Origin: Thermoplasmata archaeon
GTDB lineage: Archaea; Thermoplasmatota; SW-10-69-26; JACQPN01; JAJPHT01
Reading direction: 5' to 3'
DNA: 64,000 nt
Assembly: GCA_034667685.1 (NCBI GenBank)
Contig: JAXDQU010000106.1
Coordinates: 1 to 64,000 of the forward strand
Shown: positions 1 through 64,000 of the stretch, piece after piece
How positions within the stretch are numbered: position 1 is the first letter of the stretch
Layout of the letters: the number at the start of each line of letters is the position of its first letter
The notes under the pieces: generated by a model
What the model was told of the DNA's origin: nothing
The model's input: only the letters and a program-made list of their open reading frames with translations
Database searches by the model: none
Translations under genes and position numbers: made by a program

Positions 1-465
1 CCCCCCGGGGCCCCCGGTCCTCCCGAATGCCGCGAGGCCCAGGACGAGGGCGGCGCCGACCACAAGAAGCAGTGCGAACGAGGCGGAGACGAGGACGCTC
101 GTGGGCGTGCGACGCAATCGAAGTGCGTCTCGGCGTGCGCCGCTCACATGGTGGCGAGCCGAAGGCGCATGATTTCGCAGAGTAGAGTCGGATTCAAGTC
201 CGAAAAGAAGGCAGGGCACACCCTGTTCAGCGAAGCTTGCGGGCATAGGACTCCTCCTCGTCGCGCATTACATACGCTCGTAGCGTCAAGAGTCGTCGTC
301 TTCTCTTGATGCCCAATCGTCTCCCATGCTTTCGGCCCAAAGAATCAAGATAGGGGCTTTGGGGCCGCGAAGCCCCCTAACGCTGCCGTCGCGCCTTTGG
401 GCGGGTTGTGGGACGATTTGCGCTAAATATGCGTCCGCTCTTCTGCGAACGAGAGGTCCGGTGCA

Positions 466-3411
466 TTGACCCGCAAGATTAACGTCGTCGAGCTTGGTGT
501 CTCGCTGCCGTCGAAGTTGCGGATAGGTTTCGTCCAGCTCCGCGGGCCTTTCCCAGAGGACAAACGCATTGGGACAGCTAAGGGTGGACGAACGGCGCTT
601 GTCTGGAGGTCTCCCGCTGCGCGGGAGCGTCGCCTCTCGCGCGCGCTCGCCCTCATTGACGCACTGAACTTGCACAAAGACAGTGAGTATCGACGACCGG
701 ACATCATCATTTTTCCGGAATACTCGATCCCTCTGACTCAGGTCAGCATTTCCGCGTTGCAGGCTAAGGCTGACACCAACAATCAGGTGATCATCGCCGG
801 CTCTGACAATATTGACGATGCGCCGGTTGCGGATGGCTGCATCATTATTCCAAAGCAAACTCCCAGGTTTGTCCGTAAGCTGCAGCCTTCGACCTGGGAG
901 CGCTTTCTTACTCCGGCGCCCCCCGATGCCCCAATCGACGTGTTCTCGTGGCAATATGGCGGCCAGCGTTATCTGCTCTCACTCCGGGTTTGTCTCGACT
1001 TTCGTGGCTTCAATGCGAACAGCTTCGACGCACCTGCTCTTGTTGTTGTCCCCATGCACTCCCGAGAGGTTCGGAAGTTCCAGGACGAGGCACACGACCT
1101 TCTCGGCAACTCAAAGCACGGCATAATCACGTTCCTCTGCAATGCGATTGGACAAAGCGCAGAGGGAAACTCAAGTGTCGTAGCTATGGCAACAATGGCG
1201 ACCGCGGACAAACCTGCAATTCAGTTCCCTCGCGATCGCGAAGCGTGCGCGGTTCTGGAAGTCGACCTCGACGATCTCCGAATGAATCGCGTGACCCCCT
1301 CGCACGTTCCAGAGCGAGGCGTGGGACTTGAATGGAAGTTCAAGATCTCTGGCGAGGGCGCCACAGCAACCATAGAAGATTGGATTGACGACTCGCCTGA
1401 TGCGTTGCCTATCATAGCAAAGCAAGGCGCAGAAAATACTCAGGCAGGATCGCTCTCCGCGGCTGCGTCTCGCCTGCGGATGCCCGAGACCGGTCCGATT
1501 CCAGGGTGGGGGGCCTTTACGCCCACCGACATCGGCTCACTGGCGGCCCTTTCGCCTGAAGAAAGTGTTCTCTTCTTCGACGGCGCTGTCCCAACGTGGC
1601 GGCACGCGGTATCAGACTCTATCCCTCGGCGTGAGGCCGTGTCCGAAACGCGCCGAAAACTCCATTCAGCGATCAATTCCAAAGCGCAACCATCGTTGAC
1701 ACTAATCAGAGCCGCCGGTGGTGAAGGAAAGACAACCGTCCTCTTGCAGGCAGCAATTGACGCTGCAAAGGCCCACGGGCTGGGGATTGTGTGGCGGCGC
1801 TTTCCAAATGCGAAGGCATCTCCCGATTCATTTCTTCAGTTGGAACCGGCGAAAGATTGGCTCGTCATAGTTGACGAGGCCGACAATGCTGTCCAGCTTC
1901 TGCGAGAGATTGGGGCCGCGCTTCATGAAGCGGATCGAGCAACTTTTCATTTCCTGATAGCTGCGAGGGATGCCGATTGGATCGCGGCTTCGGGGGATCG
2001 GATCGAATGGGAGCATTGGTTCAACGCACGAGTCGCGCACGACGAAGCAATTGTTCTACGTGGAATCACGAATGCAGACGCGAAAGCTATCGTTGGTGCG
2101 TGGAGCAAAGCTGGGTCCCAGGGCCTCCGGGACTTCGAGCGGACTCACAAAGACGATCGAGCGGAGAAGCTGGAGAAAGCGGTTAGAGATGCGCGGGTTG
2201 ACGACCGCGAACTGAACGGCGCAACTGGTGGCGCAGCCCATGGGTCATTCTTCGGCGGACTCCTCGCAACACGCTTCACAAACAAAGGACTCTCAGCCCA
2301 CGTTCGAAAGTTCTTGACCAATTTGAAGCGTATCAAGATCGAGGGTACGTCATCGACGCTCTTTGATGCATTGCTTCATGTCGCCGCCGTACACGGTGCG
2401 GGCGTCGGTGGCATCGACGAGAACGTTCTCGCTGACTTGCTTGGTGTCGACCGTGACCGCGTCTATTCAAGGGTGATTCGCCCACTGGGTGAGGAAGCGG
2501 CCGCCGTTCGGTCAAGTGGACGCGTCCTGACGCGGCATAGCCGCGTGGCTTCTGCGATTCTCGTGGAGGTTGAGAAGACCGGCCTCGGAAGTATCGAGGA
2601 AGTTTGGAGACGGACAGTCCGACAGACGGTTCTGACTTCGCGCGAGATTCGAACCGCAGAAACCTTCAGCAAGATCGTTCACGCGGGCCCGTGGTTGGCT
2701 TCGGCTCTCCCGGAAGAGCTTGCGCTCTCGCAACGCCGCGCGATTGCAATAGCCGCCGCGCGAGCGGCCGCGGCAGCACAACCCGAGCGCCTCGATGCGA
2801 TTGCAGACTTGGGGAAGACGCTTAGAGAATCCGGTCAGGCCGAGACCGCAAGCCAAGTGTTCCGAACCCAAACCCCGCGACCAGCTGACCGCGCGAAATT
2901 CGCAGACTTTGATGAGCACTTTAGGGGGACTCTCCATGAGTGGGGCGTGTGTGAGGCAGCCCGAGGATCGTCCCTCGATCACGCGCATGCCAACGCGTGG
3001 CTTAGTGGCCTATCACTCTCTGATGGCTGGGAAGACGTTGACATCGCGCCTCGGCAGGCCAAGCAGAGCCTTGCCGGCCTTGGCGCCGCGTTTGGCAGGA
3101 TAGTTCAGCAGAGTCATGACCCATTTGGGAAGGCACTGCGTGCCACGGCCTTCATCGGGAGACTCGTCAACCCCGACCAGACTACTCTGGGGTACTTCGA
3201 AAAGCATGATGCCTGGGCTGACGCCGTGCGAGCGCCCACCCCCGCGAGCTTGTCAGAAGCGGTTGCCTGGATCAAATTGGGGGTCGCTGCGTCCGGCCGC
3301 GCATTGGAGGACCCAATACTCGCAGGGATAGCGAAACCCGATGAGATTTCGTTCCACTTCTTCGAGGCACGCGTCCGGGCCCTCCGGCGTGCCGCTGGTG
3401 GAGTGGCCTAG
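466..3411 (+). CDS. Carbon-nitrogen hydrolase (nitrilase-like) domain fused to STAND-like P-loop NTPase and C-terminal helical/TPR-like repeats; putative defence/conflict protein
   Basis: Nitrilase triad motifs IIIFPEYS (Glu), RKLQPS (Lys), RVCLDF (Cys); Walker A AAGGEGKTT, Walker B LVIVDEAD; helical C-terminus; visibly lower GC and atypical codon usage; TTG start. Confidence 0.7.
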   Translation: MTRKINVVELGVSLPSKLRIGFVQLRGPFPEDKRIGTAKGGRTALVWRSPAARERRLSRALALIDALNLHKDSEYRRPDIIIFPEYSIPLTQVSISALQAKADTNNQVIIAGSDNIDDAPVADGCIIIPKQTPRFVRKLQPSTWERFLTPAPPDAPIDVFSWQYGGQRYLLSLRVCLDFRGFNANSFDAPALVVVPMHSREVRKFQDEAHDLLGNSKHGIITFLCNAIGQSAEGNSSVVAMATMATADKPAIQFPRDREACAVLEVDLDDLRMNRVTPSHVPERGVGLEWKFKISGEGATATIEDWIDDSPDALPIIAKQGAENTQAGSLSAAASRLRMPETGPIPGWGAFTPTDIGSLAALSPEESVLFFDGAVPTWRHAVSDSIPRREAVSETRRKLHSAINSKAQPSLTLIRAAGGEGKTTVLLQAAIDAAKAHGLGIVWRRFPNAKASPDSFLQLEPAKDWLVIVDEADNAVQLLREIGAALHEADRATFHFLIAARDADWIAASGDRIEWEHWFNARVAHDEAIVLRGITNADAKAIVGAWSKAGSQGLRDFERTHKDDRAEKLEKAVRDARVDDRELNGATGGAAHGSFFGGLLATRFTNKGLSAHVRKFLTNLKRIKIEGTSSTLFDALLHVAAVHGAGVGGIDENVLADLLGVDRDRVYSRVIRPLGEEAAAVRSSGRVLTRHSRVASAILVEVEKTGLGSIEEVWRRTVRQTVLTSREIRTAETFSKIVHAGPWLASALPEELALSQRRAIAIAAARAAAAAQPERLDAIADLGKTLRESGQAETASQVFRTQTPRPADRAKFADFDEHFRGTLHEWGVCEAARGSSLDHAHANAWLSGLSLSDGWEDVDIAPRQAKQSLAGLGAAFGRIVQQSHDPFGKALRATAFIGRLVNPDQTTLGYFEKHDAWADAVRAPTPASLSEAVAWIKLGVAASGRALEDPILAGIAKPDEISFHFFEARVRALRRAAGGVA

Positions 3412-3554
3412 TCGGGAAATGGGGGCGCGGGCCCGCCATTCGGACGGGTCCGCAGCAGACTGCGTGCGACGCACGCATCGCTCATGACGGAATCAACATC
3501 CCCACCAATGGAAGTTGGCCGAGAAAATAAGGGGCGCCCGCGGGCGCATCCCTG

Positions 3555-4037
3555 TTACTTCCCCGCGGCCGCCTTCTCCAGCTTCGCGATGTCGAGCTTC
3601 CGCATCTTCATCATCGCGTCCGTCGCCCGCTTCGCGACGGCGGGGTCGCGGTGGCCCAGCAGCTCGGGGAGGCGGGTCGGGACGATCTGCCACGAGAGGC
3701 CGAAGCGGTCGACGAGCCAGCCGCACATGCTCTCTTCGCCGCCTTTGGCCGTGAGAGCGCGCCAGAGCGTGTCGATCTGCTTCTGGGTCTTGACGCTCAC
3801 GAACATGGAGTAGGCGGGGGTGAGCTTGTAGTGGGGCCCGCCGTTCAAGGCGTAGAACTCGCGTCCCGCGAGGGTGAACGTGACCGACATCGGGTCGGCG
3901 TGCGTGACCTTCGAGTTGCGGAAGAGCGAGACGTAGAAGCGCGCGGCGTCCTCGGCGTCGTCGTCGAACCAGAGGAACGGCGTGACGCCTTCGACGGCGA
4001 TCTTCAGGGGCTTGGCGGCGGGCTTGGCGCGGGCCAT
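3555..4037 (-). CDS. VOC family protein (PhnB / 3-demethylubiquinone-9 3-methyltransferase-like)
   Basis: TPFLWFDDDAEDAARFY, ALNGGP, CGWLVDRFGLSWQIVP motifs. Confidence 0.9.
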   Translation of the reverse strand: MARAKPAAKPLKIAVEGVTPFLWFDDDAEDAARFYVSLFRNSKVTHADPMSVTFTLAGREFYALNGGPHYKLTPAYSMFVSVKTQKQIDTLWRALTAKGGEESMCGWLVDRFGLSWQIVPTRLPELLGHRDPAVAKRATDAMMKMRKLDIAKLEKAAAGK

Positions 4038-4043
4038 GCACGC

Positions 4044-4433
4044 TCAGCGCTTCGGCGCCGCAAAGCGTTGCTCCCGTTTCAGCTTCCCATCCTTGCCGTA
4101 GGTGCGCCAGAGCCCGACGCGCTTTCCGGCCAGATATCGCCCTTCGTCGAACAGCTTGCCGGTGCCGCCTTGATATCGTTTCCAGAGGCCGGTCTGCTTG
4201 CCGTCCTCGTCGAACCGGCCGCGCTGGCGCACGACGCCGTTGGCGGCGTACCAGGTCCAGAGCCCGACACTGGTCCCCGTCTCGAAGCGGCCGGAGGCCC
4301 ACGGCTTGCCGTCGCGGTGGTAGAACTTCCACGGGCCGTCGCGCTTGCGGCCGACGTACCGGCCCGCGCTCTTGAGCGTGCCATCCTTGTAACGCTCCTT
4401 GACGATCGGGCCGGGCTTGGCGCGGGCGGGCAC
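4044..4433 (-). CDS. MORN-variant repeat protein (YwqK-like)
   Basis: Repeated G-x-W-x-x-Y-x-x-x-G units; GTG start inferred. Confidence 0.75.
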   Translation of the reverse strand: MPARAKPGPIVKERYKDGTLKSAGRYVGRKRDGPWKFYHRDGKPWASGRFETGTSVGLWTWYAANGVVRQRGRFDEDGKQTGLWKRYQGGTGKLFDEGRYLAGKRVGLWRTYGKDGKLKREQRFAAPKR

Positions 4434-4614
4434 GGCGCGGGGAGGCGCGCGGCGGCGCAAAGCCTCTTCCGCGCAGGGGCATTCGGGCCCTCGGCTGGAC
4501 CGGTCAGGGCCTGCGGGACCACCCCGCGTGGGTTGTCGCTCCCGGCTTGGCCACGGGCCCAGCGCCCCAATCCGACGGTCCTATATAGGGCCGGGGAGGG
4601 AGGCAAGACCGACC

Positions 4615-5220
4615 ATGTCCCCCGGGTCCAGCCACCTTGCGGTCGGGAGCCTCTTCGTCCTCGCGGGCGCGGGCAGCCTGGTCGCGGGGCTGGTGCACGC
4701 ATCGTGGCTGCCGGCGTCCTTCCTGACGCTCACGGGCAGCTCGCTGGCGTGCATCGTGGGCTTCGTGCTGCTCCTGGGCGGGCTGCTCATGACGCTCTTC
4801 GCCTTCCAGCGCCACGAGCCGCCGGCCGACGTCGTGCCCGCCGAGGTGGCGTTCGCCTCGCGGATGGTCGTCGCCGACCCGCACGCCGCCGAGCCCGTGC
4901 CGACCCCGGCCCCCCGCCCCCGCGCCGCGCCCGCGCGCGCCCCCGCGCCGGCCCCCGCGCGCGCCAGCGCCCCGCGCCGGCCGCCCGCGGGCGCGACGGC
5001 TGCCGCCGCCTCCGCGGCGCCCGCCCCCGCCGTGGCCCCGACGCCCGGCCTGGACGAGCAGATCCGCGAGCTGACGCGCCGGATCAGCAAGGCGGGCGTC
5101 ATGCTCGCGACGGGCCAGATCAGCCAGCAGGGGTACGCGTCCTACGTCGACGACCTGAAGCGGCAGCGCGGCGCGCTGGAGGCCAAGCGCGTCGAGCAGC
5201 AGATGGGCACCGAGCTCTGA
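4615..5220 (+). CDS. Hypothetical membrane protein (2 TM helices, Pro/Ala linker, short C-terminal helical domain)
   Basis: ATG at 4615 downstream of TATA-like CTATATA at 4581; typical codon usage. Confidence 0.6.
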   Translation: MSPGSSHLAVGSLFVLAGAGSLVAGLVHASWLPASFLTLTGSSLACIVGFVLLLGGLLMTLFAFQRHEPPADVVPAEVAFASRMVVADPHAAEPVPTPAPRPRAAPARAPAPAPARASAPRRPPAGATAAAASAAPAPAVAPTPGLDEQIRELTRRISKAGVMLATGQISQQGYASYVDDLKRQRGALEAKRVEQQMGTEL

Positions 5221-5270
5221 GCATTCCTTTTTATCTGAGCGTGGCTTCCGCCGCCTCAGGTGGAACCCCG

Positions 5271-6551
5271 GTGAAGCTGTACGAATACCAGGGGCGGCAG
5301 GTGTTCGAGCGGTTCGGCATCCCGACCCCCTCGGGCGTCGTCGTCTCCTCCATGGCCGACCTGGAGAAGGTGCGCGGCCAGCTGAAGTACCCGCTCGTGA
5401 TCAAGGCGCAGGTCCTCGTGGGCGGGCGCGGCAAGGCGGGCGGCATCCAGTTCGCCAACAGCTGGGACGAGGCCGTCGCCAAGACGCGCCAGGTCCTGGG
5501 CATGGACATCAAGGGGCTCACCGTCGAGAAGGTCTTCCTCGTGGAGAAGCTCGACTTCGCCAAGGAGATCTACGCCTCCGTCTCGCTCGACCGCGCGACG
5601 CGCAGCATGCTCATCCTCTTCAGCGAGGAGGGCGGCGTCGAGATCGAGAGCGTGCCCGACGAGAAGATCAAGCGCGTGCACGTGCACCCCGTCACCGGCT
5701 TCCAGCCCTACCACGCGCGCGCCCTCTTCCAGGGCAGCAAGCTCACCGGCGACGTGCAGAAGCAGGTCAGCGCGATCCTCGGCAAGCTCGTCGCCGCTTT
5801 CCGCGGCATGGACGCCGAGCTGCTCGAGATCAACCCGCTCGCCGTCACGCCGCAGGGCAAGGTCCTCGCCGCCGACGCGAAGGTCATCCTCGACGACGAC
5901 GCCGCCTGGCGCCACACCGACTTCGAGGAGCCCAAGGAGGACAAGACGCCCCTCGAGTGGGAGGCCGAGGAGAAGGGCATCGCCTTCATCCAGCTCGAAG
6001 GCAAGATCGGCATCATCGCCAACGGCGCCGGCCTCACGATGGCGACGCTCGACGCGATCAAGCACTACGGGGGCGAGCCGGGCATCTTCCTGGACCTCGG
6101 CGGCACCGACAACCCCGAGAAGGTGCGCGAGTGCGTGCTGCTCATGAAGAAGGCCGAGCCCACCGTCATGATGCTCAACCTCTTCGGCGGCATCACCAAG
6201 AGCGACACCGTCGCCAAGGGCCTGAAGATGGTCCTCGACCAGGAGAAGATCCCCTTCCCCATCGTGACGCGCATCAAGGGCGTCAACGAGGAGGAGGCGC
6301 GCGCCATCCTGAAGGAGGCCGGCCTCTACACGACCAACACGCTCCAGGAGGCGGCGAAGCTCACCGTCGAGATCGAGAAGCGCGTGGTGGGCAACGCGCC
6401 CCTCCCGCCGCTCTCGTACAAGGTCGAGGTGCCGGAGGCCAAGATGCCCGCCCGGCGCGCGAAGCGCGCCGCGCCCAAGAAATCCAAGTCCAAGCCCGCG
6501 AAGCGGGCACCCCAGAAGAAGCGCGCGAAGCGCGCGAAAGGAGGCCGCTAA
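5271..6551 (+). CDS. sucC: Succinyl-CoA synthetase beta subunit with Lys/Arg-rich C-terminal extension
   Basis: KLYEYQG, KAQVLVGGRGKAGG, EINPL, NGAGLTMATLD, NLFGGI motifs; GTG start after TTTTTATC promoter-like box. Confidence 0.93.
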   Translation: MKLYEYQGRQVFERFGIPTPSGVVVSSMADLEKVRGQLKYPLVIKAQVLVGGRGKAGGIQFANSWDEAVAKTRQVLGMDIKGLTVEKVFLVEKLDFAKEIYASVSLDRATRSMLILFSEEGGVEIESVPDEKIKRVHVHPVTGFQPYHARALFQGSKLTGDVQKQVSAILGKLVAAFRGMDAELLEINPLAVTPQGKVLAADAKVILDDDAAWRHTDFEEPKEDKTPLEWEAEEKGIAFIQLEGKIGIIANGAGLTMATLDAIKHYGGEPGIFLDLGGTDNPEKVRECVLLMKKAEPTVMMLNLFGGITKSDTVAKGLKMVLDQEKIPFPIVTRIKGVNEEEARAILKEAGLYTTNTLQEAAKLTVEIEKRVVGNAPLPPLSYKVEVPEAKMPARRAKRAAPKKSKSKPAKRAPQKKRAKRAKGGR

Positions 6552-6552
6552 C

Positions 6553-6942
6553 ATGGAGAACAACCCCCACTCGATCGCCGACGCCGCCAAGCAGCTCCGG
6601 GACGCCGCCAGCGAGATGGCGCAGAAGGTCGCCGAAGCCGCCAGCGCGGAGATGAAGATGGTCGCCGAGAAGGCGGCCGAGGCCGCCCGCGTCGCGGAGC
6701 AGAAGGCCGAGGTCCGGGTCCGCGCGGCCGCGGCCAACGCGGCGGAGAAGGTCGCGAAGAGGGTCGCGCCGAAGCCCGCCCCGAAGGCCAAGAAGGCCAA
6801 GCGCGCCGCGCCCGCGAAGAAGGCGAAGAAGGCCGCCAAGAAGACCGGCAAGAAGACCGCCAGGAAGGCGACGAAGAAGCCCGCGAGGAAGGCGGGGAAG
6901 AAGAGCGCGAAGAAGGCCAGGAAGGCCGGCAAGAGGCGCTGA
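6553..6942 (+). CDS. Small Lys/Ala-rich basic protein (histone H1-like low-complexity tail)
   Basis: AKKAKKAAKK-type repeats; sits tightly between sucC and sucD. Confidence 0.7.
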   Translation: MENNPHSIADAAKQLRDAASEMAQKVAEAASAEMKMVAEKAAEAARVAEQKAEVRVRAAAANAAEKVAKRVAPKPAPKAKKAKRAAPAKKAKKAAKKTGKKTARKATKKPARKAGKKSAKKARKAGKRR

Positions 6943-6946
6943 TATC

Positions 6947-7846
6947 ATGGCGCAGCAGGTCCAGGTCCAGCAGGCCCAGGGCTTCCCGATCGGCAAGGCC
7001 ACCAAGGTCATCGTGCAAGGCATCACGGGCCACCAGGGCCAGTTCCACTCGGGCGCCATGCTCGAGTTCGGGACGAAGGTCGTGGGCGGCGTGACACCCG
7101 GCAAGGCGGGCGAGAAGGTCAACGGCCTGCCCGTGTTCGAGAGCTGCTTCGACGCGGTCGAGAAGACCGGCGCGAACGCGAGCGTCGTCTACGTGCCCGC
7201 GAAGTTCGCCAAGGACGCCGTGCTCGAGGCGATCGACGCGGGCATCCAGGACGTCGTCGTCATCACCGAGCACATCCCGTTCCACGACGCGATGGAGTTC
7301 GTCTGGTACGCCCGCATGAAGGGCGCGCGCGTGCTCGGGCCCAACTGCCCCGGCATGGCGAACCCCGCCGAGAAGTGCAAGATCGGCATCCTCCCGAACA
7401 AGATTTTCCGCCCCGGCAACGTCGGCATCGCGTCGCGCTCCGGCACGCTCACCTACGAGATCGTCAACGCGCTCTCGGAGAACGGCGTGGGCCAGAGCGG
7501 CGTCCTCGGCCTGGGCGGCGACCCGGTCAACGGCACGAACTTCCTCGACGCGCTGGCGATCTTCAACAGCGACCCGAAGACCGAGGCCATCGTCCTCGTG
7601 GGCGAGATCGGCGGCACCGCGGAGGAGATGGCGGCGGACTACGTGCGCAAGCACGTCAAGAAGCCCGTCTACGCCTACATCGCGGGCCGCGCCGCGCCCG
7701 AAGGCAAGCGCATGGGCCACGCGGGCGCCATCGTCTCGCGCGGCATGGGCACGGCCGAGAGCAAGATGGCCGCGTTCAAGAAGGCGGGCGCGAAGGTCGC
7801 CACCTTCCCGACCGACATCGCGCGCTTCGTGCTCGAAGACCTCTAG
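6947..7846 (+). CDS. sucD: Succinyl-CoA synthetase alpha subunit
   Basis: [33 protein letters not shown] (phospho-His). Confidence 0.96.
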
Positions 7847-7891
7847 GACGACCGGGGCCGCACGGCGTGCGCCGCGCGACGTGCGCCGTGC

Positions 7892-8045
7892 AACGTGCGC
7901 CGTGAAACGTGAACGTTGAACGAACGCCGTGAACGAGAACGTGAACGGCTCTTGGCTAGATCTGGCCAGATCTAGCCCAGATGTGGGCGCGGCGTCGTTC
8001 TCGTTCACGGCGTTCGTTCAACGTTCACGTTTCACGGCGCACGTT
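7892..8045. repeat. Nested inverted repeat: perfect 50-bp arms with an inner perfect 24-bp palindrome
   Basis: 7892-7941 is the exact reverse complement of 7996-8045; GGCTAGATCTGGCCAGATCTAGCC at 7954-7977; lies between convergent genes. Confidence 0.95.
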
Positions 8046-8066
8046 TCACGTCGCACGGCACAGGGA

Positions 8067-8495
8067 TCACTTGCGCGCTGGGCGCTTCGGCTTCTTCGCG
8101 TTCTGCTTCAGCCATTTCTTCCACGGCTTCCAGTAGTTGTCGCTCCAGCCCTCCTCGAGGTCGTCGGCGTGCGACTCGGGGACGCCGGCGTGGACCATGT
8201 CGAGGCGCGCGCCGCCTTCGACGTCGTGGAACGCGAGGACGAGCGTGCTCTCGGGGTCCATCGGGCTCCAGTCGTCGGCGCGCCACGTCTGGACCACGAG
8301 GCGGTGGGGCACGAAGGCGAGGCTCGTGCCGGTGACGTATCCGTCCCAGGCCGAGAAGGCCGCGCCGGCGCGCTTGGGGATCTTCGCGGGCGAGCCGGTC
8401 GCCTGGGCGTGGAGCTTGGCGTCCGCGTAGAGGTCGTAGAGCTGCTTCGCGGTGGCGCCGGGGAAGCGGATGGATTGGACGAGGGTGCGGACCAT
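8067..8495 (-). CDS. SRPBCC/AHSA1-like domain protein
   Basis: FSAWDGYVTG, LVVQTWRA..W, GWSDNYWKP motifs. Confidence 0.88.
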   Translation of the reverse strand: MVRTLVQSIRFPGATAKQLYDLYADAKLHAQATGSPAKIPKRAGAAFSAWDGYVTGTSLAFVPHRLVVQTWRADDWSPMDPESTLVLAFHDVEGGARLDMVHAGVPESHADDLEEGWSDNYWKPWKKWLKQNAKKPKRPARK

Positions 8496-8578
8496 GCGCC
8501 GCCGAAGCGGTCCGCCGGTTTGGTTCCACCGGAAGGCGCGGCCACGCATTCAAGGCGTGCGAGCTGCATCGCGCGGCC

Positions 8579-8731
8579 GTGACCGTTCCCGCCTGGAGCG
8601 CCCATTGCCACGCGATGCGCGACTGCGGGTGCTGCGGCGCGCGCGGGGCGCTCGTGTGCCTGGAGCCCAGCGGCCACCTCGACATCCACGCGTTCCTGTG
8701 CCGCAACTGCGGGCGCGGGCCGCGGTGCTGA
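8579..8731 (+). CDS. Small Cys-rich zinc-finger microprotein (50 aa, below ORF-track cutoff)
   Basis: Own translation: VTVPAWSAHCHAMRDCGCCGARGALVCLEPSGHLDIHAFLCRNCGRGPRC*; two CxxCG knuckles. Confidence 0.55.
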   Translation: MTVPAWSAHCHAMRDCGCCGARGALVCLEPSGHLDIHAFLCRNCGRGPRC

Positions 8732-8732
8732 G

Positions 8733-9494
8733 CTATTCCTGGGCGGCGCGGCGCTTCCGGCGGCGCAGCGCCTTGCGGTCGTCCTCGGTGACGCCTTCGA
8801 GGAACAGCTTGCGCTCCGCGAAGAAGGCGACGGCGCCGCCGTAGACGAGAAGGAGCGCGACCCAGAGCCAGGCGCGGTCGATGACGAACTCGAAGAGGAA
8901 GATCGCGACCGGGAGCACGATCGCGGCGCCCAGGAGCGCGGTGGCGATGGGCTTGCGGCGGCGCACGCTGTCGCCGGCCAGGAGGCCCAGCCCGAAGAAG
9001 ACGCCCGCGAACGCGGCGGCGAGGAGGAGCGACTGCGCGAGGTTGCCCAGCGTGAAGACGTGCGCGTTGACGTAGCCCACGACGTCGTCGGGCTGCGCGG
9101 TCGCGGCCTCGGTGCGCAGGCCCACGACGAGGCGGTAGAGCACGGAGAGGCTGACCATGACCGCGGCGCCCAGGCCCAGCGCGCCGCCGTTGAACACGGC
9201 GTGCCGCTCGCCCTGCCACTTGCGGCGGTTGATGCCCAGCGTGATGCTCACGGGCCAGAAGAGCGCGATGAGGAGCACCGTGACCAGCGGCGCATTGATG
9301 CCCAGGGCCAGGATCGTGACGAACCCCAGGAGGCCGCCCACGAGCAGGCCGCCGATGAAGTAGAGGAAGACGACGTTGTCGCGGAACATGCCGTCGTAGC
9401 GCCCGTACGCGCCGAAGAAGAGCGCCGCCGCCGGAATGACGGCGATGAAGGCGTCCACGAGCGTCGCGGCGCTGCCTGCGAAGGTGCCGGCCAC
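8733..9494 (-). CDS. Hypothetical multi-pass membrane protein
   Basis: About 7 hydrophobic segments, basic C-terminus, typical codon usage. Confidence 0.7.
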   Translation of the reverse strand: MAGTFAGSAATLVDAFIAVIPAAALFFGAYGRYDGMFRDNVVFLYFIGGLLVGGLLGFVTILALGINAPLVTVLLIALFWPVSITLGINRRKWQGERHAVFNGGALGLGAAVMVSLSVLYRLVVGLRTEAATAQPDDVVGYVNAHVFTLGNLAQSLLLAAAFAGVFFGLGLLAGDSVRRRKPIATALLGAAIVLPVAIFLFEFVIDRAWLWVALLLVYGGAVAFFAERKLFLEGVTEDDRKALRRRKRRAAQE

Positions 9495-9516
9495 GTGCGC
9501 CGGAAGCCGCCCCGCT

Positions 9517-11544
9517 TCATGAGGTTTGGGCAGGCAGGCTGAAGGCGAAGGTGGCGCCGCGGCCGGGGCCGTCGCTGCGGCAGCCGATGTGGCCGCCGTG
9601 CGACTCGACGATCCCGCGGGAGACGTAGAGCCCGAGGCCGGCGCCGGAGCGCGTCTTCTCCATCTTGTCGTGGACCTGGCTGAAGGGCTGGAAGAGGCGC
9701 GCGACGTCCTCCGCGCGCAGCCCCGCGCCGGTGTCGATGACCTCGACGGAGGCGCCCGGGTGGAGGTCGCGCACGCGGACGACGACCTCGCCCCCGCGCG
9801 GCGTGAACTTCAGCGCGTTGCGGATGAGGTTGAAGAGGACCTGCGTGACGCGCGGCGCGTCCGCGGGCACGACGACGGGATCGCCCTCCACGCGCAGGAC
9901 GATGCCCTCCTGCGCCGCGGCCTCGGCGAAGGACTCGACCGCCTCGGCGGCGAGCTTGCGCATGTCGGTGGGCTCGGGCGCGATGTCGAGGCGGCCCGAT
10001 TGCACGCGCGCCGAGTCGAGCACGTCGCGCAGCAGGCGGCCGAGCTGGTCGACGTTGCGCACGAGCACGGTGACGCCGTTGCGCTGGCGCTCGGTGAGCG
10101 GGCCCAGCTTCTCGTTGCCGAGCAGGTGCGCCTGGAGCTTGATGGGGGTGAGCGGCGTGCCAAGCTCGTGCGCGGCGTTGTTGATGAACTGCGTCTTGAG
10201 GCGGTCCATCTCGCGCAGGCGCTCGTTGACGAGCTGCAATTCGCGCTGCTCCTGGAGGGCGCGCTCGGCGCGGCGCCGCTCGGTCACGTCGCGGAAGCTC
10301 CAGACGCGGCCGATGACGTCGTCGCCCGAACGCTGCGGCTGCGAGTAGCGCTCGAAGATGCGCCCGTCGCGGAACGCCAGCTCGTCGAAGCTCGTCGACT
10401 GCGCGTCGTCGTAGAGCTCCGCGACCTTGCTCACGAACCCGTCGGGGTCCTGGAGCTGCTCCTTGACGAAGGTGAGCGCGAGCTTGTCGTCGCCCTCGTG
10501 GAGCAGCGACATCGGGACGCCCCACATCTCGACGAACTTCTTGTTGAAGCCCGCGATGCGGCCGGAGCGGTCGACGACGAGGATGCCGTCGGTCGTGGAC
10601 TCCAGCGTGGCGGCGAGCGTCGAGACCGCGCGGCGCAGCGCCGCTTCCGCGAGCTTGCGCTCGGTGACGTCGCGCAGCGTCATCACGTGGCCGATCACGA
10701 CGTCGTTGTTGCGGATCGGCGTGCGCTCGACCTCGACGGAGAGGCTCGTGCCGTCCTTGCGCGCGAGCTCGACGCCCTCCTCGGCGCGCAGGCCCCAGGT
10801 GGCGGAGCCCTCGCGCGTCGCGGCGTGGACGAACGCGTCGATGGGCTTGCCCAGGAGCGCGCTCACCTCGTGCTGCGTCATGGTGGCCGCGGCCGGGTTG
10901 GCGAAGGTGATCTTGCCCCCGAGGTCGAGGCCCACGATGCCCTCGCCGGCGCTGTCGAGCACGAGCGCGGTGCGGCGGCGCGCGGTCTCGGCGACCTTCC
11001 AGCCCATCAGCAGCGCGACGCTCTCGCCCAGGACGAGCGTGGCGTGGATCATCGCCCACTGCCAGGGGTGCGCGTAGGCGTCCGCGTGGTTGTAGACGAG
11101 CGTGGGGAAGATCGTGCCCACGATGCCGTGGTCGAGCGCGACGTAGCCCACCGCGAGGAGGAACGGGATCCAGTCCATGTAGAGGGCGATGACGGCGAGC
11201 ACGACGAAGAAGTGGAAGTGCGCCTCGATGTAGCCGCCGCTGAACTGCACGATGACGGCGCTGGCGGTCACGAGGGCCAGGGCCGCGACGGCGCCGCGGA
11301 AGCGACGCTTGGTGCCCGGGAACGCCGCGATCAGGCCGATGAGGCCGATCAGCGCGCCTTCGGCCAGGCTCTGCGGGGCGGAGAAGCCGCGGTAGAGGCC
11401 GAAGATGGCGACGCCCACCGCGTGGGCAAAGACGACCCACAGGATCGCGCGGTGGCGCGCGCCCCACTCGTCCTCGGGAAGCTCGCGTCCTTCCGGCAGG
11501 GCGCGGCGGAGGCCGACCCAGGCGCGCGCGGTGAGGCTCGTCAC
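9517..11544 (-). CDS. Membrane sensor histidine kinase with two PAS domains
   Basis: EAHFHFF membrane domain, PAS (FANPAA; GFNKKF), H-box AHELGTPL, NLIRNALKF, DTGAG, GAGLGL. Confidence 0.93.
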   Translation of the reverse strand: MTSLTARAWVGLRRALPEGRELPEDEWGARHRAILWVVFAHAVGVAIFGLYRGFSAPQSLAEGALIGLIGLIAAFPGTKRRFRGAVAALALVTASAVIVQFSGGYIEAHFHFFVVLAVIALYMDWIPFLLAVGYVALDHGIVGTIFPTLVYNHADAYAHPWQWAMIHATLVLGESVALLMGWKVAETARRRTALVLDSAGEGIVGLDLGGKITFANPAAATMTQHEVSALLGKPIDAFVHAATREGSATWGLRAEEGVELARKDGTSLSVEVERTPIRNNDVVIGHVMTLRDVTERKLAEAALRRAVSTLAATLESTTDGILVVDRSGRIAGFNKKFVEMWGVPMSLLHEGDDKLALTFVKEQLQDPDGFVSKVAELYDDAQSTSFDELAFRDGRIFERYSQPQRSGDDVIGRVWSFRDVTERRRAERALQEQRELQLVNERLREMDRLKTQFINNAAHELGTPLTPIKLQAHLLGNEKLGPLTERQRNGVTVLVRNVDQLGRLLRDVLDSARVQSGRLDIAPEPTDMRKLAAEAVESFAEAAAQEGIVLRVEGDPVVVPADAPRVTQVLFNLIRNALKFTPRGGEVVVRVRDLHPGASVEVIDTGAGLRAEDVARLFQPFSQVHDKMEKTRSGAGLGLYVSRGIVESHGGHIGCRSDGPGRGATFAFSLPAQTS

Positions 11545-11639
11545 GCGCGGGGCGTTCGGCAGGGAGCAGATGAAGGCGCGGGAAGGGACGTTCCGCCACT
11601 TCCGTCGGCCGGATGGCCCCGGCCGCTCGCGGAGGACGC

Positions 11640-12023
11640 ATGCGCGGGGCGGTGCGCGCGGCGGGCATCCTCTCCCTCGCGGCGGGGCTGGTCCACGCCG
11701 ACCTGGGCCCGGCGCACTTCCGCGTCTGGTGGGGGTACGGCCTCTTCTTCGCCGTCGCGGCGCTCGCGCAGATCGTGCTGGGCCTCGCGCTCCTGATGGA
11801 CGCGCTGCCGCGCATGCGCCCCGTCTACGTCGCCGGCATCGTGGGCAACCTCGCGCTCATCGGGCTCTACGTCCTCACGCGCACCGCGGGCATCCCGCTC
11901 CTCGGTCCGGCGGCGGGCGGCGTCGAGCGCGTGGCGCCGCTCGACGTCGTCACGGAGGCCATGCAGGCGATCACGATCGCGCTGCTCGCGCGCGGCCTCG
12001 TCACATCGAGCGCAGGCGCTTGA
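11640..12023 (+). CDS. Hypothetical membrane protein
   Basis: 4 TM segments, AGLVH..HF..WWGYG.FF motif. Confidence 0.65.
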   Translation: MRGAVRAAGILSLAAGLVHADLGPAHFRVWWGYGLFFAVAALAQIVLGLALLMDALPRMRPVYVAGIVGNLALIGLYVLTRTAGIPLLGPAAGGVERVAPLDVVTEAMQAITIALLARGLVTSSAGA

Positions 12024-12906
12024 TGCGCTCGTCCAGCGGCGGGTGGGTGCTCCACGGGCTGGAGCTGGAGAGGTGGTTCCACGGGTTGGCGATGTAGAGC
12101 GCCGCGGCCGTGCGCGAGCCCTTCGGGTCGTCGGGCAGGTCGGCCTTGATCTTCTCCAGCGCGTCGGCGAGGCCCTGCGGGTTGCGCGTGAGCTTCGCCC
12201 CGGTCGCGTCGGCGAGGTACTCGCGCCTCCGTGATAGCATGAGGTAGACGAGGCGCGAGAGGATGGGCGCCAGGATCAGCGCCGCGATCGCGACGACGAT
12301 CAGGACCGGGCTCCCCTTGCGGTCGCGCCCGCGTCCTCCGCCGAACCACAGGAGGCGCGTGCCGATCTCGGCGAGCATGGCGATGGCGCCCACCACGCCC
12401 ACCGTGACGGTGGCGAGGCGCACGTCGTAGTTGGCGACGTGGCTCATCTCGTGGCCGATGACGCCTTCGAGCTCCTCCTGCGAGAGCTGCTCGATCGCGC
12501 CCCGCGTGACGCAGATGACGCTCTTCTGGGGTGCCAGGCCCGTGGCGAAGGCGTTGATGTCGCGCGAGTCCTGGATGTACACCTGCGGCACGGGGAGGCC
12601 CGCGGCGATCGCCATCTCCTCGACCTTGTACTGGAGGAGCTTCTCCTCGCGCACGTTGGGGTTCGCCGGGCGCGCCTCGGCCGCGAGCAGCACGGTGCTC
12701 GTGGCGTTGGCGTAGGCGATGCCCACGTAGGCGAGCGCGACCACGAGCGCGATCGCGCCCGTGACGACGGGCTCTGCGCCCAGGACCGCGCCCACGGCGA
12801 AGACGACGCCGAAGAGGATCAGCAGCATCAGCGCCTCGACGAGCACGGTCTGGCGCTTGTTGCGCGCGATCTGCTCGGCGAAGCTGACCTTGGCGGGCTC
12901 GCTCAT
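12001..12906 (-). CDS. htpX: M48 zinc metalloprotease HtpX
   Basis: NAFATG, HEMSH, SRRREYLAD, STHPP; overlaps lemA stop. Confidence 0.92.
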   Translation of the reverse strand: MSEPAKVSFAEQIARNKRQTVLVEALMLLILFGVVFAVGAVLGAEPVVTGAIALVVALAYVGIAYANATSTVLLAAEARPANPNVREEKLLQYKVEEMAIAAGLPVPQVYIQDSRDINAFATGLAPQKSVICVTRGAIEQLSQEELEGVIGHEMSHVANYDVRLATVTVGVVGAIAMLAEIGTRLLWFGGGRGRDRKGSPVLIVVAIAALILAPILSRLVYLMLSRRREYLADATGAKLTRNPQGLADALEKIKADLPDDPKGSRTAAALYIANPWNHLSSSSPWSTHPPLDERIKRLRSM

Positions 12907-13472
12907 GAGAACTTGACCTTGGGCGCCTCGCGGTCCGCGGGCGGGATCTCGAGCATGGGGCGCTTCGTCTTGCCCAGCGAGCCCGCGAAGAGCGTGCCGG
13001 GGAAGGTGGTGACGGCGTTGTTGTAGCGGAGCACCTCGTCGTTGTAGAACTGGCGCGCGAAGCCCACCTTGTTCTCGGTGTGCGTCAGCTCGTCCTGGAG
13101 CTGGAGGAAGTTCTGGTTCGCCTTGAGGTCGGGGTACGCCTCGGCCACCGCGAAGAGCTTGCCCAGCGCGGAGGTCAGCATGTTGTTGGCGGCGTTCGCG
13201 TCCTCGGGCGTCCTGGCGTTGACGAGCGCGCTGCGCGCCGCGGTCACGCCTTCCAACGTGGTCTTCTCGTGGGCCGCGTACCCCTTCACCGTCTCGACGA
13301 GGTTGGGGATCAGGTCCGCGCGCCGCTTGAGCTGCACGTCGATCTGCGACCACGCGTTGTCCACGCTGTTGTCGGCGCGGATGATGCGGTTGCGGGCGCT
13401 CACGATGTAGAGAAGGAAGATCACGATCGCCGCGATCAGCACGATGGCGACGATGAATCCGGTTCCGGCCAT
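12903..13472 (-). CDS. lemA: LemA family protein
   Basis: NAWSQIDVQLKRRADLIPNLVETVKGYA, EAYPDLKAN. Confidence 0.95.
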   Translation of the reverse strand: MAGTGFIVAIVLIAAIVIFLLYIVSARNRIIRADNSVDNAWSQIDVQLKRRADLIPNLVETVKGYAAHEKTTLEGVTAARSALVNARTPEDANAANNMLTSALGKLFAVAEAYPDLKANQNFLQLQDELTHTENKVGFARQFYNDEVLRYNNAVTTFPGTLFAGSLGKTKRPMLEIPPADREAPKVKFS

Positions 13473-13530
13473 GGTATGCCTAGAGGCCCTCATCGCGCGC
13501 TTTCGGCGTTAGGCTTTGCATGGAAGCTTC

Positions 13531-14418
13531 CTAGCGGCGGCGCAGGGCGATCGCGACGATCACGGCGCCGATCACCAGAAGCCCGAAGCCGAAGCCGGGC
13601 GCCTTGGCGGGCGTCGACGAGGCCGGCGTGGTGGCGCCGCCGCTCGTGCCGGAGGCGGGGGTCGAGCCGGAGGGCGTCGTGCCCGCGGGCGTGGAGCCCG
13701 ACGCGCCGCCGCTGGCGCCGTTGCACTTGTAGCCCTGCAGCTCCAGCGTCACGGTGGAGCCGCCCTGGGGGTTGGGCGACTCGGCCTTCACGAAGCCGCA
13801 GGCGTCGGGCGCGTACCACGAGTTGAGCGTCACGTTGTTGGTGGTCGCCTCGATCACGAGCGCGTCGAAGGTGCCCGCCGCGACGGTGATCTTCTCCTCG
13901 CGCGCGACCGTGTAGACGCCGTGCGTGGTCTTCGTCTGCTGCTGGCCGCTGGGCGAGGTGGTCGTGATGGTGCAGTCGACCGTCCACGTCTTGCCCACCG
14001 ACATCGGGTACTGGAACGTCGCGCAGGGCGGGTTGTACTCCGTGGTCGTGGTCTGGCCGCGGCTCGTGGAGACGGACTTCAGCGACGCGAAGTCGTCGAC
14101 GCGCGTCCACGCGGTCGTGTCGCTCGTCGCGGACTGGCTGATCGGCTGGCCCCCGGCGCTGCCGGTGAAGTTGCTCACGGTGTGGCTCGCGGCCTTCACC
14201 GCGTCGTAGGCGTGCCCGCCCACGGTCACGGACTCGGTGCCGGCGTAGGTCGTCGTCGTGTCGATGGTGCCCGAGCCGGTGCCGGGGATCTCGACCGTCC
14301 CGTGCAGCACCTGGTAGTCGCCGGACTTCGGCACCGGCGGCGCATCCACCACGAGCGCGGCGGAGGCGAAGGGAAGCGTCAGGACCGCGAGCAGGAGCAG
14401 GGGGGCAAGGGATCGCAT
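13531..14418 (-). CDS. Secreted Thr-rich surface protein with PGF-CTERM archaeosortase signal
   Basis: Signal peptide; ITVAAGTFDA motif; S/T/P linker; C-terminal APGF + TM + RRR. Confidence 0.8.
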   Translation of the reverse strand: MRSLAPLLLLAVLTLPFASAALVVDAPPVPKSGDYQVLHGTVEIPGTGSGTIDTTTTYAGTESVTVGGHAYDAVKAASHTVSNFTGSAGGQPISQSATSDTTAWTRVDDFASLKSVSTSRGQTTTTEYNPPCATFQYPMSVGKTWTVDCTITTTSPSGQQQTKTTHGVYTVAREEKITVAAGTFDALVIEATTNNVTLNSWYAPDACGFVKAESPNPQGGSTVTLELQGYKCNGASGGASGSTPAGTTPSGSTPASGTSGGATTPASSTPAKAPGFGFGLLVIGAVIVAIALRRR

Positions 14419-14455
14419 CGGAGCGCGCCAGGCCCTCGGCACGCAAAGCCCTTCG

Positions 14456-15376
14456 CTAGAGCGTTTCCAGCGCGCTCGCCGGGTCGAGCTTGCGCGCCGC
14501 CACGGCGTCCAGGGCCGCCTGATAGCGCGGGCTCGACTGGACCGCGCGTTCGGCCCGCTCCCGCGCCGCCACGATTATCTCGGCCGCGGCCTGAGCACGG
14601 CGCTTCGCATCCAGCCCACCATGCGTGGAGAGCCAGGCGCGGTGGCGCGCGACCTCCTCGGCGAGCGCCTCGATCCCAACGCCCGTGGCGGCGACGGTGC
14701 GCAGGACGCGGGGCGACCAGCCGCTCGCCGCGTGCTCCAGCCACGCCTCCAGCTCCGCGACGGTGCGGTCGGCGCCCTCGCGGTCGCCCTTGTTCACGAC
14801 GAAGACGTCGCCGATCTCCATGAGGCCGGCCTTGATGTTCTGGATCTCGTCGCCCAGGCCCGGCACCGCGACGACGAGCACGGTGTCGGCCAGGCGCACG
14901 ATGTCGATCTCGGCCTGGCCCACGCCCACCGTCTCCACGAGCACCACGTCCTTGCCGGAGGCGTCGAGGATGCGCGCGGCGTCGGCGGCGGCGCGCGAGA
15001 GCCCGCCCAGGTGCCCGCGCGTCGCCATGCTGCGGATGAAGACCTTCGGGTCGGTGGCGCGCTTCTCCATGCGGACACGGTCGCCCAGGAGCGCGCCGCC
15101 CGTGAAGGGGCTCGACGGATCGACCGCGACGACGCCCACGGTGCGCCCCGCCTTGCGGTGGTGCTCGATGAGCCGGTCCACGAGCGTGCTCTTGCCGCTG
15201 CCCGGCGGGCCCGTGACGCCCACGACCTGGGCGCGACCCGTGCGCGGGTACAGCGCCGCCATGAGCGGACGCGCCTCCGGGTCGCCCGACTCGACGAGGC
15301 TGATGGCGCGGGCGATGGCGCGGCGGTCGCCCTCCAGCACGCGCTTGGCGAGCGCGGCGCCCTCGCGGGGGAGCAT
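14456..15376 (-). CDS. meaB: Methylmalonyl-CoA mutase-associated GTPase MeaB
   Basis: GPPGSGKST, VDPSSPFTGGALLGDRVRM, ETVGVGQ, NKGD. Confidence 0.95.
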   Translation of the reverse strand: MLPREGAALAKRVLEGDRRAIARAISLVESGDPEARPLMAALYPRTGRAQVVGVTGPPGSGKSTLVDRLIEHHRKAGRTVGVVAVDPSSPFTGGALLGDRVRMEKRATDPKVFIRSMATRGHLGGLSRAAADAARILDASGKDVVLVETVGVGQAEIDIVRLADTVLVVAVPGLGDEIQNIKAGLMEIGDVFVVNKGDREGADRTVAELEAWLEHAASGWSPRVLRTVAATGVGIEALAEEVARHRAWLSTHGGLDAKRRAQAAAEIIVAARERAERAVQSSPRYQAALDAVAARKLDPASALETL

Positions 15377-15399
15377 CGCGCCGGAGAGCCGGCCAGGCG

Positions 15400-16206
15400 T
15401 CAAGAACGTTTCCGGAGGATCGCGAGGGCCACGACGCCCGCGAGGAGCAGCGCGAGGGGCGCGGCCGGCGACCTGGGCGAGACGGGCGGCGGGCTCGTGG
15501 TGACGCCTGGCGTCGTGCTCGGGCTCGTCGTCGTGGTCGGGGCCGGCGCCGTGCTCGTGCCGGGCGTCGTGCTGGGGATGACCGGCGTGGGCACGTTGGG
15601 CGCCTGCGCGCAGCGGAACGCGACGAGGTCCGAGCGCGCCACGAGCTGGTCGGGCGCGGCGTACGTCTCGCTGCGGACGATCTGGCACGCGGCCGGCGCC
15701 CACCAGTCGCGGCGCAGCGCGCCCCCGGGGAAGCGCCCTTCGAGGACGAAGGCGTGGAAGGCGCCGGCGGGCACGGCGAGGTCCTCCTCGCGCAGCACGG
15801 TCCAGTTGGCCGCGATCGTCGGCGTGGAGCCGTCGCTGCCGCGCAGCGCGCACGAGACGTTCCACGCGTCGCCCACGTGGAGCGGGAAGCGCGTCTCGCG
15901 GCAGGGGGCGTCGAGCGAGTACGTGACCGGGCCCGACGACTCGCGCATGAGGGCGAGGTCCTCGTCGCGGTACCAGGCGCTCTGCGACGCGGTGCCGTTG
16001 CGCGCCGTCGAGACGTTCCAGGCGTTGGCGAGCGTCCCGGCCGCCACGCGCTCCAGCCCGCCCACGGTGAGCGTGGCGTTCCCGCCCCCTTCGACGGCGT
16101 AGGACCACGCGTCTCCCTCGCTCCACGCGGGCTGCGTCATGGAGGCGGCGGCGGTGGGCACGAGCAGCACGAGGGCCAGGAGCAGGGCGCGCACGCGGGT
16201 GGGCAC
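15400..16206 (-). CDS. Secreted surface protein, paralogue of 13531-14418, with variant C-terminal sorting signal
   Basis: Signal peptide, LAVPAGAFHA motif, Thr/Pro linker, SPAAP + TM + RKRS; GTG start inferred. Confidence 0.7.
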   Translation of the reverse strand: MPTRVRALLLALVLLVPTAAASMTQPAWSEGDAWSYAVEGGGNATLTVGGLERVAAGTLANAWNVSTARNGTASQSAWYRDEDLALMRESSGPVTYSLDAPCRETRFPLHVGDAWNVSCALRGSDGSTPTIAANWTVLREEDLAVPAGAFHAFVLEGRFPGGALRRDWWAPAACQIVRSETYAAPDQLVARSDLVAFRCAQAPNVPTPVIPSTTPGTSTAPAPTTTTSPSTTPGVTTSPPPVSPRSPAAPLALLLAGVVALAILRKRS

Positions 16207-16352
16207 GTCGCGCCCGTGCTTGGCGCTTGCGCGCGGCGGCGGAGCAACGCGAGCAGCGCCACGCCCAGCACGAAGGCCGCGAGCGGCGCGGCGGGGGCGT
16301 CCTTCGTCGTCGACGACCTCGTTGCGCACGCGGCTCGCGGAGCCGTGATAGC

Positions 16353-16760
16353 TCAGGCGTGCCGCGCGGCGGCGACCTTGCGCACGAAGTCCACGATCGT
16401 GTCGGTGGGCGTGCCGGGGCCGAAGATCTCCTTGACGCCGCGCTTCTTGAGCTCGACCGCGTCGTCGGGCGGGATGACGCCCCCGCCCAGGACGACGATG
16501 TCCTCGGCGTCCTTCTCCTTGAGAAGCTCGACCACGCGCGGCATGAGCGTCATGTGCGCGCCCGAGAGCAGCGAGAGCGCGACGATGTCCACGTCCTCCT
16601 GCACGGCGGCCTCGGCCACCTGCTCGGGCGTCTGGCGCAGGCCCGTGTAGATGACCTCCATGCCCGCGTCGCGCAGGGCGCGCGCGAGCACCTTGGCGCC
16701 GCGGTCGTGGCCATCGAGGCCCGGCTTCGCGACGAGCACGCGGATCTTGCGCTCCGACAT
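16353..16760 (-). CDS. Cobalamin-binding subunit of acyl-CoA (methylmalonyl-CoA) mutase
   Basis: [25 protein letters not shown]. Confidence 0.95.
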
Positions 16761-16941
16761 CGGCGCGGCGAGCGGGCCCTTGCGCAAATAGGTTTTCGGG
16801 GCGCGCCCAGAACCTGTTTCATGGCCTCCCCCCTGGCTACGAGGTCTTTCTTTTCACCTTCTGCGTGGCCCGGCCAGAGGCATGGGACGCAACAACAGGA
16901 GCGAATCCTGCGCGGCTGCGGCAGAGGTCGTGAAACAGCCT

Positions 16942-17250
16942 CTAGTCGCAGGGCCGCGGGTCGATCACCGGGATGTTGCAGGGCTGAATGGTCTGCCCGT
17001 CGGGGCCGCAGAGCACCTCGTACTCGTACACGCCCCGCACGGGCGGATCGACGACGAGGAAGTAGCAGACCGCGCCGCGCGAGGTGGTGTAGTTCCCCAC
17101 GCACGCCTCGGGCTGTTGGTCGTTGGGGTTCGTGAGGGGCGCGCAGGCGGTGATGGCGGAGGCCGGGGGCGCGAGGAGCAGCGGGGCCAGGCAGCAGACG
17201 AGGAGGAGGAGGAGGAGGAGGAGGAGGAGGAGGAGAGTGGGGCGGATCAC
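16942..17250 (-). CDS. Small secreted Cys-rich protein with poly-Leu signal peptide
   Basis: L12 run, ASA cleavage site, 6 Cys in mature part; GTG start inferred. Confidence 0.55.
   Translation of the reverse strand: MIRPTLLLLLLLLLLLLVCCLAPLLLAPPASAITACAPLTNPNDQQPEACVGNYTTSRGAVCYFLVVDPPVRGVYEYEVLCGPDGQTIQPCNIPVIDPRPCD
17200..17235. repeat. (GAG)12 trinucleotide microsatellite
   Basis: 12 perfect GAG units. Confidence 0.95.
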
Positions 17251-17322
17251 ACGCGAGGGCGCTCCTCCGAGGCCGTGAGGATTGTGGGCCAGTTTTTTGC
17301 CAGCCCTCCGCGCCGGCCAAAT

Positions 17323-17332
17323 GCTTATAAGC
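17323..17332. promoter_or_regulatory. Palindromic TATA-like box GCTTATAAGC in divergent intergenic region
   Basis: AT-rich box between divergent genes, upstream of larB. Confidence 0.45.
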
Positions 17333-17376
17333 GGCGGAAGAATCACCGGCTCAGCCCGGAGAGGCTTTTCTTGAGG

Positions 17377-18081
17377 GTGTCCGACTTCGCCAAGCTCGAC
17401 GTCGCACGGGAGGCCCGCACGGGCATGCCCGAGGTCGTCCTGGCGGAGGGGAAGCTCGATCACCACCTGGTGGAGATCGTCAAGGCCTTCGCCACGCGCA
17501 AGGCGCGCGTCCTCGTCTCGCGCCTCGCGCCCGATCGCCTCGCCCTCTTCGAAGGCATGCCGCACCTCGCGTACCACGAGTCCGCGCGCCTGCTCGTCGT
17601 CGGGAGGGAGGCGCCGCCCCGGACGGGCGGCCGCGTCCTCATCCTCGCGGCCGGCACGGCGGACGTCCCCGTGGCGGAGGAGGCGCGCCTGGTGGCCCAG
17701 GAGCTGGGCTGCGAGACGCGCGTCGCCTACGACGTGGGCGTCGCGGGCATCCACAGGCTCTTTCCGGAGCTCGACGCGGCCGACTGGGCCGACGTCGTGA
17801 TCGTCGCGGCCGGGCGCGAAGGCGCGCTCGGCCCCGTGGTGGCTGGCCTCGTCGATCGGCCGGTCATCGGACTCCCCGTCTCGACGGGGTATGGCATGGG
17901 CGGGAAGGGCGAAGCCGCGCTCCTCTCCATGCTCCAGGCGTGCAGCCCGCTCCTCACCGTGAACATCGACGCCGGTGTGGTGGCGGGCCTGTGCGCCGCA
18001 CAGATCGCGAACCGCGTGGCCGGGGCGCGCGAAAGCCCCGGCGAATCCGAGCCCCTGGAGAGCGGGGCAAGGAGGGCGTGA
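17377..18081 (+). CDS. larB: LarB family (AIR carboxylase-related, nickel-pincer cofactor biosynthesis)
   Basis: R.ARTGMPEVVLAEGK, AGTADVPVAEEA, DVGVAGIHRL, PVSTGYG, VNIDAG. Confidence 0.9.
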   Translation: MSDFAKLDVAREARTGMPEVVLAEGKLDHHLVEIVKAFATRKARVLVSRLAPDRLALFEGMPHLAYHESARLLVVGREAPPRTGGRVLILAAGTADVPVAEEARLVAQELGCETRVAYDVGVAGIHRLFPELDAADWADVVIVAAGREGALGPVVAGLVDRPVIGLPVSTGYGMGGKGEAALLSMLQACSPLLTVNIDAGVVAGLCAAQIANRVAGARESPGESEPLESGARRA

Positions 18082-18082
18082 C

Positions 18083-18985
18083 ATGACCGAGCAGACGAAC
18101 ACCCAGATGGAAGACGGCGCGAACACTGCAAACCAGGGCGACCTGCGCAACGCGGAGAAGGACTTCCGCAGGCTCATCGAGCGGCGCAACGAGCTCAACG
18201 ACCTCGCTCGCGAGGCGCGCGACGAGCGCGACGCGCTCAACGAGCAGAAGAAGGCCCTGGTCACCGAGATGCGCCGCCTCCAGACCGAGCGCGACGGCCG
18301 CAACGCGGCCGCGCGCGAGGAGAAGGAAAAGCGCAACGAGTTCCAGCGCCAGGCCAAGAGCCTCATCGAGAACAAGCGCAAGATGCGCAAGGACGGCTCG
18401 GGCGGCAACGCCGGCACCATCCGCACCCTCGAGAACGAGATCAAGGCGATGGAGCGCACGCAGGAGACGACGGTCATGACCGTCGCCAAGGAAAACGAGC
18501 TGCTCGACAAGATCAAGCTCAAGCGCCGCGAGATGGAGGCCGCCAAGCTCGTCTACGCCGAGGAGGCGAAGCTCCTCTCGGACGTCAAGGACATCGACGC
18601 GAAGATCGACGAGCTCTTCCGCATGGCGGACGAGGCCCACAAGCGCGTCGTCGAGCTCTCCAACGAAGGCCAGGCCCTCCACGACCAGATCGGCCCCGTG
18701 CTCGAGCAGCTGAAGTTCCTCGACGCCAAGAGCGACGAGAAGCACCAGGACTACATCGCCAAGCGCAAGGAGGCCGACGAGTTCCACGCGAAGGCCATGC
18801 TGCTGCGCGGCGAGGTCGAGAAGCTCCGCGACGCGCGCGCGAAGGCCTACGGCGAGCGCCGCGCCGAGCAGCAGGGCCAGAACAAGGACGCCCGCGAGCA
18901 GCTCTTCGACGAGGCCAAGCTCGAAGACAAGGCCGACGATGCCATGAAAGCGCTCATGGCCGGCGGCAAGATCACGCTGGGCTAA
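18083..18985 (+). CDS. Archaeal coiled-coil protein (COG1340-like)
   Basis: Long charged heptad protein ending GGKITL; GGAGG RBS. Confidence 0.75.
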   Translation: MTEQTNTQMEDGANTANQGDLRNAEKDFRRLIERRNELNDLAREARDERDALNEQKKALVTEMRRLQTERDGRNAAAREEKEKRNEFQRQAKSLIENKRKMRKDGSGGNAGTIRTLENEIKAMERTQETTVMTVAKENELLDKIKLKRREMEAAKLVYAEEAKLLSDVKDIDAKIDELFRMADEAHKRVVELSNEGQALHDQIGPVLEQLKFLDAKSDEKHQDYIAKRKEADEFHAKAMLLRGEVEKLRDARAKAYGERRAEQQGQNKDAREQLFDEAKLEDKADDAMKALMAGGKITLG

Positions 18986-19113
18986 GCCCACAGGCGCCCG
19001 CGCGGCGCCAGCCATTTTTTCCATCCTTTCGAACGCGTCAGCGTGCGCTCCCGGCTGCGCGCCGGATAGGCTGAAGCCGTGCGCGGCGCCTCGGGGCGCG
19101 AGGCCGTCCCCCC

Positions 19114-19437
19114 ATGCGCTTCTCCACCCTCTTCCTCGCCCTCGCCCTCCTCCCCGCCCTCGCGTTCCCCGTCGCCAGCGCGAACCTCACGCAGGTCTGC
19201 ACCGGCGGCCTGATCGAGTCGGTCCAGGCGTGCGCCTCGACGAACGGCTGCGCGACCGTCTGGCTCGGACCCGCCGGGCACACCGTCTGCGCGGGCTCGC
19301 TCGTGGGCGCGGTCCACGTCTGCACGACGAACCTCGTCGAGTCGGTGGGCGTGTGCGTGGACACGGCGCCCGTCTGCGTCACGCTCTACGCGGGCCCCGC
19401 CGCGACGCCCGTGTGCCTGGGCAAGCTCCTCGCCTGA
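19114..19437 (+). CDS. Small secreted Cys-rich protein
   Basis: Signal peptide ending ASA; 8 Cys; internally repeated VC units. Confidence 0.65.
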   Translation: MRFSTLFLALALLPALAFPVASANLTQVCTGGLIESVQACASTNGCATVWLGPAGHTVCAGSLVGAVHVCTTNLVESVGVCVDTAPVCVTLYAGPAATPVCLGKLLA

Positions 19438-19458
19438 GGGCGCCGCCCGACTTCTGGG

Positions 19459-19676
19459 CCGCATGCGACGCGGCGACGACGCGACGCGCGCGAAGGCGAA
19501 AAACTTCGATTCGCTTGAGGAGTGACCCCGGCGAATACCCGAGAACCCGGGCACCCGCCGACCCGACCGTAGATGTCCCGCTCGGGTTTTCGGGTCGTCG
19601 GGTTCTCGGGTCTTCGCTGGGGTCACAAGCCAACATCGCGCGCCTCGCGCTCGCCGCACGCGCCGCATGCGGAGCC
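19459..19676. repeat. Nested inverted-repeat element, family copy 1
   Basis: Outer arm GCATGCGACGCGGCGACG..; inner 28-bp stem 19522-19549/19599-19626 with 2 mismatches; homologous to 35300-35500. Confidence 0.85.
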
Positions 19677-19732
19677 GCGCAGCGCCCGCGCGGCAGCGAA
19701 CCTTTATCGGCGGCACGCCTGTCCCCGCCTTC

Positions 19733-20455
19733 ATGCCTGAGGACTATGCAGCCTTCCTGAAGCGCGCACGCAGCAAGGTGCCCGAGAAGGTGGGCACGGG
19801 CGAGCGCTTCGTGATGCCGCAGATGGACGTCCTCCAGGAGGGCAAGCTCACCATCGTGCGCAACATGGCCGAGGTGCTCGACCGGCTCAACCGTCCCAGC
19901 GACCACCTCGTCCCGATCCTCCTGCGCGAGGTCGGCACGGCGGGCAGCTACGAGGACGGCCGCCTCACGCTCCAGGCCAAGGTCAGCCCGGACAGCCTCC
20001 AGACGCGCCTCGAGAAGTACGTCGAGACGTACGTCATCTGCGGCGAGTGCGGCCGCCCCGACACGCACCTCATGAAGGAGGAGCGCACGACCATCCTGAA
20101 GTGCGACGCGTGCGGCGCGCACCGGCCGATCAAGGGCGCGGCCAAGAAGGCCGCCGTCAAGCCCGAGGAGGCCGTCGTCGAGGGCAAGACCTACGAGGTC
20201 ATGATCGAGGACAACGGCAAGCGCGGCGACGGCATCGCGCGGCGCGACCGCTACACCATCTTCGTGAAGGGCGCGCAGAAGGGCAACGTCTACCACGTCA
20301 AGATCGAGAAGGTCACGGGCACGCTCGCGTTCGGCGAGATCGTCAGCGCCGCGGCCGCGACGCCCAACACGGCCGGCCCCAAGACCGCCGCGCAGGCCGC
20401 CGCGGGCAACAAGCCTGCTTCGGGCGCGAAGCCCGGCGGCCCCGCCAAGAAGTGA
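19733..20455 (+). CDS. eif2b: Translation initiation factor aIF-2 beta with C-terminal TRAM domain
   Basis: ERFVMP, YVICGECGRPDT, CDACGA zinc ribbon; TRAM GKRGDGIA..IFV; CTTTATC box upstream. Confidence 0.93.
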   Translation: MPEDYAAFLKRARSKVPEKVGTGERFVMPQMDVLQEGKLTIVRNMAEVLDRLNRPSDHLVPILLREVGTAGSYEDGRLTLQAKVSPDSLQTRLEKYVETYVICGECGRPDTHLMKEERTTILKCDACGAHRPIKGAAKKAAVKPEEAVVEGKTYEVMIEDNGKRGDGIARRDRYTIFVKGAQKGNVYHVKIEKVTGTLAFGEIVSAAAATPNTAGPKTAAQAAAGNKPASGAKPGGPAKK

Positions 20456-20548
20456 TATCGCCGGAGGGCGGGGGGCGGGTCCCCGGCGCCCCCCGTTGGC
20501 CGAACCCTTTTTACGTGTCCCGAGGCTCCGCGCCCCAGAGGACCGCCC

Positions 20549-21325
20549 ATGGTCAACATCGTCACCCTCGTGAAGCAGTCGCCCGACGTCGAGGCGGTGC
20601 GCATCGGCGCCAACGGCGCGCCCGACCTGTCCGCCGCGGGCCTGAAGGTCTCCGACTACGACAAGAACGCCGTCGAGGCCGCGGTGCAGCTCAAGGAGAA
20701 GAACGCCGGGACGAAGGTCTTCGCGCTCTCGCTGGGCGGCGCCAAGCTGGAGGAGTCCATCAAGGAGGTCCTCGCGATGGGATGCGACGAGGCCGTCATG
20801 CTCACCGACGCCGCGTTCGCGCAGGCGGACACCGCCGAGAAGGCGCGGCTGCTCGCGCTCGCGGTCAAGAAGATGGGCAACGTGGACCTCGTCATCGCCG
20901 CAGAGGAGTCGCTCGACTCGCACTCGGGGCAGACGGGCCCGCGCGTCGCCGAGGAGCTGGGCTGGCCGCTCGTGGCCTACGTCACCGACAACCTGCGTCT
21001 CGAAGGCACGACGCTCAAGGCCGAGCGCGAGGTCGACGAGGGCATCGAGGAGGTCGAGGTGCAGCTCCCCGCCGTCATCACGGTGCTGGAGAGCCTCAAC
21101 ACGCCGCGCCTGCCCGCGCTCATGCAGATCCTCCAGGCGAAGAACAAGCCCAAGAAGACGTTCAGCGCCGCGGACCTCGGCGCGGGGACCGTCGCGCCCG
21201 TGCTATCACGCCCCAAGAGCGAGGCGCCCAAGAGCGACCGCAAGGGCATCATGCTCCCCAACGACAACCTGGAGGCCGCGGCCGAGCAGCTTGCGAAGGC
21301 GCTCGCCAAGGAAGGGGTGATCTGA
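20549..21325 (+). CDS. etfB: Electron transfer flavoprotein beta subunit
   Basis: VKQSPD, YDKNAVEAA, SLDSHSGQTGP, NTPRLP. Confidence 0.92.
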   Translation: MVNIVTLVKQSPDVEAVRIGANGAPDLSAAGLKVSDYDKNAVEAAVQLKEKNAGTKVFALSLGGAKLEESIKEVLAMGCDEAVMLTDAAFAQADTAEKARLLALAVKKMGNVDLVIAAEESLDSHSGQTGPRVAEELGWPLVAYVTDNLRLEGTTLKAEREVDEGIEEVEVQLPAVITVLESLNTPRLPALMQILQAKNKPKKTFSAADLGAGTVAPVLSRPKSEAPKSDRKGIMLPNDNLEAAAEQLAKALAKEGVI

Positions 21326-22270
21326 ATGAGCAACGTCGTCATCTGGGCACCCGAGGCGCGCCAGGCGCACGAGCTCGTCGCGAAGGCCAAGGAGCTGGGC
21401 CTCACGCCCGTCGTGCTCCACGTGGGCGCGGGCGACCCGCAGGCGTACGTCCAGCACGGCGCCGCGAAGGTCCTCGTGGCCGACTCGCCCAAGCTCGCCG
21501 ACTTCCAGAGCGGCCCGATGACGGACGCGCTCGCCGACGCCGTCAAGCAGGTCGGCGCCAAGGCCGTGTTCCTCAGCGGCGGCCGCCGCGGCAAGGAGAT
21601 CGCGCCCCGCCTGGGCGTCAAGCTCAAGGCCGGCGTCGTCACGCTCGCGCAGAAGGCGCGCAGCGAGGGCGGCAAGCTCGTCTTCGAGCGCATGTTCCTG
21701 GGCGGCAAGACGCTCGCCACCGAGATCCCGCAGAGCGAGGTCGCGATCGCCACCTTCCCCGCGCGCCTCTTCGAGCCGCTCCCGGCCGACGCGGGCGCCA
21801 AGGGCGAGGTCGCCAAGCTCGCCGGCGAGATCCGTGATAGCAAAGTCAAGGTCACGAAGAAGATGCCGCGCAAGGAGAGCGGCGTCAACCTGGAGGCGGC
21901 GCCCGTCGTCGTGGGCGCGGGCCGCGGCTTCAAGTCGAAGGACGACCTCAAGCTCGCCTTCGACCTCGCGGCCACGATGGGCGGCCAGGTGGGCTGCTCG
22001 CGCCCCCTGGCGACGGACCTCGGCTGGCTCACCGACGAATACTGGATCGGCCTCTCCGGCAAGGAGGTCAAGCCCAAGGTCTACGTCGCCGCGGGCATCA
22101 GCGGCCAGATCCAGCACACGACGGGCATCCGCAACAGCAAGCTCATCGTCGCGATCAACACGAACAAGGACGCGCCGATCTTCAAGATGGCCGACTATGG
22201 GATCGTCGGCGACTTGTACAAGGTGTTGCCCGCCCTCCAGGCTGCCGTGAAGAAGCAGAAGGGCCGGTAG
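21326..22270 (+). CDS. etfA: Electron transfer flavoprotein alpha subunit
   Basis: GAGRG, GCSRP, IGLSG, GISGQIQH, AINTNKDAPIF. Confidence 0.94.
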   Translation: MSNVVIWAPEARQAHELVAKAKELGLTPVVLHVGAGDPQAYVQHGAAKVLVADSPKLADFQSGPMTDALADAVKQVGAKAVFLSGGRRGKEIAPRLGVKLKAGVVTLAQKARSEGGKLVFERMFLGGKTLATEIPQSEVAIATFPARLFEPLPADAGAKGEVAKLAGEIRDSKVKVTKKMPRKESGVNLEAAPVVVGAGRGFKSKDDLKLAFDLAATMGGQVGCSRPLATDLGWLTDEYWIGLSGKEVKPKVYVAAGISGQIQHTTGIRNSKLIVAINTNKDAPIFKMADYGIVGDLYKVLPALQAAVKKQKGR

Positions 22271-22276
22271 GTCGTC

Positions 22277-22540
22277 CTACAGGATCGTGCACGGCGTCAG
22301 CACGGGCCCCGAGCAGTCGAGGACGTTCCAGTAGAGGCACTGCACGTCCGGGCTGTTGGGGCACCACGTCTCGTCCGAGTTGACGAACGTGTTGCCGGTG
22401 CCGCAGTGCACGTGCTCCCACCAGTCCCAGACGACGACCTGGCACGAGACGGGCGCGGTGGCCGAGGCGGCGGGGACGAGCAGGAAGGGGATCGCGACGA
22501 GGCTCGCGGCGAGGAGGAGGTTGCGGAGCATCGCGTCCAC
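22277..22540 (-). CDS. Small secreted six-Cys peptide, paralogue 3
   Basis: Signal peptide; C..W..C..WCP..C..C.G..PCTIL. Confidence 0.75.
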   Translation of the reverse strand: MDAMLRNLLLAASLVAIPFLLVPAASATAPVSCQVVVWDWWEHVHCGTGNTFVNSDETWCPNSPDVQCLYWNVLDCSGPVLTPCTIL

Positions 22541-22541
22541 C

Positions 22542-22784
22542 TCAGAGCACCGTGCACGGGAAGAGCAGCGTGCCGTCGCAGACGAGGATGTCGAAGTAGC
22601 CGCAGCGCGAGCCGGGCGGGCACCAGTTCTCGGAGGAGCTGACCGCGGTGGTCGTGGTGCCGCAGTGGACGCTCTCGTCCCAGTCCTGCACCGTGACCTG
22701 GCAGGTGGGCGAGCCGATCGAGGCGCTCGCGGCGGGAACGGAGAGAAGGACGACGAGAAGGGAAAGCAGCGTGGCGCGGAGCAT
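22542..22784 (-). CDS. Small secreted six-Cys peptide, paralogue 2
   Basis: Signal peptide; same Cys/Trp spacing; ends FPCTVL. Confidence 0.75.
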   Translation of the reverse strand: MLRATLLSLLVVLLSVPAASASIGSPTCQVTVQDWDESVHCGTTTTAVSSSENWCPPGSRCGYFDILVCDGTLLFPCTVL

Positions 22785-22836
22785 GGCGGGGGTCACCGCG
22801 CCCGTCAGCGCCCGCGCAAGGGATAGCCGTGACGGA

Positions 22837-22856
22837 GCGCAACGCGCGCGTTGCGC
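22837..22856. repeat. Perfect 20-bp palindrome GCGCAACGCGCGCGTTGCGC
   Basis: Self-complementary; between peptide genes; possible terminator or operator. Confidence 0.7.
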
Positions 22857-22866
22857 GCCGCGGCGC

Positions 22867-23118
22867 TCAGAGCAGCGTGCACGGGAAGAGCAGGCTGCCG
22901 GTGCAGGCCAGGATCGTGCCGTCGGCGCAGAGCGTCGGGCTGGGGCACCAGGTCACGCTCCCGGCCGGGCCGACGTTGCTGACCTTGCAGCCGTACGTGG
23001 CGTCCCAGAAGTTGAGGACGAACGAGCAGCTCGCGGGCACCGCGGCGGCGGCCGAGCCGGCGAGCGCGACGGGCAGGAGGACGAGGAGCGCCGAGACGAG
23101 GATCGTGGGGGTTCGCAT
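22867..23118 (-). CDS. Small secreted six-Cys peptide, paralogue 1
   Basis: Signal peptide; same Cys/Trp spacing; ends FPCTLL. Confidence 0.75.
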   Translation of the reverse strand: MRTPTILVSALLVLLPVALAGSAAAAVPASCSFVLNFWDATYGCKVSNVGPAGSVTWCPSPTLCADGTILACTGSLLFPCTLL

Positions 23119-23188
23119 GGGGGAATTCCCGCGCCCGGAACGGGCCACCGAGGCTTGGCTCCTTGGGTGCAGCCGCGCGGGTGCTGCC

Positions 23189-24685
23189 CTACTTCACGTG
23201 CACCACGAAGCGGCACTTGGCGTCGCCGCGCGACTCGCACGAGACCTCCGCGCCGCGCGCCGGGGCGTCGCCGTGCAGGCGCGAGGCGGCGCCCGTCGCG
23301 TAGCCCAGGGCGAGATAGCACGTCGTGGCGCGCGAGCCGGGCGACTTCTCGAAGAGGTCCGAGCCGGTGAACTCGTAGCGCCCGGCGTCCGCGGAGGTCG
23401 TCTCGATGCGGCCCAGGCCCATCTCGGCGTAGGCGCGCGAGAAGGCGTCGAGGTCCTGGGCCTCCGCGGTGCGCGCGAGCGACTCGCCCAGCCGCAGCAG
23501 CGCGCTCGCGTCGGCGTGCGTCTCGTCCATCAGCGCGCGGACGATGCGGCGCACCAGCGGGCGCGCCACGCGCGAGGAGACCAGCCGCTCGCGCGCCTCG
23601 TCGAGCTCGTGGAGCGCGCGGGCGTTGGCGAGCGTGGCGGAGGCCTCGGCCGCGACGATGGCGAGGAGGTTGCGGTCCACCGGCGCGAAGCGCGCGTTGC
23701 TGCGCCGGTTCGGGTGGATCAGCAGCGCGCCCATCTTCGCGCCGCCGGGGCCTTCGAGCGTCGCGGCCATCGGCGGCTCGCTGCTCGCACCCCCTTCGAA
23801 GTCGAGGCTCCACCGGCGCTCGCGGCCGTCCTGCTCGACGACGAGCGTCGTGCGCCCCGCCTGGAAGACGTCGCCGCAGGTCTGGAGGATGCGCGTCGCG
23901 GCGCGCTCGAAGTCCTTCTCGCCCACCAGGGCGCGCGTCATCCCGCTGAGGCGATCGTGGACGAGCGCCTCCCTCTCGGTGCGCGCCACGAGGCCGACGT
24001 GCTCGCGCGCGAGGTAGGCGAAGGGCACGAGCGCCGCGACGGCCACGGGATGGACGTTCCAGAGCGCCCACGTCGCGAGCCCGCCCGCGATGCCCAGCGC
24101 GACGTGCAGCAGCGTGGGGATCCAGAAGCGCTCGCCGAAGACGACGTGGACCGCGACGCGCTCGCGCAGCGAGAAGACGCTGGAGACGAGGACGTGCGTG
24201 ACGAAGGTGTAGGCGACGAGGGCGCCGCAGATGGCGACGAGGGGCGGCGCGACGAGCTGGAGGAAGAGGTACGTCGAGACGCAGGCGCCGCCCGCGAGCG
24301 CGAGGACGGCGACGTTGGCCGCGGCGCGCAGGAGCGGCCGGCGCGTCTTGACCTGGTAGGCCGTCATCGGCACGATGGCGAAGAGGACGACGAACGGCAG
24401 CGGCAGCGCGAGGAGGGCGAGGAAGACGAGCACCTCGTCGGGACCGAGGGCGATGCGCTGCCCGCGCCAGTCGAAGAGGATGAGCCGGTTGAGGATCAGC
24501 CACGAGGCGGCGACGAGCCCGGCCAGGAGAAGCCAGCGCGGCGCGTCCATGCTCCCCGTGGCGGTGGGGAGCGCCCAGAGCGCGGTGGCGAGCACGACGG
24601 CGCCACCCGCCGCGAGGGAAGCCAGGTACGGGTCCACGAGGCGCGTCGGGTCGAAGGGCTGCGCGGGAGCGTACGCGTTCGCCAT
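23189..24685 (-). CDS. Membrane sensor with GAF-like and C-terminal V4R-like domains
   Basis: About 7 TM; LLAIVAAEASATLANAR GAF end; MGLG, TCYLALGY..G, EVSCESRGDAKCRF V4R signature. Confidence 0.75.
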   Translation of the reverse strand: MANAYAPAQPFDPTRLVDPYLASLAAGGAVVLATALWALPTATGSMDAPRWLLLAGLVAASWLILNRLILFDWRGQRIALGPDEVLVFLALLALPLPFVVLFAIVPMTAYQVKTRRPLLRAAANVAVLALAGGACVSTYLFLQLVAPPLVAICGALVAYTFVTHVLVSSVFSLRERVAVHVVFGERFWIPTLLHVALGIAGGLATWALWNVHPVAVAALVPFAYLAREHVGLVARTEREALVHDRLSGMTRALVGEKDFERAATRILQTCGDVFQAGRTTLVVEQDGRERRWSLDFEGGASSEPPMAATLEGPGGAKMGALLIHPNRRSNARFAPVDRNLLAIVAAEASATLANARALHELDEARERLVSSRVARPLVRRIVRALMDETHADASALLRLGESLARTAEAQDLDAFSRAYAEMGLGRIETTSADAGRYEFTGSDLFEKSPGSRATTCYLALGYATGAASRLHGDAPARGAEVSCESRGDAKCRFVVHVK

Positions 24686-24816
24686 CGGCCGACCCGTCAC
24701 CCTTCCCCGTGGGGCGCCTTCTTCAGGGTGCCGCATGTCCGGATTCTCACGAACGATGCTCATGGCCGGCTGCGCCGACGGCGGGCTTTTCTCCCCGGCC
24801 CCGTGTGTGGGCGCGC

Positions 24817-25074
24817 ATGCGCTCCCTCCTTCTCGTCGCGCTCCTGGCGACCCCGGTCCTCGCCGCGCTCGCCACGCCCACCGCCTCCGCGACCTGCGCC
24901 ACGCAGGACGTCACGGTCAACGGCCAGGTCGTCGCCAGCCTGCTCTACGACGCGCCCAGCAAGGGCGGCCCGATCTGCATCACGCGCCTCACCGTGTACG
25001 AGTGCTCCGCCACGACCACGACGGACCTCGCGCGCGTGCTGACGTGCTCGTCCACGCCCTTCGTCGTGCTCTGA
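24817..25074 (+). CDS. Small secreted four-Cys protein
   Basis: Signal peptide ending ASA; typical codon usage. Confidence 0.6.
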   Translation: MRSLLLVALLATPVLAALATPTASATCATQDVTVNGQVVASLLYDAPSKGGPICITRLTVYECSATTTTDLARVLTCSSTPFVVL

Positions 25075-25111
25075 GGCGAGGCCTCAAGAGCCCGGGCCCG
25101 CCTGCTCGCGC

Positions 25112-25897
25112 GTGCGGCGCGCGGCGCTCCTCCTTGTCCTGCTCGTGCTGGCCGGCTGCGCCGGACCCACGGGGGCGTGCGACGTGGGGTGCCACCGCGT
25201 CTGGCAGGCGCAGGACCTCGCCGCGGGCTCCTACGACGCGCTCTCGGCCGGCGCGCGCCTCGCGCCCGCATCAGGGATCGCCTTGCCGAACGCCACGCTC
25301 GCGGCGCTCTACGGCGAAAGCTATCGCGTCGCGAGCCTCGTCTACGCGCCCAACGCGAGCGAGGACGCCCGCGCGACGCTGCTGCTCAACGGCACCGCGC
25401 CGCGCCTCGTCGTGGCCGTGCCCCCGACGTGGAACGCGACGCGCATCGAGGCGCTGGCCCGCGGCGCGTTGGCGAACCTGACCCGCGCGGACCTCGCGCC
25501 GATCCTCGCCGCGCTCGAAGCCAACCGCACGGAAGGCGCGTGCTGCCCCGCGCGGACGACGCTCTCCGCCGACCTCGCGGCGCCGCTGAACGTCTCGGGC
25601 CTCTGGGCGCGCCTCAAGCCCGTCGTGCGCGGCGACGAGGACCACCACCTCGACGGCGGCGAGCCCGTGACGAAGGGCGCATGGTCGTTCCTCCTCTCCT
25701 TCCCGACCGCGAGCGTCCAGGCCGGCTCGCCCGACGGGACGCTCCACGCGGAGGCCAACGCGCGCGGCCGCTACAGCGTGCTCCTGGAGCTGCCGCGCGA
25801 CGAGAACGCGACGCAGGCGCGCGCCGCGCTCCACGCGCTGCTCGTGGCCGCCGGCGCGCGCGACGACGTGGACTGGGCGCTCGTGCCCGCCGCGTGA
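25112..25897 (+). CDS. Hypothetical lipoprotein
   Basis: LAGC lipobox; many N-x-T/S sequons. Confidence 0.65.
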   Translation: MRRAALLLVLLVLAGCAGPTGACDVGCHRVWQAQDLAAGSYDALSAGARLAPASGIALPNATLAALYGESYRVASLVYAPNASEDARATLLLNGTAPRLVVAVPPTWNATRIEALARGALANLTRADLAPILAALEANRTEGACCPARTTLSADLAAPLNVSGLWARLKPVVRGDEDHHLDGGEPVTKGAWSFLLSFPTASVQAGSPDGTLHAEANARGRYSVLLELPRDENATQARAALHALLVAAGARDDVDWALVPAA

Positions 25898-25927
25898 TTC
25901 AAGCCTCGGCCCCGCGATGCGCGCCGC

Positions 25928-26914
25928 ATGGGCTCCGTCGAGCAGGGTGCGCGCAACGCCATCGAGGTCTGCATGGGCGTCAAGCCGGGCGAGTCGGTCG
26001 TCCTCGTCACCGACCGCAAGGTCCCCGAGGTGGGCGACGCGCTGGAGAAGGCCGCGCGCAAGATCACCGACCACGTCCACCGCTTCGTCCTGGAGGACTT
26101 CGGCGCGCGGCCGCTCACGGACGTGCCGAAGGCGTTGGCGCAGGCCGCCGAGAAGGCGGACGTCTCGATCTGGGCCGCGAGCAGCGCCAAGGGCGAATTG
26201 CCCGTGCGCATGGCGTACCGCAAGCACCTGGGCAACGCGCGCCACGGCCACATGCCCGGCGTCACGAAGGAGCTCATGGAGCAGGGCATGAACGCCGACT
26301 ACGACGCCGTCGCCGACCTCACGACGCGCCTCTTCGAGCGCGTGCAGGGCATCCGCAAGGCGCGCGTCACGAACCCCCACGGCACCGACTTCGAGGTCCT
26401 CTTCCACCCCGACTGGAAGTGGCTCCCCGACACGGGCAAGTTCCACCACCAAGGCGACTGGGGCAACCTCCCCGCGGGCGAGGTCTACACCGCCCCCGTC
26501 TGGCTCCACGGCACCATCGTCACGAACCTGCTCGGAGACTTCTTCTCCGAGAAATACAAGGAGCTCAAGCCGCCCATGCGCTTCGAGATCAAGGACAGCC
26601 GCCTCCAGGTCGACACGATCCACGGCGCCTCGCCCGAATGCGTCCGCGAGTTCAAGGAATACCTCCTGAGCGACCCCAACGGCACGCGCGCCGGCGAGTT
26701 CGCCATGGGCACCAACCTCGGCCTCACGCGCCTCGTGGGCAACCTCCTCCAGGACGAGAAGATCCCGGGCGTGCACGTCGCGTTCGGCAACCCCTACCCG
26801 GAGCAGACCGGCGCGCCCTGGCACGCCAAGACGCACGTCGACGTCGTCATGCTGGAGACCGACGTGTGGCTCGACGGCGTGCAGGTGCAGAAGCGCGGCA
26901 AGTACGTCTTCTGA
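25928..26914 (+). CDS. M29-family (thermophilic) aminopeptidase
   Basis: GNLPAGEVY, GEFAMGTN, LQDEKIPGVHVAFG, THVD. Confidence 0.9.
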   Translation: MGSVEQGARNAIEVCMGVKPGESVVLVTDRKVPEVGDALEKAARKITDHVHRFVLEDFGARPLTDVPKALAQAAEKADVSIWAASSAKGELPVRMAYRKHLGNARHGHMPGVTKELMEQGMNADYDAVADLTTRLFERVQGIRKARVTNPHGTDFEVLFHPDWKWLPDTGKFHHQGDWGNLPAGEVYTAPVWLHGTIVTNLLGDFFSEKYKELKPPMRFEIKDSRLQVDTIHGASPECVREFKEYLLSDPNGTRAGEFAMGTNLGLTRLVGNLLQDEKIPGVHVAFGNPYPEQTGAPWHAKTHVDVVMLETDVWLDGVQVQKRGKYVF

Positions 26915-26915
26915 A

Positions 26916-26980
26916 GGGACTCGGGGCTCTGGACTCAAGGCTCCGGAGCCCCGAGTCCTGAGCCCAGAGCCCCGAGCCCG
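26916..26980. repeat. Heptamer-based inverted repeat (GGACTCG/GGGCTCT units versus GAGCCCC/GAGTCCT units)
   Basis: GGACTCGGGGCTC pairs with GAGCCCCGAGTCC; immediately after stop codon. Confidence 0.75.
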
Positions 26981-27029
26981 CCACGTCTTTGCGATATGGT
27001 TTTCCCTCGCCGCCCCCTAGGCAAGCACG

Positions 27030-28157
27030 GTGGACGCGAGCCAGATCCTCCAACCCCTCGCGAACGGGGTCGTCTTCGGCGCGATCCTCGCGCTCTGCGC
27101 CATCGGCCTGACGCTGATCTACGGCATCCTCAACCTCTCCAGCTTCGCGCACGGCGACACGCTCGCCTTCGGCGCGTACATGGCGTTCTTCTTCGGGACC
27201 TCGCTGTACCGGGGCGCGCAGATCGTGCCCCTCGCGCTGGGCGCCGCGGCGCTGCTCTTGATCGCCGTCGGGGCGGATCGCCTCTGGACGCGCAGGCTCG
27301 TGCGGCTGGAGCGCTGGACGCTCCTGGGCTTCGCCGCCGCGCTGGCGCTCGACGCCGCCTACGTGCGGCTCATGCAGGGCGGCGCGTGGGCCGGCACGAC
27401 GGACCGCGTGCTCGTCCTCGCGGCGCTGCTCGCCATCGCCGCCACCGTCGCGCTCACCGTCCTCTTCGAGTTCGTCCTCTGGCGGCCGCTGCGCCGCAAG
27501 GGCGCCACGGTGCTCAGCCTCGTCATCGCGAGCCTCGGCCTCTCGCTCGTGATCCGCAACGGCCTCCAGATGTACTTCGGCGGCGACCAGGTCTCGCTCG
27601 AGCGCGGCGTCGACGAGAGCGCGACCTACCTGGGCGTCCACGTCAGCAGCGCGCAGTGGCTGACGCTGCTCCTGGCCGCGGTCGTCATCCTGGGCGTCCA
27701 CCTCTTCATGACGCGCGCCCGCACCGGCAAGGCCATGCGCGCGCTCGCCGACAACCGCGACCTCGCGCGCGTCTGCGGCATCGACGTGGACCGCGTGATC
27801 GTCTACGTCTGGGTCCTCGCCGCCGCGCTGGTCGCGCTCGCGGGCGTGCTGCTCTGCCTCAACAGCAACAACAGCCTCCGCGTGGACATGGGGTTCAACG
27901 TCCTGATCCCCATCTTCGCGGCCGTCCTCCTGGGCGGCATCGGCAGCCCCTACGGCGCGATGCTGGGCGGGCTCGTCGTGGGCGTCGCCATGCGCGCGGG
28001 CCCCGGGCTCATGTTCGTCCTGCTATCACGGACCGGCGGCCCCGGCTGGCTCATGCGCGACCTGGGCAACACCGCCTACGACCTCGCGTGGGCCTTCGTC
28101 GTCCTCGTGCTCGTGCTCCTCTTCCGGCCGCAGGGCATCCTCGGGAGGAAGGCGTAG
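27030..28157 (+). CDS. livH: Branched-chain amino acid ABC permease
   Basis: AIGLTLIYGIL..FAHG, GKAMRA.ADN, LGGIGS. Confidence 0.9.
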   Translation: MDASQILQPLANGVVFGAILALCAIGLTLIYGILNLSSFAHGDTLAFGAYMAFFFGTSLYRGAQIVPLALGAAALLLIAVGADRLWTRRLVRLERWTLLGFAAALALDAAYVRLMQGGAWAGTTDRVLVLAALLAIAATVALTVLFEFVLWRPLRRKGATVLSLVIASLGLSLVIRNGLQMYFGGDQVSLERGVDESATYLGVHVSSAQWLTLLLAAVVILGVHLFMTRARTGKAMRALADNRDLARVCGIDVDRVIVYVWVLAAALVALAGVLLCLNSNNSLRVDMGFNVLIPIFAAVLLGGIGSPYGAMLGGLVVGVAMRAGPGLMFVLLSRTGGPGWLMRDLGNTAYDLAWAFVVLVLVLLFRPQGILGRKA

Positions 28158-29453
28158 ATGAAGCGCGGCCTGCGCGAGTGGCTCCTGCTGGGCGGGACGT
28201 TCCTCCTCGTCCTCGCCATCCTCGCCGCGTTCGGCTTCACCGGGCCCGGCGTCCACAAGCTGCGCGCGACTTACCTCGCCACCGTCCTCTTCACCATCGC
28301 CATCTACGCGCTCCTCGCGCTGGGCCTCTCCGTCGAGATGGGGTACGCGGGCCTCCTGAACTTCGGCCACGTCGCGTTCATGGGCATCGGCGCCTACGGC
28401 CTCGCCGTCTTCGTCCACAAGAACGCCGCCGCGATGAAGCCCGCGCTCACCGGCTCCCAGCCCTGGGGCCTCGCGCTGGTCGCGCTCATGGCGCTCGCGC
28501 TGGGCTTCCTCGTCTACGTGCTCGCGCTGCTCCTCGCGCAGCGCGTCAAGCCCCTCGCGCGCCTCGCCGCCTGGATCGCCGCGGGCCTGGGCGCGCTCGC
28601 CGCGCTGGGCGCCGCGTACGCGATGTTCCCGCTCGGCGACGTGGGCGCCGCCAACGCGCTCGTCTTCCTGGGCGTGCTCGTGGGCGTCGTGGGCGCCGCG
28701 CTCGCCGGCCTGCTGATGGGCTTCGCGGGCCTGCGCCTGCGCGAGGACTACCTCGCCATCGCGACGCTGGGCTTCGCGCAGGTCGTCTTCCTGGTCGCGC
28801 TCAACGAGGAGCCGCTCACCGGCGGATCGCTGGGCATCCAGGCCATCCACAACCCCGTCATCGACGCGGTCCGCAGCAGCCCGTGGCTCCAGGCGCTCGC
28901 CGAGCGCATCGACAGCGCCTCGCCCATCCCGCTCGCCAACGCGCTGGGCAACGCCCTCTTCAGCCTCCTCCTCGTCGCCGTCTGCTTCGCGCTCCTGGAG
29001 ACGCTGGCGCGCTCGCCCTGGGGGCGCGTGCTCAAGGCCATCCGCGAGGACGAGGAGGTCGCCGCCAGCCTGGGCAAGAACGTCCTGCTCTACAAGCTCC
29101 AGGCGCTCATGATCGGCAGCGCGCTCGCCGCCGCGGCGGGCATCCTGTTCATCTGGAACGCGGGCGCCGTCGTCCCCGAGGACTTCCTCGCGCTCGTCAC
29201 GTTCTACACCTTCGCCATCCTCGTCCTGGGCGGCGTGGGCAACCACAAGGGGGCGCTCATCGGCGCGCTCGTCATCTGGGGCATCTTCGAGCTGGCCAGC
29301 AACGTCTCCAGCCTCGACTTCTTCAAGCAGCACGGCATCCAGTTCGCGGGCCCGCCCCAATCCATGTTCGTGGGCCTCGTGCTGATCCTCGTCGTGATGC
29401 TCCGCCCGCAAGGCGTGGTCGGCAAGAAGGAGGAGATGTCGCTTGGCAAGTGA
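28158..29453 (+). CDS. livM: Branched-chain amino acid ABC permease
   Basis: GYAGLLNFGH, LRLREDYLAIATLG, SPWGRVLKAIREDE. Confidence 0.9.
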   Translation: MKRGLREWLLLGGTFLLVLAILAAFGFTGPGVHKLRATYLATVLFTIAIYALLALGLSVEMGYAGLLNFGHVAFMGIGAYGLAVFVHKNAAAMKPALTGSQPWGLALVALMALALGFLVYVLALLLAQRVKPLARLAAWIAAGLGALAALGAAYAMFPLGDVGAANALVFLGVLVGVVGAALAGLLMGFAGLRLREDYLAIATLGFAQVVFLVALNEEPLTGGSLGIQAIHNPVIDAVRSSPWLQALAERIDSASPIPLANALGNALFSLLLVAVCFALLETLARSPWGRVLKAIREDEEVAASLGKNVLLYKLQALMIGSALAAAAGILFIWNAGAVVPEDFLALVTFYTFAILVLGGVGNHKGALIGALVIWGIFELASNVSSLDFFKQHGIQFAGPPQSMFVGLVLILVVMLRPQGVVGKKEEMSLGK

Positions 29454-30225
29454 GCCTGATATCATCCTGGAGACGGTGGACCTCGCGAGGCGCTTCGGGG
29501 GCCTCCAGGCCGTCGACGGCGTGAGCCTCCGGGTCCGGCGCGGCACGCTCACCGCGATCATCGGCCCCAATGGCGCGGGCAAGACGACGTTCTTCAACCT
29601 GCTCGCGGGCAGCCTCCGCCCCCACGCCGGCCGCGTCCTCTTCGAGGGCGTTGATATCACGCGTCTCCCCCCGCACGCGCGCGCCCGGCGCGGCATCGCG
29701 CGCACCTTCCAGCTCACCCGCGCCCTCTCGCGCATGAGCGTCCGCGAGAACCTCATGCTCGCCCCCGACGCCCAGGCCGGCGAGCACGCCTGGGGCCCGC
29801 TCTTCGCGGGACCGCTCGTGGCGCAGCAGGAGCGCGCGCTGCGCGAGAAGGCCGACGCCATGCTCGACCTCTTCGCCCTCACGCGCGTCGCCGACGACTA
29901 CGCGGGCTCGCTCTCCGGCGGCCAGAAGAAGCTCCTGGAGCTGGCGCGCGCCCTCATGCGCGACCCGCGCCTCGTGCTCATGGACGAGCCCATGGCCGGC
30001 GTCAACCCCACGCTCGCCCGCAAGCTGCTCGACCGCGTGGAAGAACTGCGCCGCGACCGCGGCATCACCTTCGTCCTCGTCGAGCACAACCTCGAGGCCG
30101 TCTTCGAGCGCTGCGATCCCATCATGGTGATGGCGGCCGGCAGGAAGCTCGTGGAGGGTGACGCGGCGACCGTGCGCGCGCATCCGCAGGTCATCGAGGC
30201 GTATCTCGGCGGTGAAGCCGCTTGA
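29443..30225 (+). CDS. livG: Branched-chain amino acid ABC ATPase
   Basis: GPNGAGKTT, RTFQ, LSGGQ, DEP, VIEAYLG. Confidence 0.92.
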   Translation: MASEPDIILETVDLARRFGGLQAVDGVSLRVRRGTLTAIIGPNGAGKTTFFNLLAGSLRPHAGRVLFEGVDITRLPPHARARRGIARTFQLTRALSRMSVRENLMLAPDAQAGEHAWGPLFAGPLVAQQERALREKADAMLDLFALTRVADDYAGSLSGGQKKLLELARALMRDPRLVLMDEPMAGVNPTLARKLLDRVEELRRDRGITFVLVEHNLEAVFERCDPIMVMAAGRKLVEGDAATVRAHPQVIEAYLGGEAA

Positions 30226-30247
30226 CGCTCGGCCCGCTCTCTTCCAG

Positions 30248-30315
30248 CCACAGAGGACACGGAGGTCACAGAGGCGACTCTTCTCGTCCCTCTGTGACCT
30301 CCGTGTCCTCTGTGG
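30248..30315. repeat. Perfect 27-bp inverted repeat with 14-nt loop inside liv operon
   Basis: CCACAGAGGACACGGAGGTCACAGAGG (30248-30274) and exact reverse complement (30289-30315); arms built of 9-nt CAC(A/G)GAG units. Confidence 0.95.
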
Positions 30316-30339
30316 ATGGCGTGAAGCAGGGGGCCGCGC

Positions 30340-31062
30340 ATGCCTGACCCGGTGCTATCAGCCGAGGGCATCGTCGCGGGCTACGGCGAGTTGAACATCC
30401 TCCAGGGCGCCAGCGTCGAGGTGTACGAGGGCGAGCTGGTCTGCATCCTCGGACCCAACGGCGCCGGCAAGAGCACCATGCTCAAGGCCATCGCGGGGCT
30501 GCTGAAGCCGCGCGGCGGCACGGTCGCGCTCCTGGGCAAGGAGATCACCGGCCACGCGCCCGACAAGCTCGTGGGCGAAGGGCTCGCCTACGTCCCGCAG
30601 GTCGCCAACGTCTTCCCCACCATGACCGTCGACGAGAACCTCGACATGGGCGCCTACCTCCTCCCGCCCGCCGAGATCCCCGAAGCCAAGCGCCGCGTCC
30701 ACGAGCTTTTCCCGGTGCTGCGCGAGCGCGCCGCCGAGCGGGTGGGCCGCATGAGCGGGGGCCAGCGCCAGATGGTCGCCATCGGCCGCGCGCTCATGAC
30801 GGAGCCCGCCGTGCTGCTCCTCGACGAGCCCAGCGCCGGCCTCGCGCCCAACCTCCAGGACCTCGTCTTCGCCCAGGCCCGCGCCATCGCCGACGCCGGC
30901 ACGCCGATCCTGCTCGTCGAGCAGAACGCCAAGAAGGCGCTGCTCAAGAGCGACCGCGGCTACGTGCTCGACCAGGGCAAGAACGCCTACACTGGGACCG
31001 GCGCCGAGTTGCTGCACGATCCGAACGTCGGGAAGCTGTACCTGGGCGACCGGCCGACGTGA
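30340..31062 (+). CDS. livF: Branched-chain amino acid ABC ATPase
   Basis: GPNGAGKST, MSGGQRQM, DEPSAGLAP, VEQN. Confidence 0.92.
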   Translation: MPDPVLSAEGIVAGYGELNILQGASVEVYEGELVCILGPNGAGKSTMLKAIAGLLKPRGGTVALLGKEITGHAPDKLVGEGLAYVPQVANVFPTMTVDENLDMGAYLLPPAEIPEAKRRVHELFPVLRERAAERVGRMSGGQRQMVAIGRALMTEPAVLLLDEPSAGLAPNLQDLVFAQARAIADAGTPILLVEQNAKKALLKSDRGYVLDQGKNAYTGTGAELLHDPNVGKLYLGDRPT

Positions 31063-31161
31063 GCGGGCGCACGCGCGGCATCACTCCTTGGCTGCCGGCT
31101 CTCCGACTCCAGCCACAGAGGACCAACCGCGAAACGCCCCGCCGTCGTGGAGGGGAGCCGC

Positions 31162-31773
31162 TCAGAACCCGAGGTTCGCGGTCGGCTTGTCGCGCGCCTC
31201 GCGGGCGTACTGCACGAGGGCGCCTTCGACGACGCGCGTGAGGAAGCAGTTGCTCTCCGGCACGTTCTCGAAGGTCACGTCGGACTTGAGGCGGTCGATG
31301 GCCGCGATGGCGCCCGCGTAGTCCCAGACGGCCTCCTCGCTCAGGTCCGGCCGGAACACGCACGGCATGCCGACGAGCGCGAGGCCGTCCACGAGGTCGC
31401 CCGAGTAGATCGGGTAGGCCGGGTGGTGGAAGTGCAGGATCGTCGTGAGCTGCGGGAGCGTCAGGCCCTCGGTGCCCGCGAGCGCGAGGAGCGGCTCCAC
31501 GTCGGGATAACGGATCGTCCGCATGATGCGCGCGATCTTGTCCTCGACGTCCTTCTTGCCCAGCGCGGGGACCTTGCCCTGCTGGCGGAACTCGAGCAGG
31601 TGGTTGTTGAAGTCGCCGTGCGCGGGCGGGTGGAGCGCGTAGATGAGCTTCTCGTAGGCGTCCGCCTCGCGCGCCTGGTTGGCCCAGAAGAGCGGCTTGA
31701 GGCTCGCGAGGAACGTGGGCTCGGCGAGATAGCGTTTCGGCGCGAGGCCGCGGGCGCCTCCCGTGACCTGCAT
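31162..31773 (-). CDS. Hypothetical protein, weak HhH-like motif
   Basis: GLTLPQLTTILHF..P.YPIY segment; co-oriented with upstream diiron gene. Confidence 0.55.
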   Translation of the reverse strand: MQVTGGARGLAPKRYLAEPTFLASLKPLFWANQAREADAYEKLIYALHPPAHGDFNNHLLEFRQQGKVPALGKKDVEDKIARIMRTIRYPDVEPLLALAGTEGLTLPQLTTILHFHHPAYPIYSGDLVDGLALVGMPCVFRPDLSEEAVWDYAGAIAAIDRLKSDVTFENVPESNCFLTRVVEGALVQYAREARDKPTANLGF

Positions 31774-31776
31774 GGC

Positions 31777-32889
31777 CTACTTCCCCTTGGGCGCGATCCA
31801 GTCGTTCGTCTTGAAGACCTCGGCCAGGCGCGCCTCGTCCTGCGCGCTGGGCAGCACGCTGGCAAGGTAGTCGGCGTAGGCCGCGTCGGTGCCGTGGAAG
31901 GGCTGGCCGTCCACGGAGAACTTCTGGCCCTCGTACTGGCCGATCTTGCGGTTGAACTTCAGCGAAGGCGCGACGAGGTGGGGCTCGCCGGGCTTGACGA
32001 CGGTGTTGAGCTGGTCGACGAGCTCCACGCACTCGTTGTAGTAGATCGTGCGGTTGTAGTCGTTGAGCGTGCGCTTGTCGACCGGGTCCTCGGTCTCCAG
32101 CTCGTTGAAGCGGCACTTGATGCCCCAGACGTAGGCCCAGTGGGCGGTGCTGCTGGCGTCCTTGCCGAAGAGGTCGTAGGCGGTGGGGACCCAGTGGTTG
32201 AAGTACTTCTGGAGCAGCGTCGTGGGGATCTTGCCCGCCTGGACGACGCGGCGCAGGCCCGTGTGGCCCGTGCCGAGGTGGAACGCCTCCTCCTTGAGCA
32301 TCGGTCCCATGCTGCGCGCGAGCGGCGAGAAGGCGCTGCGGCTGAGCATCTTGAGCTGGTACTTGCCGTCGCGGTCGACGAACTCGGTGAAGACGAAGAA
32401 GTCGAGCCAGTGGCGCACGGGCTCGTTGAACGAGCCGAGCAGGCGCTGGTTGTCCCAGCTGCGGCGCTCCAGGAGCTTCGCGGCCTCGGTCTTGCCCGTC
32501 TCGCCGAAGTGGTTCACGAGCAGCGTCGCCATCTGCCAGCCGTGGCGCATCTCCTCCGAGTTGACGCGCACGAGGCTCTTCAGGTCGTAGTCGCTGGGCG
32601 CGGTGTTGACGAGCGCGCGCTGCTGCTCGACGCTGGCGAACTCGGTGTCGCCCTGGTAGACGATCAGCGAGAGGAGCGCGTCCTTGACCTGCTGGTTGGG
32701 GATCTGCGCGAAGGTCTGCCACTTGGGGCGGCCCTTGTAGTCGCCGAACTCGATGACGGGCGAGTCCTCCTCCGCGAACTTCGATTCGAACTGGAAGTCG
32801 CCCAGCAGCGTGGTGTCGTAGCCGATGTCCTTCTGCCACTGGTGGAAGAGGTCGACCCAGTCGTCGAACGTGGACACGGACTTCGCCAT
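31777..32889 (-). CDS. BoxB/PaaA-like diiron aroyl-CoA epoxidase subunit
   Basis: QGDTEFASVEQ, EEMRH, DRDGKYQL, EEAFH: two ExxH diiron motifs resembling BoxB. Confidence 0.8.
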   Translation of the reverse strand: MAKSVSTFDDWVDLFHQWQKDIGYDTTLLGDFQFESKFAEEDSPVIEFGDYKGRPKWQTFAQIPNQQVKDALLSLIVYQGDTEFASVEQQRALVNTAPSDYDLKSLVRVNSEEMRHGWQMATLLVNHFGETGKTEAAKLLERRSWDNQRLLGSFNEPVRHWLDFFVFTEFVDRDGKYQLKMLSRSAFSPLARSMGPMLKEEAFHLGTGHTGLRRVVQAGKIPTTLLQKYFNHWVPTAYDLFGKDASSTAHWAYVWGIKCRFNELETEDPVDKRTLNDYNRTIYYNECVELVDQLNTVVKPGEPHLVAPSLKFNRKIGQYEGQKFSVDGQPFHGTDAAYADYLASVLPSAQDEARLAEVFKTNDWIAPKGK

Positions 32890-33066
32890 GAGAATCCCTT
32901 GCGCCGCGATTCCTTGGCCGAGGCTATAGGGGTTGCGGCCGCCCGGCCCGGAGTGTGTTGGTGGCAACACATTCATGGTCTGGCGTCTCGTGCGCACGAA
33001 CGCTGCGCGGCCGCTCCCGAGGCGCCCGTGGGACCAGCCCGCCGCAGGCGCCGGACGCGAGAACCC

Positions 33067-33294
33067 ATGCCATCCCGCACGCTGAACGTCACGCAGGAAG
33101 CCTACGACCTGTTATCAGCCCTGAAGGGCCCGAACGAGAGCTTCACCGACGTCATCAAGCGCCTCGCGGGCGAGCGCTCGCTCCTCGACGTCGTGGGCGC
33201 GCTGGACGAGGCGCAGGCCGCGAAGCTGGAGGCGCGCGTGGAGTCGGCCCGCGAGCGCGCGCGAAAGCGGCGGCAGAAGCAGCTGAGGGTGTGA
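33067..33294 (+). CDS. vapB: VapB-type antitoxin (archaeal DUF217-like)
   Basis: TLNVTQEAYDLL..LK..NESFTDVIKRL; precedes PIN gene. Confidence 0.85.
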   Translation: MPSRTLNVTQEAYDLLSALKGPNESFTDVIKRLAGERSLLDVVGALDEAQAAKLEARVESARERARKRRQKQLRV

Positions 33295-33298
33295 GACG

Positions 33299-33694
33299 AT
33301 GGCGCTGGCCGACACGCTCTTCCTGCTGGATCTCATGCGCGGGCGCGAGCGCGCCGTCGCGATGCTCGAGGCGCTGGAGGACGAGGGCGAGGCCATCCTG
33401 CTCGCGGCGCCCACGCTCGCCGAGTTCCACCGCGGCCTGGGCACGCTGGCGCTTCCCGCCGCGCAGCAGCGGCGGCTCGTCGAGGCGGTCCACGGCCGCG
33501 TCGTCCTGCCGCTGGACGCGGCGGCGGCGCGGCGCGCGGGCGAGGTGGACGCGCAGCTCTGGGCGCGCGGCGAGGCGATCGACCCCGAGGACGCGGCGCT
33601 GGCCGGCATCGCGCTGACGCGGGACCAGGTGCTCGTGACGCGCAAGGCGCGCGAGCTGGGCCGCGTCCCGGGGCTGAGGCTGCGGACCTACTAG
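33299..33694 (+). CDS. vapC: PIN-domain toxin VapC
   Basis: ADTLFLLD, TLAE, DAALAGIAL, LVTR. Confidence 0.85.
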   Translation: MALADTLFLLDLMRGRERAVAMLEALEDEGEAILLAAPTLAEFHRGLGTLALPAAQQRRLVEAVHGRVVLPLDAAAARRAGEVDAQLWARGEAIDPEDAALAGIALTRDQVLVTRKARELGRVPGLRLRTY

Positions 33695-33738
33695 CTTCCG
33701 GCCACAAGCGGCATGGCGCCTCGCGCCGACCGCGCCGC

Positions 33739-34707
33739 GTGCCGCGCGTCCGCCCGTTGGACCTGCTCAAGCGCGCCCTGAAGGAGTGGGGCGAGGACAA
33801 GGCGCCCAAGCAGGCGGCCGCGCTCGCCTACTACAGCGTGTTCGCCCTGGGGCCCTTGCTGCTCGTGTGCGTGCTCGTCGCCGCGCTGGCGGTGGGCCGG
33901 GAGGCCGCGCAGCAGGCGATCCTCGCGCCCTTCGCCCGCCTCACGGGGGACGCGGGCGCGCAGGCGGCGGGCGACATCCTGCACGGCGCCGGTCCGCGCG
34001 GGTCGAGCCTCGTGGGCATCGCGACGGGGGCGGTCGCGCTCGTGCTGGGCGCGATGGGCGTCTTCACGCAGCTCAAGGAGGCCTTGAACACCGTCTTCGA
34101 GGTCGCGCGCAAGCCGCGACGCGGGCTGCGCGCCAAGATCCGCGGCGCCGTGCGCGACGACGCGCTCTCGTTCGCGGGCGTGATGACGGGCGCCTTCCTG
34201 CTCGCGGTGACGCTCGTGGTCTCCGCCGGCATCGCGGCCCTCGCCGGGTGGATCGACGCGCTCCTGCCCGGAGGCGCCGCGCTGGGGATCGCGCTGGAGG
34301 CCGTGCTCGCGCTCATCGTGCTCACGCTGCTCTTCGCGGCGCTCTTCAAGCTCGTCCCCGACGTGAGGATCGCCTGGCGCGACTCCTTCGTGGGCGGCGC
34401 CGCGACCGCCATCCTCTTCGTCGCGGGCCAGGCGCTCATCGGCGTCTACCTGGGCCGGAGCGGCTTCGCGGCGCGCTACGGGGGCGCCGGCGCCGCGCTG
34501 CTGATCCTGCTCTGGATCTACTACTCCTCGCTCATCCTCGTCTTCGGCGCGGAGCTCACCCAGGTGTACGCGAACCTCTACGGCCGGCGCGTCAAGCCCG
34601 CGCCCAACGCCCGCTCGCTCCAGGAGCAGGTGCTCGACGAGCACCGCGGGCCGGATCGCGAAGGCACCGAGGGACGGCCGGTGAGCCGCAGGCGCCCCGC
34701 TACTTGA
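33739..34707 (+). CDS. YihY/virulence factor BrkB family membrane protein
   Basis: AAALAYYSVFALGP, YG.AG, LLWIYYSSLILVFGAE. Confidence 0.92.
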   Translation: MPRVRPLDLLKRALKEWGEDKAPKQAAALAYYSVFALGPLLLVCVLVAALAVGREAAQQAILAPFARLTGDAGAQAAGDILHGAGPRGSSLVGIATGAVALVLGAMGVFTQLKEALNTVFEVARKPRRGLRAKIRGAVRDDALSFAGVMTGAFLLAVTLVVSAGIAALAGWIDALLPGGAALGIALEAVLALIVLTLLFAALFKLVPDVRIAWRDSFVGGAATAILFVAGQALIGVYLGRSGFAARYGGAGAALLILLWIYYSSLILVFGAELTQVYANLYGRRVKPAPNARSLQEQVLDEHRGPDREGTEGRPVSRRRPAT

Positions 34708-35248
34708 TCAGCGCCTGCACGGCCTTGAACTGCGGATGCTCCTTGCCGCCCATGAGCTCGAAGAGCGCCATCTCGACGTTGCTCGGCTCCGCGCCGTGGC
34801 GGCGGGCGCGCGCGAGGCCGCTCTCGCGGTTGGCCGGGTCGCGCGACCCTACGGCGTCCTCGACCACGTGGACGGCGTAGCCCGCTTCGAGAAGGTCGAG
34901 CGTCGTCTGGAGGACGCAGATGTGCGCCTCGATGCCCGCGACGAGGACGTTGGGCCTCCCCGCGGCGCGGATGCGCGCCGCGATGCTCGGGTCGCCCGCG
35001 CACGAGAAGCTCGTCTTCTCCAGCACGCCGCCGGCCGCGTCCACCGCCGCGCGAAGCTCGGGGATCGTGTGGCCCAACCCCTTCGGGTACTGCTCGGTGA
35101 CCATGACCGGCACGCCCAGGAGACGCGCCCCCTCCGCGAGCGCGGCCGCCTTCTGACGCAGCGCCGCGTCGCCGTGGATCAGCGGCTGAAGGCGCTCCTG
35201 CATGTCGACGAGAAGCAGCAGCGTGTCGTCCGGATGGAGGCGGGACAT
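34700..35248 (-). CDS. Isochorismatase-family hydrolase
   Basis: VDMQERL, TEQYPKGLGHT, KTSFSC, GIEAHICVLQT. Confidence 0.92.
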   Translation of the reverse strand: MSRLHPDDTLLLLVDMQERLQPLIHGDAALRQKAAALAEGARLLGVPVMVTEQYPKGLGHTIPELRAAVDAAGGVLEKTSFSCAGDPSIAARIRAAGRPNVLVAGIEAHICVLQTTLDLLEAGYAVHVVEDAVGSRDPANRESGLARARRHGAEPSNVEMALFELMGGKEHPQFKAVQALIK

Positions 35249-35299
35249 GGGTGCGGCAGGTCGTCCGCGCGGCATCATGGTTTGTCCTCGCGGCTCGGC

Positions 35300-35500
35300 C
35301 GGCTCCGCATGCGACGCGGCGACGGACGCGACGCGCGCGACGGCGGGCTTCGGTCGTCCATGCTGACCTCGGTGTGAACCCGACGGCCCGATGACCAGAC
35401 TTTCACCCCGGGTTCTCGGGTTCGCGGGTCCTCGGGTTCCGCCAAGGTCACCAGCCCCGCGTCGCGCGCGTCGCGCCCGTCGCCGCGTCGCATGCGCAGC
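35300..35500. repeat. Nested inverted-repeat element, family copy 2
   Basis: 37-bp outer arms 35306-35342/35460-35496 with 1 mismatch; inner TGACC..GGTCA stem and CGGG-spaced units shared with 19459-19676. Confidence 0.88.
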
Positions 35501-35546
35501 TGCGAAGCGTCGGCGCGGACCCGCCCCGACGAACAGCTTAAGGGAC

Positions 35547-37580
35547 ATGCGCATCGTGCCCGCTCTCGTGAAGGCAGGCGCCCAGCACGAGGAGCCCTGG
35601 ACGGTCGAGCGCGCGTTGCAGTTCTACAACGTCGAGGGGTGGGGCGCGTCGTTCTTCACCATCAACCCCAACGGGAACCTCTGCGTGACGCCCTACGGCC
35701 AGCCGGGGCCCGTCATCGAGATCATGGACGTGATCGAGGACGCGCAGGAGAAGGGGCTCGGCTTCCCGCTGGTCATCCGCTTCAACGACATCCTGCGCAC
35801 GCGCGTCGTGAAGCTCAACGACAAGTTCCGCGACGCCATCGCGTCGAACGGCTACAAGGGCGGCTACTTCGGCGTCTATCCCGTGAAGGTCAACCAGCTC
35901 CGCGAGGTCGTCGAGGAGATCCTGGACGCGGGCGCGCCCTACCACCACGGGCTGGAGGCGGGCAGCAAGCCCGAGCTCTTCGTCGCGCTCGCGCTGAACA
36001 CCGATCCCGACGCGCTCACCATCTGCAACGGCTACAAGGACGAGGACTACATGCGCCTCGCGCTCTCGGGCCGCAAGCTGGGCCGCAAGGTCATCGTCGT
36101 CATCGAGAAGCTCAGCGAGCTTCCGCTCCTGCTGCGCGTGGCGGCCGAGATGGGCGTCGAGCCGCTCATCGGCCTGCGCGCGAAGCTCACCACGAAGGGC
36201 GTGGGCAAGTGGGAGAAGAGCAGCGGCGACTTCGCCAAGTTCGGCCTCACCATCCCCGAGCTGATCGAGGCCGTCCGTCTCCTGAAGGAGGCGAACAAGC
36301 AGGACGCGTTGAAGCTGTTCCACTTCCACGTGGGCTCCCAGCTCACCGACATCCGCACCATCAAGGACGCCGTGAAGGAAGGCGCGCGCATCTACGCCAA
36401 GCTGCGCAAGATGGGGATGCCCGTCGAGTTCTTCGACATCGGCGGCGGCCTCGCCGTGGACTACATGGGGAGCCGCAACACCGACAACAGCAGCACCAAC
36501 TACACGCTCGACGAGTACTGCGGCGACGTCGTGTACAACGTGCAGCAGATCTGCGAGAGCGAGGAGGTCCCCGTCCCCAACCTCGTCTCGGAGAGCGGCC
36601 GCGCGCTCACGGCCTACCACTCCTGCATCATCATGAACGTCTTCGGCAACATCGAGATCGGCTCGCCCAAGGTGGCCATCCCGACCAACGCCGAGGAGTT
36701 CGGCGTCGAGATCGTCAAGCAGATGCGCGAGATCGTCGATGGCGTCACGCCCAAGAGCGCGCTGGAAAGCTATCACGACGCCACCGCCAAGAAGGACGAG
36801 GCGCTCGACGCCTTCCGCCTGGGCCTCATCGGGCTGGAGGAGCGCGCCGCCGTCGAGGCGATGTTCTGGGAATTGATGAAGAAGCTCGTCCCGCTCACCA
36901 AGAAGATGCGCCGCGTCCCCGAGGACCTCCAGGACATCGAGACGAAGCTCGCCGACCAGTATCTCGCGAACTTCTCGCTCTTCCAGAGCGCCCTCGACCA
37001 CTGGGCCTTCGACCAGCTCTTCCCCGTCATGCCCGTGCACCGCCTCGACGAGGCGCCCACGCACGAAGCCACGCTCGTGGACATCACGTGCGACTCCGAC
37101 GGCAAGATCGACGAGTTCGTCGGCCCCGAATCCAGCGCGCCCACCGTGAAGCTCCATGATATCAGAGGCAACGAGCCCTACTTCATCGGCATGTTCCTCA
37201 CCGGCGCCTACCAGGACATCATGGGCGACATGCACAACCTCTTCGGACGCACCAACGAAGTCCACGTCTTCGTCGACGACGAGGACCCCGAGGACTTCTA
37301 CCTCGAGACCGTCATCCCCGGCGACATCATCAGCGACGTCCTCGCCCGCGTCCAGTACGAGCCGCGCGAGATGCTCCGTCGGGTCAAGACCGCGATCGAC
37401 GCGCGCGTCAAGGACCCGCAGTTCCCGCTGAAGCCCAAGGACGGCGTCGCCATCATGGACTTCCTGGAGCAGACGCTGCGCAGCTACACGTACCTCCTGC
37501 CCATGAGCGCGGACGGCAGCGAGCGCATCACGCCCGCCGCGGTCAAGGCGCTCGAGGCGCCCAAGACCGAGCGCGCATGA
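35547..37580 (+). CDS. speA: Biosynthetic PLP-dependent arginine decarboxylase (bacterial type)
   Basis: YPVKVNQ, EAGSKPEL, CNGYKD, HFHVGSQ, ESGRA, TCDSDG, HNLFG; true start may be GTG 35568. Confidence 0.95.
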   Translation: MRIVPALVKAGAQHEEPWTVERALQFYNVEGWGASFFTINPNGNLCVTPYGQPGPVIEIMDVIEDAQEKGLGFPLVIRFNDILRTRVVKLNDKFRDAIASNGYKGGYFGVYPVKVNQLREVVEEILDAGAPYHHGLEAGSKPELFVALALNTDPDALTICNGYKDEDYMRLALSGRKLGRKVIVVIEKLSELPLLLRVAAEMGVEPLIGLRAKLTTKGVGKWEKSSGDFAKFGLTIPELIEAVRLLKEANKQDALKLFHFHVGSQLTDIRTIKDAVKEGARIYAKLRKMGMPVEFFDIGGGLAVDYMGSRNTDNSSTNYTLDEYCGDVVYNVQQICESEEVPVPNLVSESGRALTAYHSCIIMNVFGNIEIGSPKVAIPTNAEEFGVEIVKQMREIVDGVTPKSALESYHDATAKKDEALDAFRLGLIGLEERAAVEAMFWELMKKLVPLTKKMRRVPEDLQDIETKLADQYLANFSLFQSALDHWAFDQLFPVMPVHRLDEAPTHEATLVDITCDSDGKIDEFVGPESSAPTVKLHDIRGNEPYFIGMFLTGAYQDIMGDMHNLFGRTNEVHVFVDDEDPEDFYLETVIPGDIISDVLARVQYEPREMLRRVKTAIDARVKDPQFPLKPKDGVAIMDFLEQTLRSYTYLLPMSADGSERITPAAVKALEAPKTERA

Positions 37581-38557
37581 TCCGGGAGCGCCTCGCCCGC
37601 GAAGCGCCCATCCGCGTGCGCGACGCGATGAAGATGTGTCTAGACGCCTACTAGGGCGGCGGCCGCCCCATTGGGGCGGCCGGAGATTTCTACACCGCCG
37701 CCAACGCCTCGCTCTTCAGCCACGCGATGGCGCGCTTCGCCCACGCGGCCGCGGAGCGCCTCGAAGGCGCGCGCATCGTCGAGCTGGGCGGCGGCACCGG
37801 CATCCTCGCCGCCACGCTGGACGCGCCCGTCACGATCGTCGAGCCCCATGCCGGCATGGCCGCGCAGCAGAAGGCGCGCGGGCTCCACGTCGTCGCCTCG
37901 CTGGACGACCTGCGCCCGGCCCCCACCATTTTCCTCGCCAACGAGGTGCTCGACGCGCTCCCCGTGCACCGCCTGCTCGGGACGGCCGAGGGCGTGCGCG
38001 AAGGCTACCTCGACGCGGACCTGCGCGAGGTGCCGGGCCCCCTCTCGCCCGAGCTGGCCGAGGCCGCCAAGCGCCTCGAGCATCTGCTTCCGGAAGGCGC
38101 GGCGGCGGAGGTGTGCCTCGACGCGCAGCCGCTCCTCGCGCAGATGGCCCGCGCCGCGCCGCGCGGCTACGCGCTCTTCCTCGACTACGGCGACGCGCCC
38201 GAGAAGCTCAACCCGGCCGGCACGCTGCGCGGCTTCCGTGAGCACCGCGTCGTCCCCCCCTTCGAGGCGCCCGGCGAGCATGATATCACGGCCGACGTCG
38301 ACTTTCCGTGGATCGCCACGCTCGCGCAGCGCGAAGGGTGGCGCCAGCACGCGACCACGCGCCAGCGCGACCTCCTCGCCGACCTCGGCCTCGTGGAGGA
38401 CATGATGGGCGCGATGTCGCGCGGCGACCACGCGGCCTACCTCGCGGGCAAGAACCTGCTCGTCGGCATGGGCGAGCGCTTCGGCGCGCTGCTCCTCGCC
38501 CGCGACGCGCCGCTCGATCCTCCGCTGCCCGGCTTCCGCGCGAGGGGCCTGCGATGA
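37577..38557 (+). pseudogene. MidA/NDUFAF7-family SAM-dependent methyltransferase interrupted by in-frame TAG at 37652-37654
   Basis: ATG overlaps speA stop; frame continues through TAG into GDFYTA, ELGGGTG, NEVLDALP, DYG, DITADVDF; TAG aligns to YY of downstream paralogue. Confidence 0.75.
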
Positions 38558-39558
38558 GCGCCGAGGCCGCGATCCGCGCGCGCATCGCCGCGGAGGGCCC
38601 GATCCCGTTCCACGACTTCATGGCGCTCGCCCTCGCGGAATACTACGGGCGCGGTCCCGCCATCGGCCCCGGCGGCGACTTCAGCACGAGCGTGCGCTTC
38701 CCCGCGTTCCGCCGCGCGATGGCCCGGCTCGTCGCGCACGCGCGCCAGGCCGTGCCGGACCTGCGCGTGGTCGAGCTGGGCGCCGGCACGGGGCAGCTCG
38801 CGCGCAGCATCCTCGCCGAGCACCCGGGCCTCGACTACGTCACCGTCGACCCCAGCGAAGCGCTGCGCGAGCGCCAGCGCGAGGCCGGCGCGCGGCCGGT
38901 CGCCTCGCCCGGGATGCTATCACCCGCGCCCTCGCTCGTCTTCGGGAACGAGGTGCTCGACGCGCTCCCCGTGCGCCGCGTGGTGGGCGCGCCCGATGGC
39001 GGCCTGCTGGAGATCGGCGTCGACGTGAAGGAGGGACGCTTCCGCGAGCGGCTGATCCCCATGCGCGACGCGCGCGTCGAGGCGCGCCTGAAGGCCGAGG
39101 GCGTCTGGCCCGCGCGGGGGCAGGTGTTCGACGTCGCGCCCATGCTGGAGGACGTCGTCCGCGCCGCCGCGCGCCTCGTCGATCCCGGCTTCCTCGTCTT
39201 CGTCGACTACGGCGACCCCGCGCCCGCGCTCTACGGCCCGCAACGGCTGCACGGCACGCTCGCGGCGTACAAGGCGGGCGGGCGCTTCCAGGAGCCGCTC
39301 GATGAGCCGGGCCGCCGCGACCTCACCGCCGACGTCGATTTCACCGCGGTCGAGCGCGCCGCGACGGAGGCGGGCCTGGAGCCGCTCGGCCTCGTCACGC
39401 AGGGCGCGTTCCTCGAAGCGCTGGGCATCGGCGACCTGGGCCTCCCCGACGAGGTGCGCGACGTCGCGGGCATGGCCGGCCTGGGCAGCGCGTTCCACGT
39501 CGCCGCGTTCCGGCGCGGGACGAGCGCCACGCTTCCCGGCTACGCGCCTTCGCGCTGA
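38554..39558 (+). CDS. MidA/NDUFAF7-family SAM-dependent methyltransferase
   Basis: GPIPFHDFM, YY, GDFSTS, ELGAGTG, NEVLDALP, DYG, DLTADVDF. Confidence 0.9.
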   Translation: MSAEAAIRARIAAEGPIPFHDFMALALAEYYGRGPAIGPGGDFSTSVRFPAFRRAMARLVAHARQAVPDLRVVELGAGTGQLARSILAEHPGLDYVTVDPSEALRERQREAGARPVASPGMLSPAPSLVFGNEVLDALPVRRVVGAPDGGLLEIGVDVKEGRFRERLIPMRDARVEARLKAEGVWPARGQVFDVAPMLEDVVRAAARLVDPGFLVFVDYGDPAPALYGPQRLHGTLAAYKAGGRFQEPLDEPGRRDLTADVDFTAVERAATEAGLEPLGLVTQGAFLEALGIGDLGLPDEVRDVAGMAGLGSAFHVAAFRRGTSATLPGYAPSR

Positions 39559-39989
39559 GCGTCCCGAAGCTCCTCGGCGGCCTTGTGCAGCCTCGCGCGG
39601 CGCTCCAGCAGCGTCTCGACGTGCGCGCGCTGCTGCTCCGCGAGGTAGGAGGTCTCGTGCGCGGCCTCGACGCGCGGCGTGCCGGTCCCCTCGCGGCGCT
39701 CTGCCGCGATCTCGGCGTTGTGAACGTGCTCCGCGGCGCGGTTCGCGATCCGGCGCAGGCGCTCCGCGTCCGGGGGCGCGTCGCGATCCTCCAGCGCGCG
39801 CTGGGCCCGGTCCGTCAGGCGCCGCATCGCCTCCACCGCGAGGATGCGCCGCGACTCGGGCGCTCCCTCGGTCGTCGCCAGCAGGTCCATGAGCAGCGCG
39901 TCGTCCAGCGCCCGCGCCGCCTCGACGAGGGTCGCCGCGCGGCGCCGCGCCTCCTCCCAGCGGGGCCACGGGTCGTTGCGGATCGGCAT
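39540..39989 (-). CDS. Hypothetical helical protein
   Basis: ORF with typical codon usage. Confidence 0.5.
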   Translation of the reverse strand: MPIRNDPWPRWEEARRRAATLVEAARALDDALLMDLLATTEGAPESRRILAVEAMRRLTDRAQRALEDRDAPPDAERLRRIANRAAEHVHNAEIAAERREGTGTPRVEAAHETSYLAEQQRAHVETLLERRARLHKAAEELRDAQREGA

Positions 39990-40078
39990 GCGTCCGGCTC
40001 GCCCTGCGAGGGAATGCCGGCTCTGGCCCGATCCTCGCTCAGAAGCGCTTATCCCGAATCGGCCCCGTCGCGCCGCGC

Positions 40079-41674
40079 GTGCAGCCGTTCCTCCTCGGGG
40101 AGCAGCCCCTCCGCGTGCCGGACGTCGTGGACGTCGCGCGCCGCCAGCGCCGGGTCGCCCTCGCGCCCGCCGCCCGCGCCCGCATCGAGGCCTCCCGCGC
40201 GCGCGTCGTGCGCATGCTCGGCCACGACGCCGACATGCACTACGGCGTCACCAGCGACGCGCGCCTCCCGATCTCGCGCATGCAGGTCGAACGCTACGAC
40301 GCCAAGAGCGGCGTCGCGTACGGCGTCACGACCGGCTTCGGCGAGCTCGCCCGCGTCCGCATCCCCGCCGAGGACCTCGAAGCGCTCCAGCGCAACCTCC
40401 TCCTCTCGCACGCCTGCGGCGTGGGCGACCCCCTCCCCGACGAGGTCGTCCGCGCCCTCCTCCTCCTGCGCGCCGCGAGCCTCGCCGTGGGCTTGTCGGG
40501 CGTGCGCGTCGAGACCGTCGAGGCGATCCTCGCCCTGCTGAACCATGATATCACGCCCGTCGTCCCCTCGCGCGGAAGCCTGGGCGCCTCGGGCGACCTC
40601 GTGCCCCTCGCGCACGCCTCGCTGGTCCTCATCGGCGAAGGCGAAGCGCGCCACCAGGGCAAGCTCATCTCCGGCCGCGAGGCGATGGCGGCCGCGGGCC
40701 TCGCGCCGCTCGTCCTCCAACCCAAGGAAGGCCTCGCGCTGATCAACGGCACGCAGATGATGAGCGCCCTGCTCGCGCTCGCGGTCCACGACGGCTGGGC
40801 GCTCGTCCGCACCGCCGAGGTCGCGGCCGCCATGAGCATCGAGGCGCTCCTGGGCAGCGTCGCCCCCTTCGACGCGCGCCTCCAGGCCGCGCGCCCGCAC
40901 CCCGGCCAGGCCGAGACGGCGGCGCACCTGCGCGCGCTCCTGGAAGGCTCGGGGATCGTGGCGTCGCACGCCGACTGCGACCGCGTCCAGGACGCCTACT
41001 CGCTGCGCTGCACGCCGCAGGTCCTCGGCCCCGTCCGCGACGCCCTCCGCCACGCCCAGGAGCGCCTGGAGGTCGAGCTCTCCAGCGTCACCGACAACCC
41101 CCTGATCCTGGAGGACGGCGCGCACAGCGGGGGCAACTTCCACGGCGAGAACCTGGGCCTCCTCTGCGCGTACCTGGCGCCCGCGCTCGCCGAGGTCGCC
41201 GCGCTGGCCGAGCGCCGCGTCGCGCGCCTCGTCGACCCGCGCCTCTCCGAGGGATTGCCCGCCTTCCTCGTGGAGAAGAGCGGCCTCAACAGCGGACTCA
41301 TGATCCCGCAGTACGTCGCCGCGGCGCTCGTGCTGGAGAACCAGGTCCTCGCGCACCCCGCCGTCGTGGGCAGCCTTCCCACGAGCGCGAACCAGGAGGA
41401 CCTCGTGAGCAACGGCGCCGTGGGCGCGCTGCTCCTGCGCCAGATCCTGGAGAACGCGCAGCGCGTCGTGGGCATCGAGCTCCTCTGCGCCGCGCAGGCG
41501 CTCGACCTGCGCAAGCCGCTGGAGCCGGGCGTCGGCACGCGCAAGGCGCTCGCGCGCGTGCGGCAGGAAATCGCGTTCCTCCACCACGACCGGGTGCTAT
41601 CAGGCGACCTCGCGAAGGCGCACGCCCTGGTCCGCGCCGGCGCCATCCTCGCGGCGACCGGAGGCGCGCCGTAG
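40079..41674 (+). CDS. hutH: Histidine ammonia-lyase (MIO aromatic amino acid lyase family)
   Basis: YGVTTGFG, GSLGASGDL (MIO), KEGLALINGT, QDAYSLRC, GGNFHG, NQED. Confidence 0.88.
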   Translation: MQPFLLGEQPLRVPDVVDVARRQRRVALAPAARARIEASRARVVRMLGHDADMHYGVTSDARLPISRMQVERYDAKSGVAYGVTTGFGELARVRIPAEDLEALQRNLLLSHACGVGDPLPDEVVRALLLLRAASLAVGLSGVRVETVEAILALLNHDITPVVPSRGSLGASGDLVPLAHASLVLIGEGEARHQGKLISGREAMAAAGLAPLVLQPKEGLALINGTQMMSALLALAVHDGWALVRTAEVAAAMSIEALLGSVAPFDARLQAARPHPGQAETAAHLRALLEGSGIVASHADCDRVQDAYSLRCTPQVLGPVRDALRHAQERLEVELSSVTDNPLILEDGAHSGGNFHGENLGLLCAYLAPALAEVAALAERRVARLVDPRLSEGLPAFLVEKSGLNSGLMIPQYVAAALVLENQVLAHPAVVGSLPTSANQEDLVSNGAVGALLLRQILENAQRVVGIELLCAAQALDLRKPLEPGVGTRKALARVRQEIAFLHHDRVLSGDLAKAHALVRAGAILAATGGAP

Positions 41675-42195
41675 TGCCCCCCGAGCTGCGCGGCGAGCGC
41701 GTCGTCCTGCGCGCGCCCACGGAGCGGGACGTCCCCTTCCTCCTGGCGTTCGCCAACGACCCCGACCTGCGCGGGTGGCTGCGCTTCACGATGCCCACGA
41801 CCGAGGAGCTGGAGCTGCGCTGGCTCGCCAGCCTCGACGACGCGCACGACCGCGTCTGGCTCATGCTCGACGGGACGCGCGCCGTGGGCTGCGTCGGCCT
41901 GCACGGCTGGGACCCGGTCGCGCGCCACGCCGAGCTGGGCCTGGGGATCCTGCTCCCCGCGGATCGAGGGCGCGGCCTGGGCCACGAGGCGTGCGCGCTC
42001 GCCCTGCGCCACGCCTTCGACGAGATGGGGCTCCAGCGCGTCTGGCTCCACGTGATCGAGGACAACCCGGCGCGCAAGCTCTACGAGCGCCTCGGCTTCC
42101 GCGAGGAGGGGCGCCTGCGCCGGCACGTCTACAAGCGCGGCGCGTGGCGCGACAGCATCGCGATGGGCCTGCTGCGCGAGGAGCGGCGCGGATGA
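41674..42195 (+). CDS. RimJ/RimL-type GNAT acetyltransferase
   Basis: RGRGLG, N.ARKLYERLGFREEG. Confidence 0.88.
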   Translation: MPPELRGERVVLRAPTERDVPFLLAFANDPDLRGWLRFTMPTTEELELRWLASLDDAHDRVWLMLDGTRAVGCVGLHGWDPVARHAELGLGILLPADRGRGLGHEACALALRHAFDEMGLQRVWLHVIEDNPARKLYERLGFREEGRLRRHVYKRGAWRDSIAMGLLREERRG

Positions 42196-42644
42196 GCGTC
42201 TTCCTGCGCGGGCCGCGCGTCGACGTGCTCGCGAGCGACGCCGCCGACCCCGCCTTCGCCGCGGCGCGCGAGCCGTGGCTCCTTCCCGCCGGCGCGCCCG
42301 CGGTCGACGTGGACATGGACGGCGAGGTGAGCCTCGTCTGGGCGCCCGCGCGCGGCGGGAAGACGGGCGGCAGCCTCGCGCTGGCCGACGTCGACTGGAT
42401 CGCGCGCCGCGCCCTGCTCGTCGCGTACCTGGCCCCCGGCGCGCCGCGCGACCTGGCCCGCGAGGCGCTCGCGCTGGTGGTCCGCTACGCGCAGGACGAG
42501 CTCGCGCTCGAACGGCTCGACGCGCAGGTCCGCGCCGGGGACGCGGGGACGCTGGCGGCGCTCGCCGCGCTCGGCTTCGTCAAGGAAGCCGAACGGGTCG
42601 ACGTGGTCATTTGCTCGCGCCGCGTGCCCGTCCACCCGCGTTGA
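42192..42644 (+). CDS. Degenerate GNAT-like protein
   Basis: Similar layout to upstream GNAT (LRGPRV, DW..R.A, LGFVKE); ATGA overlap. Confidence 0.65.
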   Translation: MSVFLRGPRVDVLASDAADPAFAAAREPWLLPAGAPAVDVDMDGEVSLVWAPARGGKTGGSLALADVDWIARRALLVAYLAPGAPRDLAREALALVVRYAQDELALERLDAQVRAGDAGTLAALAALGFVKEAERVDVVICSRRVPVHPR

Positions 42645-42714
42645 CGGCGCGCGTCGAGAAGCCGCACCGAAGGGTTATGCGCCCCCGGTGGATTGCGCCT
42701 TGCGAGGCTGTGTC

Positions 42715-42873
42715 ATGGGCATCCGGAGCGAGACGGCGGCGTTCGCCGCGGGCGGCCTGGCGCTGATCGGCGCGTGCGTGCTCCCCTTCACCGCGGCGTG
42801 CCTCGCCGCCTGCGGCATCGCGCTCTCCGTGGGCGAGGTCCTCGTCGCGCGGCGCGCCCTCGTGGGCGCCTGA
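42715..42873 (+). CDS. Small hydrophobic protein
   Basis: 52-aa 2-TM ORF. Confidence 0.35.
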   Translation: MGIRSETAAFAAGGLALIGACVLPFTAACLAACGIALSVGEVLVARRALVGA

Positions 42874-42956
42874 GCCGGACCGCGGCAACCGTTCGGGTGC
42901 AGCGCGCGAACTTGCATCTTCGCAGGTTTGGGTCGCGGCAGCGAGGCACAACCCCC

Positions 42957-43973
42957 ATGCGCCGCTTCCTTGCCCTCAGCTTGCCTGCCATCCTGCTTCT
43001 CTCGGGCGTCACGCTCGTCGCGTCGAACGCCGCCGCGTCGGACCAGCTCTGGGACTGCCAGAGCCTCCTCAACGATGACGGCACCTGCGCGGGCTCCGTC
43101 TGCGCGGGCAACGGCGGCTGGGGCGAGTGCGCGCCGCAGACGACCGAGAAGGTCTGCACGCAGGGCCACGCGCCCTGCCAGGGGCTCGACGTCCTGTGCG
43201 TCTACGGCCCCAAGGTCAACGAGTGCCTGATGGGCTGCGCGTGCTACATCGGGGGCGCCGCCACCACGCCCCAGCCGTGCGTCGACTGCCCCACGTACCC
43301 CATCGTGTGCGTCTCCGGCGTCACGGCCGGCACGTGCGGCGACGGCGACGACGTGTGCGTCTCGATCGGCACGCTGCCGCGCCACTGCGAGGACCTGCCC
43401 GGCACGACGTGCAACGTGCCGTGCCAGCAGCACGTGGAGTGCGTCGTGTTCGTGGGCTCCGGCGCCGCGGCCGCGACGTGCTTCGTCGATGGCCGCGAGG
43501 TCGGCCCCGTGCAGACGTGCGACACGTGCGCCGTCCTCTTCGGCGTCACCTGCCAGGTCGGCACGGACGCGAACGCCTGCGACGGCGTGAGCCCGCCGCC
43601 CTGCGCGTGCATCCCGGCGAGCCAGCCCCAGCCGATCCCCGTCGCCCTCTGCGTGCGCAGCGTCAACGCGGCGCACTGCACCTGGGCCGGCCAGGACCAC
43701 CCCGCGTGCGTCACGATCAGCCAGCAGGTCCCGCAGTGCCTGCCCGACCCCGGCGTGGTCTTCACCTGTGGCGACCTCGCGCCCGCCTGCTCCGACCCGA
43801 CGAACCCGTGCGCGTGGGGCTGGATCGAGTGCGGGCCCAGCGGCCTGCCCCCGGTGCGCGCCGCGTCCCCGGTGGAGTGCATGGAGTACTACTGGTCGCA
43901 GGACTTCGGCCCCGTGAGCGTCACGATGCGCGACTCGTGTCACGTCTCGGTCGAGCAGCACGTGCTGGCCTAG
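42957..43973 (+). CDS. Secreted extremely Cys-rich protein
   Basis: Signal peptide; Cys every 5-8 residues across about 310 aa. Confidence 0.75.
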   Translation: MRRFLALSLPAILLLSGVTLVASNAAASDQLWDCQSLLNDDGTCAGSVCAGNGGWGECAPQTTEKVCTQGHAPCQGLDVLCVYGPKVNECLMGCACYIGGAATTPQPCVDCPTYPIVCVSGVTAGTCGDGDDVCVSIGTLPRHCEDLPGTTCNVPCQQHVECVVFVGSGAAAATCFVDGREVGPVQTCDTCAVLFGVTCQVGTDANACDGVSPPPCACIPASQPQPIPVALCVRSVNAAHCTWAGQDHPACVTISQQVPQCLPDPGVVFTCGDLAPACSDPTNPCAWGWIECGPSGLPPVRAASPVECMEYYWSQDFGPVSVTMRDSCHVSVEQHVLA

Positions 43974-43996
43974 AGCGCGACCAGGCGGGAGCCATC

Positions 43997-44821
43997 CTAT
44001 CGGACCGCGACCGGCTGGCCGTCCTTCTCCCGCGGTGGCGCGCGCTGCGGGCGAACGACCTCCAGGTGAGCGCCCGGCGCGATCCCGACCTCGGAGAGGA
44101 GGCGCGTGTCGCGCTCCATGCCGTGCTCCTCGGCCCATCGTGTGCCCATCTCCGGCAGCGGGGCTCCGTTCGCGCGCAAGGCCCAGCGCCGGCCGTAGGT
44201 GAACGGCGGCAGCCGCGCGTGCGCCTTGCTCAGGCGCGCCCACAGGTCGTCCAGGAAGTCGGCGCACGTGGTCTCCTTGCTCCACGGCACGAGCCAGCCG
44301 CCCGCCTCCGGCCCCAGGAGCGGCGTGGCGTCCACCGCGAGGAAAGCGGTTTCGCGCACGTTCGCCGTGACCTGCTCGATGGCGTGCCGCATGACGGCGG
44401 AAGCGGCCGAGGCGTTGCCCGGTCCCGCGAGCGCTTCGAGCGTGTCGCTGGACGTGAGCGTCAACTCCAGGGAGCGGCGCATCTCGTCGAGGATCTCTCC
44501 TCCGTCGGCGGGCGAGCGCGCCATGGCTTGGGCGTAGGCGTTCACGTCGGTGTCCTTGAAATCGGCCGGCGTGTAGAACACCTTGTTGTTCTTCCAGAGG
44601 ATGAGGAAGAAGCACGCCGCCACGCCGGTCGCAAAGAACATCGCGAAGAGGAGCGAGGCCCATTGGACGGCGCCCGTGGTCGTCGTCAGCGCGTAGGCGA
44701 ACACGCCCTCCACCAGCGCGACGAACAGGCCGATGACCCAGAGCGGGCTGAGCTGATGGCTCGCAGAAGGAAATCCCGGCACGGCGCTCGCCGCCACGCC
44801 AGCAGGGCCGCGCCATTTCAA
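43997..44821 (-). CDS. Two-TM membrane protein with C-terminal possible ubiquitin-like (beta-grasp) domain
   Basis: SPLWVIGLF..FF..LW....FYTPADF membrane module; DTRLLSEVGIAPGAHLEV at C-terminus; start uncertain. Confidence 0.55.
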   Translation of the reverse strand: MKWRGPAGVAASAVPGFPSASHQLSPLWVIGLFVALVEGVFAYALTTTTGAVQWASLLFAMFFATGVAACFFLILWKNNKVFYTPADFKDTDVNAYAQAMARSPADGGEILDEMRRSLELTLTSSDTLEALAGPGNASAASAVMRHAIEQVTANVRETAFLAVDATPLLGPEAGGWLVPWSKETTCADFLDDLWARLSKAHARLPPFTYGRRWALRANGAPLPEMGTRWAEEHGMERDTRLLSEVGIAPGAHLEVVRPQRAPPREKDGQPVAVR

Positions 44822-44837
44822 GGCGGCAGGTGGACTG

Positions 44838-46010
44838 TTATCCGATCACGAGCGTCTCCTTCTCCGGCTGCCAGCCGGGCCCGAAGCGGTCGAGCCGGTA
44901 GGGCTTCGGGTCGACGGGCGGCTGGCGCCCCAGGATCAGGTCGGCGACGATGCGCGTCGTCATGGGGCTCACCATGAAGCCGTGGCCGGAGGCGCCGTTG
45001 AGCTGGAGCAGGTTGTCGACGCCGGGCGTCGGGCCGAGGATCGGCTTGTTGTCCGGCGTGACGTCGTACGCGCCGGCCCACTGGCGCATCACCTTGACCT
45101 CGCCCAGCGTGGGCAGGACGTCGAGGAGGGCGCGCGCGACGCGCTTGGTGAAGTCGAAGCTGCTCGCGAAGTTGACGCCGGGCTTCTCGCCGGGCGTGCC
45201 GATGCCGCAGACCAATTCGCCCCGCATGTCCTGGCTCGCGTAGAGGCCGTTGCGCAGGTCGACGACCATCGGGTCGAGGAACGGCTTCAACGCCTCGGTG
45301 ACGAGGATCTCGTGGCGCACCGGCGTGTTGGGAAGCTCCACGCCCGCGAGCGCGGCCACCTCGCGGCTCCAGCACCCCGCGGCGTTGACCACCGTCTCGC
45401 ACGCCACCCGTCCGCGCGTGGTCTCGACCGCCACGATGCGGCCCCCCGAGGTCTCGAAGCCGGTGGCGCCCGTGAAGGTGCGCACGTCGACGCCCAGCTC
45501 GACGCAGCGCTTGGCGAGCCCCTGCACGACGGCCCACGGGAAGATGATGCCGTCGCCCGGATGATAGCTCGCGGCGACGAGGCCCTCCAGGTTCAGCTCG
45601 GGCACCAGGACGTGCGCCTCGGTGGGCTCGACGTAGCGGCTGGGCACGCCGTTGGCGTTGTGGAACTTGACGACGTCGCGCAGCGCGCGCGCCTTCTCCT
45701 CGTCGTGCGCGAGGAAGAGGTAGCCGCCCTGCCGGAACCAGACGTTGAAGCCCAATTCCTGGCTCATGCTGCGGAACATCGGGATGCTCTCGCGCGCCAG
45801 GACGAGGTTGTCGCCCGTGCCCCACTGCGCGCGCACGCCGCCGCCGTTCCGGCCGCTGGCGCCGTGCAGGAGATAGCTTTTCTCCAGGACGAGGACGTCG
45901 GTGACGCCGGCCAACGCGAGGTGGCGCGCGAGCCCCAGGCCGTTGACGCCGCCCCCGACGATCACGACCTGATATCGTTCCCGCAGCGGGCCCTCGGTGG
46001 TGAACCTCAC
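44838..46010 (-). CDS. FAD-dependent oxidoreductase, proline dehydrogenase/sarcosine oxidase beta-like
   Basis: IVGGGVNG, GASGRNGGGVRAQW, RQWAGAYDVTPD, SGHGFM; GTGA overlap. Confidence 0.88.
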   Translation of the reverse strand: MRFTTEGPLRERYQVVIVGGGVNGLGLARHLALAGVTDVLVLEKSYLLHGASGRNGGGVRAQWGTGDNLVLARESIPMFRSMSQELGFNVWFRQGGYLFLAHDEEKARALRDVVKFHNANGVPSRYVEPTEAHVLVPELNLEGLVAASYHPGDGIIFPWAVVQGLAKRCVELGVDVRTFTGATGFETSGGRIVAVETTRGRVACETVVNAAGCWSREVAALAGVELPNTPVRHEILVTEALKPFLDPMVVDLRNGLYASQDMRGELVCGIGTPGEKPGVNFASSFDFTKRVARALLDVLPTLGEVKVMRQWAGAYDVTPDNKPILGPTPGVDNLLQLNGASGHGFMVSPMTTRIVADLILGRQPPVDPKPYRLDRFGPGWQPEKETLVIG

Positions 46011-46276
46011 TCCGCTTCCCCCGCGAGGTAGCGCAGCGGGATGGGCTGGACGGGCGCGCGGAAGGTGATCGCGCCCAGCGCCCCGGCGGGCTGGCCCGTC
46101 TCCTCGGCGAGCATCTGGCGCGCGAGCGTCAGGCACGTCTTCCCCTGGCAGGGGCCGGTGGCGAAGCCCGTGAGGCGCTTGAGGCTCTCCAGGTCCGTGC
46201 AGCCCGCGGCGATGGCCTCGCGAAGCTCGACGTCGTTGACGTCCTCGCACGCGCATACGATGCACTTGGGGGTCAA
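46007..46276 (-). CDS. BFD-like [2Fe-2S] small subunit
   Basis: VCACEDV, LKRLTG..TGPCQGKTC, TFRAPVQPI; TTG start overlapping upstream stop. Confidence 0.85.
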   Translation of the reverse strand: MTPKCIVCACEDVNDVELREAIAAGCTDLESLKRLTGFATGPCQGKTCLTLARQMLAEETGQPAGALGAITFRAPVQPIPLRYLAGEAE

Positions 46277-47559
46277 GCGCGTGCCTCCTTCGCGGCGGCG
46301 CGCCCGGCCGCTTCGCCCTGGCGCAGGCGCTCGGCGAGGGGCGCGTCGCCCAGCACGCTGCCGCACGCGAAGACGCGCGGCGCCGGCGCGGGGCTTGCGG
46401 GCGCGAGGGCCCATCCCTTCGGCGTCAGCGCGCCGCCCGCCTGCTGCACCAATTCGACGCGCGGCGTGGCGTTGCCCGCGGCGAGCACGCAGTCGGCCTC
46501 CATGCGCTCGCCGCTTGATAGCACGACGGCCTTGACGTGGTCGGAGCCTTCGATGGCCGAGACGTCGGCGATCCGGGCCTCGGCGCCCGCCTTGCGCAGG
46601 TCGTCCGCGGCCTGCTGGCCCCAGCCCTCCGCCGAGGTGACGACGACGCGGCGCCCGGCGAGGACGCCGTGGCGGTGGAGGAGGATCAACGCGGCGCGCG
46701 CGCCCATCACACCAGGAAGGTCGTTGCCCGGGAGGAGCGGGGGGGTCTCGTGGGCGCCGGCGGCGACGACCACCGCGCGGGGGCGGCATTCGAGGATGCG
46801 TTCGGCGGTGAGGATCGCGGCGAGGCCCGGCGCGGGAAGGGCGTCTCCGTGGCCGTCCGTGGGGTAGAGGCCGAAGACGACGCTGCGCGTCAGGACGGGG
46901 CCCGCGATATCATTCAAGAGAGCGTCGGCCTGCGCGCGCTCGCCCAGGAGGAGCGAGCCCCCCGCGCGGTCGCCTTCGTCCACGAGGGCCACTCGGGCGC
47001 CTTCGCGGGTGGCGGCGCGCGCGGCGGCCAGGCCGCTGGGTCCCGCGCCCACGACGAGGACGTCGGCGTCGAGCTGGCCGATGGCGGGGCGGCGCGGGCC
47101 CATCGGCCGAAGGTCGGGCAGTTTGCCAAAGCCGGCCATGCGGCGCACGATCGCGTGGTGGATCGGGCGCAGCCACGGCGCGCGCGCGAACTGGCCGTGC
47201 ACGTCGAGCACGCGCGGGTAGGCGCGGTCGATCACCCCGAAGAAATCGCGCCGCGCGCTGGGGAACGCGTTCTGCGTCTCGACGACCATGCCATCATGGG
47301 CGGGCGTGACGCAGGCGCGCACGTTGGGCACGCCGTCCACGCGCATCAGGCAGCCCGCGCACTTGCCCGTGCAGCAGAAGAGCCCGCGCGGCCGGTGGTA
47401 CTTGATCGAGCGCATCAGGGTGCGCTCGCCGTGCGCGTGCAGCGCTGCGCCGACCGTCTCGCCCTCGAACGCCCGGATGGCGCGCCCGTCGAGGCGCAGC
47501 GTGATGGGCTTCCCGCGGAACGCCGAAGGGCCGGGCTCGACGCGGAGGTCGTGGGCCAT
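46273..47559 (-). CDS. Proline dehydrogenase/sarcosine oxidase alpha-like subunit (2Fe-2S + FAD/NAD domain)
   Basis: RSIKYHRPRGLFCCTGKCAGC, NVRAC, VVGAGPSGL, GNDLPGV. Confidence 0.88.
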   Translation of the reverse strand: MAHDLRVEPGPSAFRGKPITLRLDGRAIRAFEGETVGAALHAHGERTLMRSIKYHRPRGLFCCTGKCAGCLMRVDGVPNVRACVTPAHDGMVVETQNAFPSARRDFFGVIDRAYPRVLDVHGQFARAPWLRPIHHAIVRRMAGFGKLPDLRPMGPRRPAIGQLDADVLVVGAGPSGLAAARAATREGARVALVDEGDRAGGSLLLGERAQADALLNDIAGPVLTRSVVFGLYPTDGHGDALPAPGLAAILTAERILECRPRAVVVAAGAHETPPLLPGNDLPGVMGARAALILLHRHGVLAGRRVVVTSAEGWGQQAADDLRKAGAEARIADVSAIEGSDHVKAVVLSSGERMEADCVLAAGNATPRVELVQQAGGALTPKGWALAPASPAPAPRVFACGSVLGDAPLAERLRQGEAAGRAAAKEARA

Positions 47560-47579
47560 CTTGGGCGCCGCAGCCGGAG

Positions 47580-47601
47580 GGGGCTACTTGGGGGTTGCGG
47601 G
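47580..47601. repeat. 22-bp direct repeat, left copy GGGGCTACTTGGGGGTTGCGGG
   Basis: Identical to 54388-54409. Confidence 0.92.
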
Positions 47602-47638
47602 ACGTTTGGCCGGGTGGGGGGATGGCCGTTCCGCTCGT

Positions 47639-48691
47639 TCAGGCATGGTCCGCGGCGCGCGGCGCATCGTACCTGGCCCGCATGCGGCTGCGCCAGACAA
47701 GCCACCCCAACATGGGCAGGCCGATGTCGCCCACCATGTAGAGCGTATAGAGGCCGGGCGTGACCGCGCCCTGGGTCACCAGGCCCGTCGCGACGAACGC
47801 GACCACGATCCCGCCCGCGACGACCGGCAGCGCGACGCACGCGACGATGCCGGCGAGCTTGTCACGCATGGGCACGCCGCGCGCCGCGAGGACGAGCGAT
47901 CCGAAGCCGATCATGGCGACGAGGAGGAGGCGGCCGCGGTCCAAGGCATTGAGCCGCTCGGGCGAGACGCGGCCCGTCCAGAACACGTGGGCCAGCGGCG
48001 CGGCGACGGCGAGGACGGCGCGCTCGAGCAGGACATCGGCGCCGACGCGCAGCGCAATCCATGTGATGGCCAGGAAGAGAGCGATGAAGGCGAGGACGGC
48101 CCCCAGACGCGCGGCGAGGGCGCGCAGGCCCATGTCGTGGGCGCTCTGGAGCGCGCCGAGGGAGAGCCAGAGGACGAACCCCGCCGCGCCGATGAGGATC
48201 ACGCCCGCCTGCCAGAGGACCACGTGCGCGTAATCGAACCACGCCGGCGCGTTCACGCCGACCCATCCCAGGGTGACCAGGCGCGCGACGTTCACCACGA
48301 GCACGAACGGGAGCGCGGCGAGGGTGCCGATGGCGCGCCAGCGGACCGGGGCGGGGTGAGCGACGATGGCCGCGACAAGCATGATGGCGACGGAGTAGGC
48401 GGTGCAGCCCAGGCTGATGAAGAAAGAGAAGGAGCCCGCGAACGTCACCTGGGGCCCGACGCTGCGCGCGGGCAAGCCCACCAGGCTCGCGCTCCAGGCG
48501 ACCAGCGCCGCCGTGCCGTCCTGGAACGGCGGGCCCTCGTCCGGGAAGAGGAGGTACACGACGAGCCCGACGATGCTGAAAGCGAGAAGATATCGTCCGG
48601 CCACGCGCGCCTGCTCGCCCTTCGCGGCGCGGCGCAGCGACGCGTGCAGCCTCGACACGCTGGGGAGCCCAAGGTAATCGAGCCAGCGCAC
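47639..48691 (-). CDS. Exosortase/archaeosortase family protein (exosortase H-like) with extra C-terminal TM region
   Basis: Catalytic triad motifs ISLGCTA (Cys), NVARL (Arg), FDYAHV (His); start uncertain. Confidence 0.8.
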   Translation of the reverse strand: MRWLDYLGLPSVSRLHASLRRAAKGEQARVAGRYLLAFSIVGLVVYLLFPDEGPPFQDGTAALVAWSASLVGLPARSVGPQVTFAGSFSFFISLGCTAYSVAIMLVAAIVAHPAPVRWRAIGTLAALPFVLVVNVARLVTLGWVGVNAPAWFDYAHVVLWQAGVILIGAAGFVLWLSLGALQSAHDMGLRALAARLGAVLAFIALFLAITWIALRVGADVLLERAVLAVAAPLAHVFWTGRVSPERLNALDRGRLLLVAMIGFGSLVLAARGVPMRDKLAGIVACVALPVVAGGIVVAFVATGLVTQGAVTPGLYTLYMVGDIGLPMLGWLVWRSRMRARYDAPRAADHA

Positions 48692-49006
48692 CTCATTGGG
48701 TCGTCGTCGTCTCGTGCAGACACCCCTGCGCGACATGGGGTCACGCGGCCGCGCGTCCTTGGAGCTTGTGGAGCATTGCTTTCTTTCATCGAGAGGAACA
48801 GACAACCCCCCACGTGCTTTTGGAAACAATTCGTTATGTTAAGCTTCCTCGGTGAGCAGGTATCTAGCCTGCTCCCACGAGGCTGCATGGCACGATATAC
48901 TTCCGCAAGTCACAACGATGGTCTAGTCTGTTACTTGCATGATGATATCCTTCGTGCCCCGGGCGACAGCTCGCCCGAGTGTGGAGGAATCCAATTGGCC
49001 AAAGAC

Positions 49007-50782
49007 ATGCAATCTCCGATCCGAACGCGGCTTCGCGGCAACGGCGTCCGGACGCTGCTGCTCGCGCTCGTCCTCATCGCGCCGCTCTCTCTCGCGGTCG
49101 CCGCGACGCAGCCGCAGGACGTCACCGTGCCCGCTGGGACGACCCTCACCGTGGCGGCGCCCCTCTCCGTGGGCACGCTCACCGTGCTGGGCACGTTGAA
49201 GATGGACGCGCCCGGCGACTTGCGCATCGTCGCGCAGAGCATCCACGTCGGGCCCCACGGCGTAATCGCTGGCTTCGCCGGCGCGCCCGGGCGAGACGCG
49301 CACGGCCTGGGCGCGACGGGAGCGCCAGGCCTCGACGGCGGCTCCGTGTACCTGACCGCACAGTCGGTCGAGGTGGACGAGGGCGGCTTCATCCTGGCGG
49401 GCGCGGGCGGCCACGGCGGCAACGCCGAAGGGCTCGGCCTCGTGACCGCAGGCCCGGGCGGCCAGGGCGGCTCCGTCGTCGTCCAGGCCGTCACGAGCCG
49501 GCTCGACGGCGCGCTCGTGCCCGGGGACGGCGGCGACGGCGGCAACGCGGCCGAGGTCGTCCATGACCTCGTGCTCCAGGGCGCGACGGTGGCAGGTAAC
49601 GGTGGCGACGCGGGCTGGGCTCTCCTCAATGGGCGCCCGGTCGCGCCGAGCGCCGCGCCGCCCCCGATCGTCGCGGAAGTCATCGACCTCGTCTTCTACT
49701 GCGGAGTGCCGCTCCCCCTGACTCCCGTAGGGGCTCCCGGGGCGCCGGGCGTCGTTACGCGCGGCGGGCGTGGCGGCGACGCGTGCATGAGATCCTTCAG
49801 CGCCGATGGCCTGCCGTGCGTCGGTGATGCGGGCGATGGCGAAACCCCCCACCCCACCCACGCGTCGGCCACGGCGGGCAACGGCGGCGCCGGCGGCCCG
49901 ACCCAGCCCGGCGGCGCGGGCGGCACGGCCGTCGCTTGGGCCCGCTCGGGCAACGGGTCCGACGGATGCCCGGGCGCGACGACGGGCGGCGCGGCCGGCA
50001 ATGGCGCGGGCGCCACGGCCGACGCGCAAGGCGGCCGGGGCGGCCAGGGCGGCCACTCCGTCGGCCTCACCGCCGGCGGCAGCGGCGGTGGCGGCGGCAG
50101 CGCGTTCTCGGAAGCATACGGCGGCATCGCCGGCAACGGCGGCAGCATCACGACGGCGATCGGCACCGGCGGCGCCGCCGGCATCGGCGGGGGCGCCTCG
50201 GCCACCGCGGTGGCCGGCGATGGCGGCAGCGGCGGCGACAACAACTCGGGCATCGGCGGTGGCGGCGGTTCGGCGAACGCGACGGCGATCGCGGGTCACG
50301 GCGGCAACGGCGGCAACGCCGGGCCCGGCCTGACTGGCGGCACCGCGGGCCTCGGCGGCTCCGGCGGCAATCCCTCGTCCTCGGCCCGTGCGGGCAGCGG
50401 CGGTGCAGGCTCGATCGGCGGTGGCGGCGGCGACGCGAAGGCGACCACCGGCGGCCCGGGTCAGAGCCCGTACGGCGGCGACGCGGGCAACATCGGCACG
50501 GCTCAGCCCGGCGGCAGTGGCGGGAGTTGGAGCGCGGTCGCCATCGCAGGCGATGGTGGCGACGGCTGCTCGAGCCCGACCCACACGCCCGTCCCGGGCA
50601 ACGGCGGCCAGGGCGTGGCGTCCGGCCCCACGGGCGGTGCGCCCGGAGGCAACGGCACGCCCCACGGCCAGGCCGGCTCGAGCCTCCAGACATCCTCCGC
50701 CAACGGGAGCTCCGGCGGCATCGACGGACCCACGTGCGCGACGGGCATGCACGCCCCGCCGCCTTTCCAGGACGTCTTCTAG
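49007..50782 (+). CDS. Secreted Gly-rich (GGxGGxGG) surface protein 1
   Basis: Signal peptide, beta-rich N-domain (VLGTL), long GGxGG repeats, spaced Cys. Confidence 0.8.
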   Translation: MQSPIRTRLRGNGVRTLLLALVLIAPLSLAVAATQPQDVTVPAGTTLTVAAPLSVGTLTVLGTLKMDAPGDLRIVAQSIHVGPHGVIAGFAGAPGRDAHGLGATGAPGLDGGSVYLTAQSVEVDEGGFILAGAGGHGGNAEGLGLVTAGPGGQGGSVVVQAVTSRLDGALVPGDGGDGGNAAEVVHDLVLQGATVAGNGGDAGWALLNGRPVAPSAAPPPIVAEVIDLVFYCGVPLPLTPVGAPGAPGVVTRGGRGGDACMRSFSADGLPCVGDAGDGETPHPTHASATAGNGGAGGPTQPGGAGGTAVAWARSGNGSDGCPGATTGGAAGNGAGATADAQGGRGGQGGHSVGLTAGGSGGGGGSAFSEAYGGIAGNGGSITTAIGTGGAAGIGGGASATAVAGDGGSGGDNNSGIGGGGGSANATAIAGHGGNGGNAGPGLTGGTAGLGGSGGNPSSSARAGSGGAGSIGGGGGDAKATTGGPGQSPYGGDAGNIGTAQPGGSGGSWSAVAIAGDGGDGCSSPTHTPVPGNGGQGVASGPTGGAPGGNGTPHGQAGSSLQTSSANGSSGGIDGPTCATGMHAPPPFQDVF

Positions 50783-50868
50783 GAGGAGACGGCAAGAGCG
50801 TGACATCCGGAGCCGTGCGTTCCGCGCCGCACGGCTCCTCTTTTCCCTTTTCCCCAGGAGAACGACGC

Positions 50869-52518
50869 ATGGACCCCGGACGCAAGCCCCGTATCCCGCG
50901 TGCATTTGCCATCGCGTGCGCCGCGCTCGTCGCCCTGACGAGCCTCGGCGCCGCCTCGCTCGCGCAATCCGCGGGGCCCGACATTGTCGTCGCGCGGGGC
51001 GTGACGCTCACGCTCGATGCGCCCGCGCACCTGCGCCATCTCCTCGTCCAGGGCGAGCTGGTCCTCGACCTGCCGCCCCATGCGGTCCTCGCTGCCGATG
51101 ACGTCCGCGTCGCCTCGTCCGGCGCGATCCGCGGCGCCAACGGCGCGGACGCGCCCGCCGCGCGCGGCCTCGACGCGTCTGGCCTGCCAGGCGCGCCCGG
51201 CGCGAGCGTCGCGCTGCGCGTCGGCTCGCTGGTGGTCGAGCGCGGCGGCGCGATCGTTGCCGGCTCGGGCGGGCGCGGCGGCGACGCCCTCGGATCCGGC
51301 CTCCTCCGCGGCGGCCCCGGAGGCGCCGGCGGCTCGCTCCTCCTCGACGCGGCGCAGAGCAGTGTCGAGGGGCGCCTCGCGGCGGGCTCGGGTGGCGAAG
51401 GCGGCGACGCGATCGCGCTGCGCGCGCCGGCGACCGCGCAGGGCGGACGCGGCGGCGACACGGGCGTCGCGCTGCTCGACGGCGCGCCGATCCCCATGAC
51501 GAATGATATCATGCCGTCCCCGCGCTTCGCGGCCGGGTGCAGCTCGCCGCCTCTCGGCGCGCCCGGCGCGGCCGTCGTCGGCGGCGCGGGCGGATACGCC
51601 TGCATGCGCGTCGAGAGCGAGGCCGGCGCGCCCGGCCCCGCGTGCGGCCCCGGCACGGAAGGCGGGCCGGCCCTCGCCCTCGCCATCGGCGGCGACGGCG
51701 GCGACGGCCTCGCGCCTGGCGCCCCCGGAGGCGCCGGCGGCAGCGCGTTCGCGCAGGCCGACGCCGGGCAAGGCGGCGCGGGCGCGGACTGCATCACGGG
51801 CAGCGGCGGCGCCGGAGGCGTTGGCGGCCGGGCCCTCGCCCAGGCGCGCGCGGGCCAGGGCGGCCAGGGAGGCGTGGGCGCGGCGGGCGGCGCCGGCGGA
51901 CTCGCCTTCGCGCAGGCGCGCGGCGGACCCGGTGGCGCAGGCGGGTCGGGCGCGCTCGCGGGAGGCGCTGGCGGCGTCGGCGGCGCGGCGGACGCCTCGG
52001 CGCTTGGCGGCGCGGGCGGCGCGGGCGGAGCGCTCGGCGCGCCCGCAGGCGGAGGCGGCCCCGGCCGCGCGGACGCTTCGGGCGGCCACGGCGGCGCGGG
52101 AGGCCGCGGCCAGACGGCGGGCGGGAATGGCGGCGAAGGAGGCGCAACCTCCGCCAACGCCACCGGAGGCGGCGGCGGGGCCGGGGATTCCGGCGGAGGC
52201 GGCGGACCGGGAATCACCAGCATCGACGCGCGCGGCGGCGACGGCGGCGCGCCCGATGGCCTGGGCGGAGCGGGAGGCGCGTGGCGCTCCATCGCCACCG
52301 GAGGCGCGGGCGGCGACGGGTGCGACGGCGGCCAGGGCGCGAACGGCGGCTTCGCGGTGGCCGGCACGCCGGGCCCAGGCGTCTCGGGCGGATCGAACAC
52401 GGAAGGTGGCACGGCTCCCCCGGGCGCCGGCAGCGCCACCGCGACGCAAGGCCGGGCCGGAGCCGCGGGCGGGCCGGGCTGCATGTTGTTAGCGATCGAC
52501 TGGAGGACACCAAGATGA
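50869..52518 (+). CDS. Secreted Gly-rich surface protein 2
   Basis: AGGAG RBS; same architecture as protein 1. Confidence 0.8.
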   Translation: MDPGRKPRIPRAFAIACAALVALTSLGAASLAQSAGPDIVVARGVTLTLDAPAHLRHLLVQGELVLDLPPHAVLAADDVRVASSGAIRGANGADAPAARGLDASGLPGAPGASVALRVGSLVVERGGAIVAGSGGRGGDALGSGLLRGGPGGAGGSLLLDAAQSSVEGRLAAGSGGEGGDAIALRAPATAQGGRGGDTGVALLDGAPIPMTNDIMPSPRFAAGCSSPPLGAPGAAVVGGAGGYACMRVESEAGAPGPACGPGTEGGPALALAIGGDGGDGLAPGAPGGAGGSAFAQADAGQGGAGADCITGSGGAGGVGGRALAQARAGQGGQGGVGAAGGAGGLAFAQARGGPGGAGGSGALAGGAGGVGGAADASALGGAGGAGGALGAPAGGGGPGRADASGGHGGAGGRGQTAGGNGGEGGATSANATGGGGGAGDSGGGGGPGITSIDARGGDGGAPDGLGGAGGAWRSIATGGAGGDGCDGGQGANGGFAVAGTPGPGVSGGSNTEGGTAPPGAGSATATQGRAGAAGGPGCMLLAIDWRTPR

Positions 52519-54332
52519 TATCAGGACACGGAGCCCGAAGGACAAACCGATCGACCCGGCTCGCTGCGACCTGCGCGGTCGCGTTGGGCCTCGTTCTCCT
52601 GACGCCGATCGTGGGCAGCTTCGGGACCAATGCGCCCGGGATGGACGCGAGCGTCCCTGAGGGCGCGGTGACGACGCTGCAAGGCGCGCGCTCGTTGCAC
52701 GACATCGACGTGCTGGGCACGCTCGTGCTCGACCTCGCCCCCGGCCAGACCCTCGACGCGGTCCATGTGCACGTGGGCGGCCACGGCGCGATCGTGGGTG
52801 CCGCAGGCGCGGCGGGCGCAGACGCGCAGGGACGCGACGCGCAGGGCGCCGCAGGCGCGGAGGGCGGCCGCGTGGTGATCCAGGCGGACTCCATCACGCT
52901 CGACGAAGGAAGCCTCGTGCAGGGCGGCCGTGGCGGTGAGGGCGGCGCGGCGACTGGCTACGGCGTCGTGGTCGGCGGCAACGGAGGCACGGGCGGCTTC
53001 GTGCGCGTGACCGCGCGGGAGCGCAGCGTGCACGGCCTCATCCTGCCCGGCTCGGGCGGCGACGGCGGCGCGGCCGTCGAGATCGTCAACGCGTCGCAGG
53101 TCGTCGGCATGAGCGTCAAGGCCGTCGGCGGGCGCGGGGGCGACACGGGCCGCGCGTGGCTCAATGGCGTCCTGGTCCCGGCCAAGCTGCCCGACCTGCC
53201 GAAGCCGCCGCTTGTCTCGATCAATCCGCCGCTCCAGTGCCCCGGCGGCGCGGCGCTCATCATCGGCTCGCCCGGGTTGCCCGAGGGCGGCCACGGCGGG
53301 ACCGCGTGCATGCTCAGCATCGGCGCCCCGGGCGCCAACGGGTCGGGCTGCGCTGGCTCGACGGGCGACGCGGGCTCGACGGGAGACGCGGCAGCGGCTG
53401 CGGCGGTCGGCGGACGCGGCGGCGACGCCGCGCTTCCGGGCGTGCCCGGCGGCGGGGGCGGCGACGCGTGGGCGATCGCGCGCGGCGGCAACGGCGGCGA
53501 CGGAAACAGCTGCCTGACCGGCGGCGCGGGTGGCAACGGTGGCGGCGCACAAGCGGAGGCCGTCGGAGGCGAGGGCGGCATGGGCGGGACGCTCGGCGCC
53601 CTGGGCGGCTTGGGCGGCTGCGGCTACGCAGAGGCCAAGGGAGGGCTCGGCGGCACGGGAGGCTCGGGCTCGACCACCGGAGGCGCTGGCGGCTCGGGCG
53701 GCAGCGCGTCCGCCACGACGGACGGCGGCGACGGCGGGCCCGGCGGCCTGCCCAACGGCCTGGCCGGCGACGGCGGCTGCACGTTCACCTTCGGGGCGGG
53801 CGGCAACGGAGGCCGCGGTGGGGCCTGCACCAGCATGTCCCTCTGCACGGCCGGCACGGGCGGCAGCGCGGGCCAGCCCACCGACGCCAAGTCGCGCGGC
53901 GGACGCGGTGGCGACGGCGGGCGCGGAGGGAATGGCGGCGCGGCGCACAGCGAGGTTGACCCGCGCGGCGGGGACGGCGGCGTGCCCAATGGCCTGGGCG
54001 GGCTGGGCGGCAGCGTGAGCGTCCTGGCGGCGGGCGGCGACGGCGGGAACAGCCTCACCTGGCCCGAAGGGGGACTGGGCGGCGAGGCGAGCACGCTGAT
54101 CCCCCAGGGGAGCCTCGATGGCGGCCTGGGCGGCGACGGCACCCCCGCGCTGGGCGGGGTGGTTCTCGCCGACCAATCCAAGCGGGGCGAGGATGGGGTC
54201 GGGACCGGTGGGCCTGGGCCCTCCGTTGGCGGCGCACCCACGCTCTCATCCTGGGGCGCGGCGCTCATGGCCGCCGCGCTGCTTGGCGTGGGCGTCGCCT
54301 TCACGCGGCCCCGAAGGCCCGATCAGCCCTGA
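52515..54332 (+). CDS. Secreted Gly-rich surface protein 3 with IPTL-CTERM-like sorting signal
   Basis: ATGA overlap; C-terminus APTLSSWGAALMAAALLGVGVAFTRPRR. Confidence 0.82.
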   Translation: MISGHGARRTNRSTRLAATCAVALGLVLLTPIVGSFGTNAPGMDASVPEGAVTTLQGARSLHDIDVLGTLVLDLAPGQTLDAVHVHVGGHGAIVGAAGAAGADAQGRDAQGAAGAEGGRVVIQADSITLDEGSLVQGGRGGEGGAATGYGVVVGGNGGTGGFVRVTARERSVHGLILPGSGGDGGAAVEIVNASQVVGMSVKAVGGRGGDTGRAWLNGVLVPAKLPDLPKPPLVSINPPLQCPGGAALIIGSPGLPEGGHGGTACMLSIGAPGANGSGCAGSTGDAGSTGDAAAAAAVGGRGGDAALPGVPGGGGGDAWAIARGGNGGDGNSCLTGGAGGNGGGAQAEAVGGEGGMGGTLGALGGLGGCGYAEAKGGLGGTGGSGSTTGGAGGSGGSASATTDGGDGGPGGLPNGLAGDGGCTFTFGAGGNGGRGGACTSMSLCTAGTGGSAGQPTDAKSRGGRGGDGGRGGNGGAAHSEVDPRGGDGGVPNGLGGLGGSVSVLAAGGDGGNSLTWPEGGLGGEASTLIPQGSLDGGLGGDGTPALGGVVLADQSKRGEDGVGTGGPGPSVGGAPTLSSWGAALMAAALLGVGVAFTRPRRPDQP

Positions 54333-54387
54333 GCACCGCTCGGACGCATGGCCCGCGCCACGGCGGGATGCACCTCGGCTCGGCCGC

Positions 54388-54409
54388 GGGGCTACTTGGG
54401 GGTTGCGGG
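54388..54409. repeat. 22-bp direct repeat, right copy
   Basis: Identical to 47580-47601; overlaps stop of ORF 54392-54751. Confidence 0.92.
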
Positions 54410-54751
54410 TGCGGGCGTCTCCCGCTCGCGGTTGATGAGCCGCACGGCCGAGGCGCGCGTCTTGGCGCTGGGGGGCCACGCGATGTCGCGGCGCCCCTTC
54501 GCGTCGCGCTTGACGTCGTGGTCGGCGCGGGCGGGCGCGGGCGCGGCGACGGGGGCATCCCCGGCGCGGACCGCGCGCGGCGCGTGCATCGCGCGCATGA
54601 CGTCCGCGCTGCGCAGCCACGCCTTGCAGCCCACGCAGGCCATCCCTCCGGCGCGGCTGAGCGTCACGAGGTGGGCCGCGTTGGCCCCCGCGCAGACGGG
54701 GCACACGAACGGGATCAGGACGGGGGCGCGCGGAGGTGAGACGTTCAACAC
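54392..54751 (-). CDS. Small zinc-ribbon protein
   Basis: CPVC..CVGC; start uncertain. Confidence 0.5.
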   Translation of the reverse strand: MLNVSPPRAPVLIPFVCPVCAGANAAHLVTLSRAGGMACVGCKAWLRSADVMRAMHAPRAVRAGDAPVAAPAPARADHDVKRDAKGRRDIAWPPSAKTRASAVRLINRERETPAPATPK

Positions 54752-54782
54752 AACCTAGGGGGCCGCCAGGGACACGCCCGCC

Positions 54783-56291
54783 TTATAAGGCAGACGGGTC
54801 CGCGAGGGGTGGGAGCGCCTCCAGCGCGCCGCGCAGCGCCGGCCCTTCCGCCAGCGTGCCCACCGTGAGCACGTTGCCCATCTTGTGGACGGTCGGGTCG
54901 GTGACGCATTTCTCGTTGCAGACGTCGACGAAGACGGCGTAGGGGCGGCCCTGGGGGTCGATGGCGGCGTCGATGAAGTCGTCCATCCCGCCGCAGCGCG
55001 TCTTGCCGCACACGCCGCGCGCGAGGGGGTTGGCCGGGTCGTTGGCGGTGACGGTGGTGGCGACGGGGTGCGCGTCCTTCGCGTCGGTCATGACGGTGAG
55101 GTAGCCGTTCCACGAGGCGTTGGCCCACTCGGGCGGGTCCTGCGCGGGGCTGGCGATGTCGGTGACCGTGCCCTCGGGGCCGGTCTGCTTGCCCGCGTAC
55201 CCGCCGGGGATCGTCGTGGCGACGTAGGCGAACACGAGGCGGCCGTCGGCGCCCGCGGCGAGGGCGGGGAACGCGGCGGCGGTGACCTCGGGGGGCGAGA
55301 CGACGAGGGCGGGCGCCCACGTGACACCGTGGTCCTTGCTCCAGGCGTAGGTGGGCAGGCCCTTGTCGCTGATCCATCCCGCGTACACGGTGCCGTTGTC
55401 GTCGACGGCGAGGTTCACGTCGTGCACGACGCCGCTGTTGATCACGGCGGAGCCCTTCGCGATGACGTGCGAGGTCCACGTGAGGCCGTCGTCCTCGGTG
55501 ACGCCGATCGTGGGGTTGCGGTTGCAGCCGCCGTGCGCGAGGAAGACGCGCCCGTCCTTGTCCGTGACCGGGTGGCCCAGCGAGTCGCCCGGGCAGTCGG
55601 TGGGGTCGGTCGTCTGCGGGAAGACCGTCACGACGGGGCCGAACGTGTAGCCGCCGTTGAGCGAGGTGGCGCACTCGGTCGTGACGCCGGTGTTCGTGCA
55701 CGAGTAGACGACATTGGGATAGAGCGGGCTCACGGGGAGCATGCGCGGCTTGGCGGCGACCATGCTCTGGTGGTCCGCGATGGGGACACCCGCGCCCACG
55801 CCGCAGCCCACGGGGCTCGTGGTCCACGTGGCGCCCGCGTCGTCCGTCCACGAGAGGATCGCGCACTCGGCGTCGTTCTCGTTCTTGTAGACGCGCCCCG
55901 TCGTCGGGTCGAGGTACATGTACGGGTCGAGCGTCTGCGGCGGCGCGTGCTGGCCCGTGGGCAGCGTGGGCCCCACGTCCTTCCACGTCAGGCCGTGGTC
56001 CTCGGAGCGCATGATGGTGGGCTCGCCAGCCTGGAACGCCTCGGCGAAGATGCGCCCCTTGCTATCAATGCCCAGCGTGGGCTCGCCGCCCGAGGCGCCG
56101 GTGGAGAGCTGCAGGCCGCGGGCGGGCAGGGGCGCGGCGGCCGGGATCGCGCCGCCGCCGAGGACGTGGACCTCGCCCGCGAGCGAGGCGGGGAGCGTCG
56201 AGGCGCTCTGGACGGGCTGGGGGACGGCGCCGGGCGCGGCGCAGCCGGCGAGCAGGACGGCCAAGGCGAGGAAGACGAGCGCGAGACGCAT
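54783..56291 (-). CDS. BNR/Asp-box (sialidase-like beta-propeller) lipoprotein
   Basis: LAGC lipobox; repeated S/T-x-D-x-G-x-T-W Asp boxes. Confidence 0.85.
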   Translation of the reverse strand: MRLALVFLALAVLLAGCAAPGAVPQPVQSASTLPASLAGEVHVLGGGAIPAAAPLPARGLQLSTGASGGEPTLGIDSKGRIFAEAFQAGEPTIMRSEDHGLTWKDVGPTLPTGQHAPPQTLDPYMYLDPTTGRVYKNENDAECAILSWTDDAGATWTTSPVGCGVGAGVPIADHQSMVAAKPRMLPVSPLYPNVVYSCTNTGVTTECATSLNGGYTFGPVVTVFPQTTDPTDCPGDSLGHPVTDKDGRVFLAHGGCNRNPTIGVTEDDGLTWTSHVIAKGSAVINSGVVHDVNLAVDDNGTVYAGWISDKGLPTYAWSKDHGVTWAPALVVSPPEVTAAAFPALAAGADGRLVFAYVATTIPGGYAGKQTGPEGTVTDIASPAQDPPEWANASWNGYLTVMTDAKDAHPVATTVTANDPANPLARGVCGKTRCGGMDDFIDAAIDPQGRPYAVFVDVCNEKCVTDPTVHKMGNVLTVGTLAEGPALRGALEALPPLADPSAL

Positions 56292-56374
56292 GCGCGCGCA
56301 CGGCCGGCGGGCACACAAAGGCGTTGTGGTGCTGTCGCAACAATCCTCCACAACGATGATCGGCGCGCGCCCCG

Positions 56375-56740
56375 ATGTCCGAGGCGGTGTCGGTTGTGCG
56401 GACCCCTCTCTTCCTCGGCATGCTCCTCGTGACGTCCCTCGTCGCCCTCGCGCCCTCGGGCAACGCCGCCGCGAACGGCTGCGTCGACGCGGGCAGCGGC
56501 ATCACCGCGTGCGGCGCGGCCGTCGCGGTCGGGTGCGGCGTCAGCACGGGTGTGGGCGCGGCGACCGGCATCGTCGCGTGGACGCTCGTGAGCAGCACCG
56601 AATCGGGCTCGAAGTCGTTCAGCCTGCGCGCGCCCGCCTTCGCCGGCGCCGCCGACGCGCCGTGCACCACGGCCTCGTGCACGACGGGCTTCCTCTACGC
56701 CAACGGCGTGCTTGTCTCCGAGAGCCAGACCGTGTGCTGA
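56375..56740 (+). CDS. Small secreted Cys-containing protein
   Basis: Signal peptide; 6 Cys; followed by hairpin GGCTCAGA..TCTGAGCC. Confidence 0.55.
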   Translation: MSEAVSVVRTPLFLGMLLVTSLVALAPSGNAAANGCVDAGSGITACGAAVAVGCGVSTGVGAATGIVAWTLVSSTESGSKSFSLRAPAFAGAADAPCTTASCTTGFLYANGVLVSESQTVC

Positions 56741-56853
56741 GGCTCAGAGCCGCTTCTGAGCCGCGGAGAGAAGGCGAAGCGTCCTCGCACCCAGGGGCCG
56801 CGCCCCCTTGACAAGGTACGCGGGCGGTGTTCACGCGGCGGAGCCCCCTGACC

Positions 56854-57678
56854 TCACGCGATGGGGTGCGAACTGACGTCGTTGACGGCCTTCTTGAGCC
56901 GCTTCAGGTCGAGTCTCTTCCTTGCGTGCGCATCGCGCTGCCAGGCGTCCAACGAATCGATGACCGTGTGCGCCTCGACGAGGTAGCATTCCGCGGCCTT
57001 CCACGTCAGGAGCTGATCCCCCTCCCTCCACGTGTGGACGAGCCAGATGCCGTTCTCGTCGTAATCGCGCGCCCACATCGAGTGCCCGCCGCCCGAGTTG
57101 GGCAGCCAGTCGCCGATCGCGGGCTGCCCGACGGGAATGTCCCAGGCCTTTGGGGGCGAGATGGACTCGAACGCCTTCGGGAGCGCAAGGCACACCGCGA
57201 TCCCATGGGCGCCGCTCGAGGCGATCGCGCGGCGAACCTCCTGCTGGTCGAGGTGGTTGACCCTGACGTACGCGTCGATGGTCAGCGCGCGTCCGCTGGC
57301 GTCGCGGATCGACAGCTCGGGGCGGCGCCAACGGTCGAGCGCGTCGGTCTCGTACGCGCCCTCGTCGTTGCCCCCGTAGAGGTCCGCGCACATCTTCTCG
57401 AACACGCGAAGCGGCTCGTCCTCGGCAATCTGCGGGACGTGCCCCGTCTCGAGCCGCTCCATGCGCAGCATGGCGACGGCCTGCTTCGCGATCGTGCAAT
57501 CGTTGTGCTCTGTGTTGCCGTAGGCATGCCTGGCGAAAGGCGCCCTGCGGTTCCAGAAGCCCGTCGCCTTGGGAGGCTTCACGGTCCCCCGCGCGAAGGC
57601 TCCGAACATCAGGGCTTTCGCCGACGTCTTCGGGGGCAGGCATCCGGTTCTCCTGTTCGCGAGTGGTGTTCGCATCAT
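56854..57678 (-). CDS. Papain-like (C1-related) cysteine peptidase
   Basis: GN...NDCTIA (Cys), GGHSM (His), VHTW; no signal peptide; ATGA overlap with upstream gene. Confidence 0.7.
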   Translation of the reverse strand: MMRTPLANRRTGCLPPKTSAKALMFGAFARGTVKPPKATGFWNRRAPFARHAYGNTEHNDCTIAKQAVAMLRMERLETGHVPQIAEDEPLRVFEKMCADLYGGNDEGAYETDALDRWRRPELSIRDASGRALTIDAYVRVNHLDQQEVRRAIASSGAHGIAVCLALPKAFESISPPKAWDIPVGQPAIGDWLPNSGGGHSMWARDYDENGIWLVHTWREGDQLLTWKAAECYLVEAHTVIDSLDAWQRDAHARKRLDLKRLKKAVNDVSSHPIA

Positions 57679-58400
57679 GGTTCTTCCTTCAGCGTGATCT
57701 CGGGTCGAGCGGGCGCGCGCGGTGGCGGCGCAACGGGCCCTGGGACGCGGAGCGCGCCGCGCGTGGCGTCTTGCCAAGAACGCAGCACGTCGGGCGCGAT
57801 GGGCTCGGGCAGGATGGGCGCGAGGTCCTTCGCGAGCCGCGCGGGATCCGCGGCGAGGAAACCGGCAGGGTCCTTGATCGCGGTCTTTGCGATCGCTTCC
57901 AGGAGCGCCGGAGGGATCGTCGGTAGCGCGAGGATCGCCGCCTTGTCGAGCGCGCGATCGAGGCTCGCGCCAAGCCTGAGGTTCGCGAGCGCTGCGCGCC
58001 CCGCGGCGGTCTGCGAGATGCGCATCAGGTCGTCCACCGAGAAGACGCGATGCGCGGCAAGCTTCTCAATCGCCTGATGCGGGAGCCCAAGCGTCGAGAG
58101 CGGCTGCGGCGCGCTCGGAAGCGGCGCGCGTGGCGCGTCTTGCGAGGGCCGCACGCGCAGGCGAAGCGTCGCGCCGCCCGGCGCCGCGTCGTTCGAGAGG
58201 CTCACGAGGACTTGGCCCAGCTCGTCGAGACGCGCGCGGACGGGCAGCGTCAACTCCAGGTCGTCCAGGATGTAACAGCCTGACGCTCTCGGATGCCGCG
58301 CCAGCTCCTCGTGGATGCCCATCGCGGCGGAGGCGACGGTTTCGCCCAGCTCGTGCAGGACGACCTCGGAAGGGAGCGACGAGAGAGGCTCAACCGGCAC
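57675..58400 (-). CDS. Hypothetical protein: helix + beta-hairpin N-domain (Trypco/DUF2589-like) and two HhH-like repeats (DUF4332-like)
   Basis: LHELGETVASAA..EL, LDDLELTLPV; LGL...IEKLAAHRVFSVDDL and LPTI....EAIAKTAIKDPAGF; GGAGGTGA RBS before GTG 58400. Confidence 0.55.
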   Translation of the reverse strand: MPVEPLSSLPSEVVLHELGETVASAAMGIHEELARHPRASGCYILDDLELTLPVRARLDELGQVLVSLSNDAAPGGATLRLRVRPSQDAPRAPLPSAPQPLSTLGLPHQAIEKLAAHRVFSVDDLMRISQTAAGRAALANLRLGASLDRALDKAAILALPTIPPALLEAIAKTAIKDPAGFLAADPARLAKDLAPILPEPIAPDVLRSWQDATRGALRVPGPVAPPPRAPARPEITLKEEP

Positions 58401-58482
58401 GCCCGTCACCTCCCGACGCCAGAAAGGCAAGGCCGGAATGAGACGACCGCGGCTGCGCGAGAACCGCCGCCATCGTCGCGCC

Positions 58483-59625
58483 TCAGATGTTGATCCCGAC
58501 GTCGGCGTTCACGTAGCCGAAGGACGCGTGGACGACCGTCGCGGCGGGAGGCTTCGTCTTGTCGAATTGCGCTCCTTCGCGGGACACCGTGATGACCACC
58601 TTGCCCGCGCTGTCCGTCTTGTCGGTTGTGGACTTGTACGTCCAGCTCAGGAAGGGGTCGCTCAGCGTGATGTCGATGGACTTGCCCGCGAGCGCCGTGC
58701 TGTCCACCTTCAGGAGCGTGAGGGTGACGTCCACGGCGCGCCCCGTGGGGTCGGGGGGCGACCCTCCAGGGGGCGTAGCGGGGACCACGTCCACGCGGGG
58801 TCCCGCGGTCAGCTTCAGCGAGGGGCCCTTCTGCACGATGACCGGCTTAGGAATCTGCATGTCGGGGCGCGGCTCCAACGTCGCGTCGAGATGCATGGAG
58901 CCCGCGGCCTGATCCGTGGACGTGCTCGAATCGCCGGATGCCGCGTAGGAGCCGAAGCTGTAACCGATGCTCCCCGACGCGCCCACGCCGTGCAGGCGGC
59001 TGTACGTGGCGGCCGCGCCCACCGAGAAGCCTTGGCTTTTCCCTTGGACGTTGAACCCGTTGGCGGTGTTGAACTCCGAGACCTTCATGTCGGCCGAGAT
59101 GTGGACGGACTTCCACAAGTAGGCGGGCGGCGTGATGTAGTTGATCAGCGGGAGCTTCATCACAACGGGGTGTCCGTCCACCAGCTGGCCATCGTCGTCG
59201 AGCTTCTGCTCGAAGACCGCGATGACGTCGATCATCTGCTGCGAGAGCGCCGAGGCCGTGACGACGAGGCCTGCGTCGAGCTGGGCCTGCGCTTCCGCGA
59301 CGGCATCGCCAACCTTGCTCACGAGCAGACCGAACGCCGGTCCCCCTCGGGCGAGCTCGTCGGTGATGTCAGCATCCGGAGCGACCACGGGCGTCACGCC
59401 CATCTTCGCTTCGCCGACGTGCAATGCCGTGGGGTGCCCGGTCCCGCCTGCCGTGAGGGCCCCCTGCCGGAGATCGCGAGCGTCCTGCTGCGCGAGGCGG
59501 ATGGCCCGGAGCTGCGCGGCCTGGGCGGCGTCGATGGCTTCCTGAACGTCCTTGGAGATGGGCGCCTTTCGCTGGCTGGCGTTCGACGATTCGTGCTTGC
59601 TCTTCTTGACGTGCGTGAGTGCCAC
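58483..59625 (-). CDS. DUF2589-like protein with long Gly/Ser amphipathic beta-hairpin and C-terminal Ig-like domain
   Basis: FGLLVSKVGDAVAEAQAQLD, KLPLINYI.P, S/G-rich alternating strands, TTDKTDSAGKV Ig-like end; GGAGGT RBS before GTG 59625. Confidence 0.6.
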   Translation of the reverse strand: MALTHVKKSKHESSNASQRKAPISKDVQEAIDAAQAAQLRAIRLAQQDARDLRQGALTAGGTGHPTALHVGEAKMGVTPVVAPDADITDELARGGPAFGLLVSKVGDAVAEAQAQLDAGLVVTASALSQQMIDVIAVFEQKLDDDGQLVDGHPVVMKLPLINYITPPAYLWKSVHISADMKVSEFNTANGFNVQGKSQGFSVGAAATYSRLHGVGASGSIGYSFGSYAASGDSSTSTDQAAGSMHLDATLEPRPDMQIPKPVIVQKGPSLKLTAGPRVDVVPATPPGGSPPDPTGRAVDVTLTLLKVDSTALAGKSIDITLSDPFLSWTYKSTTDKTDSAGKVVITVSREGAQFDKTKPPAATVVHASFGYVNADVGINI

Positions 59626-59811
59626 GTGATCAGACCTCCGGGCTCGCGAGGAGAAAGGATGTGATACCATTCCTCGCCGCGAGTCCGGTATGCGTGGACC
59701 TATGGGCTCCTCGGGTTTACGCCTTGCAGCGTCCATACGGTTGCTATAGGCGTTCCGAGCGGCAACGCCGACCATGCAAGGCCGAAAGCAGGGTCTCCGC
59801 GCGAAGGCGCG

Positions 59812-60849
59812 TTACAAGCGCTTCTGCGCGACGAAAAGCTCCGCACCCAGCACGTTGGACCCGGCCGCGCCGCGGATCGTGTTGGACCCGCTCGCGATCC
59901 AGCGCAGGTCTAGCACGTTGTCGGGCCGGATGCGCCCCACGCTCACGGCCATGCCCTTCTCCGCATACACGTCCTTGCGCGGCTGCGGCCGGTCGGGCTC
60001 GCTGCGCACGTGGAGCGGGCGCAGCGGCGCGCTGGGCAGCTTGAGCTTCTGCGGCGCGCCCTGCCACGTCGCCATGACCTCCGCGGCTTCCTCGGGTGTG
60101 GGCTTGCTGCGGAACTGCGCGGTGATCGCGACGGTGTGCCCCTCCTGCACGGGGACGCGGACGCACGTCGCGCTCACGCCGATCTCGGCGAGCTTGACGC
60201 CCTCCGGCGCGACGGCGCCGAGGAACTTGCGCGTCTCCTTCTCCATCTTCTCTTCTTCGCCGCCGATGTGCGGGATCACGTTGTTCATGATCGCCAGCGA
60301 CGGAACGCCAGGATAACCGGCGCCGCTGACGGCCTGGTACGTCGCGAAGAAGACCTTCTCCAGGCCGAACACGTCGTGAAGCGGCTTGAGGCTCATCAGC
60401 GCGGTGATGGTGCTGCAGTTGCCGTTGGTGACGATCTTGCCGCGCGTCTTCTGGCGTTCGACCAGCGCGAGGTGGTCCGGGTTGACCTCGGGCAGGAGGA
60501 GCGGCACGTCGGCGTCCCAGCGGTGGTCGCGGGCGTTGCTGAAGACGTGGATCCCGCGCTCGGCGAGCGAGGTCTCGATCGGCCCTGCCTTGCCTCCGGG
60601 AATGGCGCTGAAGACGAGGTCGACGTCGAGGTCGTCCGCGGGCGTCTTGACGCGCATGTCGCGCACCGATGCCGGCATCGGATCGTCGACGACCCACGTG
60701 GCGGCGTCCTTGTAGAGCTTGCCGGCGCTCCGCTCGGAGGCGACGAGCTCGGTGACGCGGAACCAGGGGTGGTTGTCGAGGAGCATGGCGAATCGCTGGC
60801 CCACCATGCCGGTGGCGCCGAGGATGCCGACTTTCACGGTCTGGGTCAT
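59812..60849 (-). CDS. asd: Aspartate-semialdehyde dehydrogenase (archaeal/fungal type)
   Basis: [42 protein letters not shown]. Confidence 0.95.
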
Positions 60850-62252
60850 GACGGATTCTCCTTGGGCGCCGGGCGTTCGAAGAGGAACTCGTGGTGGATG
60901 GCGCGCACGCAGGCGTCTCGGTCCTTGCGCTTGACGACGAAGTTGAGCGCGATGTCGGACGCGCCCACCGAGATCATCTCGATGTTGACGCCCGCCTTGC
61001 CCACGGCGGTGAAGATCTTGCCGGCGGTGCCCTGCGAGCTGCCGATGCCGCGGCCCACGACGCAGATCAGCGTCATGTCGGTGATGCCCTCGACGCTCTG
61101 GATGGTGCCCTCGCGGATCGACTCCAGCGCCTTGAGGCCGCGGTCGAGGTCCTGCTCCTCGATGAGCAGGGCGAAGCTGGCCTGGCTCGCGGCCATGTTG
61201 TAGACGTTGACCTTGGCCTTGGCGAGCGCGTCGAACACCTTCTGGCCGATGCCCGGCGTGTACGCCATGCCGGGGCCGTAGATCTTCAGGATCGCGAGGC
61301 TGTCCTTGGTGGCCGCGCTGCGCAGCGCGTCGCGGCGCATCGAGGCGACGCCGGTGATCAGGGTGCCCTGGACGTCGGGCTGCTGCGTGTTGCGCACGAG
61401 GATCGGGATGTGGTGGTCCTTGAGCGGCTCGACCGTGCGCGGGTGGAGGACCTTCGCGCCCACACCCGCAAGCTCCGCCGCCTCCTCGTAGGTCATCTCG
61501 GCGATGGGCTGCGCGTCCTTGAGGATGCGCGGGTCGGCGGTGAGGAAGCCGTCGACGTCCTTCCAGACCTCGAGGCGCTGCGCGCGCAGGGCGGCCGCGA
61601 CGATGGCGGCGGCGTAGTCGCTCCCGCCGCGGCCGAAGGTGGTGACGCGGCCCACGGCGTCGCAGCCGAAGAAGCCCGTGAGCACCGGCGTGACGCCTTC
61701 GCGCAGGCGGCCCACGAGCGAGCGTTCGAGGTTGCGCTCGATGGCGCTCATGATGGGCGTCGCGTTGCCGAAGACGCCGTCGGTGAGCATGCCCGCCTCG
61801 TCCGCGTCGAGCGCTTCGGCGGGGACGCCGCGGCTGCGCAGGACGCCCGCGAGCAGGCGCACGCTCATGCGCTCGCCGAACGAGACGGCGAGGTCCTTCG
61901 TCTTGGCCGTGAGCTCCTCGGTGTACGCGATGCCGTAGAGCAGGCGCTCGAAACGTTGCAGCAGCGCGTCCATCTCCTGCGTGACGCGGAGCGTCTCGGG
62001 CTCCGTGGCGCCGGCCTCCTGCAGCGCGCCCAGGTGCTTGCCGAGCATCTCGCGCAGGAAGGGCTCGATCGCCCCCTCGTCGCGCTGCACGCGCGGGAGG
62101 ACGTTGAGGATCGCGTCGGTGACGCCGGCCATCGCGGAGATGACGACGACGCGCTCGGGCGGCGCCTGGCCCACGATGTCGCTGACGCGGACGAGCATCT
62201 TGCCCGACCCGACGCTCGTGCCGCCGAACTTCATCACGATCAATCGTACCAC
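60846..62252 (-). CDS. lysC: Aspartate kinase with two ACT domains
   Basis: [32 protein letters not shown]. Confidence 0.95.
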
Positions 62253-63322
62253 TCCTGGACCTGCGCCATGTAGGCGCGGAACGCCTGGCGGTCGGGCACC
62301 GCGGCCTCCAACGCATCAAGGCTTCGCCGGAGCCGCGCGAGCACCTCCGCGGTGTGCGGATTGAGGCGCTGGATCTCGTGGTAGAGGTCCTTGTTCTCGT
62401 GGGCGACCTCGCGGCTCACGGCGACCTGCTTCTGGAACGTGGGGCCGCCCAGGCCCCGGACCTGCTCGAAGGAAATCGGCTGCGAGGCGAGCGCGTGGCC
62501 GAACGCGAGCGCGACGGCGTGCGGAAGCCCGAGCACGAGCCCCATGTAGCGGTCGTGCTCCTCCAGGCCCATCTCGACGACGTGCGCCGCGGTGTGCGCG
62601 AAGAGGTCGCGCGCCGCGCGCGCCGCCTCCGCGTTCCCGCAGTCGCACACGACGAGGTTGCGCCCCGCGAGCAGGTCGGCGCCCGGGCCCCACATGGGAT
62701 GGAGGCTCGCGACGCGCGTGCCGGAGGCGGCGAGCGCCCGCAGGGCGTCGGCGTGGGGCGCCTTGAGGCTCGCGATGTCCACGACGAGGCCGCGCGTCTT
62801 GCCCTGGAGCGCGCGCAGGGCGTCCGCGGTCGCGCTGGGCGGCGTGGCGAGGAGCACGAGGTCGTAGTCCTTCGCGGCGCTGGCGAAGTCCGGGACATGC
62901 TTGCGCCCGGGCGGCGCGCCGCGCGGGTCGGCGACGGCGACCTCGTGCCCCATGCTCTCGAGGAACTCGACGAACCAGCGCCCCATGTTGCCCGCGCCGC
63001 CCACCACGAGCGCCTTGCCCGCGTGGCCGTCGGCCTTGACGCGGCCGGCGCGGTCCTTCTCCTGCACGCGGAGGCTCTCGCGGATCTCCAGCTTGAGCAG
63101 CTCCTCGGCGACGTTGGGATCGACGCGCAGCGCGCTTGCGGCCTCGCGCACGAGGCGGATGGCCTCGGCCTCCACCACGTAGTTGCGCACGGGCTGGTGC
63201 GCCGCGGCCTTGATATCACCGACACGCCGCGCGAGGTCGAGCCGGCGGGCGGTCATCTCGACGAGGGCGCGGTCGATGGCGCGGATCTCGTCGCGCAGCT
63301 TCGCCAATTCCTCTTCGCTCAG
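62240..63322 (-). CDS. tyrA: Chorismate mutase / prephenate dehydrogenase
   Basis: LRDEIRAID..R CM domain; GGAGNMG, DIASLK, HPMWGP, EHD; apparent CTG start overlapping aroC stop. Confidence 0.88.
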   Translation of the reverse strand: MSEEELAKLRDEIRAIDRALVEMTARRLDLARRVGDIKAAAHQPVRNYVVEAEAIRLVREAASALRVDPNVAEELLKLEIRESLRVQEKDRAGRVKADGHAGKALVVGGAGNMGRWFVEFLESMGHEVAVADPRGAPPGRKHVPDFASAAKDYDLVLLATPPSATADALRALQGKTRGLVVDIASLKAPHADALRALAASGTRVASLHPMWGPGADLLAGRNLVVCDCGNAEAARAARDLFAHTAAHVVEMGLEEHDRYMGLVLGLPHAVALAFGHALASQPISFEQVRGLGGPTFQKQVAVSREVAHENKDLYHEIQRLNPHTAEVLARLRRSLDALEAAVPDRQAFRAYMAQVQEWYD

Positions 63323-64000
63323 GGGCGCGCCTCCAGGAGCAGGTCGAGGAGCACGCACGCGGCGAGGCTCTCGACCACGGGGACGGCGCGCGGCACGATG
63401 CAGGGATCGTGGCGCCCCTTCACCTTCAGGTCGGCGGGCTGGCCCGTGGCGAGGTCCACCGTGCGCTGGGTCAGCGGGATGCTGCTCGTGGGCTTGAACG
63501 CCGCGCGGAAGCGAAGCGGCATGCCCGTCGTCATGCCCCCGAGCGCCCCGCCGTTGTGGTTTGCCTTGGTCGCGACGCGGCCCTCGCGCATCTCCCATTC
63601 GTCGCGCGCCTCGCTGCCGCGCATGCTGGCGAGGCGGAAGCCGTCGCCGAACTCGACGCCTTTGACTGCGGGCACCGCAAAGAGGGCATGGGATAGCATC
63701 GACTCGACGCTGTCCATCAGCGGATCGCCGATCCCCGCGGGCAAGCCTTCGGCGACGCATTCGACGACGCCACCCACGGAATCGCCGGCCTTGCGCGCGG
63801 CCTCGACGGCGTCGACCATGTCCTGCGCGGTGCCGTAGACGGCGCAACGGGCGGGGGTGGCTTCGACGCCCTTGCGGATCTCGGCGACGTCGAGCTGCGC
63901 GTCGGTCCAGACGTGGCCGATTCGAACCGAGTGGGCCGCGATCTCGGCGCCGCGGGTCGATAGCACTTTGGCGGCGAGGCTGCCGGCCATCGTCCACGCG
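63319..64000 (-). CDS. aroC: Chorismate synthase (5' part outside window)
   Basis: GDSVGG, AVKGVEFG.GF, NHNGG..GG, FKPTSSI, GRHDPC. Confidence 0.95.
   Translation of the reverse strand, partial: AWTMAGSLAAKVLSTRGAEIAAHSVRIGHVWTDAQLDVAEIRKGVEATPARCAVYGTAQDMVDAVEAARKAGDSVGGVVECVAEGLPAGIGDPLMDSVESMLSHALFAVPAVKGVEFGDGFRLASMRGSEARDEWEMREGRVATKANHNGGALGGMTTGMPLRFRAAFKPTSSIPLTQRTVDLATGQPADLKVKGRHDPCIVPRAVPVVESLAACVLLDLLLEARP

Follow-up and report, generated by a model that had tools for sequence, protein, structure and literature searches.

A nitrilase-nSTAND5-helical arm protein of a Thermoplasmata archaeon, probably a horizontally acquired Avs-like immune sensor

The question raised by this locus is what a nitrilase-like domain does at the head of a STAND NTPase in an archaeon. 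In the window, by which is meant the whole 64,000-nucleotide stretch of DNA analysed, the open reading frame at 466..3411 (+) forms a single intact frame of 981 codons, and the nitrilase-nSTAND5 gene is present as one copy in the genome. The initial annotation had read it as an antiviral sensor of horizontal origin with a nitrilase as its effector. The gene and its parts are the following:

466..3411, + strand: whole gene, nitrilase-nSTAND5-helical arm protein of 981 aa, TTG start, stop included (ORF listing and translation)
505..1308, + strand: nitrilase-superfamily (C-N hydrolase) domain, predicted effector, aa 14-281 (AF2 model, Foldseek, VIA-align, hhalign)
718..720, + strand: predicted catalytic Glu85 in the FPEYS motif, aligned to the 'PE' Glu that is invariant in canonical CN_hydrolases (47-row family alignment)
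877..879, + strand: predicted catalytic Lys138 (47-row family alignment, HMMER and hhalign)
898..900, + strand: predicted second catalytic Glu145 (47-row family alignment, hhalign)
991..993, + strand: predicted nucleophile Cys176 in the RVCLDF motif (47-row family alignment, hhalign)
1381..1572, + strand: linker, about aa 306-369, without Pfam cover, of low pLDDT, gapped and poorly conserved in comparison to the related protein P0093
1573..1998, + strand: nSTAND5 P-loop NTPase core, aa 370-511, opening with FFDGAVPTW..IPRR (Pfam PF25199)
1573-1599, + strand: FFDGAVPTW motif (translation)
1621-1632, + strand: IPRR motif (translation)
1714..1737, + strand: Walker A AGGEGKTT, aa 417-424, with GGEGKTT within 1708-1740 (18-protein alignment and translation)
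1861..1875, + strand: Walker B LVIVD, aa 466-470, with LVIVDEAD within 1855-1887 (18-protein alignment and translation)
2023..3408, + strand: C-terminal helical arm, predicted sensor, aa 520-981, common to 90 nSTAND5 relatives (Atlas model)

The motifs on which the initial annotation was built were all recovered. The intact Glu-Lys-Cys nitrilase motifs at the N-terminus (E85, K138 and C176) were read in the translation and are conserved in the 47-row family alignment, and FFDGAVPTW..IPRR and both Walker motifs are present in the translation, with key residues invariant in all 18 nSTAND5 proteins compared. Also the effector-NTPase-sensor architecture was borne out by the modelled nitrilase fold, an nSTAND_NTPase5 match above the cut-off and a conserved helical arm. 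The AF2 model fell below a pLDDT of 50 from aa 320 to its end, and the linker at about aa 306-369 is probably flexible. A second enzymatic domain was not found in the 981-aa protein by the Pfam and PADLOC searches, nor a DNA-binding output domain by the Pfam search.

A failure of the N-terminal domain to model as a nitrilase had been named beforehand as ground for rejecting the reading. The AF2 model of the domain, built on the 47-row alignment, reached a pLDDT of 90.2 and a pTM of 0.90. Every PDB match listed by Foldseek for this model was of the nitrilase superfamily (best E 1.3e-9), as were all 50 matches listed by VIA-align, the best of which, 5g3o_F, had Z 22.1 and rmsd 3.0 over 225 aligned residues; model, Foldseek and VIA-align thus give the four-layer alpha-beta-beta-alpha nitrilase fold. 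Canonical amidases (formamidase 5g3o, aliphatic amidase 2uxy/2plq, Nit2 2w1v and PH0642 1j31) resemble the domain in fold (Z 20.8-22.1, 220-231 aligned residues, rmsd 2.6-3.7) and in the aligned catalytic residues, but are only 13-20% identical to it, and the head in the window is fused to an NTPase. The genome also encodes three canonical nitrilase-superfamily enzymes, and hhalign of the head against the genome's own CN_hydrolases gave a probability of 93.7 (E 1.8e-7). Pfam CN_hydrolase (PF00795) did not match the window protein at E<=1, and membership in the superfamily therefore rests on fold and profile-profile evidence. The sequence links to solved nitrilases were marginal (best E 4.8e-4 with the family profile).

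In the family alignment, all 47 members keep E85 and K138, and 46 keep E145; C176 is kept in 42 of the 47, two having Gly and three being fragments. In hhalign, E85 and C176 fall in the exact columns of the canonical CN_hydrolase Glu and Cys, while K138 and E145 are each displaced by one column from their canonical counterparts. HMMER placed the conserved Lys of the family profile opposite a Lys of the 'hrK.hL' stretch in Nit2 and Nit3, which we take to be their catalytic Lys. Judged by these alignments, the predicted Glu85-Lys138-Glu145-Cys176 tetrad is at positions equivalent to those of the canonical enzymes. Residues Q24, W47, R56 and Y86 of the head are invariant and specific to the family.

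Pfam nSTAND_NTPase5 (PF25199) scored 113.2 bits over aa 370-511 (E 1.2e-32), well above its curated cut-off of 34. GGEGKTT and LVIVD fit the patterns of an intact Walker A (GxxGKT) and Walker B (hhhhD), and across the 18 nSTAND5 proteins F371, D372, G373, A374, P376, I386, P387, G418, E420, G421, K422, T424 and D470 are invariant, as are the Walker residues A417 and L466. The NTPase is followed by a helical arm, as in other STAND proteins, judging by its presence in the 90 relatives and by structural likeness: the Atlas model of the arm had TM 0.72 to other nSTAND5 arms and 0.43-0.47 to the arms of MalT/LuxR-type AAA_16-TPR regulators. The TPR-like helices of the initial annotation stand as a helical arm like those of both groups but not as TPR, for which the Pfam match was below threshold (TPR_19, E 0.23). 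The arm had no match among PDB sequences at E<=1.

The 90 relatives (P0003-P0092, annotated as 'SIR2 family protein' or 'P-loop NTPase') have only the NTPase and arm in common with the window protein, with 24-48% identity and E down to 3e-174, and all 90 non-self matches are confined to the C-terminal <=67% of the query (about 64%). They keep the invariant FDGA.P, IP and Walker residues but carry other heads in place of the nitrilase, which was found in none of the 90. In the precomputed Pfam annotation their N-termini are SIR2_2 (78), metallophosphatase (8), deaminase (1), OST-HTH only (1) or without a domain (2). As 87 of the 90 bear SIR2, metallophosphatase or deaminase at the N-terminus, the nitrilase occupies an exchangeable effector slot, and its position is the signature that would be expected of such an effector. 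Both the SIR2 and the metallophosphatase heads hit models of defence effectors in PADLOC. SIR2 is the usual NAD-destroying effector domain of such immune receptors.

STANDs of the MalT type sense a small molecule or a cellular state. The likeness of the arm to MalT/LuxR-type arms therefore also fits a non-immune, ligand-gated switch of metabolism or signalling, in which the STAND part would sense a small molecule or the state of the cell and in response activate an amidase or nitrilase that serves to detoxify compounds or scavenge nitrogen. Also in its favour, the downstream neighbours are metabolic genes, and nitrilase-superfamily enzymes, of which this genome has three canonical ones, are mostly metabolic. 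We consider this quite improbable, since the window protein is without a DNA-binding output domain, the same scaffold bears SIR2, metallophosphatase or deaminase heads in nearly all relatives, and the nitrilase clade, as described below, is nearest to the nitrilases of defence and not to those of metabolism. The foreign composition of the gene, shared with four other low-GC islands holding defence-type genes, and the failure to find it in 39 of the 40 relatives searched argue in the same direction.

The single-protein layout of effector, STAND NTPase and sensor is that of Avs/AVAST. EfAvs5, a SIR2-NOD-sensor Avs, likewise has an enzymatic effector at its N-terminus, a STAND NTPase in the middle and a sensor at its C-terminus, all in one protein, and is activated by filamentation according to the title of its report (PMC11897194, as far as its accessible part goes). 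Unlike the Avs/AVAST proteins, EfAvs5 included, the window protein has an nSTAND5-type NTPase, a nitrilase effector and an archaeal host, and is without a PADLOC Avs match. The Avs models of PADLOC v2.0.0, a library without the Avs families defined in 2026 (PMC13581612), matched neither the query at E<=1 nor ten relatives at E<=0.01. A nitrilase combined with a STAND protein as its effector was not found in the literature searched, and the word 'nitrilase' is absent from the accessible STAND surveys; the claim that the combination lies outside the characterised Avs types thus agrees with the models and surveys examined. In the same literature no functional study of the window protein, P0093 or any nSTAND5 protein was found.

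On this evidence, the protein is probably an Avs-like STAND immune sensor, encoded by one gene and equipped with a nitrilase as its effector, that was acquired horizontally by the archaeon as a complete unit; its antiviral function is what we infer from this architecture. The C-terminal helical arm would bind a trigger, most likely a viral protein, and, as STAND biology suggests, this would free the nSTAND5 NTPase to bind NTP and oligomerise. Oligomerisation would gather the N-terminal nitrilase domains and switch on the Glu85-Lys138-Glu145-Cys176 site, since nitrilase-superfamily enzymes need oligomeric assembly for activity, a requirement stated in the accessible part of the DRT1 paper (PMC13275509). 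The active nitrilase may then hydrolyse a C-N bond of some molecule essential to the infected cell, whose growth would thereby stop. Candidate substrates would be an amide- or amine-bearing nucleotide or cofactor, for example NAD+, or a protein side-chain amide.

The nitrilase family includes 90 clusters at 50% identity besides the query's own. Pfam almost never detects this clade: CN_hydrolase misses 87 of the 90 clusters, three matching at E<=1e-3, and a single one, P0126, scoring above the cut-off (24.4 against 23.2 bits). The PADLOC models RTasNitrilase, RT_UG5-nitrilase or Drt1a were matched by 30 of 47 family members (E 1e-5 to 4e-13), and the RT-linked defence nitrilases of DRT1 and UG5 also, weakly, by the window protein (E about 3e-4). 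By sequence, then, the nearest known relatives of the clade are the nitrilases of the DRT1 (UG1) and UG5/DRT11 anti-phage reverse transcriptases; nitrilases fused to DRT1-type reverse transcriptases had been mentioned in the initial annotation. The window protein is not itself a member of DRT1/UG5 (class 3 UG/Abi RT-nitrilase), with which it has only the nitrilase clade in common: a reverse transcriptase domain was not found in it by Pfam or PADLOC, and it would use a STAND switch where those systems are controlled by protein-primed DNA synthesis and filament formation. Weaker likenesses extend to the PADLOC LmuA model (PDLC03850, presumably the 'amidase' Lamassu type), which matched aa 4-116 of the window protein (E 3.5e-4) and P0101 (5.6e-6), and to CARF_m7--CARF_nitrilase (PDLC01989), matched by P0143 (1.3e-6). 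These matches concern the head only, however, and the window protein is without a CARF domain or Lamassu partner genes.

Most family members carry a C-terminal RNxxxH (HEPN-like) end and no NTPase (45 of the 49 proteins of 720-900 aa), so that in some proteins the nitrilase may share the effector role. Other fusions are with TIR/SEFIR, DUF4062, NUDIX and Schlafen AlbA_2 domains, so that the nitrilase often accompanies another candidate effector. Together with the DRT1 nitrilase domains, which in the accessible text make up the core of the tetramer and account for all contacts within it (PMC13275509), these partners lend some weight to an immune-type protein in which the nitrilase is not the killing enzyme but a module for oligomerisation or scaffolding, or a maker or destroyer of a signal, the toxic output lying elsewhere. 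We regard such a division of labour as unlikely for the window protein, in which no second enzymatic domain was found, and the strict conservation of the tetrad across the family would argue for catalysis. In addition, the accessible part of the UG5/DRT11 study reports that the nitrilase and its nucleophile Cys are needed for defence, which C876A abolishes (PMC13436386). The DRT1 nitrilase is likewise called an effector domain, its substrate left unknown, and nitrilases are called uncommon in anti-phage defence (PMC13275509, accessible part).

Nitrilase-P-loop fusions make up five of the 90 family clusters, P0093 and four further ones (P0094, P0095, P0103 and P0164). In the nitrilase tree, which left out P0164, the query groups with P0093, P0094 and P0095 in a four-tip clade (support 0.96), and more weakly with P0103 (0.59). 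P0095 (G002:C110, same stretch as L003), a nitrilase-NACHT-HEAT protein of a same-genus archaeon, has a nitrilase head of the same subclade (37% identity) and the same order of N-terminal nitrilase, P-loop NTPase and repeat arm; it differs in having a NACHT instead of an nSTAND5 NTPase, an arm of HEAT repeats and a length of 1313 aa. The nitrilase-nSTAND5 combination is rare, and the gene or an ortholog was not found in 39 of the 40 relatives searched.

The initial annotation would have been abandoned if the fusion had been seen in no other genome and the reads had shown a chimeric join. P0093 carries the same nitrilase-nSTAND5 layout and is colinear with the 981-aa protein over its full length (38% identity, 995 columns), across both domain junctions; the fusion is therefore not a chimera. 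A separately built contig of 7238 nt from run X1 covers positions 1-4888 of the window, and a contig of 2239 nt from run X2, an independent soil sample of another study, spans 2589-4827 and so links the sensor arm with the PhnB-like and MORN genes, both contigs with 0 differences. Contigs of two samples thus join the gene to its neighbours, the comparison being one of assembled contigs rather than raw reads. The contig ends 465 bp upstream of the gene, and this position at the very end, along with a GC content sharply different from the rest, is what an artefact of assembly or binning would produce, either through a bacterial fragment misjoined to an archaeal contig end or through the fusion of two unrelated genes. 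Against the two matching contigs, the colinearity of P0093 and a GC3 that stays low throughout the gene (56-64% in each of its four parts), such an artefact is extremely improbable.

The host is a soil archaeon, as its own rRNA shows. The gene is compositionally foreign there, as expected from the markedly lower GC than in the neighbours that had been pointed out earlier. It has 59.0% GC and 61.7% GC3, against a GC3 of 98% in the native neighbours sucC and sucD; the genome mean is 71.1% (sd 2.8), and of 3171 windows of that length across the genome only 12 equal the gene or fall below it. The GC3 supports the horizontal acquisition that had been proposed. Five other low-GC protein-coding places were found in the genome, and four of them hold defence-type genes: NNH3-NACHT-pentapeptide, ABC-3C CTD7 with DUF3732, GmrSD and HATPase_c_3. 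With the contig end so close upstream, the gene neighbourhood covered is the downstream side, which consists of housekeeping genes (PhnB-like, MORN, sucCD, AHSA1-like, M48 peptidase and MeaB); synteny around the gene is not kept with the relatives.

A GC3 of 62% against 98% in native genes means no amelioration. Together with the TTG start codon and the failure to find the gene in any run recorded as RNA, or an ortholog in 39 of the 40 relatives searched, it would suit a bacterial gene that arrived recently, is not expressed or does not function in the archaeon, and is decaying as a passenger. The frame of 981 codons is nevertheless intact with every catalytic and P-loop residue kept, the identical sequence occurs in the second, independent soil sample, and a distinct fusion, nitrilase-NACHT, is kept intact in the same-genus relative. 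A decaying passenger is accordingly very doubtful.

Innate immunity makes central use of STAND/NLR-type sensors, whose effectors define how the cell dies or stalls. To our knowledge, nitrilase effectors have so far been tested in reverse-transcriptase systems only (DRT1 and UG5/DRT11). A nitrilase on a ligand-gated STAND switch would add an effector class to the Avs-like repertoire, and it shows that at least three kinds of NTPase switch have taken up the same nitrilase clade. More tentatively, it is possible that the nitrilase head is a widespread immune effector module of archaea and bacteria, placed on nSTAND5, NACHT and AAA_16 switches, with TIR/SEFIR, DUF4062 and NUDIX domains and above all with HEPN-like ends, and that it brings a new abortive chemistry, the proximity-activated hydrolysis of an amide or amine group in an essential cofactor or nucleotide (e.g. 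NAD+ deamidation). Because its STAND switch is simple and ligand-gated, the window protein could reveal the substrate of the DRT1/DRT11 nitrilases; forcing the switch to oligomerise, or giving it its trigger, and following metabolites and ammonia would be a simpler handle on that substrate. For the host, the gene would be a case of an archaeon of the Thermoplasmata taking up an immune gene of bacterial type.

The gene under study was read as a single unit near the start of the window:

466–3411, + strand, nitrilase–nSTAND5–arm gene, single unbroken ORF of 981 codons with TTG start

It occurs as a single copy in the genome (3.48 Mb in 124 contigs, the window being the initial 64 kb of contig JAXDQU010000106.1), and owing to the contig end only 465 bp remain upstream of it. 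A chimeric origin is very unlikely, because a second protein is colinear with the predicted product, independently assembled contigs are identical to the window and the GC3 is uniformly low across the parts of the gene. The second protein, P0093 (970 aa), aligns with residues 1 to 981 at 38% identity over 995 columns and its NTPase is of the identical Pfam type, so the nitrilase–STAND fusion does recur. From sequencing run X1, which may represent the source sample, a separately assembled contig of 7238 nt included window positions 1–4888 with 0 differences. Contigs of run X2, from another sample and another study, were identical to the window at 585–1085, 1528–2312 and 2589–4827, the last of these spanning from the sensor arm to the adjoining genes. 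The GC3 was evenly low, 56–64%, in the nitrilase, linker, NTPase and arm. The gene was found in no run recorded as RNA. The X1 contig and the archaeal contig begin at the identical base, window position 1. Since both assemblies break off a short way before the gene, a repeat or a variable junction may lie at that point.

The N-terminal domain was not matched by the Pfam CN_hydrolase model, and the NCBIfam models gave nothing meaningful for the protein or for nine members of its nitrilase clade. The PADLOC models of RT-associated nitrilases matched it weakly (E about 3e-4). When the domain alone was compared with the PDB using phmmer, the sole match was L5 with an E-value of 1.6, which was rejected as chance. 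When 1.84 billion representatives were searched exhaustively by HMMER using aa 1–330, 91 clusters came out at E ≤ 1e-3, including the protein's own, and of these 46 were at E ≤ 1e-10 and 13 at E ≤ 1e-30. With 46 of those clusters as the alignment, AlphaFold2 produced a model of the domain with pLDDT 90.2 and pTM 0.90; from the single sequence of aa 1–330 the pLDDT was 33. All the Foldseek matches listed for the model belonged to the nitrilase superfamily (best E 1.3e-9), as did all 50 of the 50 matches listed by VIA-align, which covered model residues 14–281 and were headed by the Bacillus cereus formamidase (Z 22.1, 225 aligned residues, rmsd 3.0). The structure of DRT1, a reverse transcriptase–nitrilase anti-phage protein, was not among the PDB sequence or fold matches listed for the head, and the PDB set searched may omit it. 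A two-copy complex prediction of aa 1–300 with the alignment, run without controls, gave a score of 0.00 and is evidence for neither side.

Conservation of the catalytic residues of the nitrilase head in the 47-row alignment

E85, conserved in 47 of 47
K138, conserved in 47 of 47
E145, conserved in 46 of 47
C176, conserved in 42 of 47 (two have Gly, three are fragments)

The intact nitrilase motifs that the initial annotation had read at the N-terminus thus belong to a domain that models as a nitrilase fold and conserves the catalytic residues, so the annotation's reading survives the first check it had set, failure of the domain to model as this fold. A profile of 15 domain-sized members matched the three canonical CN_hydrolases of the same genome with a probability of 93.7 (E 1.8e-7). 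In that alignment the canonical Glu and Cys coincide with E85 and C176, and there is an offset of one column at K138 and at E145. In HMMER the conserved Lys of the clade fell on a Lys that Nit2 and Nit3 have in their 'hrK.hL' stretch and that we take to be their catalytic Lys.

The central region was matched by Pfam nSTAND_NTPase5 (PF25199) at aa 370–511 (E 1.2e-32; score 113 bits, cut-off 34), and the only other Pfam match in the protein was a sub-threshold TPR_19 (E 0.23). The FFDGAVPTW..IPRR stretch and the Walker A and B motifs noted earlier were present, and in an alignment of 18 nSTAND5 proteins the stretch was largely invariant (F371, D372, G373, A374, P376, I386 and P387), as were G418, E420, G421, K422 and T424 of Walker A and Asp470 of Walker B. 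A PDB sequence search with aa 341–981 gave no match at E ≤ 1. In the Atlas model the arm resembled other nSTAND5 arms (TM 0.72) and showed a looser likeness to the MalT/LuxR-type AAA_16–TPR arms.

A word-indexed search detected 90 other proteins (E 3e-174 to 4.5e-50), and all 90 matched at most the C-terminal 67% of the protein, i.e. the NTPase and the helical arm. Their heads were read from precomputed Pfam domains.

N-terminal domains of the 90 nSTAND5 relatives

SIR2_2, 78 of 90
metallophosphatase, 8 of 90
nucleoside deaminase, 1 of 90
OST-HTH only, 1 of 90
no N-terminal domain, 2 of 90

The SIR2 heads were matched by the PADLOC models of pAgo-associated SIR2 and PDC-S65, and the metallophosphatase heads by PDC-S60 and 'Effector' models. 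Because the relatives carry SIR2_2, metallophosphatase or deaminase domains at this place, the nitrilase occupies the position where the nSTAND5 family swaps its enzymatic heads, and judged from domain order it is read as a putative effector.

The partners of the nitrilase were surveyed by a Pfam scan that took in all 90 non-self clusters of its clade, of which CN_hydrolase detected three, one of them above the cut-off. Fusions to P-loop switches were present in five clusters: nSTAND5 in P0093, NACHT–HEAT in P0095, NACHT/NPHP3_N in P0103, AAA_16/AAA_22 in P0094 and AAA_16–TPR in P0164. The other fusions were to Schlafen AlbA_2 (n = 3), NUDIX (n = 1) and TIR/SEFIR (n = 1). In the FastTree topology of the nitrilase domain, with 44 tips after leaving out three of the 47 rows (> 40% gaps), the protein joined P0093 (support 0.77), then P0094 (0.90), P0095 (0.96) and P0103 (0.59). 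The PADLOC models RTasNitrilase, RT_UG5-nitrilase or Drt1a matched 30 of the 47 clade members (E 1e-5 to 4e-13). Work on UG5/DRT11 states that defence requires the catalytic Cys of the nitrilase (PMC13436386), and the DRT1 paper describes the nitrilase as an effector domain which is switched on by DNA synthesis and whose activity requires oligomeric assembly (PMC13275509). Oligomerisation of the STAND module would activate the nitrilase of the present protein, a step with which the oligomer requirement of nitrilases is consistent.

The commonest architecture of the clade (representatives P0097–P0182) was a protein of about 770–870 aa with zero Pfam matches. An RNxxxH (HEPN-like) motif lay within the last 160 residues in 45 of the 49 clade proteins of 720–900 aa, and P0160 had a weak match to HEPN_RiboL-PSP; from these motifs the set looks like an undescribed family of nitrilase–HEPN-like conflict proteins. 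An Atlas search with the C-terminal part of P0097 gave no usable match. The related-locus search, based on an eight-row alignment and a single pattern, yielded 7 and 12 loci, and among viral contigs 11 stretches fitted the single peptide pattern, none of the 11 encoding a relative of the N-terminal domain. At one locus, in an uncultured Pyrinomonadaceae bacterium MAG (L004, 2072–10358), four genes form a same-strand run, three of them nearly abutting or overlapping: they encode an AAA ATPase of MoxR type (its bpMoxR match weak and below threshold), proteins of 624 and 615 aa without Pfam match, and a protein of 1156 aa in which a nitrilase head comes after DUF4062. In a preprint from 2026, DUF4062 has been given a new name, the NADase NIR. 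At another, on a metagenome contig (L031, 4319–7399), a gene for a 774-aa nitrilase-head protein is followed on the same strand, after a 60 bp gap, by a cold-shock-domain–TIR gene (233 aa).

The genes downstream were ordinary (PhnB-like, MORN, sucCD, AHSA1-like, M48 peptidase and MeaB) and, on this side of the gene, count against a defence island; the other side is cut by the contig end. Orthologs of the PhnB-like neighbour were found in two related genomes, G003 (75%) and G001 (65%), with no other gene of the window adjoining them; synteny with the relatives is not conserved. Rfam gave no match at the gathering score in the whole window. An ORF of 129 aa (6553–6942, + strand) sits between sucC and sucD. 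Lys/Ala-rich AKKA-type repeats make up its second half, and the sucC frame itself closes, at about 6440–6551, with a similar Lys/Arg-rich tail; the AT skew is extreme here, up to 0.68.

The genome includes an archaeal rRNA operon (SSU, LSU and 5S). The GC content, described from the outset as lower than that of the neighbours, was 59.0% in the ORF, with GC3 at 61.7% against 98% in sucC and sucD. The genome mean was 71.1% (sd 2.8), and 12 of 3171 windows of ORF length were as low as the ORF or lower. Windows with ≤ 60% GC fell in seven places, namely the gene itself, the rRNA operon and five more.

Other low-GC places in the genome

C17:2–10 kb (L023)
C42:8–14 kb (L024)
C54:48–54 kb (L025)
C78:15–22 kb (L026)
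C118:17–22 kb (L028)

Four of these five contained defence-type genes, the remaining one being without Pfam match:

NNH3–NACHT–pentapeptide protein, 901 aa
ABC-3C CTD7 with DUF3732, adjoining a tRNA
GmrSD
HATPase_c_3 protein, 550 aa

Because of its low GC and GC3 and the defence-type genes in these places, the gene looks like one among several imported defence-type genes. Among 40 relatives searched the sole match, to the nitrilase head only, was in a genome of the same genus (G002), in a 1313-aa nitrilase–NACHT–HEAT repeat protein (L003, 3892–7833, a stretch identical to G002:C110). Two species of one archaeal genus each have a nitrilase-armed STAND protein, with differing NTPase and sensor modules.

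The protein shares the layout of effector, STAND NTPase and sensor with the antiviral Avs/AVAST proteins, but the PADLOC Avs models, a set preceding the 2026 Avs families, do not match it, and since it lacks an RT it is not a DRT. No description of a nitrilase–STAND fusion was found in the portion of the literature searched. The word 'nitrilase' is absent from two surveys of STAND and conflict systems (PMC7159879 and PMC8195603), and also from the preprint, the Nature main text and part of the supplement of the 2026 STAND survey, whose effector list may sit in the remaining supplement. The initial annotation is confirmed in what it observed, and where anatomy, kinship and origin are concerned its interpretation has support; we infer that the protein is antiviral, and likewise its trigger and substrate. 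The protein is classed as a STAND immune-type sensor with a predicted nitrilase effector in an archaeon, and in this archaeon of 71% GC, low GC is a marker of imported defence genes.

Follow-up and report, generated by a model that had tools for sequence, protein, structure and literature searches.

The window analysed here, a 64,000-nucleotide stretch of the genome (G000) of an uncultured archaeon, probably one of the Thermoplasmatota, includes genes for a STAND NTPase, an arginine decarboxylase and an aromatic amino-acid lyase, and is dotted with copies of the AT-rich word TGATAKC. We found 37 strand matches to this word, which represent 28 distinct sites, 9 of them the full palindrome TGATATCA. 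Dinucleotide-preserving shuffles of the window gave a mean of only 2.25 (sd 1.55, largest 8), and none of 100 reached 37, so the over-representation claimed in a preliminary description of this DNA holds. All 27 positions given there match, and one site, TGATAGC at 1955, had been missed. Because this copy lies inside the open reading frame at 466-3411, the accompanying statement that two lower-GC regions lack a full-consensus copy is wrong for 466-3411, and correct for 56854-59625, which has none. The codon spellings quoted at the time (CTA-TCA, CAT-GAT-ATC, AGC-TAT-CAC, CGT-GAT-AGC and CGA-TAT-CAA) are all present. By our own crude gene calls (3176 in the genome), 21 of the 28 sites are within genes, three cross gene ends (6940, 20453 and 52516), where the word takes in the TGA stop codon, and four have no called gene. 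The sites are as follows, with G003 denoting the nearest relative and G001, G002 and G004 other relatives.

1955..1961, plus: TGATAGC, in the lower-GC open reading frame 466-3411 (STAND NTPase)
4171..4177, plus: TGATATC, gene 4044-4433 (minus), sense codons CGA TAT CAA
6940..6947, unstranded: TGATATCA, TGA is the stop of gene 6553-6942, last A is base 1 of the ATG start at 6947
12232..12238, plus: TGATAGC, gene 12001-12906 (minus), sense ATG CTA TCA
14520..14526, plus: TGATAGC, gene 14456-15376 (minus), sense CGC TAT CAG
16346..16352, plus: TGATAGC, no called gene
20453..20459, plus: TGATATC, with TGA serving as stop codon for gene 19733-20455
21202..21208, minus: GCTATCA on the plus strand, gene 20549-21325 (plus), GTG CTA TCA
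21835..21841, plus: TGATAGC, gene 21326-22270 (plus), CGT GAT AGC AAA
28022..28028, minus: GCTATCA, gene 27030-28157 (plus), CTG CTA TCA
29457..29464, unstranded: TGATATCA, between genes 28158-29453 and 29476-30225, also in G003
29652..29659, unstranded: TGATATCA, gene 29476-30225 (plus), GTT GAT ATC ACG; relatives have (C/A)AG GAC GTS ACG, so amino-acid changes accompanied the word
30354..30360, minus: GCTATCA, first codons of gene 30352-31062 (GTG CTA TCA); G003 has CTG GCC
36769..36775, minus: GCTATCA, arginine decarboxylase gene 35547-37580, AGC TAT CAC; common to G001 and G004, TCC/(G)TA TAC CAC in G003 and G002
37157..37164, unstranded: TGATATCA, same arginine decarboxylase gene, CAT GAT ATC AGA; G003 has CAC GAG ATC CGG (E to D)
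38281..38288, unstranded: TGATATCA, gene 37727-38557, CAT GAT ATC ACG; CAG GAC RTC ACS in four relatives (Q to H)
38916..38922, minus: GCTATCA, gene 38554-39558, ATG CTA TCA; common to G003
40546..40553, unstranded: TGATATCA, aromatic amino-acid lyase gene 40079-41674, CAT GAT ATC ACG; common to G003
41596..41602, minus: GCTATCA, same lyase gene, GTG CTA TCA; relatives have CTC GCK
45562..45568, plus: TGATAGC, gene 44838-46010 (minus), AGC TAT CAT; common to G003 and G002
45970..45976, plus: TGATATC, gene 44838-46010 (minus), CGA TAT CAG; same word in G003, TGATAGC in G004
46516..46522, plus: TGATAGC, gene 46273-47559 (minus), GTG CTA TCA; TGATAGC in G003
46906..46912, minus: GATATCA on the plus strand, gene 46273-47559 (minus), AAT GAT ATC GCG
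48943..48949, plus: TGATATC, no called gene
51504..51511, unstranded: TGATATCA, gene 50869-52518, AAT GAT ATC ATG
52516..52523, unstranded: TGATATCA, with TGA serving as stop codon for gene 50869-52518
56061..56067, minus: GCTATCA on the plus strand, gene 54783-56291 (minus), ATT GAT AGC AAG
63211..63218, unstranded: TGATATCA, gene 62240-63307 (minus), GGT GAT ATC AAG

The enrichment extends over the whole 3.48-Mb, 71% GC genome, so it is not refuted on the ground, named in the preliminary description, that it might be confined to this stretch. Here the core word is the 8-mer palindrome, found at 378 sites where an order-2 Markov model predicts about 2. The one-sided variant TGATAGCA/TGCTATCA occurs at 329 sites (7.8 expected), and there are 164 copies of CGATATCA (14.5 expected). 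G or T at position 3 brings no enrichment in genome-wide counts (TGGTATCA 6, TGTTATCA 9), and genome-wide the word does not extend past 8 bases. The overall consensus is TGMTAKCA, in which TGCT is allowed for TGAT in one half, with TGATAKC as the 7-letter core. There are 1278 sites in all, about one per 2.7 kb, near the one per 2 kb first estimated.

Could this excess simply reflect bias in codons, dipeptides or mutation, without any sequence-specific reader? Such an origin might be suspected because one codon phase, xxT GAT ATC Axx, accounts for 292 of the 378 palindromes, or because G030, a 49% GC relative in another family, has about 10 times more copies of the word than of its control word, which may be a codon effect. 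The single phase, however, is forced, since the other phases hold TGA or the almost unused ATA (82 uses). A synonymous-codon shuffle, put forward in the preliminary description as a possible refutation, preserves every protein and the codon usage of each gene. Across 100 such shuffles of the 3176 called genes TGATATCA averaged 4.4 copies (maximum 13), whereas 301 are seen; the values for TGCTATCA and TGATAGCA are 235 against 8.2 and 67 against 1.1. The word is also spelled in other phases with the rarest codons (CTA makes up 0.6% of Leu codons and TCA 1.1% of Ser codons), the phase xxG CTA TCA alone accounting for 243 occurrences where 0.8 are expected. Thirty copies of TGATATCA overlap a TGA stop, and 35 exact copies lie in intergenic DNA (1.0 expected). 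Moreover, the word is absent from G007, a sister genus of like GC (72% in a 30-kb sample). The shuffles, the rare-codon spellings and the intergenic copies refute an origin in bias, which we regard as very improbable. With several codon phases, both strands, stop codons and intergenic DNA involved, the signal is one of DNA, as had been proposed.

The word is present in 292 of 634 x-D-I-[A..] contexts (spelled xxT GAT ATC A), in 31 of 33 C-Y-[QH] contexts (TGC TAT CA) and in 269 of 472 [SRGC]-Y-[HQ] contexts (xGC TAT CA). We summarise the occupancy of word-capable peptide contexts as 46-94%; our tabulation also has [VLM]-L-S (xTG CTA TCA) at 199 of 1081. An AT-rich word, the palindrome or a one-letter variant of it, sits in about half of the places that proteins permit in a genus of uncultured, GC-rich soil archaea, at the price of the rarest codons and of amino-acid changes. 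Occupancy tends to be all-or-none: x-D-I-A has the preceding T together with GAT 292 times, neither 229 times and just one of the two 97 times. A perfect half, TGAT, is built beside a half that the protein fixes (x-D-S-A, 65 of 489; also [VLM]-L-S and C-Y-[HQ]), while an imperfect half is never built beside a perfect one (x-A-I-A, 4 of 983; GCT ATC A, 6 against a null of 10.1). In intergenic DNA, one-off copies number 95 (34.8 expected) and two-off words, at 603 (589 expected), are not depleted. Near-matches between genes have thus been converted to a lesser extent than those in coding DNA, which a purely mutational drive does not obviously predict.

The word is also specific to its host, as first suggested. 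All five genomes of the genus have it, with 53-378 palindromes and 63-329 variants each, and none of four sister genera does (2-5 palindromes each; the variant, counted in G007 alone, occurs 5 times). Within G000, no contig is significantly richer and only two are poorer, density climbs from 0.17 to 0.44 sites per kb as local GC increases, and the stretches of 14-23 kb that lack sites lie in islands of 63-67% GC. None of the 1278 sites falls in the 38 kb of repeated DNA, where 14 would be expected.

A genus-specific word that is enriched in long-resident unique DNA, and sparse or absent in islands and repeats, could be a tag for uptake or transfer, like the bacterial DUS and USS, through which conspecific DNA is preferentially imported or recombined. 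Very close pairs are indeed scarce (19 spacings below 100 bp, 46 expected). If one tag per fragment sufficed, however, pressure should relax near an existing site, and it does not: occupancy of easy contexts is 64% overall and stays at 64-70% whether the nearest other site is 100 or 3200 bp away or anywhere in between. Sites act independently of their neighbours. DprA and TraG/VirD4 were each found in 0 of 9 genomes. To our knowledge, archaea have no uptake sequence, and the known ones are asymmetric and longer. We therefore consider such a tag quite unlikely, even though Rodriguez-Cruz et al. (2026) propose this role for HIP1 of cyanobacteria (PMC13756078).

Ordinary selection on binding or methylation sites is another possible explanation. 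On this view the word would serve a dimeric protein that is abundant and specific to the genus, and the cell would gain from additional sites. The word might be bound by a nucleoid-associated or chromosome-organising protein, act as a signal for strand discrimination or repair, or be a "self" tag read in defence. The palindrome and its half-site behaviour suit a dimeric DNA-binding protein, the even spread over contigs and the tolerated amino-acid changes agree with selection, and absence from repeats and islands is expected of a self tag. For HIP1, the closest known case, Xu, Lawrence and Durand (2018) argue for selection rather than biased repair, on the grounds that its sites are conserved and periodic, implying a role in nucleoid structure (PMC5861425). 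Conservation is where the present word departs from this picture. Over 400 kb compared with one relative, G003, the identical word was found at 11 of 63 aligned G000 sites, whereas AT-rich control words were identical in 37-42% (P = 5e-5); in the other direction, 11 of 22 G003 sites are common to G000, about as for controls. Single-letter differences account for only 3 of the 63 sites. Where the word is not shared, 3.25 of 8 letters differ, compared with 1.73 per 8 in the flanks. These differences from the relative include both transversions and transitions (for example G>T 12 and 8, and C>A 11 and 6, at positions 1, 4, 5 and 8), so that a simple T:G-specific very-short-patch mechanism is not enough. 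Conservation is thus not above that of comparable words and most sites are lineage-specific. Continual replenishment fits these data at least as well as purifying selection, and of the "selected DNA-level signal" first described, the DNA level stands and selection is one possible cause. A need for spaced sites would also predict something other than flat occupancy, and, with about 1300 sites, the gain from any one of them would need to exceed its rare-codon and amino-acid cost. Overall, we find selection on individual sites somewhat unlikely.

A search for the reader did not identify the uptake machinery, methyltransferase or segregation protein suggested earlier. None of the methyltransferase, Vsr, DprA and TraG families tested has a genus-only distribution. 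G000 has two clear DNA methyltransferases, both with orthologues in sister genera that lack the word. Vsr occurs only in G003 and G002, with a match below the cutoff in G004, and is missing from G000 (99% complete). The whole family, not this genus alone, carries NucS and a weak MutS-like gene. Twenty small proteins encoded beside intergenic copies included no member of transcription-factor families, and hence no candidate regulator; the sole DNA-binding match was a PDCD5-like dsDNA_bind protein. No reader or repair enzyme that would drive the word was found in the genomes searched.

Taken together, the results show in an uncultured archaeon of 71% GC a "highly iterated palindrome", TGATATCA, that is specific to its genus, spans the genome and is a property of the DNA itself. 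Our tentative explanation, to which we give a probability of roughly 45%, is a HIP1-like word that has a symmetric double-strand reader and spreads site by site. A two-fold symmetric reader would recognise the word as double-stranded DNA, making one TGAT contact per half; position 3 would accept A or C, the two bases whose exocyclic amino group faces the major groove. Sites would accrue singly, independent of neighbours, and each step that moves a near-match toward the word would be favoured wherever the protein tolerates it. The most likely route would be a reader-linked bias in mismatch or heteroduplex repair (gene conversion). This would be a molecular drive rather than organism-level selection on each site, as Elhai (2015) proposed for HIP1 in a model of methyl-directed repair (PMC4390886). 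Long-resident DNA would become saturated, and young, mobile or repeated DNA would stay unsaturated.

Several known systems resemble this one in part. The Neisseria DUS and Pasteurellaceae USS, 9-12 letters long, asymmetric and linked to competence machinery, populate the core genome of one lineage, are tolerated in genes, are rarer in foreign DNA and are thought to spread by molecular drive. TGATATCA shares the shortness, the spread through a lineage's core genome, the tolerance in genes and the scarcity in foreign DNA, but it is palindromic, DprA and TraG were found in none of 9 genomes, and pressure is not relaxed near an existing site. In E. coli, very-short-patch repair by Vsr with Dcm (CCWGG) is a sequence-specific bias that enriches one short palindrome site by site, as we propose for TGATATCA. 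Unlike that system, G000 has no Vsr, the changes required run toward A/T and include transversions, and the enrichment is far above that of CCWGG.

The closest analogy is HIP1, one of those offered in the preliminary description and an unexplained repeat of cyanobacteria. There are differences: TGATATCA is AT-rich in a 71% GC genome and so goes contrary to the bias in composition and codons; it belongs to Archaea, and to one genus among those sampled rather than a phylum; it occurs about once per 2.7 kb, compared with about once per gene in published accounts of HIP1; its sites turn over fast, whereas those of HIP1 are described as conserved; and no cognate methyltransferase was found among the families tested. 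Nevertheless, HIP1 (GCGATCGC) and the alternate cyanobacterial highly iterated palindromes are, like TGATATCA, 8-letter palindromes (PMC4390886, PMC5861425, PMC13756078). HIP1 is reported at 15- to 300-fold over expectation, and TGATATCA is likewise two orders of magnitude over. As those reports describe HIP1, both words are lineage-specific and lie within and between genes, and in both the one-letter deviants are patterned rather than random.

The preliminary description had listed 27 copies of TGATAKC in the window, and every one of its coordinates proved to be a match. In total there are 37 strand matches at 28 distinct sites, nine of which are the full palindrome TGATATCA, against a mean of 2.25 and a maximum of 8 in 100 dinucleotide-preserving shuffles. 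By our own gene calls, 21 of these sites lie inside genes, three include a TGA stop and four have no called gene. The rare-codon spellings through which the word had been said to enter genes are all present. The lower-GC open reading frame at 466-3411 had been described as word-free; a site at 1955 falls within it. This frame, missed by the codon-usage gene model, codes for a 981-aa product that has a STAND NTPase 5 domain, and is probably a recent arrival.

The genome containing the window, G000 (3.48 Mb in 124 contigs, the longest 167 kb; 71.1% GC; 99% complete; the window lies within contig C106), carries the TGATAKC 7-mer at 1278 sites, or one per 2.7 kb.

Counts of the word and related forms in the G000 genome; expected values are from an order-2 Markov model.
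TGATATCA, the palindrome: 378 sites, about 2 expected, 192-fold
TGATAGCA / TGCTATCA, the one-sided variant: 329 sites, 7.8 expected
CGATATCA: 164 sites, 14.5 expected
TGGTATCA: 6 sites, no enrichment
TGTTATCA: 9 sites, no notable enrichment
TGCTAGCA, the double variant: about 0-1 in genes

The maximal-order ratios of 9- and 10-mers containing the word are about 1, and because their counts match the prediction from their parts, the word is confined to eight bases. Among 1899 TATCA pentamers on both strands, position -2 is G in 89% and position -1 is A or C in 93%. Two further words are over-represented in G000, GTAGTAG/CTACTAC (17-fold) and TTGTAGA/TCTACAA (12-fold), both of which may be Tyr-codon effects.

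The proposal that the word is a signal at the level of DNA was borne out when synonymous codons were shuffled gene by gene, 100 times, in 3176 genes called with a simple codon-usage model (84% of the genome; the calls are crude).

Copies in called G000 genes, compared with synonymous-codon shuffles.
TGATATCA: 301 in genes, shuffle mean 4.4 (maximum 13), 69-fold
TGCTATCA: 235 in genes, shuffle mean 8.2
TGATAGCA: 67 in genes, shuffle mean 1.1

The palindrome is read as xxT GAT ATC Axx in 292 of 378 cases; the other two phases need a TGA stop or ATA, a codon nearly unused in called G000 genes (82 uses). Overall, three codon phases are used for the word, in either orientation. The variant is found as xTG CTA TCA 200 times (null 0.4), as TGC TAT CAx 31 times (null 7.0) and as xxT GAT AGC Axx 65 times (null 0.6), and the excess of this asymmetric form holds for either orientation with respect to genes (76 vs 2.3 and 243 vs 0.8). 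CTA makes up 0.6% of Leu codons and TCA 1.1% of Ser codons, which places both with the rarest, and G-CTA-TCA accounts for about 40% of all CTA codons. Start or stop codons are overlapped by 42 palindrome copies, 30 of these with a TGA stop. Another 37 copies were placed between genes, and a count over intergenic DNA gave 35 exact copies of TGATATCA vs 1.0 expected, and 95 one-off words vs 34.8. Sites are evenly spread along genes, and the 16S rRNA gene has none. Like HIP1, the highly iterated palindrome of cyanobacteria, the word is therefore present inside and between reading frames, independently of the peptide encoded. An excess arising from codon, dipeptide or base composition is excluded by the shuffles, the phase counts and the intergenic copies, and we give this explanation almost no credence.

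Where the protein sequence makes the word easiest to write, nearly half of the contexts or more contain it.

Protein contexts that could carry the word, and those that do.
x-D-I-[A..]: 634 possible contexts, 292 with the word (46%)
C-Y-[QH]: 33 possible contexts, 31 with the word (94%)
[SRGC]-Y-[HQ]: 472 possible contexts, 269 with the word (57%)
[VLM]-L-S: 1081 possible contexts, 199 with the word (18%)

Between xGA and CA, 54 of 57 Tyr codons are TAT, and following xGC 269 of 373 are; in other surroundings the share of TAT is mostly 2-13%. In x-D-I-A the states are all-or-none: T and GAT occur together in 292 contexts, neither occurs in 229, and one occurs alone in 97. An asymmetry within a single phase was unexpected. 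Of 489 x-D-S-x contexts, 65 carry xxT GAT AGC A; of 983 x-A-I-x contexts, 4 carry its reverse complement, xxT GCT ATC A; and GCT ATC A is not enriched (6 vs null 10.1). One rule fits all of these cases: a perfect half, TGAT, is built beside a half fixed by the protein, either ATCA or AGCA, and the imperfect half TGCT is tolerated and never built. This rule suggests a symmetric reader that accepts about one defect per half-site; because of that limit, paths with two defects in one half would have no favourable gradient. A and C, the two bases used at position 3 of the word, share an exocyclic amino group, and N6-adenine methyltransferases, M.EcoRV among them, may accept a C in place of the target A. 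On this general chemistry, position 3 would suit either a hydrogen-bond acceptor contact or the target of an amino-methyltransferase.

Along the genome, spacing is near exponential (CV 1.0), with a deficit below 100 bp (19 vs 46 expected). Easy contexts are occupied at 64-70% whatever the distance, from 100 to 3200 bp, to the nearest other site, and since occupancy is flat with distance to the neighbour, the sites behave as mutually independent. Density climbs with local GC, from 0.17/kb at 60-65% to 0.44/kb at 74-76%; from base composition the reverse would be predicted. The longest site-free stretches, of 14-23 kb, are 63-67% GC islands on contigs C118 and C42; the word-poor regions (C118:1-23561, C118:35937-50405 and C42:24864-62636, all 63-67% GC) are probably recently acquired elements. 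None of the 1278 sites lies in the 38 kb of repeated DNA, where 14 were expected, and no intragenomic repeat carries the word. Because islands and repeats lack it, the word can serve as a barcode for resident versus acquired DNA in these metagenome-assembled genomes (MAGs).

A role as a TATA box or BRE promoter element was rejected, as TGATA and TATCA are nearly flat over the 100 bases upstream of genes and most sites are intragenic. An AT-rich peak does lie 35-26 bases upstream of 1799 G000 starts (39-46% AT vs 32% background), which suggests TATA boxes at the distance typical of leaderless mRNAs. Intergenic copies have ordinary genes as neighbours. A scan of 20 small neighbouring proteins for an autoregulated regulator matched no transcription-factor family, and the sole DNA-binding match was a PDCD5-like dsDNA_bind protein. 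Beyond the window, an 83-bp AT-rich spacer at C106:96007-96089 holds five full or partial copies (TGATAG, GCTATCA, TGATAGC, GATAGCA, GCTATCA) upstream of a string of housekeeping genes: a small methyltransferase, Csl4, RpoL and TruD.

We then asked how stable the sites are between relatives. When 13 window sites were aligned to congeners, seven were common to at least one congener and six were private to G000. Amino-acid changes accompany private sites at 38281 (Q to H), 37157 (E to D), 29652 (K/Q-D-V to V-D-I), and 30354 and 41596 (both A to S). A wider comparison used 400 kb of one relative, G003, the nearest (283 kb aligned at 79.4% identity). Here 11 of 63 aligned G000 sites are identical, 3 are one letter off and 49 are 2-6 letters off. 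At unshared sites 3.25 of 8 letters are mismatched vs 1.73 per 8 in the flanks, mostly at positions 1, 4, 5 and 8, by both transitions and transversions. AT-rich control 8-mers are identical in 37-42% of cases from the G000 side and 46-47% from the G003 side, so that G000 sites are less conserved than controls (P = 5e-5); 11 of 22 G003 sites are common to G000, on par with controls. These data point to fast, lineage-specific gain rather than to old conserved sites: the word has a fast turnover and is missing from young DNA. The public runs holding this DNA are contigs from soil or rhizosphere metagenomes, none of them RNA, and four such contig sets, with no motif-position variant among 40 of 394 differences, are uninformative on modification or polymorphism.

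The host is archaeal (SSU_rRNA_archaea, 1498 bits; TBP present), and the nearest named loci of one window gene are mostly from Thermoplasmatota. In a survey of 31 genomes, the five from the genus have 378, 111, 141, 210 and 53 palindromes, with a control word at 0-1; counts are 2-5 in four sister genera within that family and 0-9 in other members of the order and class. The variant follows suit, with 72, 229, 151 and 63 copies in the other four genus genomes and 5 in the sister-genus genome G007. TATCA is almost missing from samples of G007 (72% GC) and of a further genome, G006 (66% GC). The relatives are incomplete MAGs (72-100% complete). The palindrome is thus genus-specific as well as hyper-abundant. 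A genome from another family of the phylum, G030 (49% GC), has 215 copies of TGATATCA vs 17 of the control word, a roughly 10-fold excess (16 copies in a 110-kb sample); this weaker excess may be an Asp-Ile codon effect.

We next searched for an enzyme with the same distribution. None of seven methyltransferase families (PF02086, PF01555, PF00145, PF02384, PF06634, PF07669 and PF05063) is genus-only among these incomplete MAGs, and D12-class, type I/IIG, Eco57I and MT-A70 methyltransferases do not fit such a distribution; the PF05063 control search matched in no genome. Orphan N6_N4 and C5 methyltransferases of G000 have orthologues 58-73% identical in sister genera. The N6_N4 gene (C106:108965-109963) has housekeeping neighbours and is conserved across the family; it could be a CTAG methylase, like the haloarchaeal one. 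CTAG palindromes are strongly avoided in G000: TCCTAGGA occurs 0 times vs 28.9 expected, GCTAGC is at 0.14-fold and CCTAGG at 0.20-fold.

Other candidates do not show a genus-only distribution either. A low-GC island at C118:30028-41170 has genes for a DUF499 ATPase, a protein of 473 aa, a 1055-aa methyltransferase of the DUF1156 type and a 1134-aa SNF2 helicase that includes a NOV_C domain; a DDE transposase follows some 2 kb beyond. This gene content suggests a putative restriction-like defence system. The island is found in G000 only, and DUF1156 in one of nine family genomes. Vsr (PF03852) scores above cutoff only in the congeners G003 and G002 and below cutoff in G004, and is missing from G001 and from the 99% complete G000. 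C5 methyltransferases with an adjoining Vsr are located at G003:C8:39295-40792, G003:C27:116672-118609 and G002:C307:1051-2583, and are absent from G000. NucS and a weak MutS-like gene are family-wide. Two tandem TBP genes with four TBP repeats lie at G000:C8:82749-83822; the duplication is confined to G000, and the genomes G003, G001, G007, G006 and G008 have one gene each.

From these observations we infer a symmetric reader of double-stranded DNA and a directional accumulation of sites, one by one. Among the explanations considered, we favour a reader-linked bias in repair or conversion, at a probability of roughly 0.45. It ranks first because saturation ignores neighbours, because conservation does not exceed that of controls, and because the word is written at over a thousand sites in spite of costly spellings. 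The objections are that the search turned up no enzyme, that the changes include transversions, and that near-matches between genes are converted less than those in coding DNA. The HIP1 papers argue for selection (PMC5861425) or uptake (PMC13756078) instead. That the sites are selected binding sites is a rival that we consider unlikely, though it comes second. An uptake tag seems improbable: DprA (PF02481) and TraG/VirD4 (PF12696) were each found in none of nine genomes, and the word is a palindrome of eight letters.

On a more speculative reading, a symmetric reader of TGATATCA would tilt repair or recombination, resident DNA would be progressively rewritten toward the word despite rare codons and amino-acid changes, and the resulting barcode would set the long-resident chromosome apart from mobile or incoming DNA. 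That this one archaeal genus has such a sequence-directed "writing" system, with resident DNA rewritten as a barcode against mobile or incoming DNA, is a doubtful proposition. Were it true, HIP1 would have gained its first AT-rich counterpart from the Archaea, carried by an uncultured archaeon. Any reader is constrained by the fine structure: the A/C position, the half-site rule, the all-or-none states and the independence of neighbours. The background is near zero because the word opposes strong GC and codon bias.

How does the word compare with known systems? The uptake sequences of bacteria (DUS/USS) are asymmetric words of 9-12 letters, whereas the word here is an 8-letter palindrome without extension. 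Chi-type signals are also asymmetric, with an orientation tied to replication direction; here the commonest form is a perfect palindrome, and the variant is over-represented whichever way it faces relative to genes. HIP1 is the nearest known case; the present word stands apart from it as an octamer rich in A and T within a GC-rich genus of archaea, with a one-sided M/K variant and a narrow distribution. The literature, supplementary files aside, yielded no account of iterated palindromes in archaea and none of this word, and the TGATATCA string appeared in primers or unrelated contexts among the matches listed. HIP1 was first described more than three decades ago, and to our knowledge hyper-abundant palindromes of its kind are functionally unexplained to date. 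Being old and present nearly throughout its phylum, HIP1 cannot be correlated with anything. The word here, if we are right, is young (genus level, fast turnover), and the responsible gene should be findable from about ten genomes by phylogenetic profiling, because the trait is in 5 of 5 genus genomes and 0 of 4 sister genera. As a palindromic octamer, the word falls within the 15- to 300-fold range of HIP1-type words, at 192-fold by the Markov model and 69-fold by codon shuffle. HIP1-type palindromes are described as periodic along the chromosome at 10-90 kb, as accompanied, where abundant, by a methyltransferase specific for them (Elhai 2015, PMC4390886), and as more conserved from genome to genome than expected (Xu et al. 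2018, PMC5861425); the 283 kb aligned to G003 showed no such conservation, and this rapid turnover is one point in which the archaeal word parts from HIP1.

Follow-up and report, generated by a model that had tools for sequence, protein, structure and literature searches.

A 64,000-nucleotide stretch of DNA, referred to here as the window, carries a block of three genes (g1, g2 and g3) that we tentatively read as a horizontally acquired and trimmed bacterial cassette, which would encode a protease-licensed, membrane-attacking effector analogous to Pepco, EACC1 and gasdermin. The source organism is a soil archaeon, and the cassette was most likely acquired from bacteria. No match was obtained for g1, g2 or g3 in Pfam, NCBIfam, PADLOC or PHROG, and homologous clusters besides their own numbered 20 for g1, 26 for g2 and 67 for g3 at E<=1e-3. 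A preliminary description of this DNA had not recognised it as a named system, which agrees with the lack of a PADLOC match on the window and with literature searches that found no published description of the cassette.

Gene layout and insertion of the block

The genes and the features that surround them are as follows.

58483..59625, minus strand: g1, 380 aa, with a variable N-terminal region, a conserved helix-plus-beta domain and a predicted Big_1 Ig-like tail
57675..58400, minus strand: g2, 241 aa, in which a Pro-rich linker joins a helix-plus-beta module to a putative HhH-type C-terminal domain
56854..57678, minus strand: g3, 274 aa, predicted xylellain-like papain-family (C1A) cysteine peptidase
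59634..59639, minus strand: GGAGGT, Shine-Dalgarno-like motif 8 nt 5' of the g1 GTG start at 59625
58406..58413, minus strand: GGAGGTGA, Shine-Dalgarno-like motif 5 nt 5' of the g2 GTG start at 58400
56332..59798, no strand: stretch without counterpart in genome G003 by blastn and tblastn, holding g1 to g3 and a small convergent ORF
56375-56740, plus strand: the small convergent ORF inside the inserted stretch, a secreted-protein gene

The three co-oriented reading frames are all on the minus strand, exactly where the preliminary description had placed them. Its Shine-Dalgarno sites can be read from the sequence before g1 and g2, as can its ATGA overlap, in which the g3 start overlaps the g2 stop at 57675-57678. 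Codon usage is also slightly less biased than in the flanks, in line with what had been claimed: GC3 is 0.89 for g1, 0.83 for g2 and 0.89 for g3, versus 0.93 for asd, 0.97 for the aspartate kinase gene and 0.96 for the BNR gene. The insertion proposed just downstream of asd was substantiated by G003, the closest genome of the same genus, where blastn and tblastn gave an asd-to-BNR gap of 588 bp versus 3.47 kb in the window. The cassette was detected in 1 of the 401 genomes of the phylum that were searched, and it is absent from G003 and 400 other genomes of the phylum. Both junctions of the block are bridged by contigs from an independent soil run (X3), which represent a variant strain. A search for direct repeats flanking 56332..59798 found none, and neither an integrase nor phage genes were found around the block. 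The neighbourhood in the window consists of housekeeping genes and secreted-protein genes (the BNR protein and ORF 56375-56740), with no sensor gene of the STAND/Avs type.

Domains predicted for the three proteins

The AF2 model of g3 (pLDDT 93.7, pTM 0.91) predicts the papain fold, which pairs an L domain containing a central helix with a beta-barrel R domain. Foldseek returned 226 PDB matches at E<=0.001, including 3ois_A at E 7.4e-9. Alignment with this xylellain structure using VIA-align gave Z 21.4 and an rmsd of 2.6 over 219 residues at 16% identity, while cathepsins and papain gave Z 15-18. By sequence, g3 matched no Pfam family at E<=1, including Peptidase_C1 (PF00112), and a PDB profile search yielded chance matches only. 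The features of g3 are listed below.

57496..57498, minus strand: codon of Cys61, which starts helix 61-78 and is predicted to act as nucleophile; 40 of 40 sequences
57082..57084, minus strand: codon of His199 in the GGH motif, where strand 197-206 begins; 40 of 40 sequences
57514..57516, minus strand: codon of Asn55, six residues before Cys61; 40 of 40 sequences
57574..57678, minus strand: N-terminal segment, residues 1-35, extended, conserved and superposing on parts of zymogen propeptides

In the model, the central helix has Cys61 at its N-terminal end, and His199 lies on the strand opposite. The Cys/His catalytic motifs noted earlier thus appear as an assembled pair in a confident AF2 model, and both residues are invariant in all 40 sequences. 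In papain, Gln19 belongs to the oxyanion hole and Asn175 to the triad. Six residues upstream of the Cys, g3 has Asn55 in place of the papain-type Gln, and we take Asn55 to occupy the position of Gln19. The residue preceding T-W is His, not Asn, in 33 of the 40 sequences, being variable in the rest. Proenzymes align with the model from residue 1-3, whereas mature enzymes align only from residue 20-35, and the LGRLP...ALMF motif of this N-terminal segment is conserved. The N-terminus contains no hydrophobic segment, in accord with the claim that g3 has no signal peptide. Taken together, g3 is a predicted intracellular papain-fold cysteine peptidase that has an intact Cys-His pair and a propeptide-like N-terminus.

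The two other proteins contain the following features.

58822..59376, minus strand: g1 conserved domain, residues 84-268 (185 residues), with helix 95-129 followed by beta strands
58900..59085, minus strand: g1 Gly/Ser-rich stretch, residues about 180-242, a long beta hairpin predicted with low confidence
58486..58824, minus strand: g1 Big_1 (invasin/intimin-type) Ig-like domain, residues 268-380, pLDDT 84-94
59356..59373, minus strand: g1 A-D-I-T-D-E motif, residues 85-90, where the conserved domain adjoins the N-terminal region, which is poorly modelled
58146..58379, minus strand: g2 N-terminal module, residues 8-85, a conserved helix (EVxLHELGE...) together with strands that terminate in RLRxxP
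58086..58145, minus strand: g2 Pro-rich linker, residues 86-105, with a near-invariant Q-P-L at 58098-58106
57756..58085, minus strand: putative DUF4332/HhH-type domain at the g2 C-terminus, spanning roughly residues 106-215, with family-level Pfam matches

The long helix, beta strands, Gly/Ser-rich stretch and Ig-like tail proposed for g1 were all recovered in its AF2 model (mean pLDDT 63.4), the Gly/Ser-rich stretch at a pLDDT of about 31 with strands 197-207 and 215-225. The amphipathic beta-periodicity of this hairpin is only moderate. The conserved domain is rare. Out of 1.84 billion representatives, its profile (A4) retrieved 212 at E<=1e-3. The tail aligned with invasin 1cwv_A at Z 10.5 and an rmsd of 2.5 over 88 residues, and with intimin at Z 9.3. 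Pfam Big_1 (PF02369) matches 14 of the 21 g1 family members (best E 1.8e-6), the window copy being unmatched; the family matches together with the invasin/intimin-type fold of the model point to a Big_1 tail. A candidate processing site is A-D-I-T-D-E, each residue of which is common to 16 to 21 of the 21 sequences; residues 52-91 have a pLDDT below 50. The ESM Atlas clusters nearest to residues 80-270 are DUF2589 (score 0.88, three top matches; TM 0.59/0.55). The Pfam model of that family (PF11655) matched neither g1 nor any of the 30 distant family members scanned; the likeness to DUF2589 is confined to Atlas features and structure. The matches listed for the g1 model include no gasdermin, a comparison that barely tests the poorly modelled N-terminal domain.

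Within the g2 linker, a candidate cleavage region, Q99 is conserved in 26, P100 in 23 and L101 in 26 of 27 sequences. The HhH-type domain proposed for the C-terminus holds at the family level, where DUF4332 (PF14229) matched 18, Cdd1 13 and HHH_5 7 of 27 members, the window copy having none of these at E<=1. Pfam Pepco gave a weak match to 2 of the 27 members, and even the better of the two, at E 0.029, fails the cut-off. The module that g1 and g2 were said to share did not reach significance, as their profiles aligned at E 0.35 over an 18-column helix only. Profile comparisons among g1, g2, a small ORF of related cassettes and the genome's own Trypco2 protein (E 0.35, 0.027, 0.0059, 0.27 and 0.14) were weak or null. 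Pepco, Trypco1 and Trypco2 (PF24393, PF19493 and PF19631) matched neither g1 nor g2 at E<=1, and six-frame searches at E<=10 gave no match either. The family labels under which the genes had been described (DUF2589, Trypco/Pepco) were not confirmed: the Pfam models DUF2589, Pepco, Trypco1 and Trypco2 all miss g1 and g2 at E<=10.

Related cassettes and their peptidases in metagenomes

A census of 28 metagenome loci was retrieved with the g1 profile. A gene for an SLT protein (PF01464, E 1e-11 to 1e-15) lies directly 3' of g1 in 21 of the 25 loci that extend 160 bp or more downstream. Of the 13 loci extending 1.3 kb or more, 11 have g2 downstream of g1. Because several of the loci are closely related, the independent g1+g2 lineages number about seven rather than eleven. 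Between g1 and g2, six loci have a small helix-plus-beta ORF of about 110 aa. The SLT proteins start with MALTEFHG... and have no signal peptide. A hydrophobic 19-residue window above 1.62 was found in none of g1, g2, g3, the SLT protein, the small ORFs and two cassette peptidases described below (the trypsin-like protein and the L008 C1 peptidase), and the cassettes contain no secretion-system or sortase-type gene.

The cassette peptidase is of three catalytic types across lineages, namely trypsin-like, canonical C1 and subtilase. A trypsin-like protein of 342 aa (GDSGS and NNHV motifs) occurs in five closely related loci (L011, L013, L014, L018 and L024), a canonical Peptidase_C1 (E 1.1e-15) in L008, and a subtilase fused to HHH_5 in L028. 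In L029 a subtilase with a signal-like N-terminus is encoded upstream of g1, and two of the 30 distant g1-domain proteins scanned are subtilase-g1 fusions (P0156 and P0195). In at least four other lineages, then, the cassette includes a peptidase, either as a separate gene or as a fusion. As is characteristic of Pepco and Trypco, a serine or cysteine protease is encoded next door: g3 in the window, and trypsin-like, C1 or S8 enzymes elsewhere. No peptidase was seen beside g2 in L006 and L010, which have g1, the small ORF and g2. The conserved triplet anticipated earlier was accordingly retained in part: g1 and g2 co-occur and are accompanied by peptidases of other types, but the g3 family was never found with g1 or g2 outside the window.

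SLT is found neither in the window cassette nor anywhere else in the genome, which is 99% complete. It is also missing from L010, which is probably archaeal because a PAN-like ATPase in its flank is 44% identical over 374 aa to the archaeon's own, and from L016, which is apparently bacterial (HisKA_3 neighbour); its loss is therefore not purely an archaeal trait.

Proposed function, alternatives and known systems

The tentative reading of a protease-licensed effector would operate as follows. The peptidase g3 would be kept latent in the manner of a zymogen, its N-terminal segment occupying the cleft, and once active it would cut g1 and/or g2 at motifs in disordered segments, namely ADITDE of g1 and QPL of the g2 linker. 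The released helix-plus-beta modules would oligomerise and breach the membrane. In bacteria, the breach would give the cytoplasmic SLT enzyme access to the wall and cause lysis, following holin-endolysin logic; the archaeon, from which the SLT gene is absent, is taken to have no peptidoglycan. The purpose would most likely be abortive infection or another programmed cell death. The HhH domain of g2 may serve docking or sensing, and g1 and g2 may co-assemble into a beta-barrel or filament, with nucleic acid possibly sensed by HhH as was proposed earlier. Several observations weigh against this reading: none of the pore formers tested showed sequence homology to g1 or g2, the Gly/Ser-rich hairpin is poorly modelled, the g3 family was not seen with g1 or g2 in other loci, L006 and L010 have no peptidase beside g2, the apparently bacterial L016 has no SLT, and the window, in which the block is flanked by housekeeping genes, has neither a sensor gene nor a PADLOC match.

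A rather unlikely alternative is that the cassette has nothing to do with conflict or death but assembles an envelope or surface structure: g1 would be a structural or adhesive subunit, SLT would open the bacterial wall for it, and the subunits would be matured by the peptidase. Big_1 is typical of invasin/intimin-type surface proteins, SLT enzymes commonly make space for trans-envelope machines, and both the secreted-protein genes amid the housekeeping genes of the window and the signal-like N-terminus of the L029 subtilase would suit such a role. Against it, g1, g2, SLT and the cassette peptidases have no signal peptide or membrane helix, the cassettes include no secretion-system or sortase-type gene, and a peptidase family that varies by lineage is more in keeping with effector licensing than with an enzyme dedicated to maturation. 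It is similarly improbable that g3 is an unrelated passenger beside a g1-g2 pair acting without proteolysis, e.g., as a stress-induced membrane or DNA-associated complex. A homologue of g3 does occur alone, without g1 or g2, in an Eisenbacteria genome and in five viral contigs, and L006 and L010 have no adjacent peptidase; the ATGA coupling of g2 and g3 and the peptidases of at least four other lineages speak against a mere passenger.

We regard as decidedly improbable that the block is a non-functional remnant, i.e., a partial bacterial cassette drifting without its SLT and small-ORF partners. These two genes are indeed missing, the cassette was seen in only one of the phylum's 401 searched genomes, and the window branch of the g3 tree is long (0.99 vs a median of 0.41). 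On the other hand, the three frames are intact and keep the family-invariant residues, GC3 values of 0.83-0.89, near those of the host, point to long residence, and the variant strain of the independent soil run retains both junctions. An origin as a phage-derived lysis or accessory module is very improbable. It draws on the g3 relatives in five IMG/VR viral contigs (44-49% identity), on a more distant one adjoining an amidase gene in phage MW202816, and on the resemblance of SLT plus a membrane lesion to holin-endolysin pairs. It is opposed by the failure to find g1 in viral contigs or plasmids and g2 in plasmids, by the lack of phage genes, integrase or repeats at the flanks, and by the g3 tree, in which the window copy groups with cellular sequences in a well-supported clade, separate from the one that contains three viral sequences.

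Returning to the protease-licensed effector, a more far-reaching version of it is that g1, g2 and the small ORF form an undescribed effector family that breaches membranes upon protease licensing, which soil bacteria combine with SLT as a holin-endolysin-like suicide device, and that the archaeon captured this cassette, dropped SLT and rewired it to a xylellain-like zymogen; we consider this version somewhat unlikely. That death effectors unleashed by proteases (gasdermins, Pepco and EACC1) represent a main logic of prokaryotic immunity was shown only recently, and those described so far are bacterial, small and encoded beside sensor-fused proteases. If true, the reading would add two or three effector families that are unannotated wherever found, and a protease-gated pore-forming death module working in an archaeon. 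It would also introduce a signal-less lytic transglycosylase as a new partner, suggesting two-step killing by membrane breach and then wall cutting, and a natural experiment in which a module moved into an archaeon and lost exactly its wall-specific part. The orphan papain-family branch to which g3 belongs is found in phages too, and the reading offers g1/g2 as its directly testable candidate substrates.

Pepco (Trypco1/Trypco2) proteins are non-enzymatic, have a helix-plus-beta architecture and are encoded beside serine or cysteine proteases of varying family (Kaur et al. 2020, PMC7159879; Evans et al. 2025, bioRxiv 10.1101/2025.11.14.688446), and the 117-aa Pepco is cut in a charged, Pro-rich tail after its beta module (Evans et al. 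2025, bioRxiv 10.1101/2025.11.14.688446). g1 and g2 resemble Pepco in being helix-plus-beta proteins that adjoin proteases of varying family, with intracellular components, and the charged, Pro-rich tails of the small ORFs and the g2 linker recall its cleaved tail. In turn, g1 (380 aa) and g2 (241 aa) differ in being multi-domain, Pepco being a single-domain protein that forms a 9-10-mer beta barrel; neither has a Pfam Pepco/Trypco match, no STAND/Avs sensor is fused to the window protease, and the bacterial cassettes add an SLT lytic transglycosylase.

Bacterial gasdermin, whose fold carries an inhibitory C-terminal peptide, is freed by the cut of a neighbouring protease and permeabilises the membrane. 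In EACC1-caspase, a latent effector is likewise freed by one cut from the neighbouring protease, followed by membrane permeabilisation (Evans et al. 2025, bioRxiv 10.1101/2025.11.14.688446). Both share their logic with the proposed cassette, their sequences being unrelated. Xylellain of Xylella fastidiosa (PDB 3OIS) is the best structural match to g3, N-terminal segment included, but g3 belongs to its own sequence family without a PF00112 match. The N-terminal segment of xylellain covers the active site. DUF2589 (PF11655), for which we know of no function, is nearest to g1 by Atlas features and predicted structure, not by its Pfam model. Phage holin-endolysin cassettes encode a muralytic enzyme without an export signal beside membrane-breaching proteins. 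The present cassettes differ from them in having no holin-type membrane helices and no phage context, in the added protease and in the archaeal copy without a muralytic gene, but the signal-less SLT of the bacterial cassette is similarly encoded beside candidate membrane-breaching proteins.

Gene arrangement and insertion beside asd

Three open reading frames were read from the sequence on the minus strand within 56854–59625, as the preliminary description had placed them, and are denoted here g1, g2, and g3.

g1, 58483–59625, minus strand: 380-residue helix-plus-beta protein with an Ig-like tail; GTG start, 8 nt past GGAGGT
g2, 57675–58400, minus strand: 241-residue protein; GTG start, 5 nt past GGAGGTGA
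g3, 56854–57678, minus strand: 274-residue xylellain-like, papain-family peptidase; ATG start overlapping the g2 stop as ATGA

GC3 was 0.89, 0.83, and 0.89 for g1, g2, and g3 against 0.93–0.97 for asd, aspartate kinase, and the BNR gene, so that the weaker codon bias claimed for the cassette is borne out, though it is slight. None of the three proteins gave a meaningful match in Pfam, NCBIfam, PADLOC, or PHROGs; a GvpA match on the tail of g3 (E = 0.0078) fell far below the cut-off (16 versus 151 bits) and was discarded as chance. A search among 5.8 billion clusters yielded 20, 26, and 67 other homologous clusters for g1, g2, and g3, respectively, all of them unnamed or annotated as "hypothetical".

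Between the window and the closest same-genus genome (G003), amino acid identity is 92% for aspartate kinase, 89% for asd, and 88% for the BNR gene, whereas the gap from asd to the BNR gene is 588 bp in G003 and 3.47 kb in the window. The ends of the insertion showed neither direct repeats nor an integrase or a terminator pattern. Contigs from an independent soil metagenome run (X3) bridge asd to g1 (59139–60269, 16 differences) and g3 to its downstream region (56617–57046, 6 differences), indicating that this gene arrangement is not an assembly artefact; over these two intervals the soil run contains a strain variant of about 98.5% identity with the same gene order. The g1 profile matched no other genome among 40 relatives, save for one marginal Ig-domain match, and the g1 domain profile matched one of 401 genomes of the phylum, namely the window's own. 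Convergent with g3, a 121-residue Cys-/Gly-rich ORF with a hydrophobic N-terminus lies at 56375–56740 on the plus strand, and at this spot G003 carries a different small secreted-looking ORF.

Modules of g1 and g2

The AlphaFold2 model of g1 was mixed (mean pLDDT 63.4). It comprises a helix at residues 95–129 and strands up to residue 180; the Gly/Ser-rich stretch that follows (180–242) has a pLDDT of about 31, and the Ig-like tail is modelled with confidence. Only moderate values were obtained for the Gly/Ser stretch in a hydrophobic-moment scan. When the model was searched by fold with Foldseek and VIA-align, the Ig tail alone was matched; the N-terminal domain found no counterpart and is too poorly modelled to be called a new fold. 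The tail is a Big_1 domain (Z = 10.5 to invasin), which Pfam also detects in 14 of 21 relatives. When the 185-residue g1 domain was used by itself as a profile (21 sequences), 212 representatives were retrieved at E ≤ 1e-3 and 153 at 1e-10 among 1.84 billion; judged by these profile matches, the domain family is real but rare. DUF2589 was detected in none of 30 scanned more-distant proteins with this domain, two of which (P0156 and P0195) have a signal-less subtilase N-terminal to a complete g1-like protein. The ESM Atlas placed g1 residues 80–270 nearest to DUF2589 clusters (0.88; TM 0.59/0.55) and the Pfam DUF2589 model missed g1, so that the description of g1 as "DUF2589-like" holds for the Atlas resemblance, fails against the Pfam model, and remains a lead.

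The N-terminal module of the g2 family begins with a helix (EVxLHELGE...), continues with strands, and ends in RLRxxP; next come a Pro-rich linker containing a near-invariant QPL and a C-terminal domain matching DUF4332 in 18, Cdd1 in 13, and HHH_5 in 7 of 27 members. An additional N-terminal CarboxypepD_reg-type (transthyretin-like) domain was assigned by Pfam to 6/27 members. At least one N-terminal transthyretin/CarboxypepD_reg-like domain was noted in the g2 relatives P0091, P0093–P0096, P0100, P0102, P0103, and P0115, and such domains also precede the helix-plus-beta module at L016:3500–4519 and L023:3007–5133 of two metagenome loci. It had been proposed that g1 and g2 share a similar helix-plus-strand module, which the profile comparison did not support (E = 0.35). 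Pepco (PF24393) was matched by two of the 27 g2 members, with a best E of 0.029, and did not match the window's copy. The ESM Atlas gave no usable match for g2 residues 1–100. Searches for Pepco, Trypco, or DUF2589 members in two bacterial genomes found none, and the single Trypco2 protein of the window's genome gave no significant profile–profile alignment. A small ORF in that genome (G000:C28:8775–9155, minus strand; locus L050) has a tandem Trypco2 (PF19631) match of 26.3 bits, over the cut-off, and is flanked by two glutamine-amidotransferase-like ORFs.

The g3 peptidase

The AlphaFold model of g3, built from a 40-sequence alignment, reached a pLDDT of 93.7 and a pTM of 0.91. Foldseek matched it to 226 PDB chains at E ≤ 0.001, the best being xylellain (3OIS, E = 7.4e-9), followed by papain and cathepsins. 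Superposition on xylellain by VIA-align gave Z = 21.4 with an rmsd of 2.6 over 219 residues, and the remaining matches had Z of 15–18; sequence searches of the PDB with the g1 and g3 profiles returned chance matches only. In the model, Cys61 is the first residue of helix 61–78 and His199 the first of strand 197–206. Both are invariant in all 40 family sequences, as are Asn55 and Trp217, while His215 is kept in 33; the N-terminus is not hydrophobic. The Cys/His motifs and the absence of a signal peptide, read earlier from the sequence, are thus confirmed. Zymogen structures superpose on the model from residues 1–3, and mature enzymes only from residues 20–35, so the conserved N-terminal segment resembles in this respect the enzyme-bound portion of a propeptide. 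From this model, we infer that the segment may block the cleft.

Relatives of g3 were found in five IMG/VR viral contigs (L043–L047) at 28–49% identity (44–49% in four), at varying positions, and three of the five copies match phrog_19005, a family of unknown function. A g3-type match lies at about 5001–5816 of each contig, and the copy in L043 stands between terminase and portal genes. In the tree, the window's g3 belongs to a well-supported clade (98/95; 30 rows) together with an Eisenbacteria sequence; its branch is long, and three viral sequences group elsewhere, in a supported clade.

The cassette in metagenomes and its possible function

Scanning metagenomes with the g1 profile gave 28 loci, whose neighbours were identified by tblastn and Pfam. 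Of the 25 loci that extend at least 160 bp past g1, 21 have a signal-less lytic transglycosylase (SLT, PF01464) of 214–399 residues directly after it, the others being L010, L016, L022, and L025. Of the 13 that extend at least 1.3 kb, 11 have a g2 relative downstream, so that relatives of g1 and g2 co-occur, one part of the check on the triplet put forward in the preliminary description; none was seen in L028 or in L021, where the sequence breaks off within a long TTR-repeat protein. In six loci, an ORF of 105–124 residues between g1 and g2 combines a helix (EFLAG..GLVDAQ..LD) with strands and ends in a charged Pro-rich tail; it aligns weakly with the g1 domain (E = 0.0059) and g2 (E = 0.027). 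When near-identical loci are discounted, about seven independent lineages carry g1 and g2. The SLT-less L010, containing the small ORF and g2, is probably archaeal, since its flanks encode DUF123 and a PAN-like ATPase that shares 44% identity over 374 residues with the one of this archaeon; a neighbour in L016 is a bacterial-type histidine kinase.

Peptidases of three catalytic types lie in the unit or are fused to it in at least five lineages. Five closely related loci (L011, L013, L014, L018, and L024) have a 342-residue trypsin-like protein with NNHV and GDSGS motifs after g2. L008 has a canonical Peptidase_C1 there, which aligned with g3 at E = 0.029 over the Cys helix only. In L028, a subtilase with an HHH_5 tail stands where g2 would be, and its HhH tail compared with g2 by hhalign at E = 0.2; a second, diverged g1-like gene follows the subtilase at 10080–10760, the two together spanning L028:7464–10760. 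Upstream of the unit, L011 and L014 encode a BTAD-AAA_16 STAND-type protein, and L011 alone also has a caspase-like C14 gene. These upstream proteins are located at L011:43–4685 and L014:2–4605, with a DUF4257 protein in L011 and a Ser/Thr kinase in L014.

As a tentative reading, to which we give slightly less than an even chance, g3 would be a latent peptidase with g1 and/or g2 as substrates. Cuts at conserved motifs in the disordered segments would free the helix-plus-beta modules, which may then assemble into oligomers and breach the membrane. The signal-less SLT of the bacteria could thereby get to the wall; in the archaeon, SLT would be dispensable.

Other explanations were weighed against the same observations. 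A cassette for assembling a surface structure, with which the invasin-like tail of g1 would agree, appears unlikely. An equally low chance is given to g3 being an unrelated passenger: its family occurs alone, without g1 or g2, in an Eisenbacteria genome, and L006 and L010 have no adjacent peptidase, to be set beside the recurrent peptidases of the other lineages. That the archaeal genes are a decaying remnant is quite improbable: the lack of SLT and the small ORF would fit it, and the retained catalytic residues of g3 speak against it. In the window's genome (99% complete), nothing related to the SLT, the small ORF, or the trypsin-like protein of the cassette was found. A phage-derived module is very improbable: the viral relatives concern g3, g1 was found in neither viral contigs nor plasmids, and searches of plasmids also yielded neither g2 nor a small ORF.

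The literature consulted on DUF2589, DUF4332, Trypco/Pepco, and Pepco with transglycosylase does not describe this cassette, and supplements of the key papers could list its families; no report of protease-activated pore-forming defence in archaea was found. The proposed mechanism of latent peptidase and freed module is modelled on earlier findings. For Pepco and for EACC1, a cut-to-activate logic was shown experimentally (Evans et al. 2025, bioRxiv 10.1101/2025.11.14.688446), and an association of Trypco with trypsin is described by Kaur et al. 2020 (PMC7159879).
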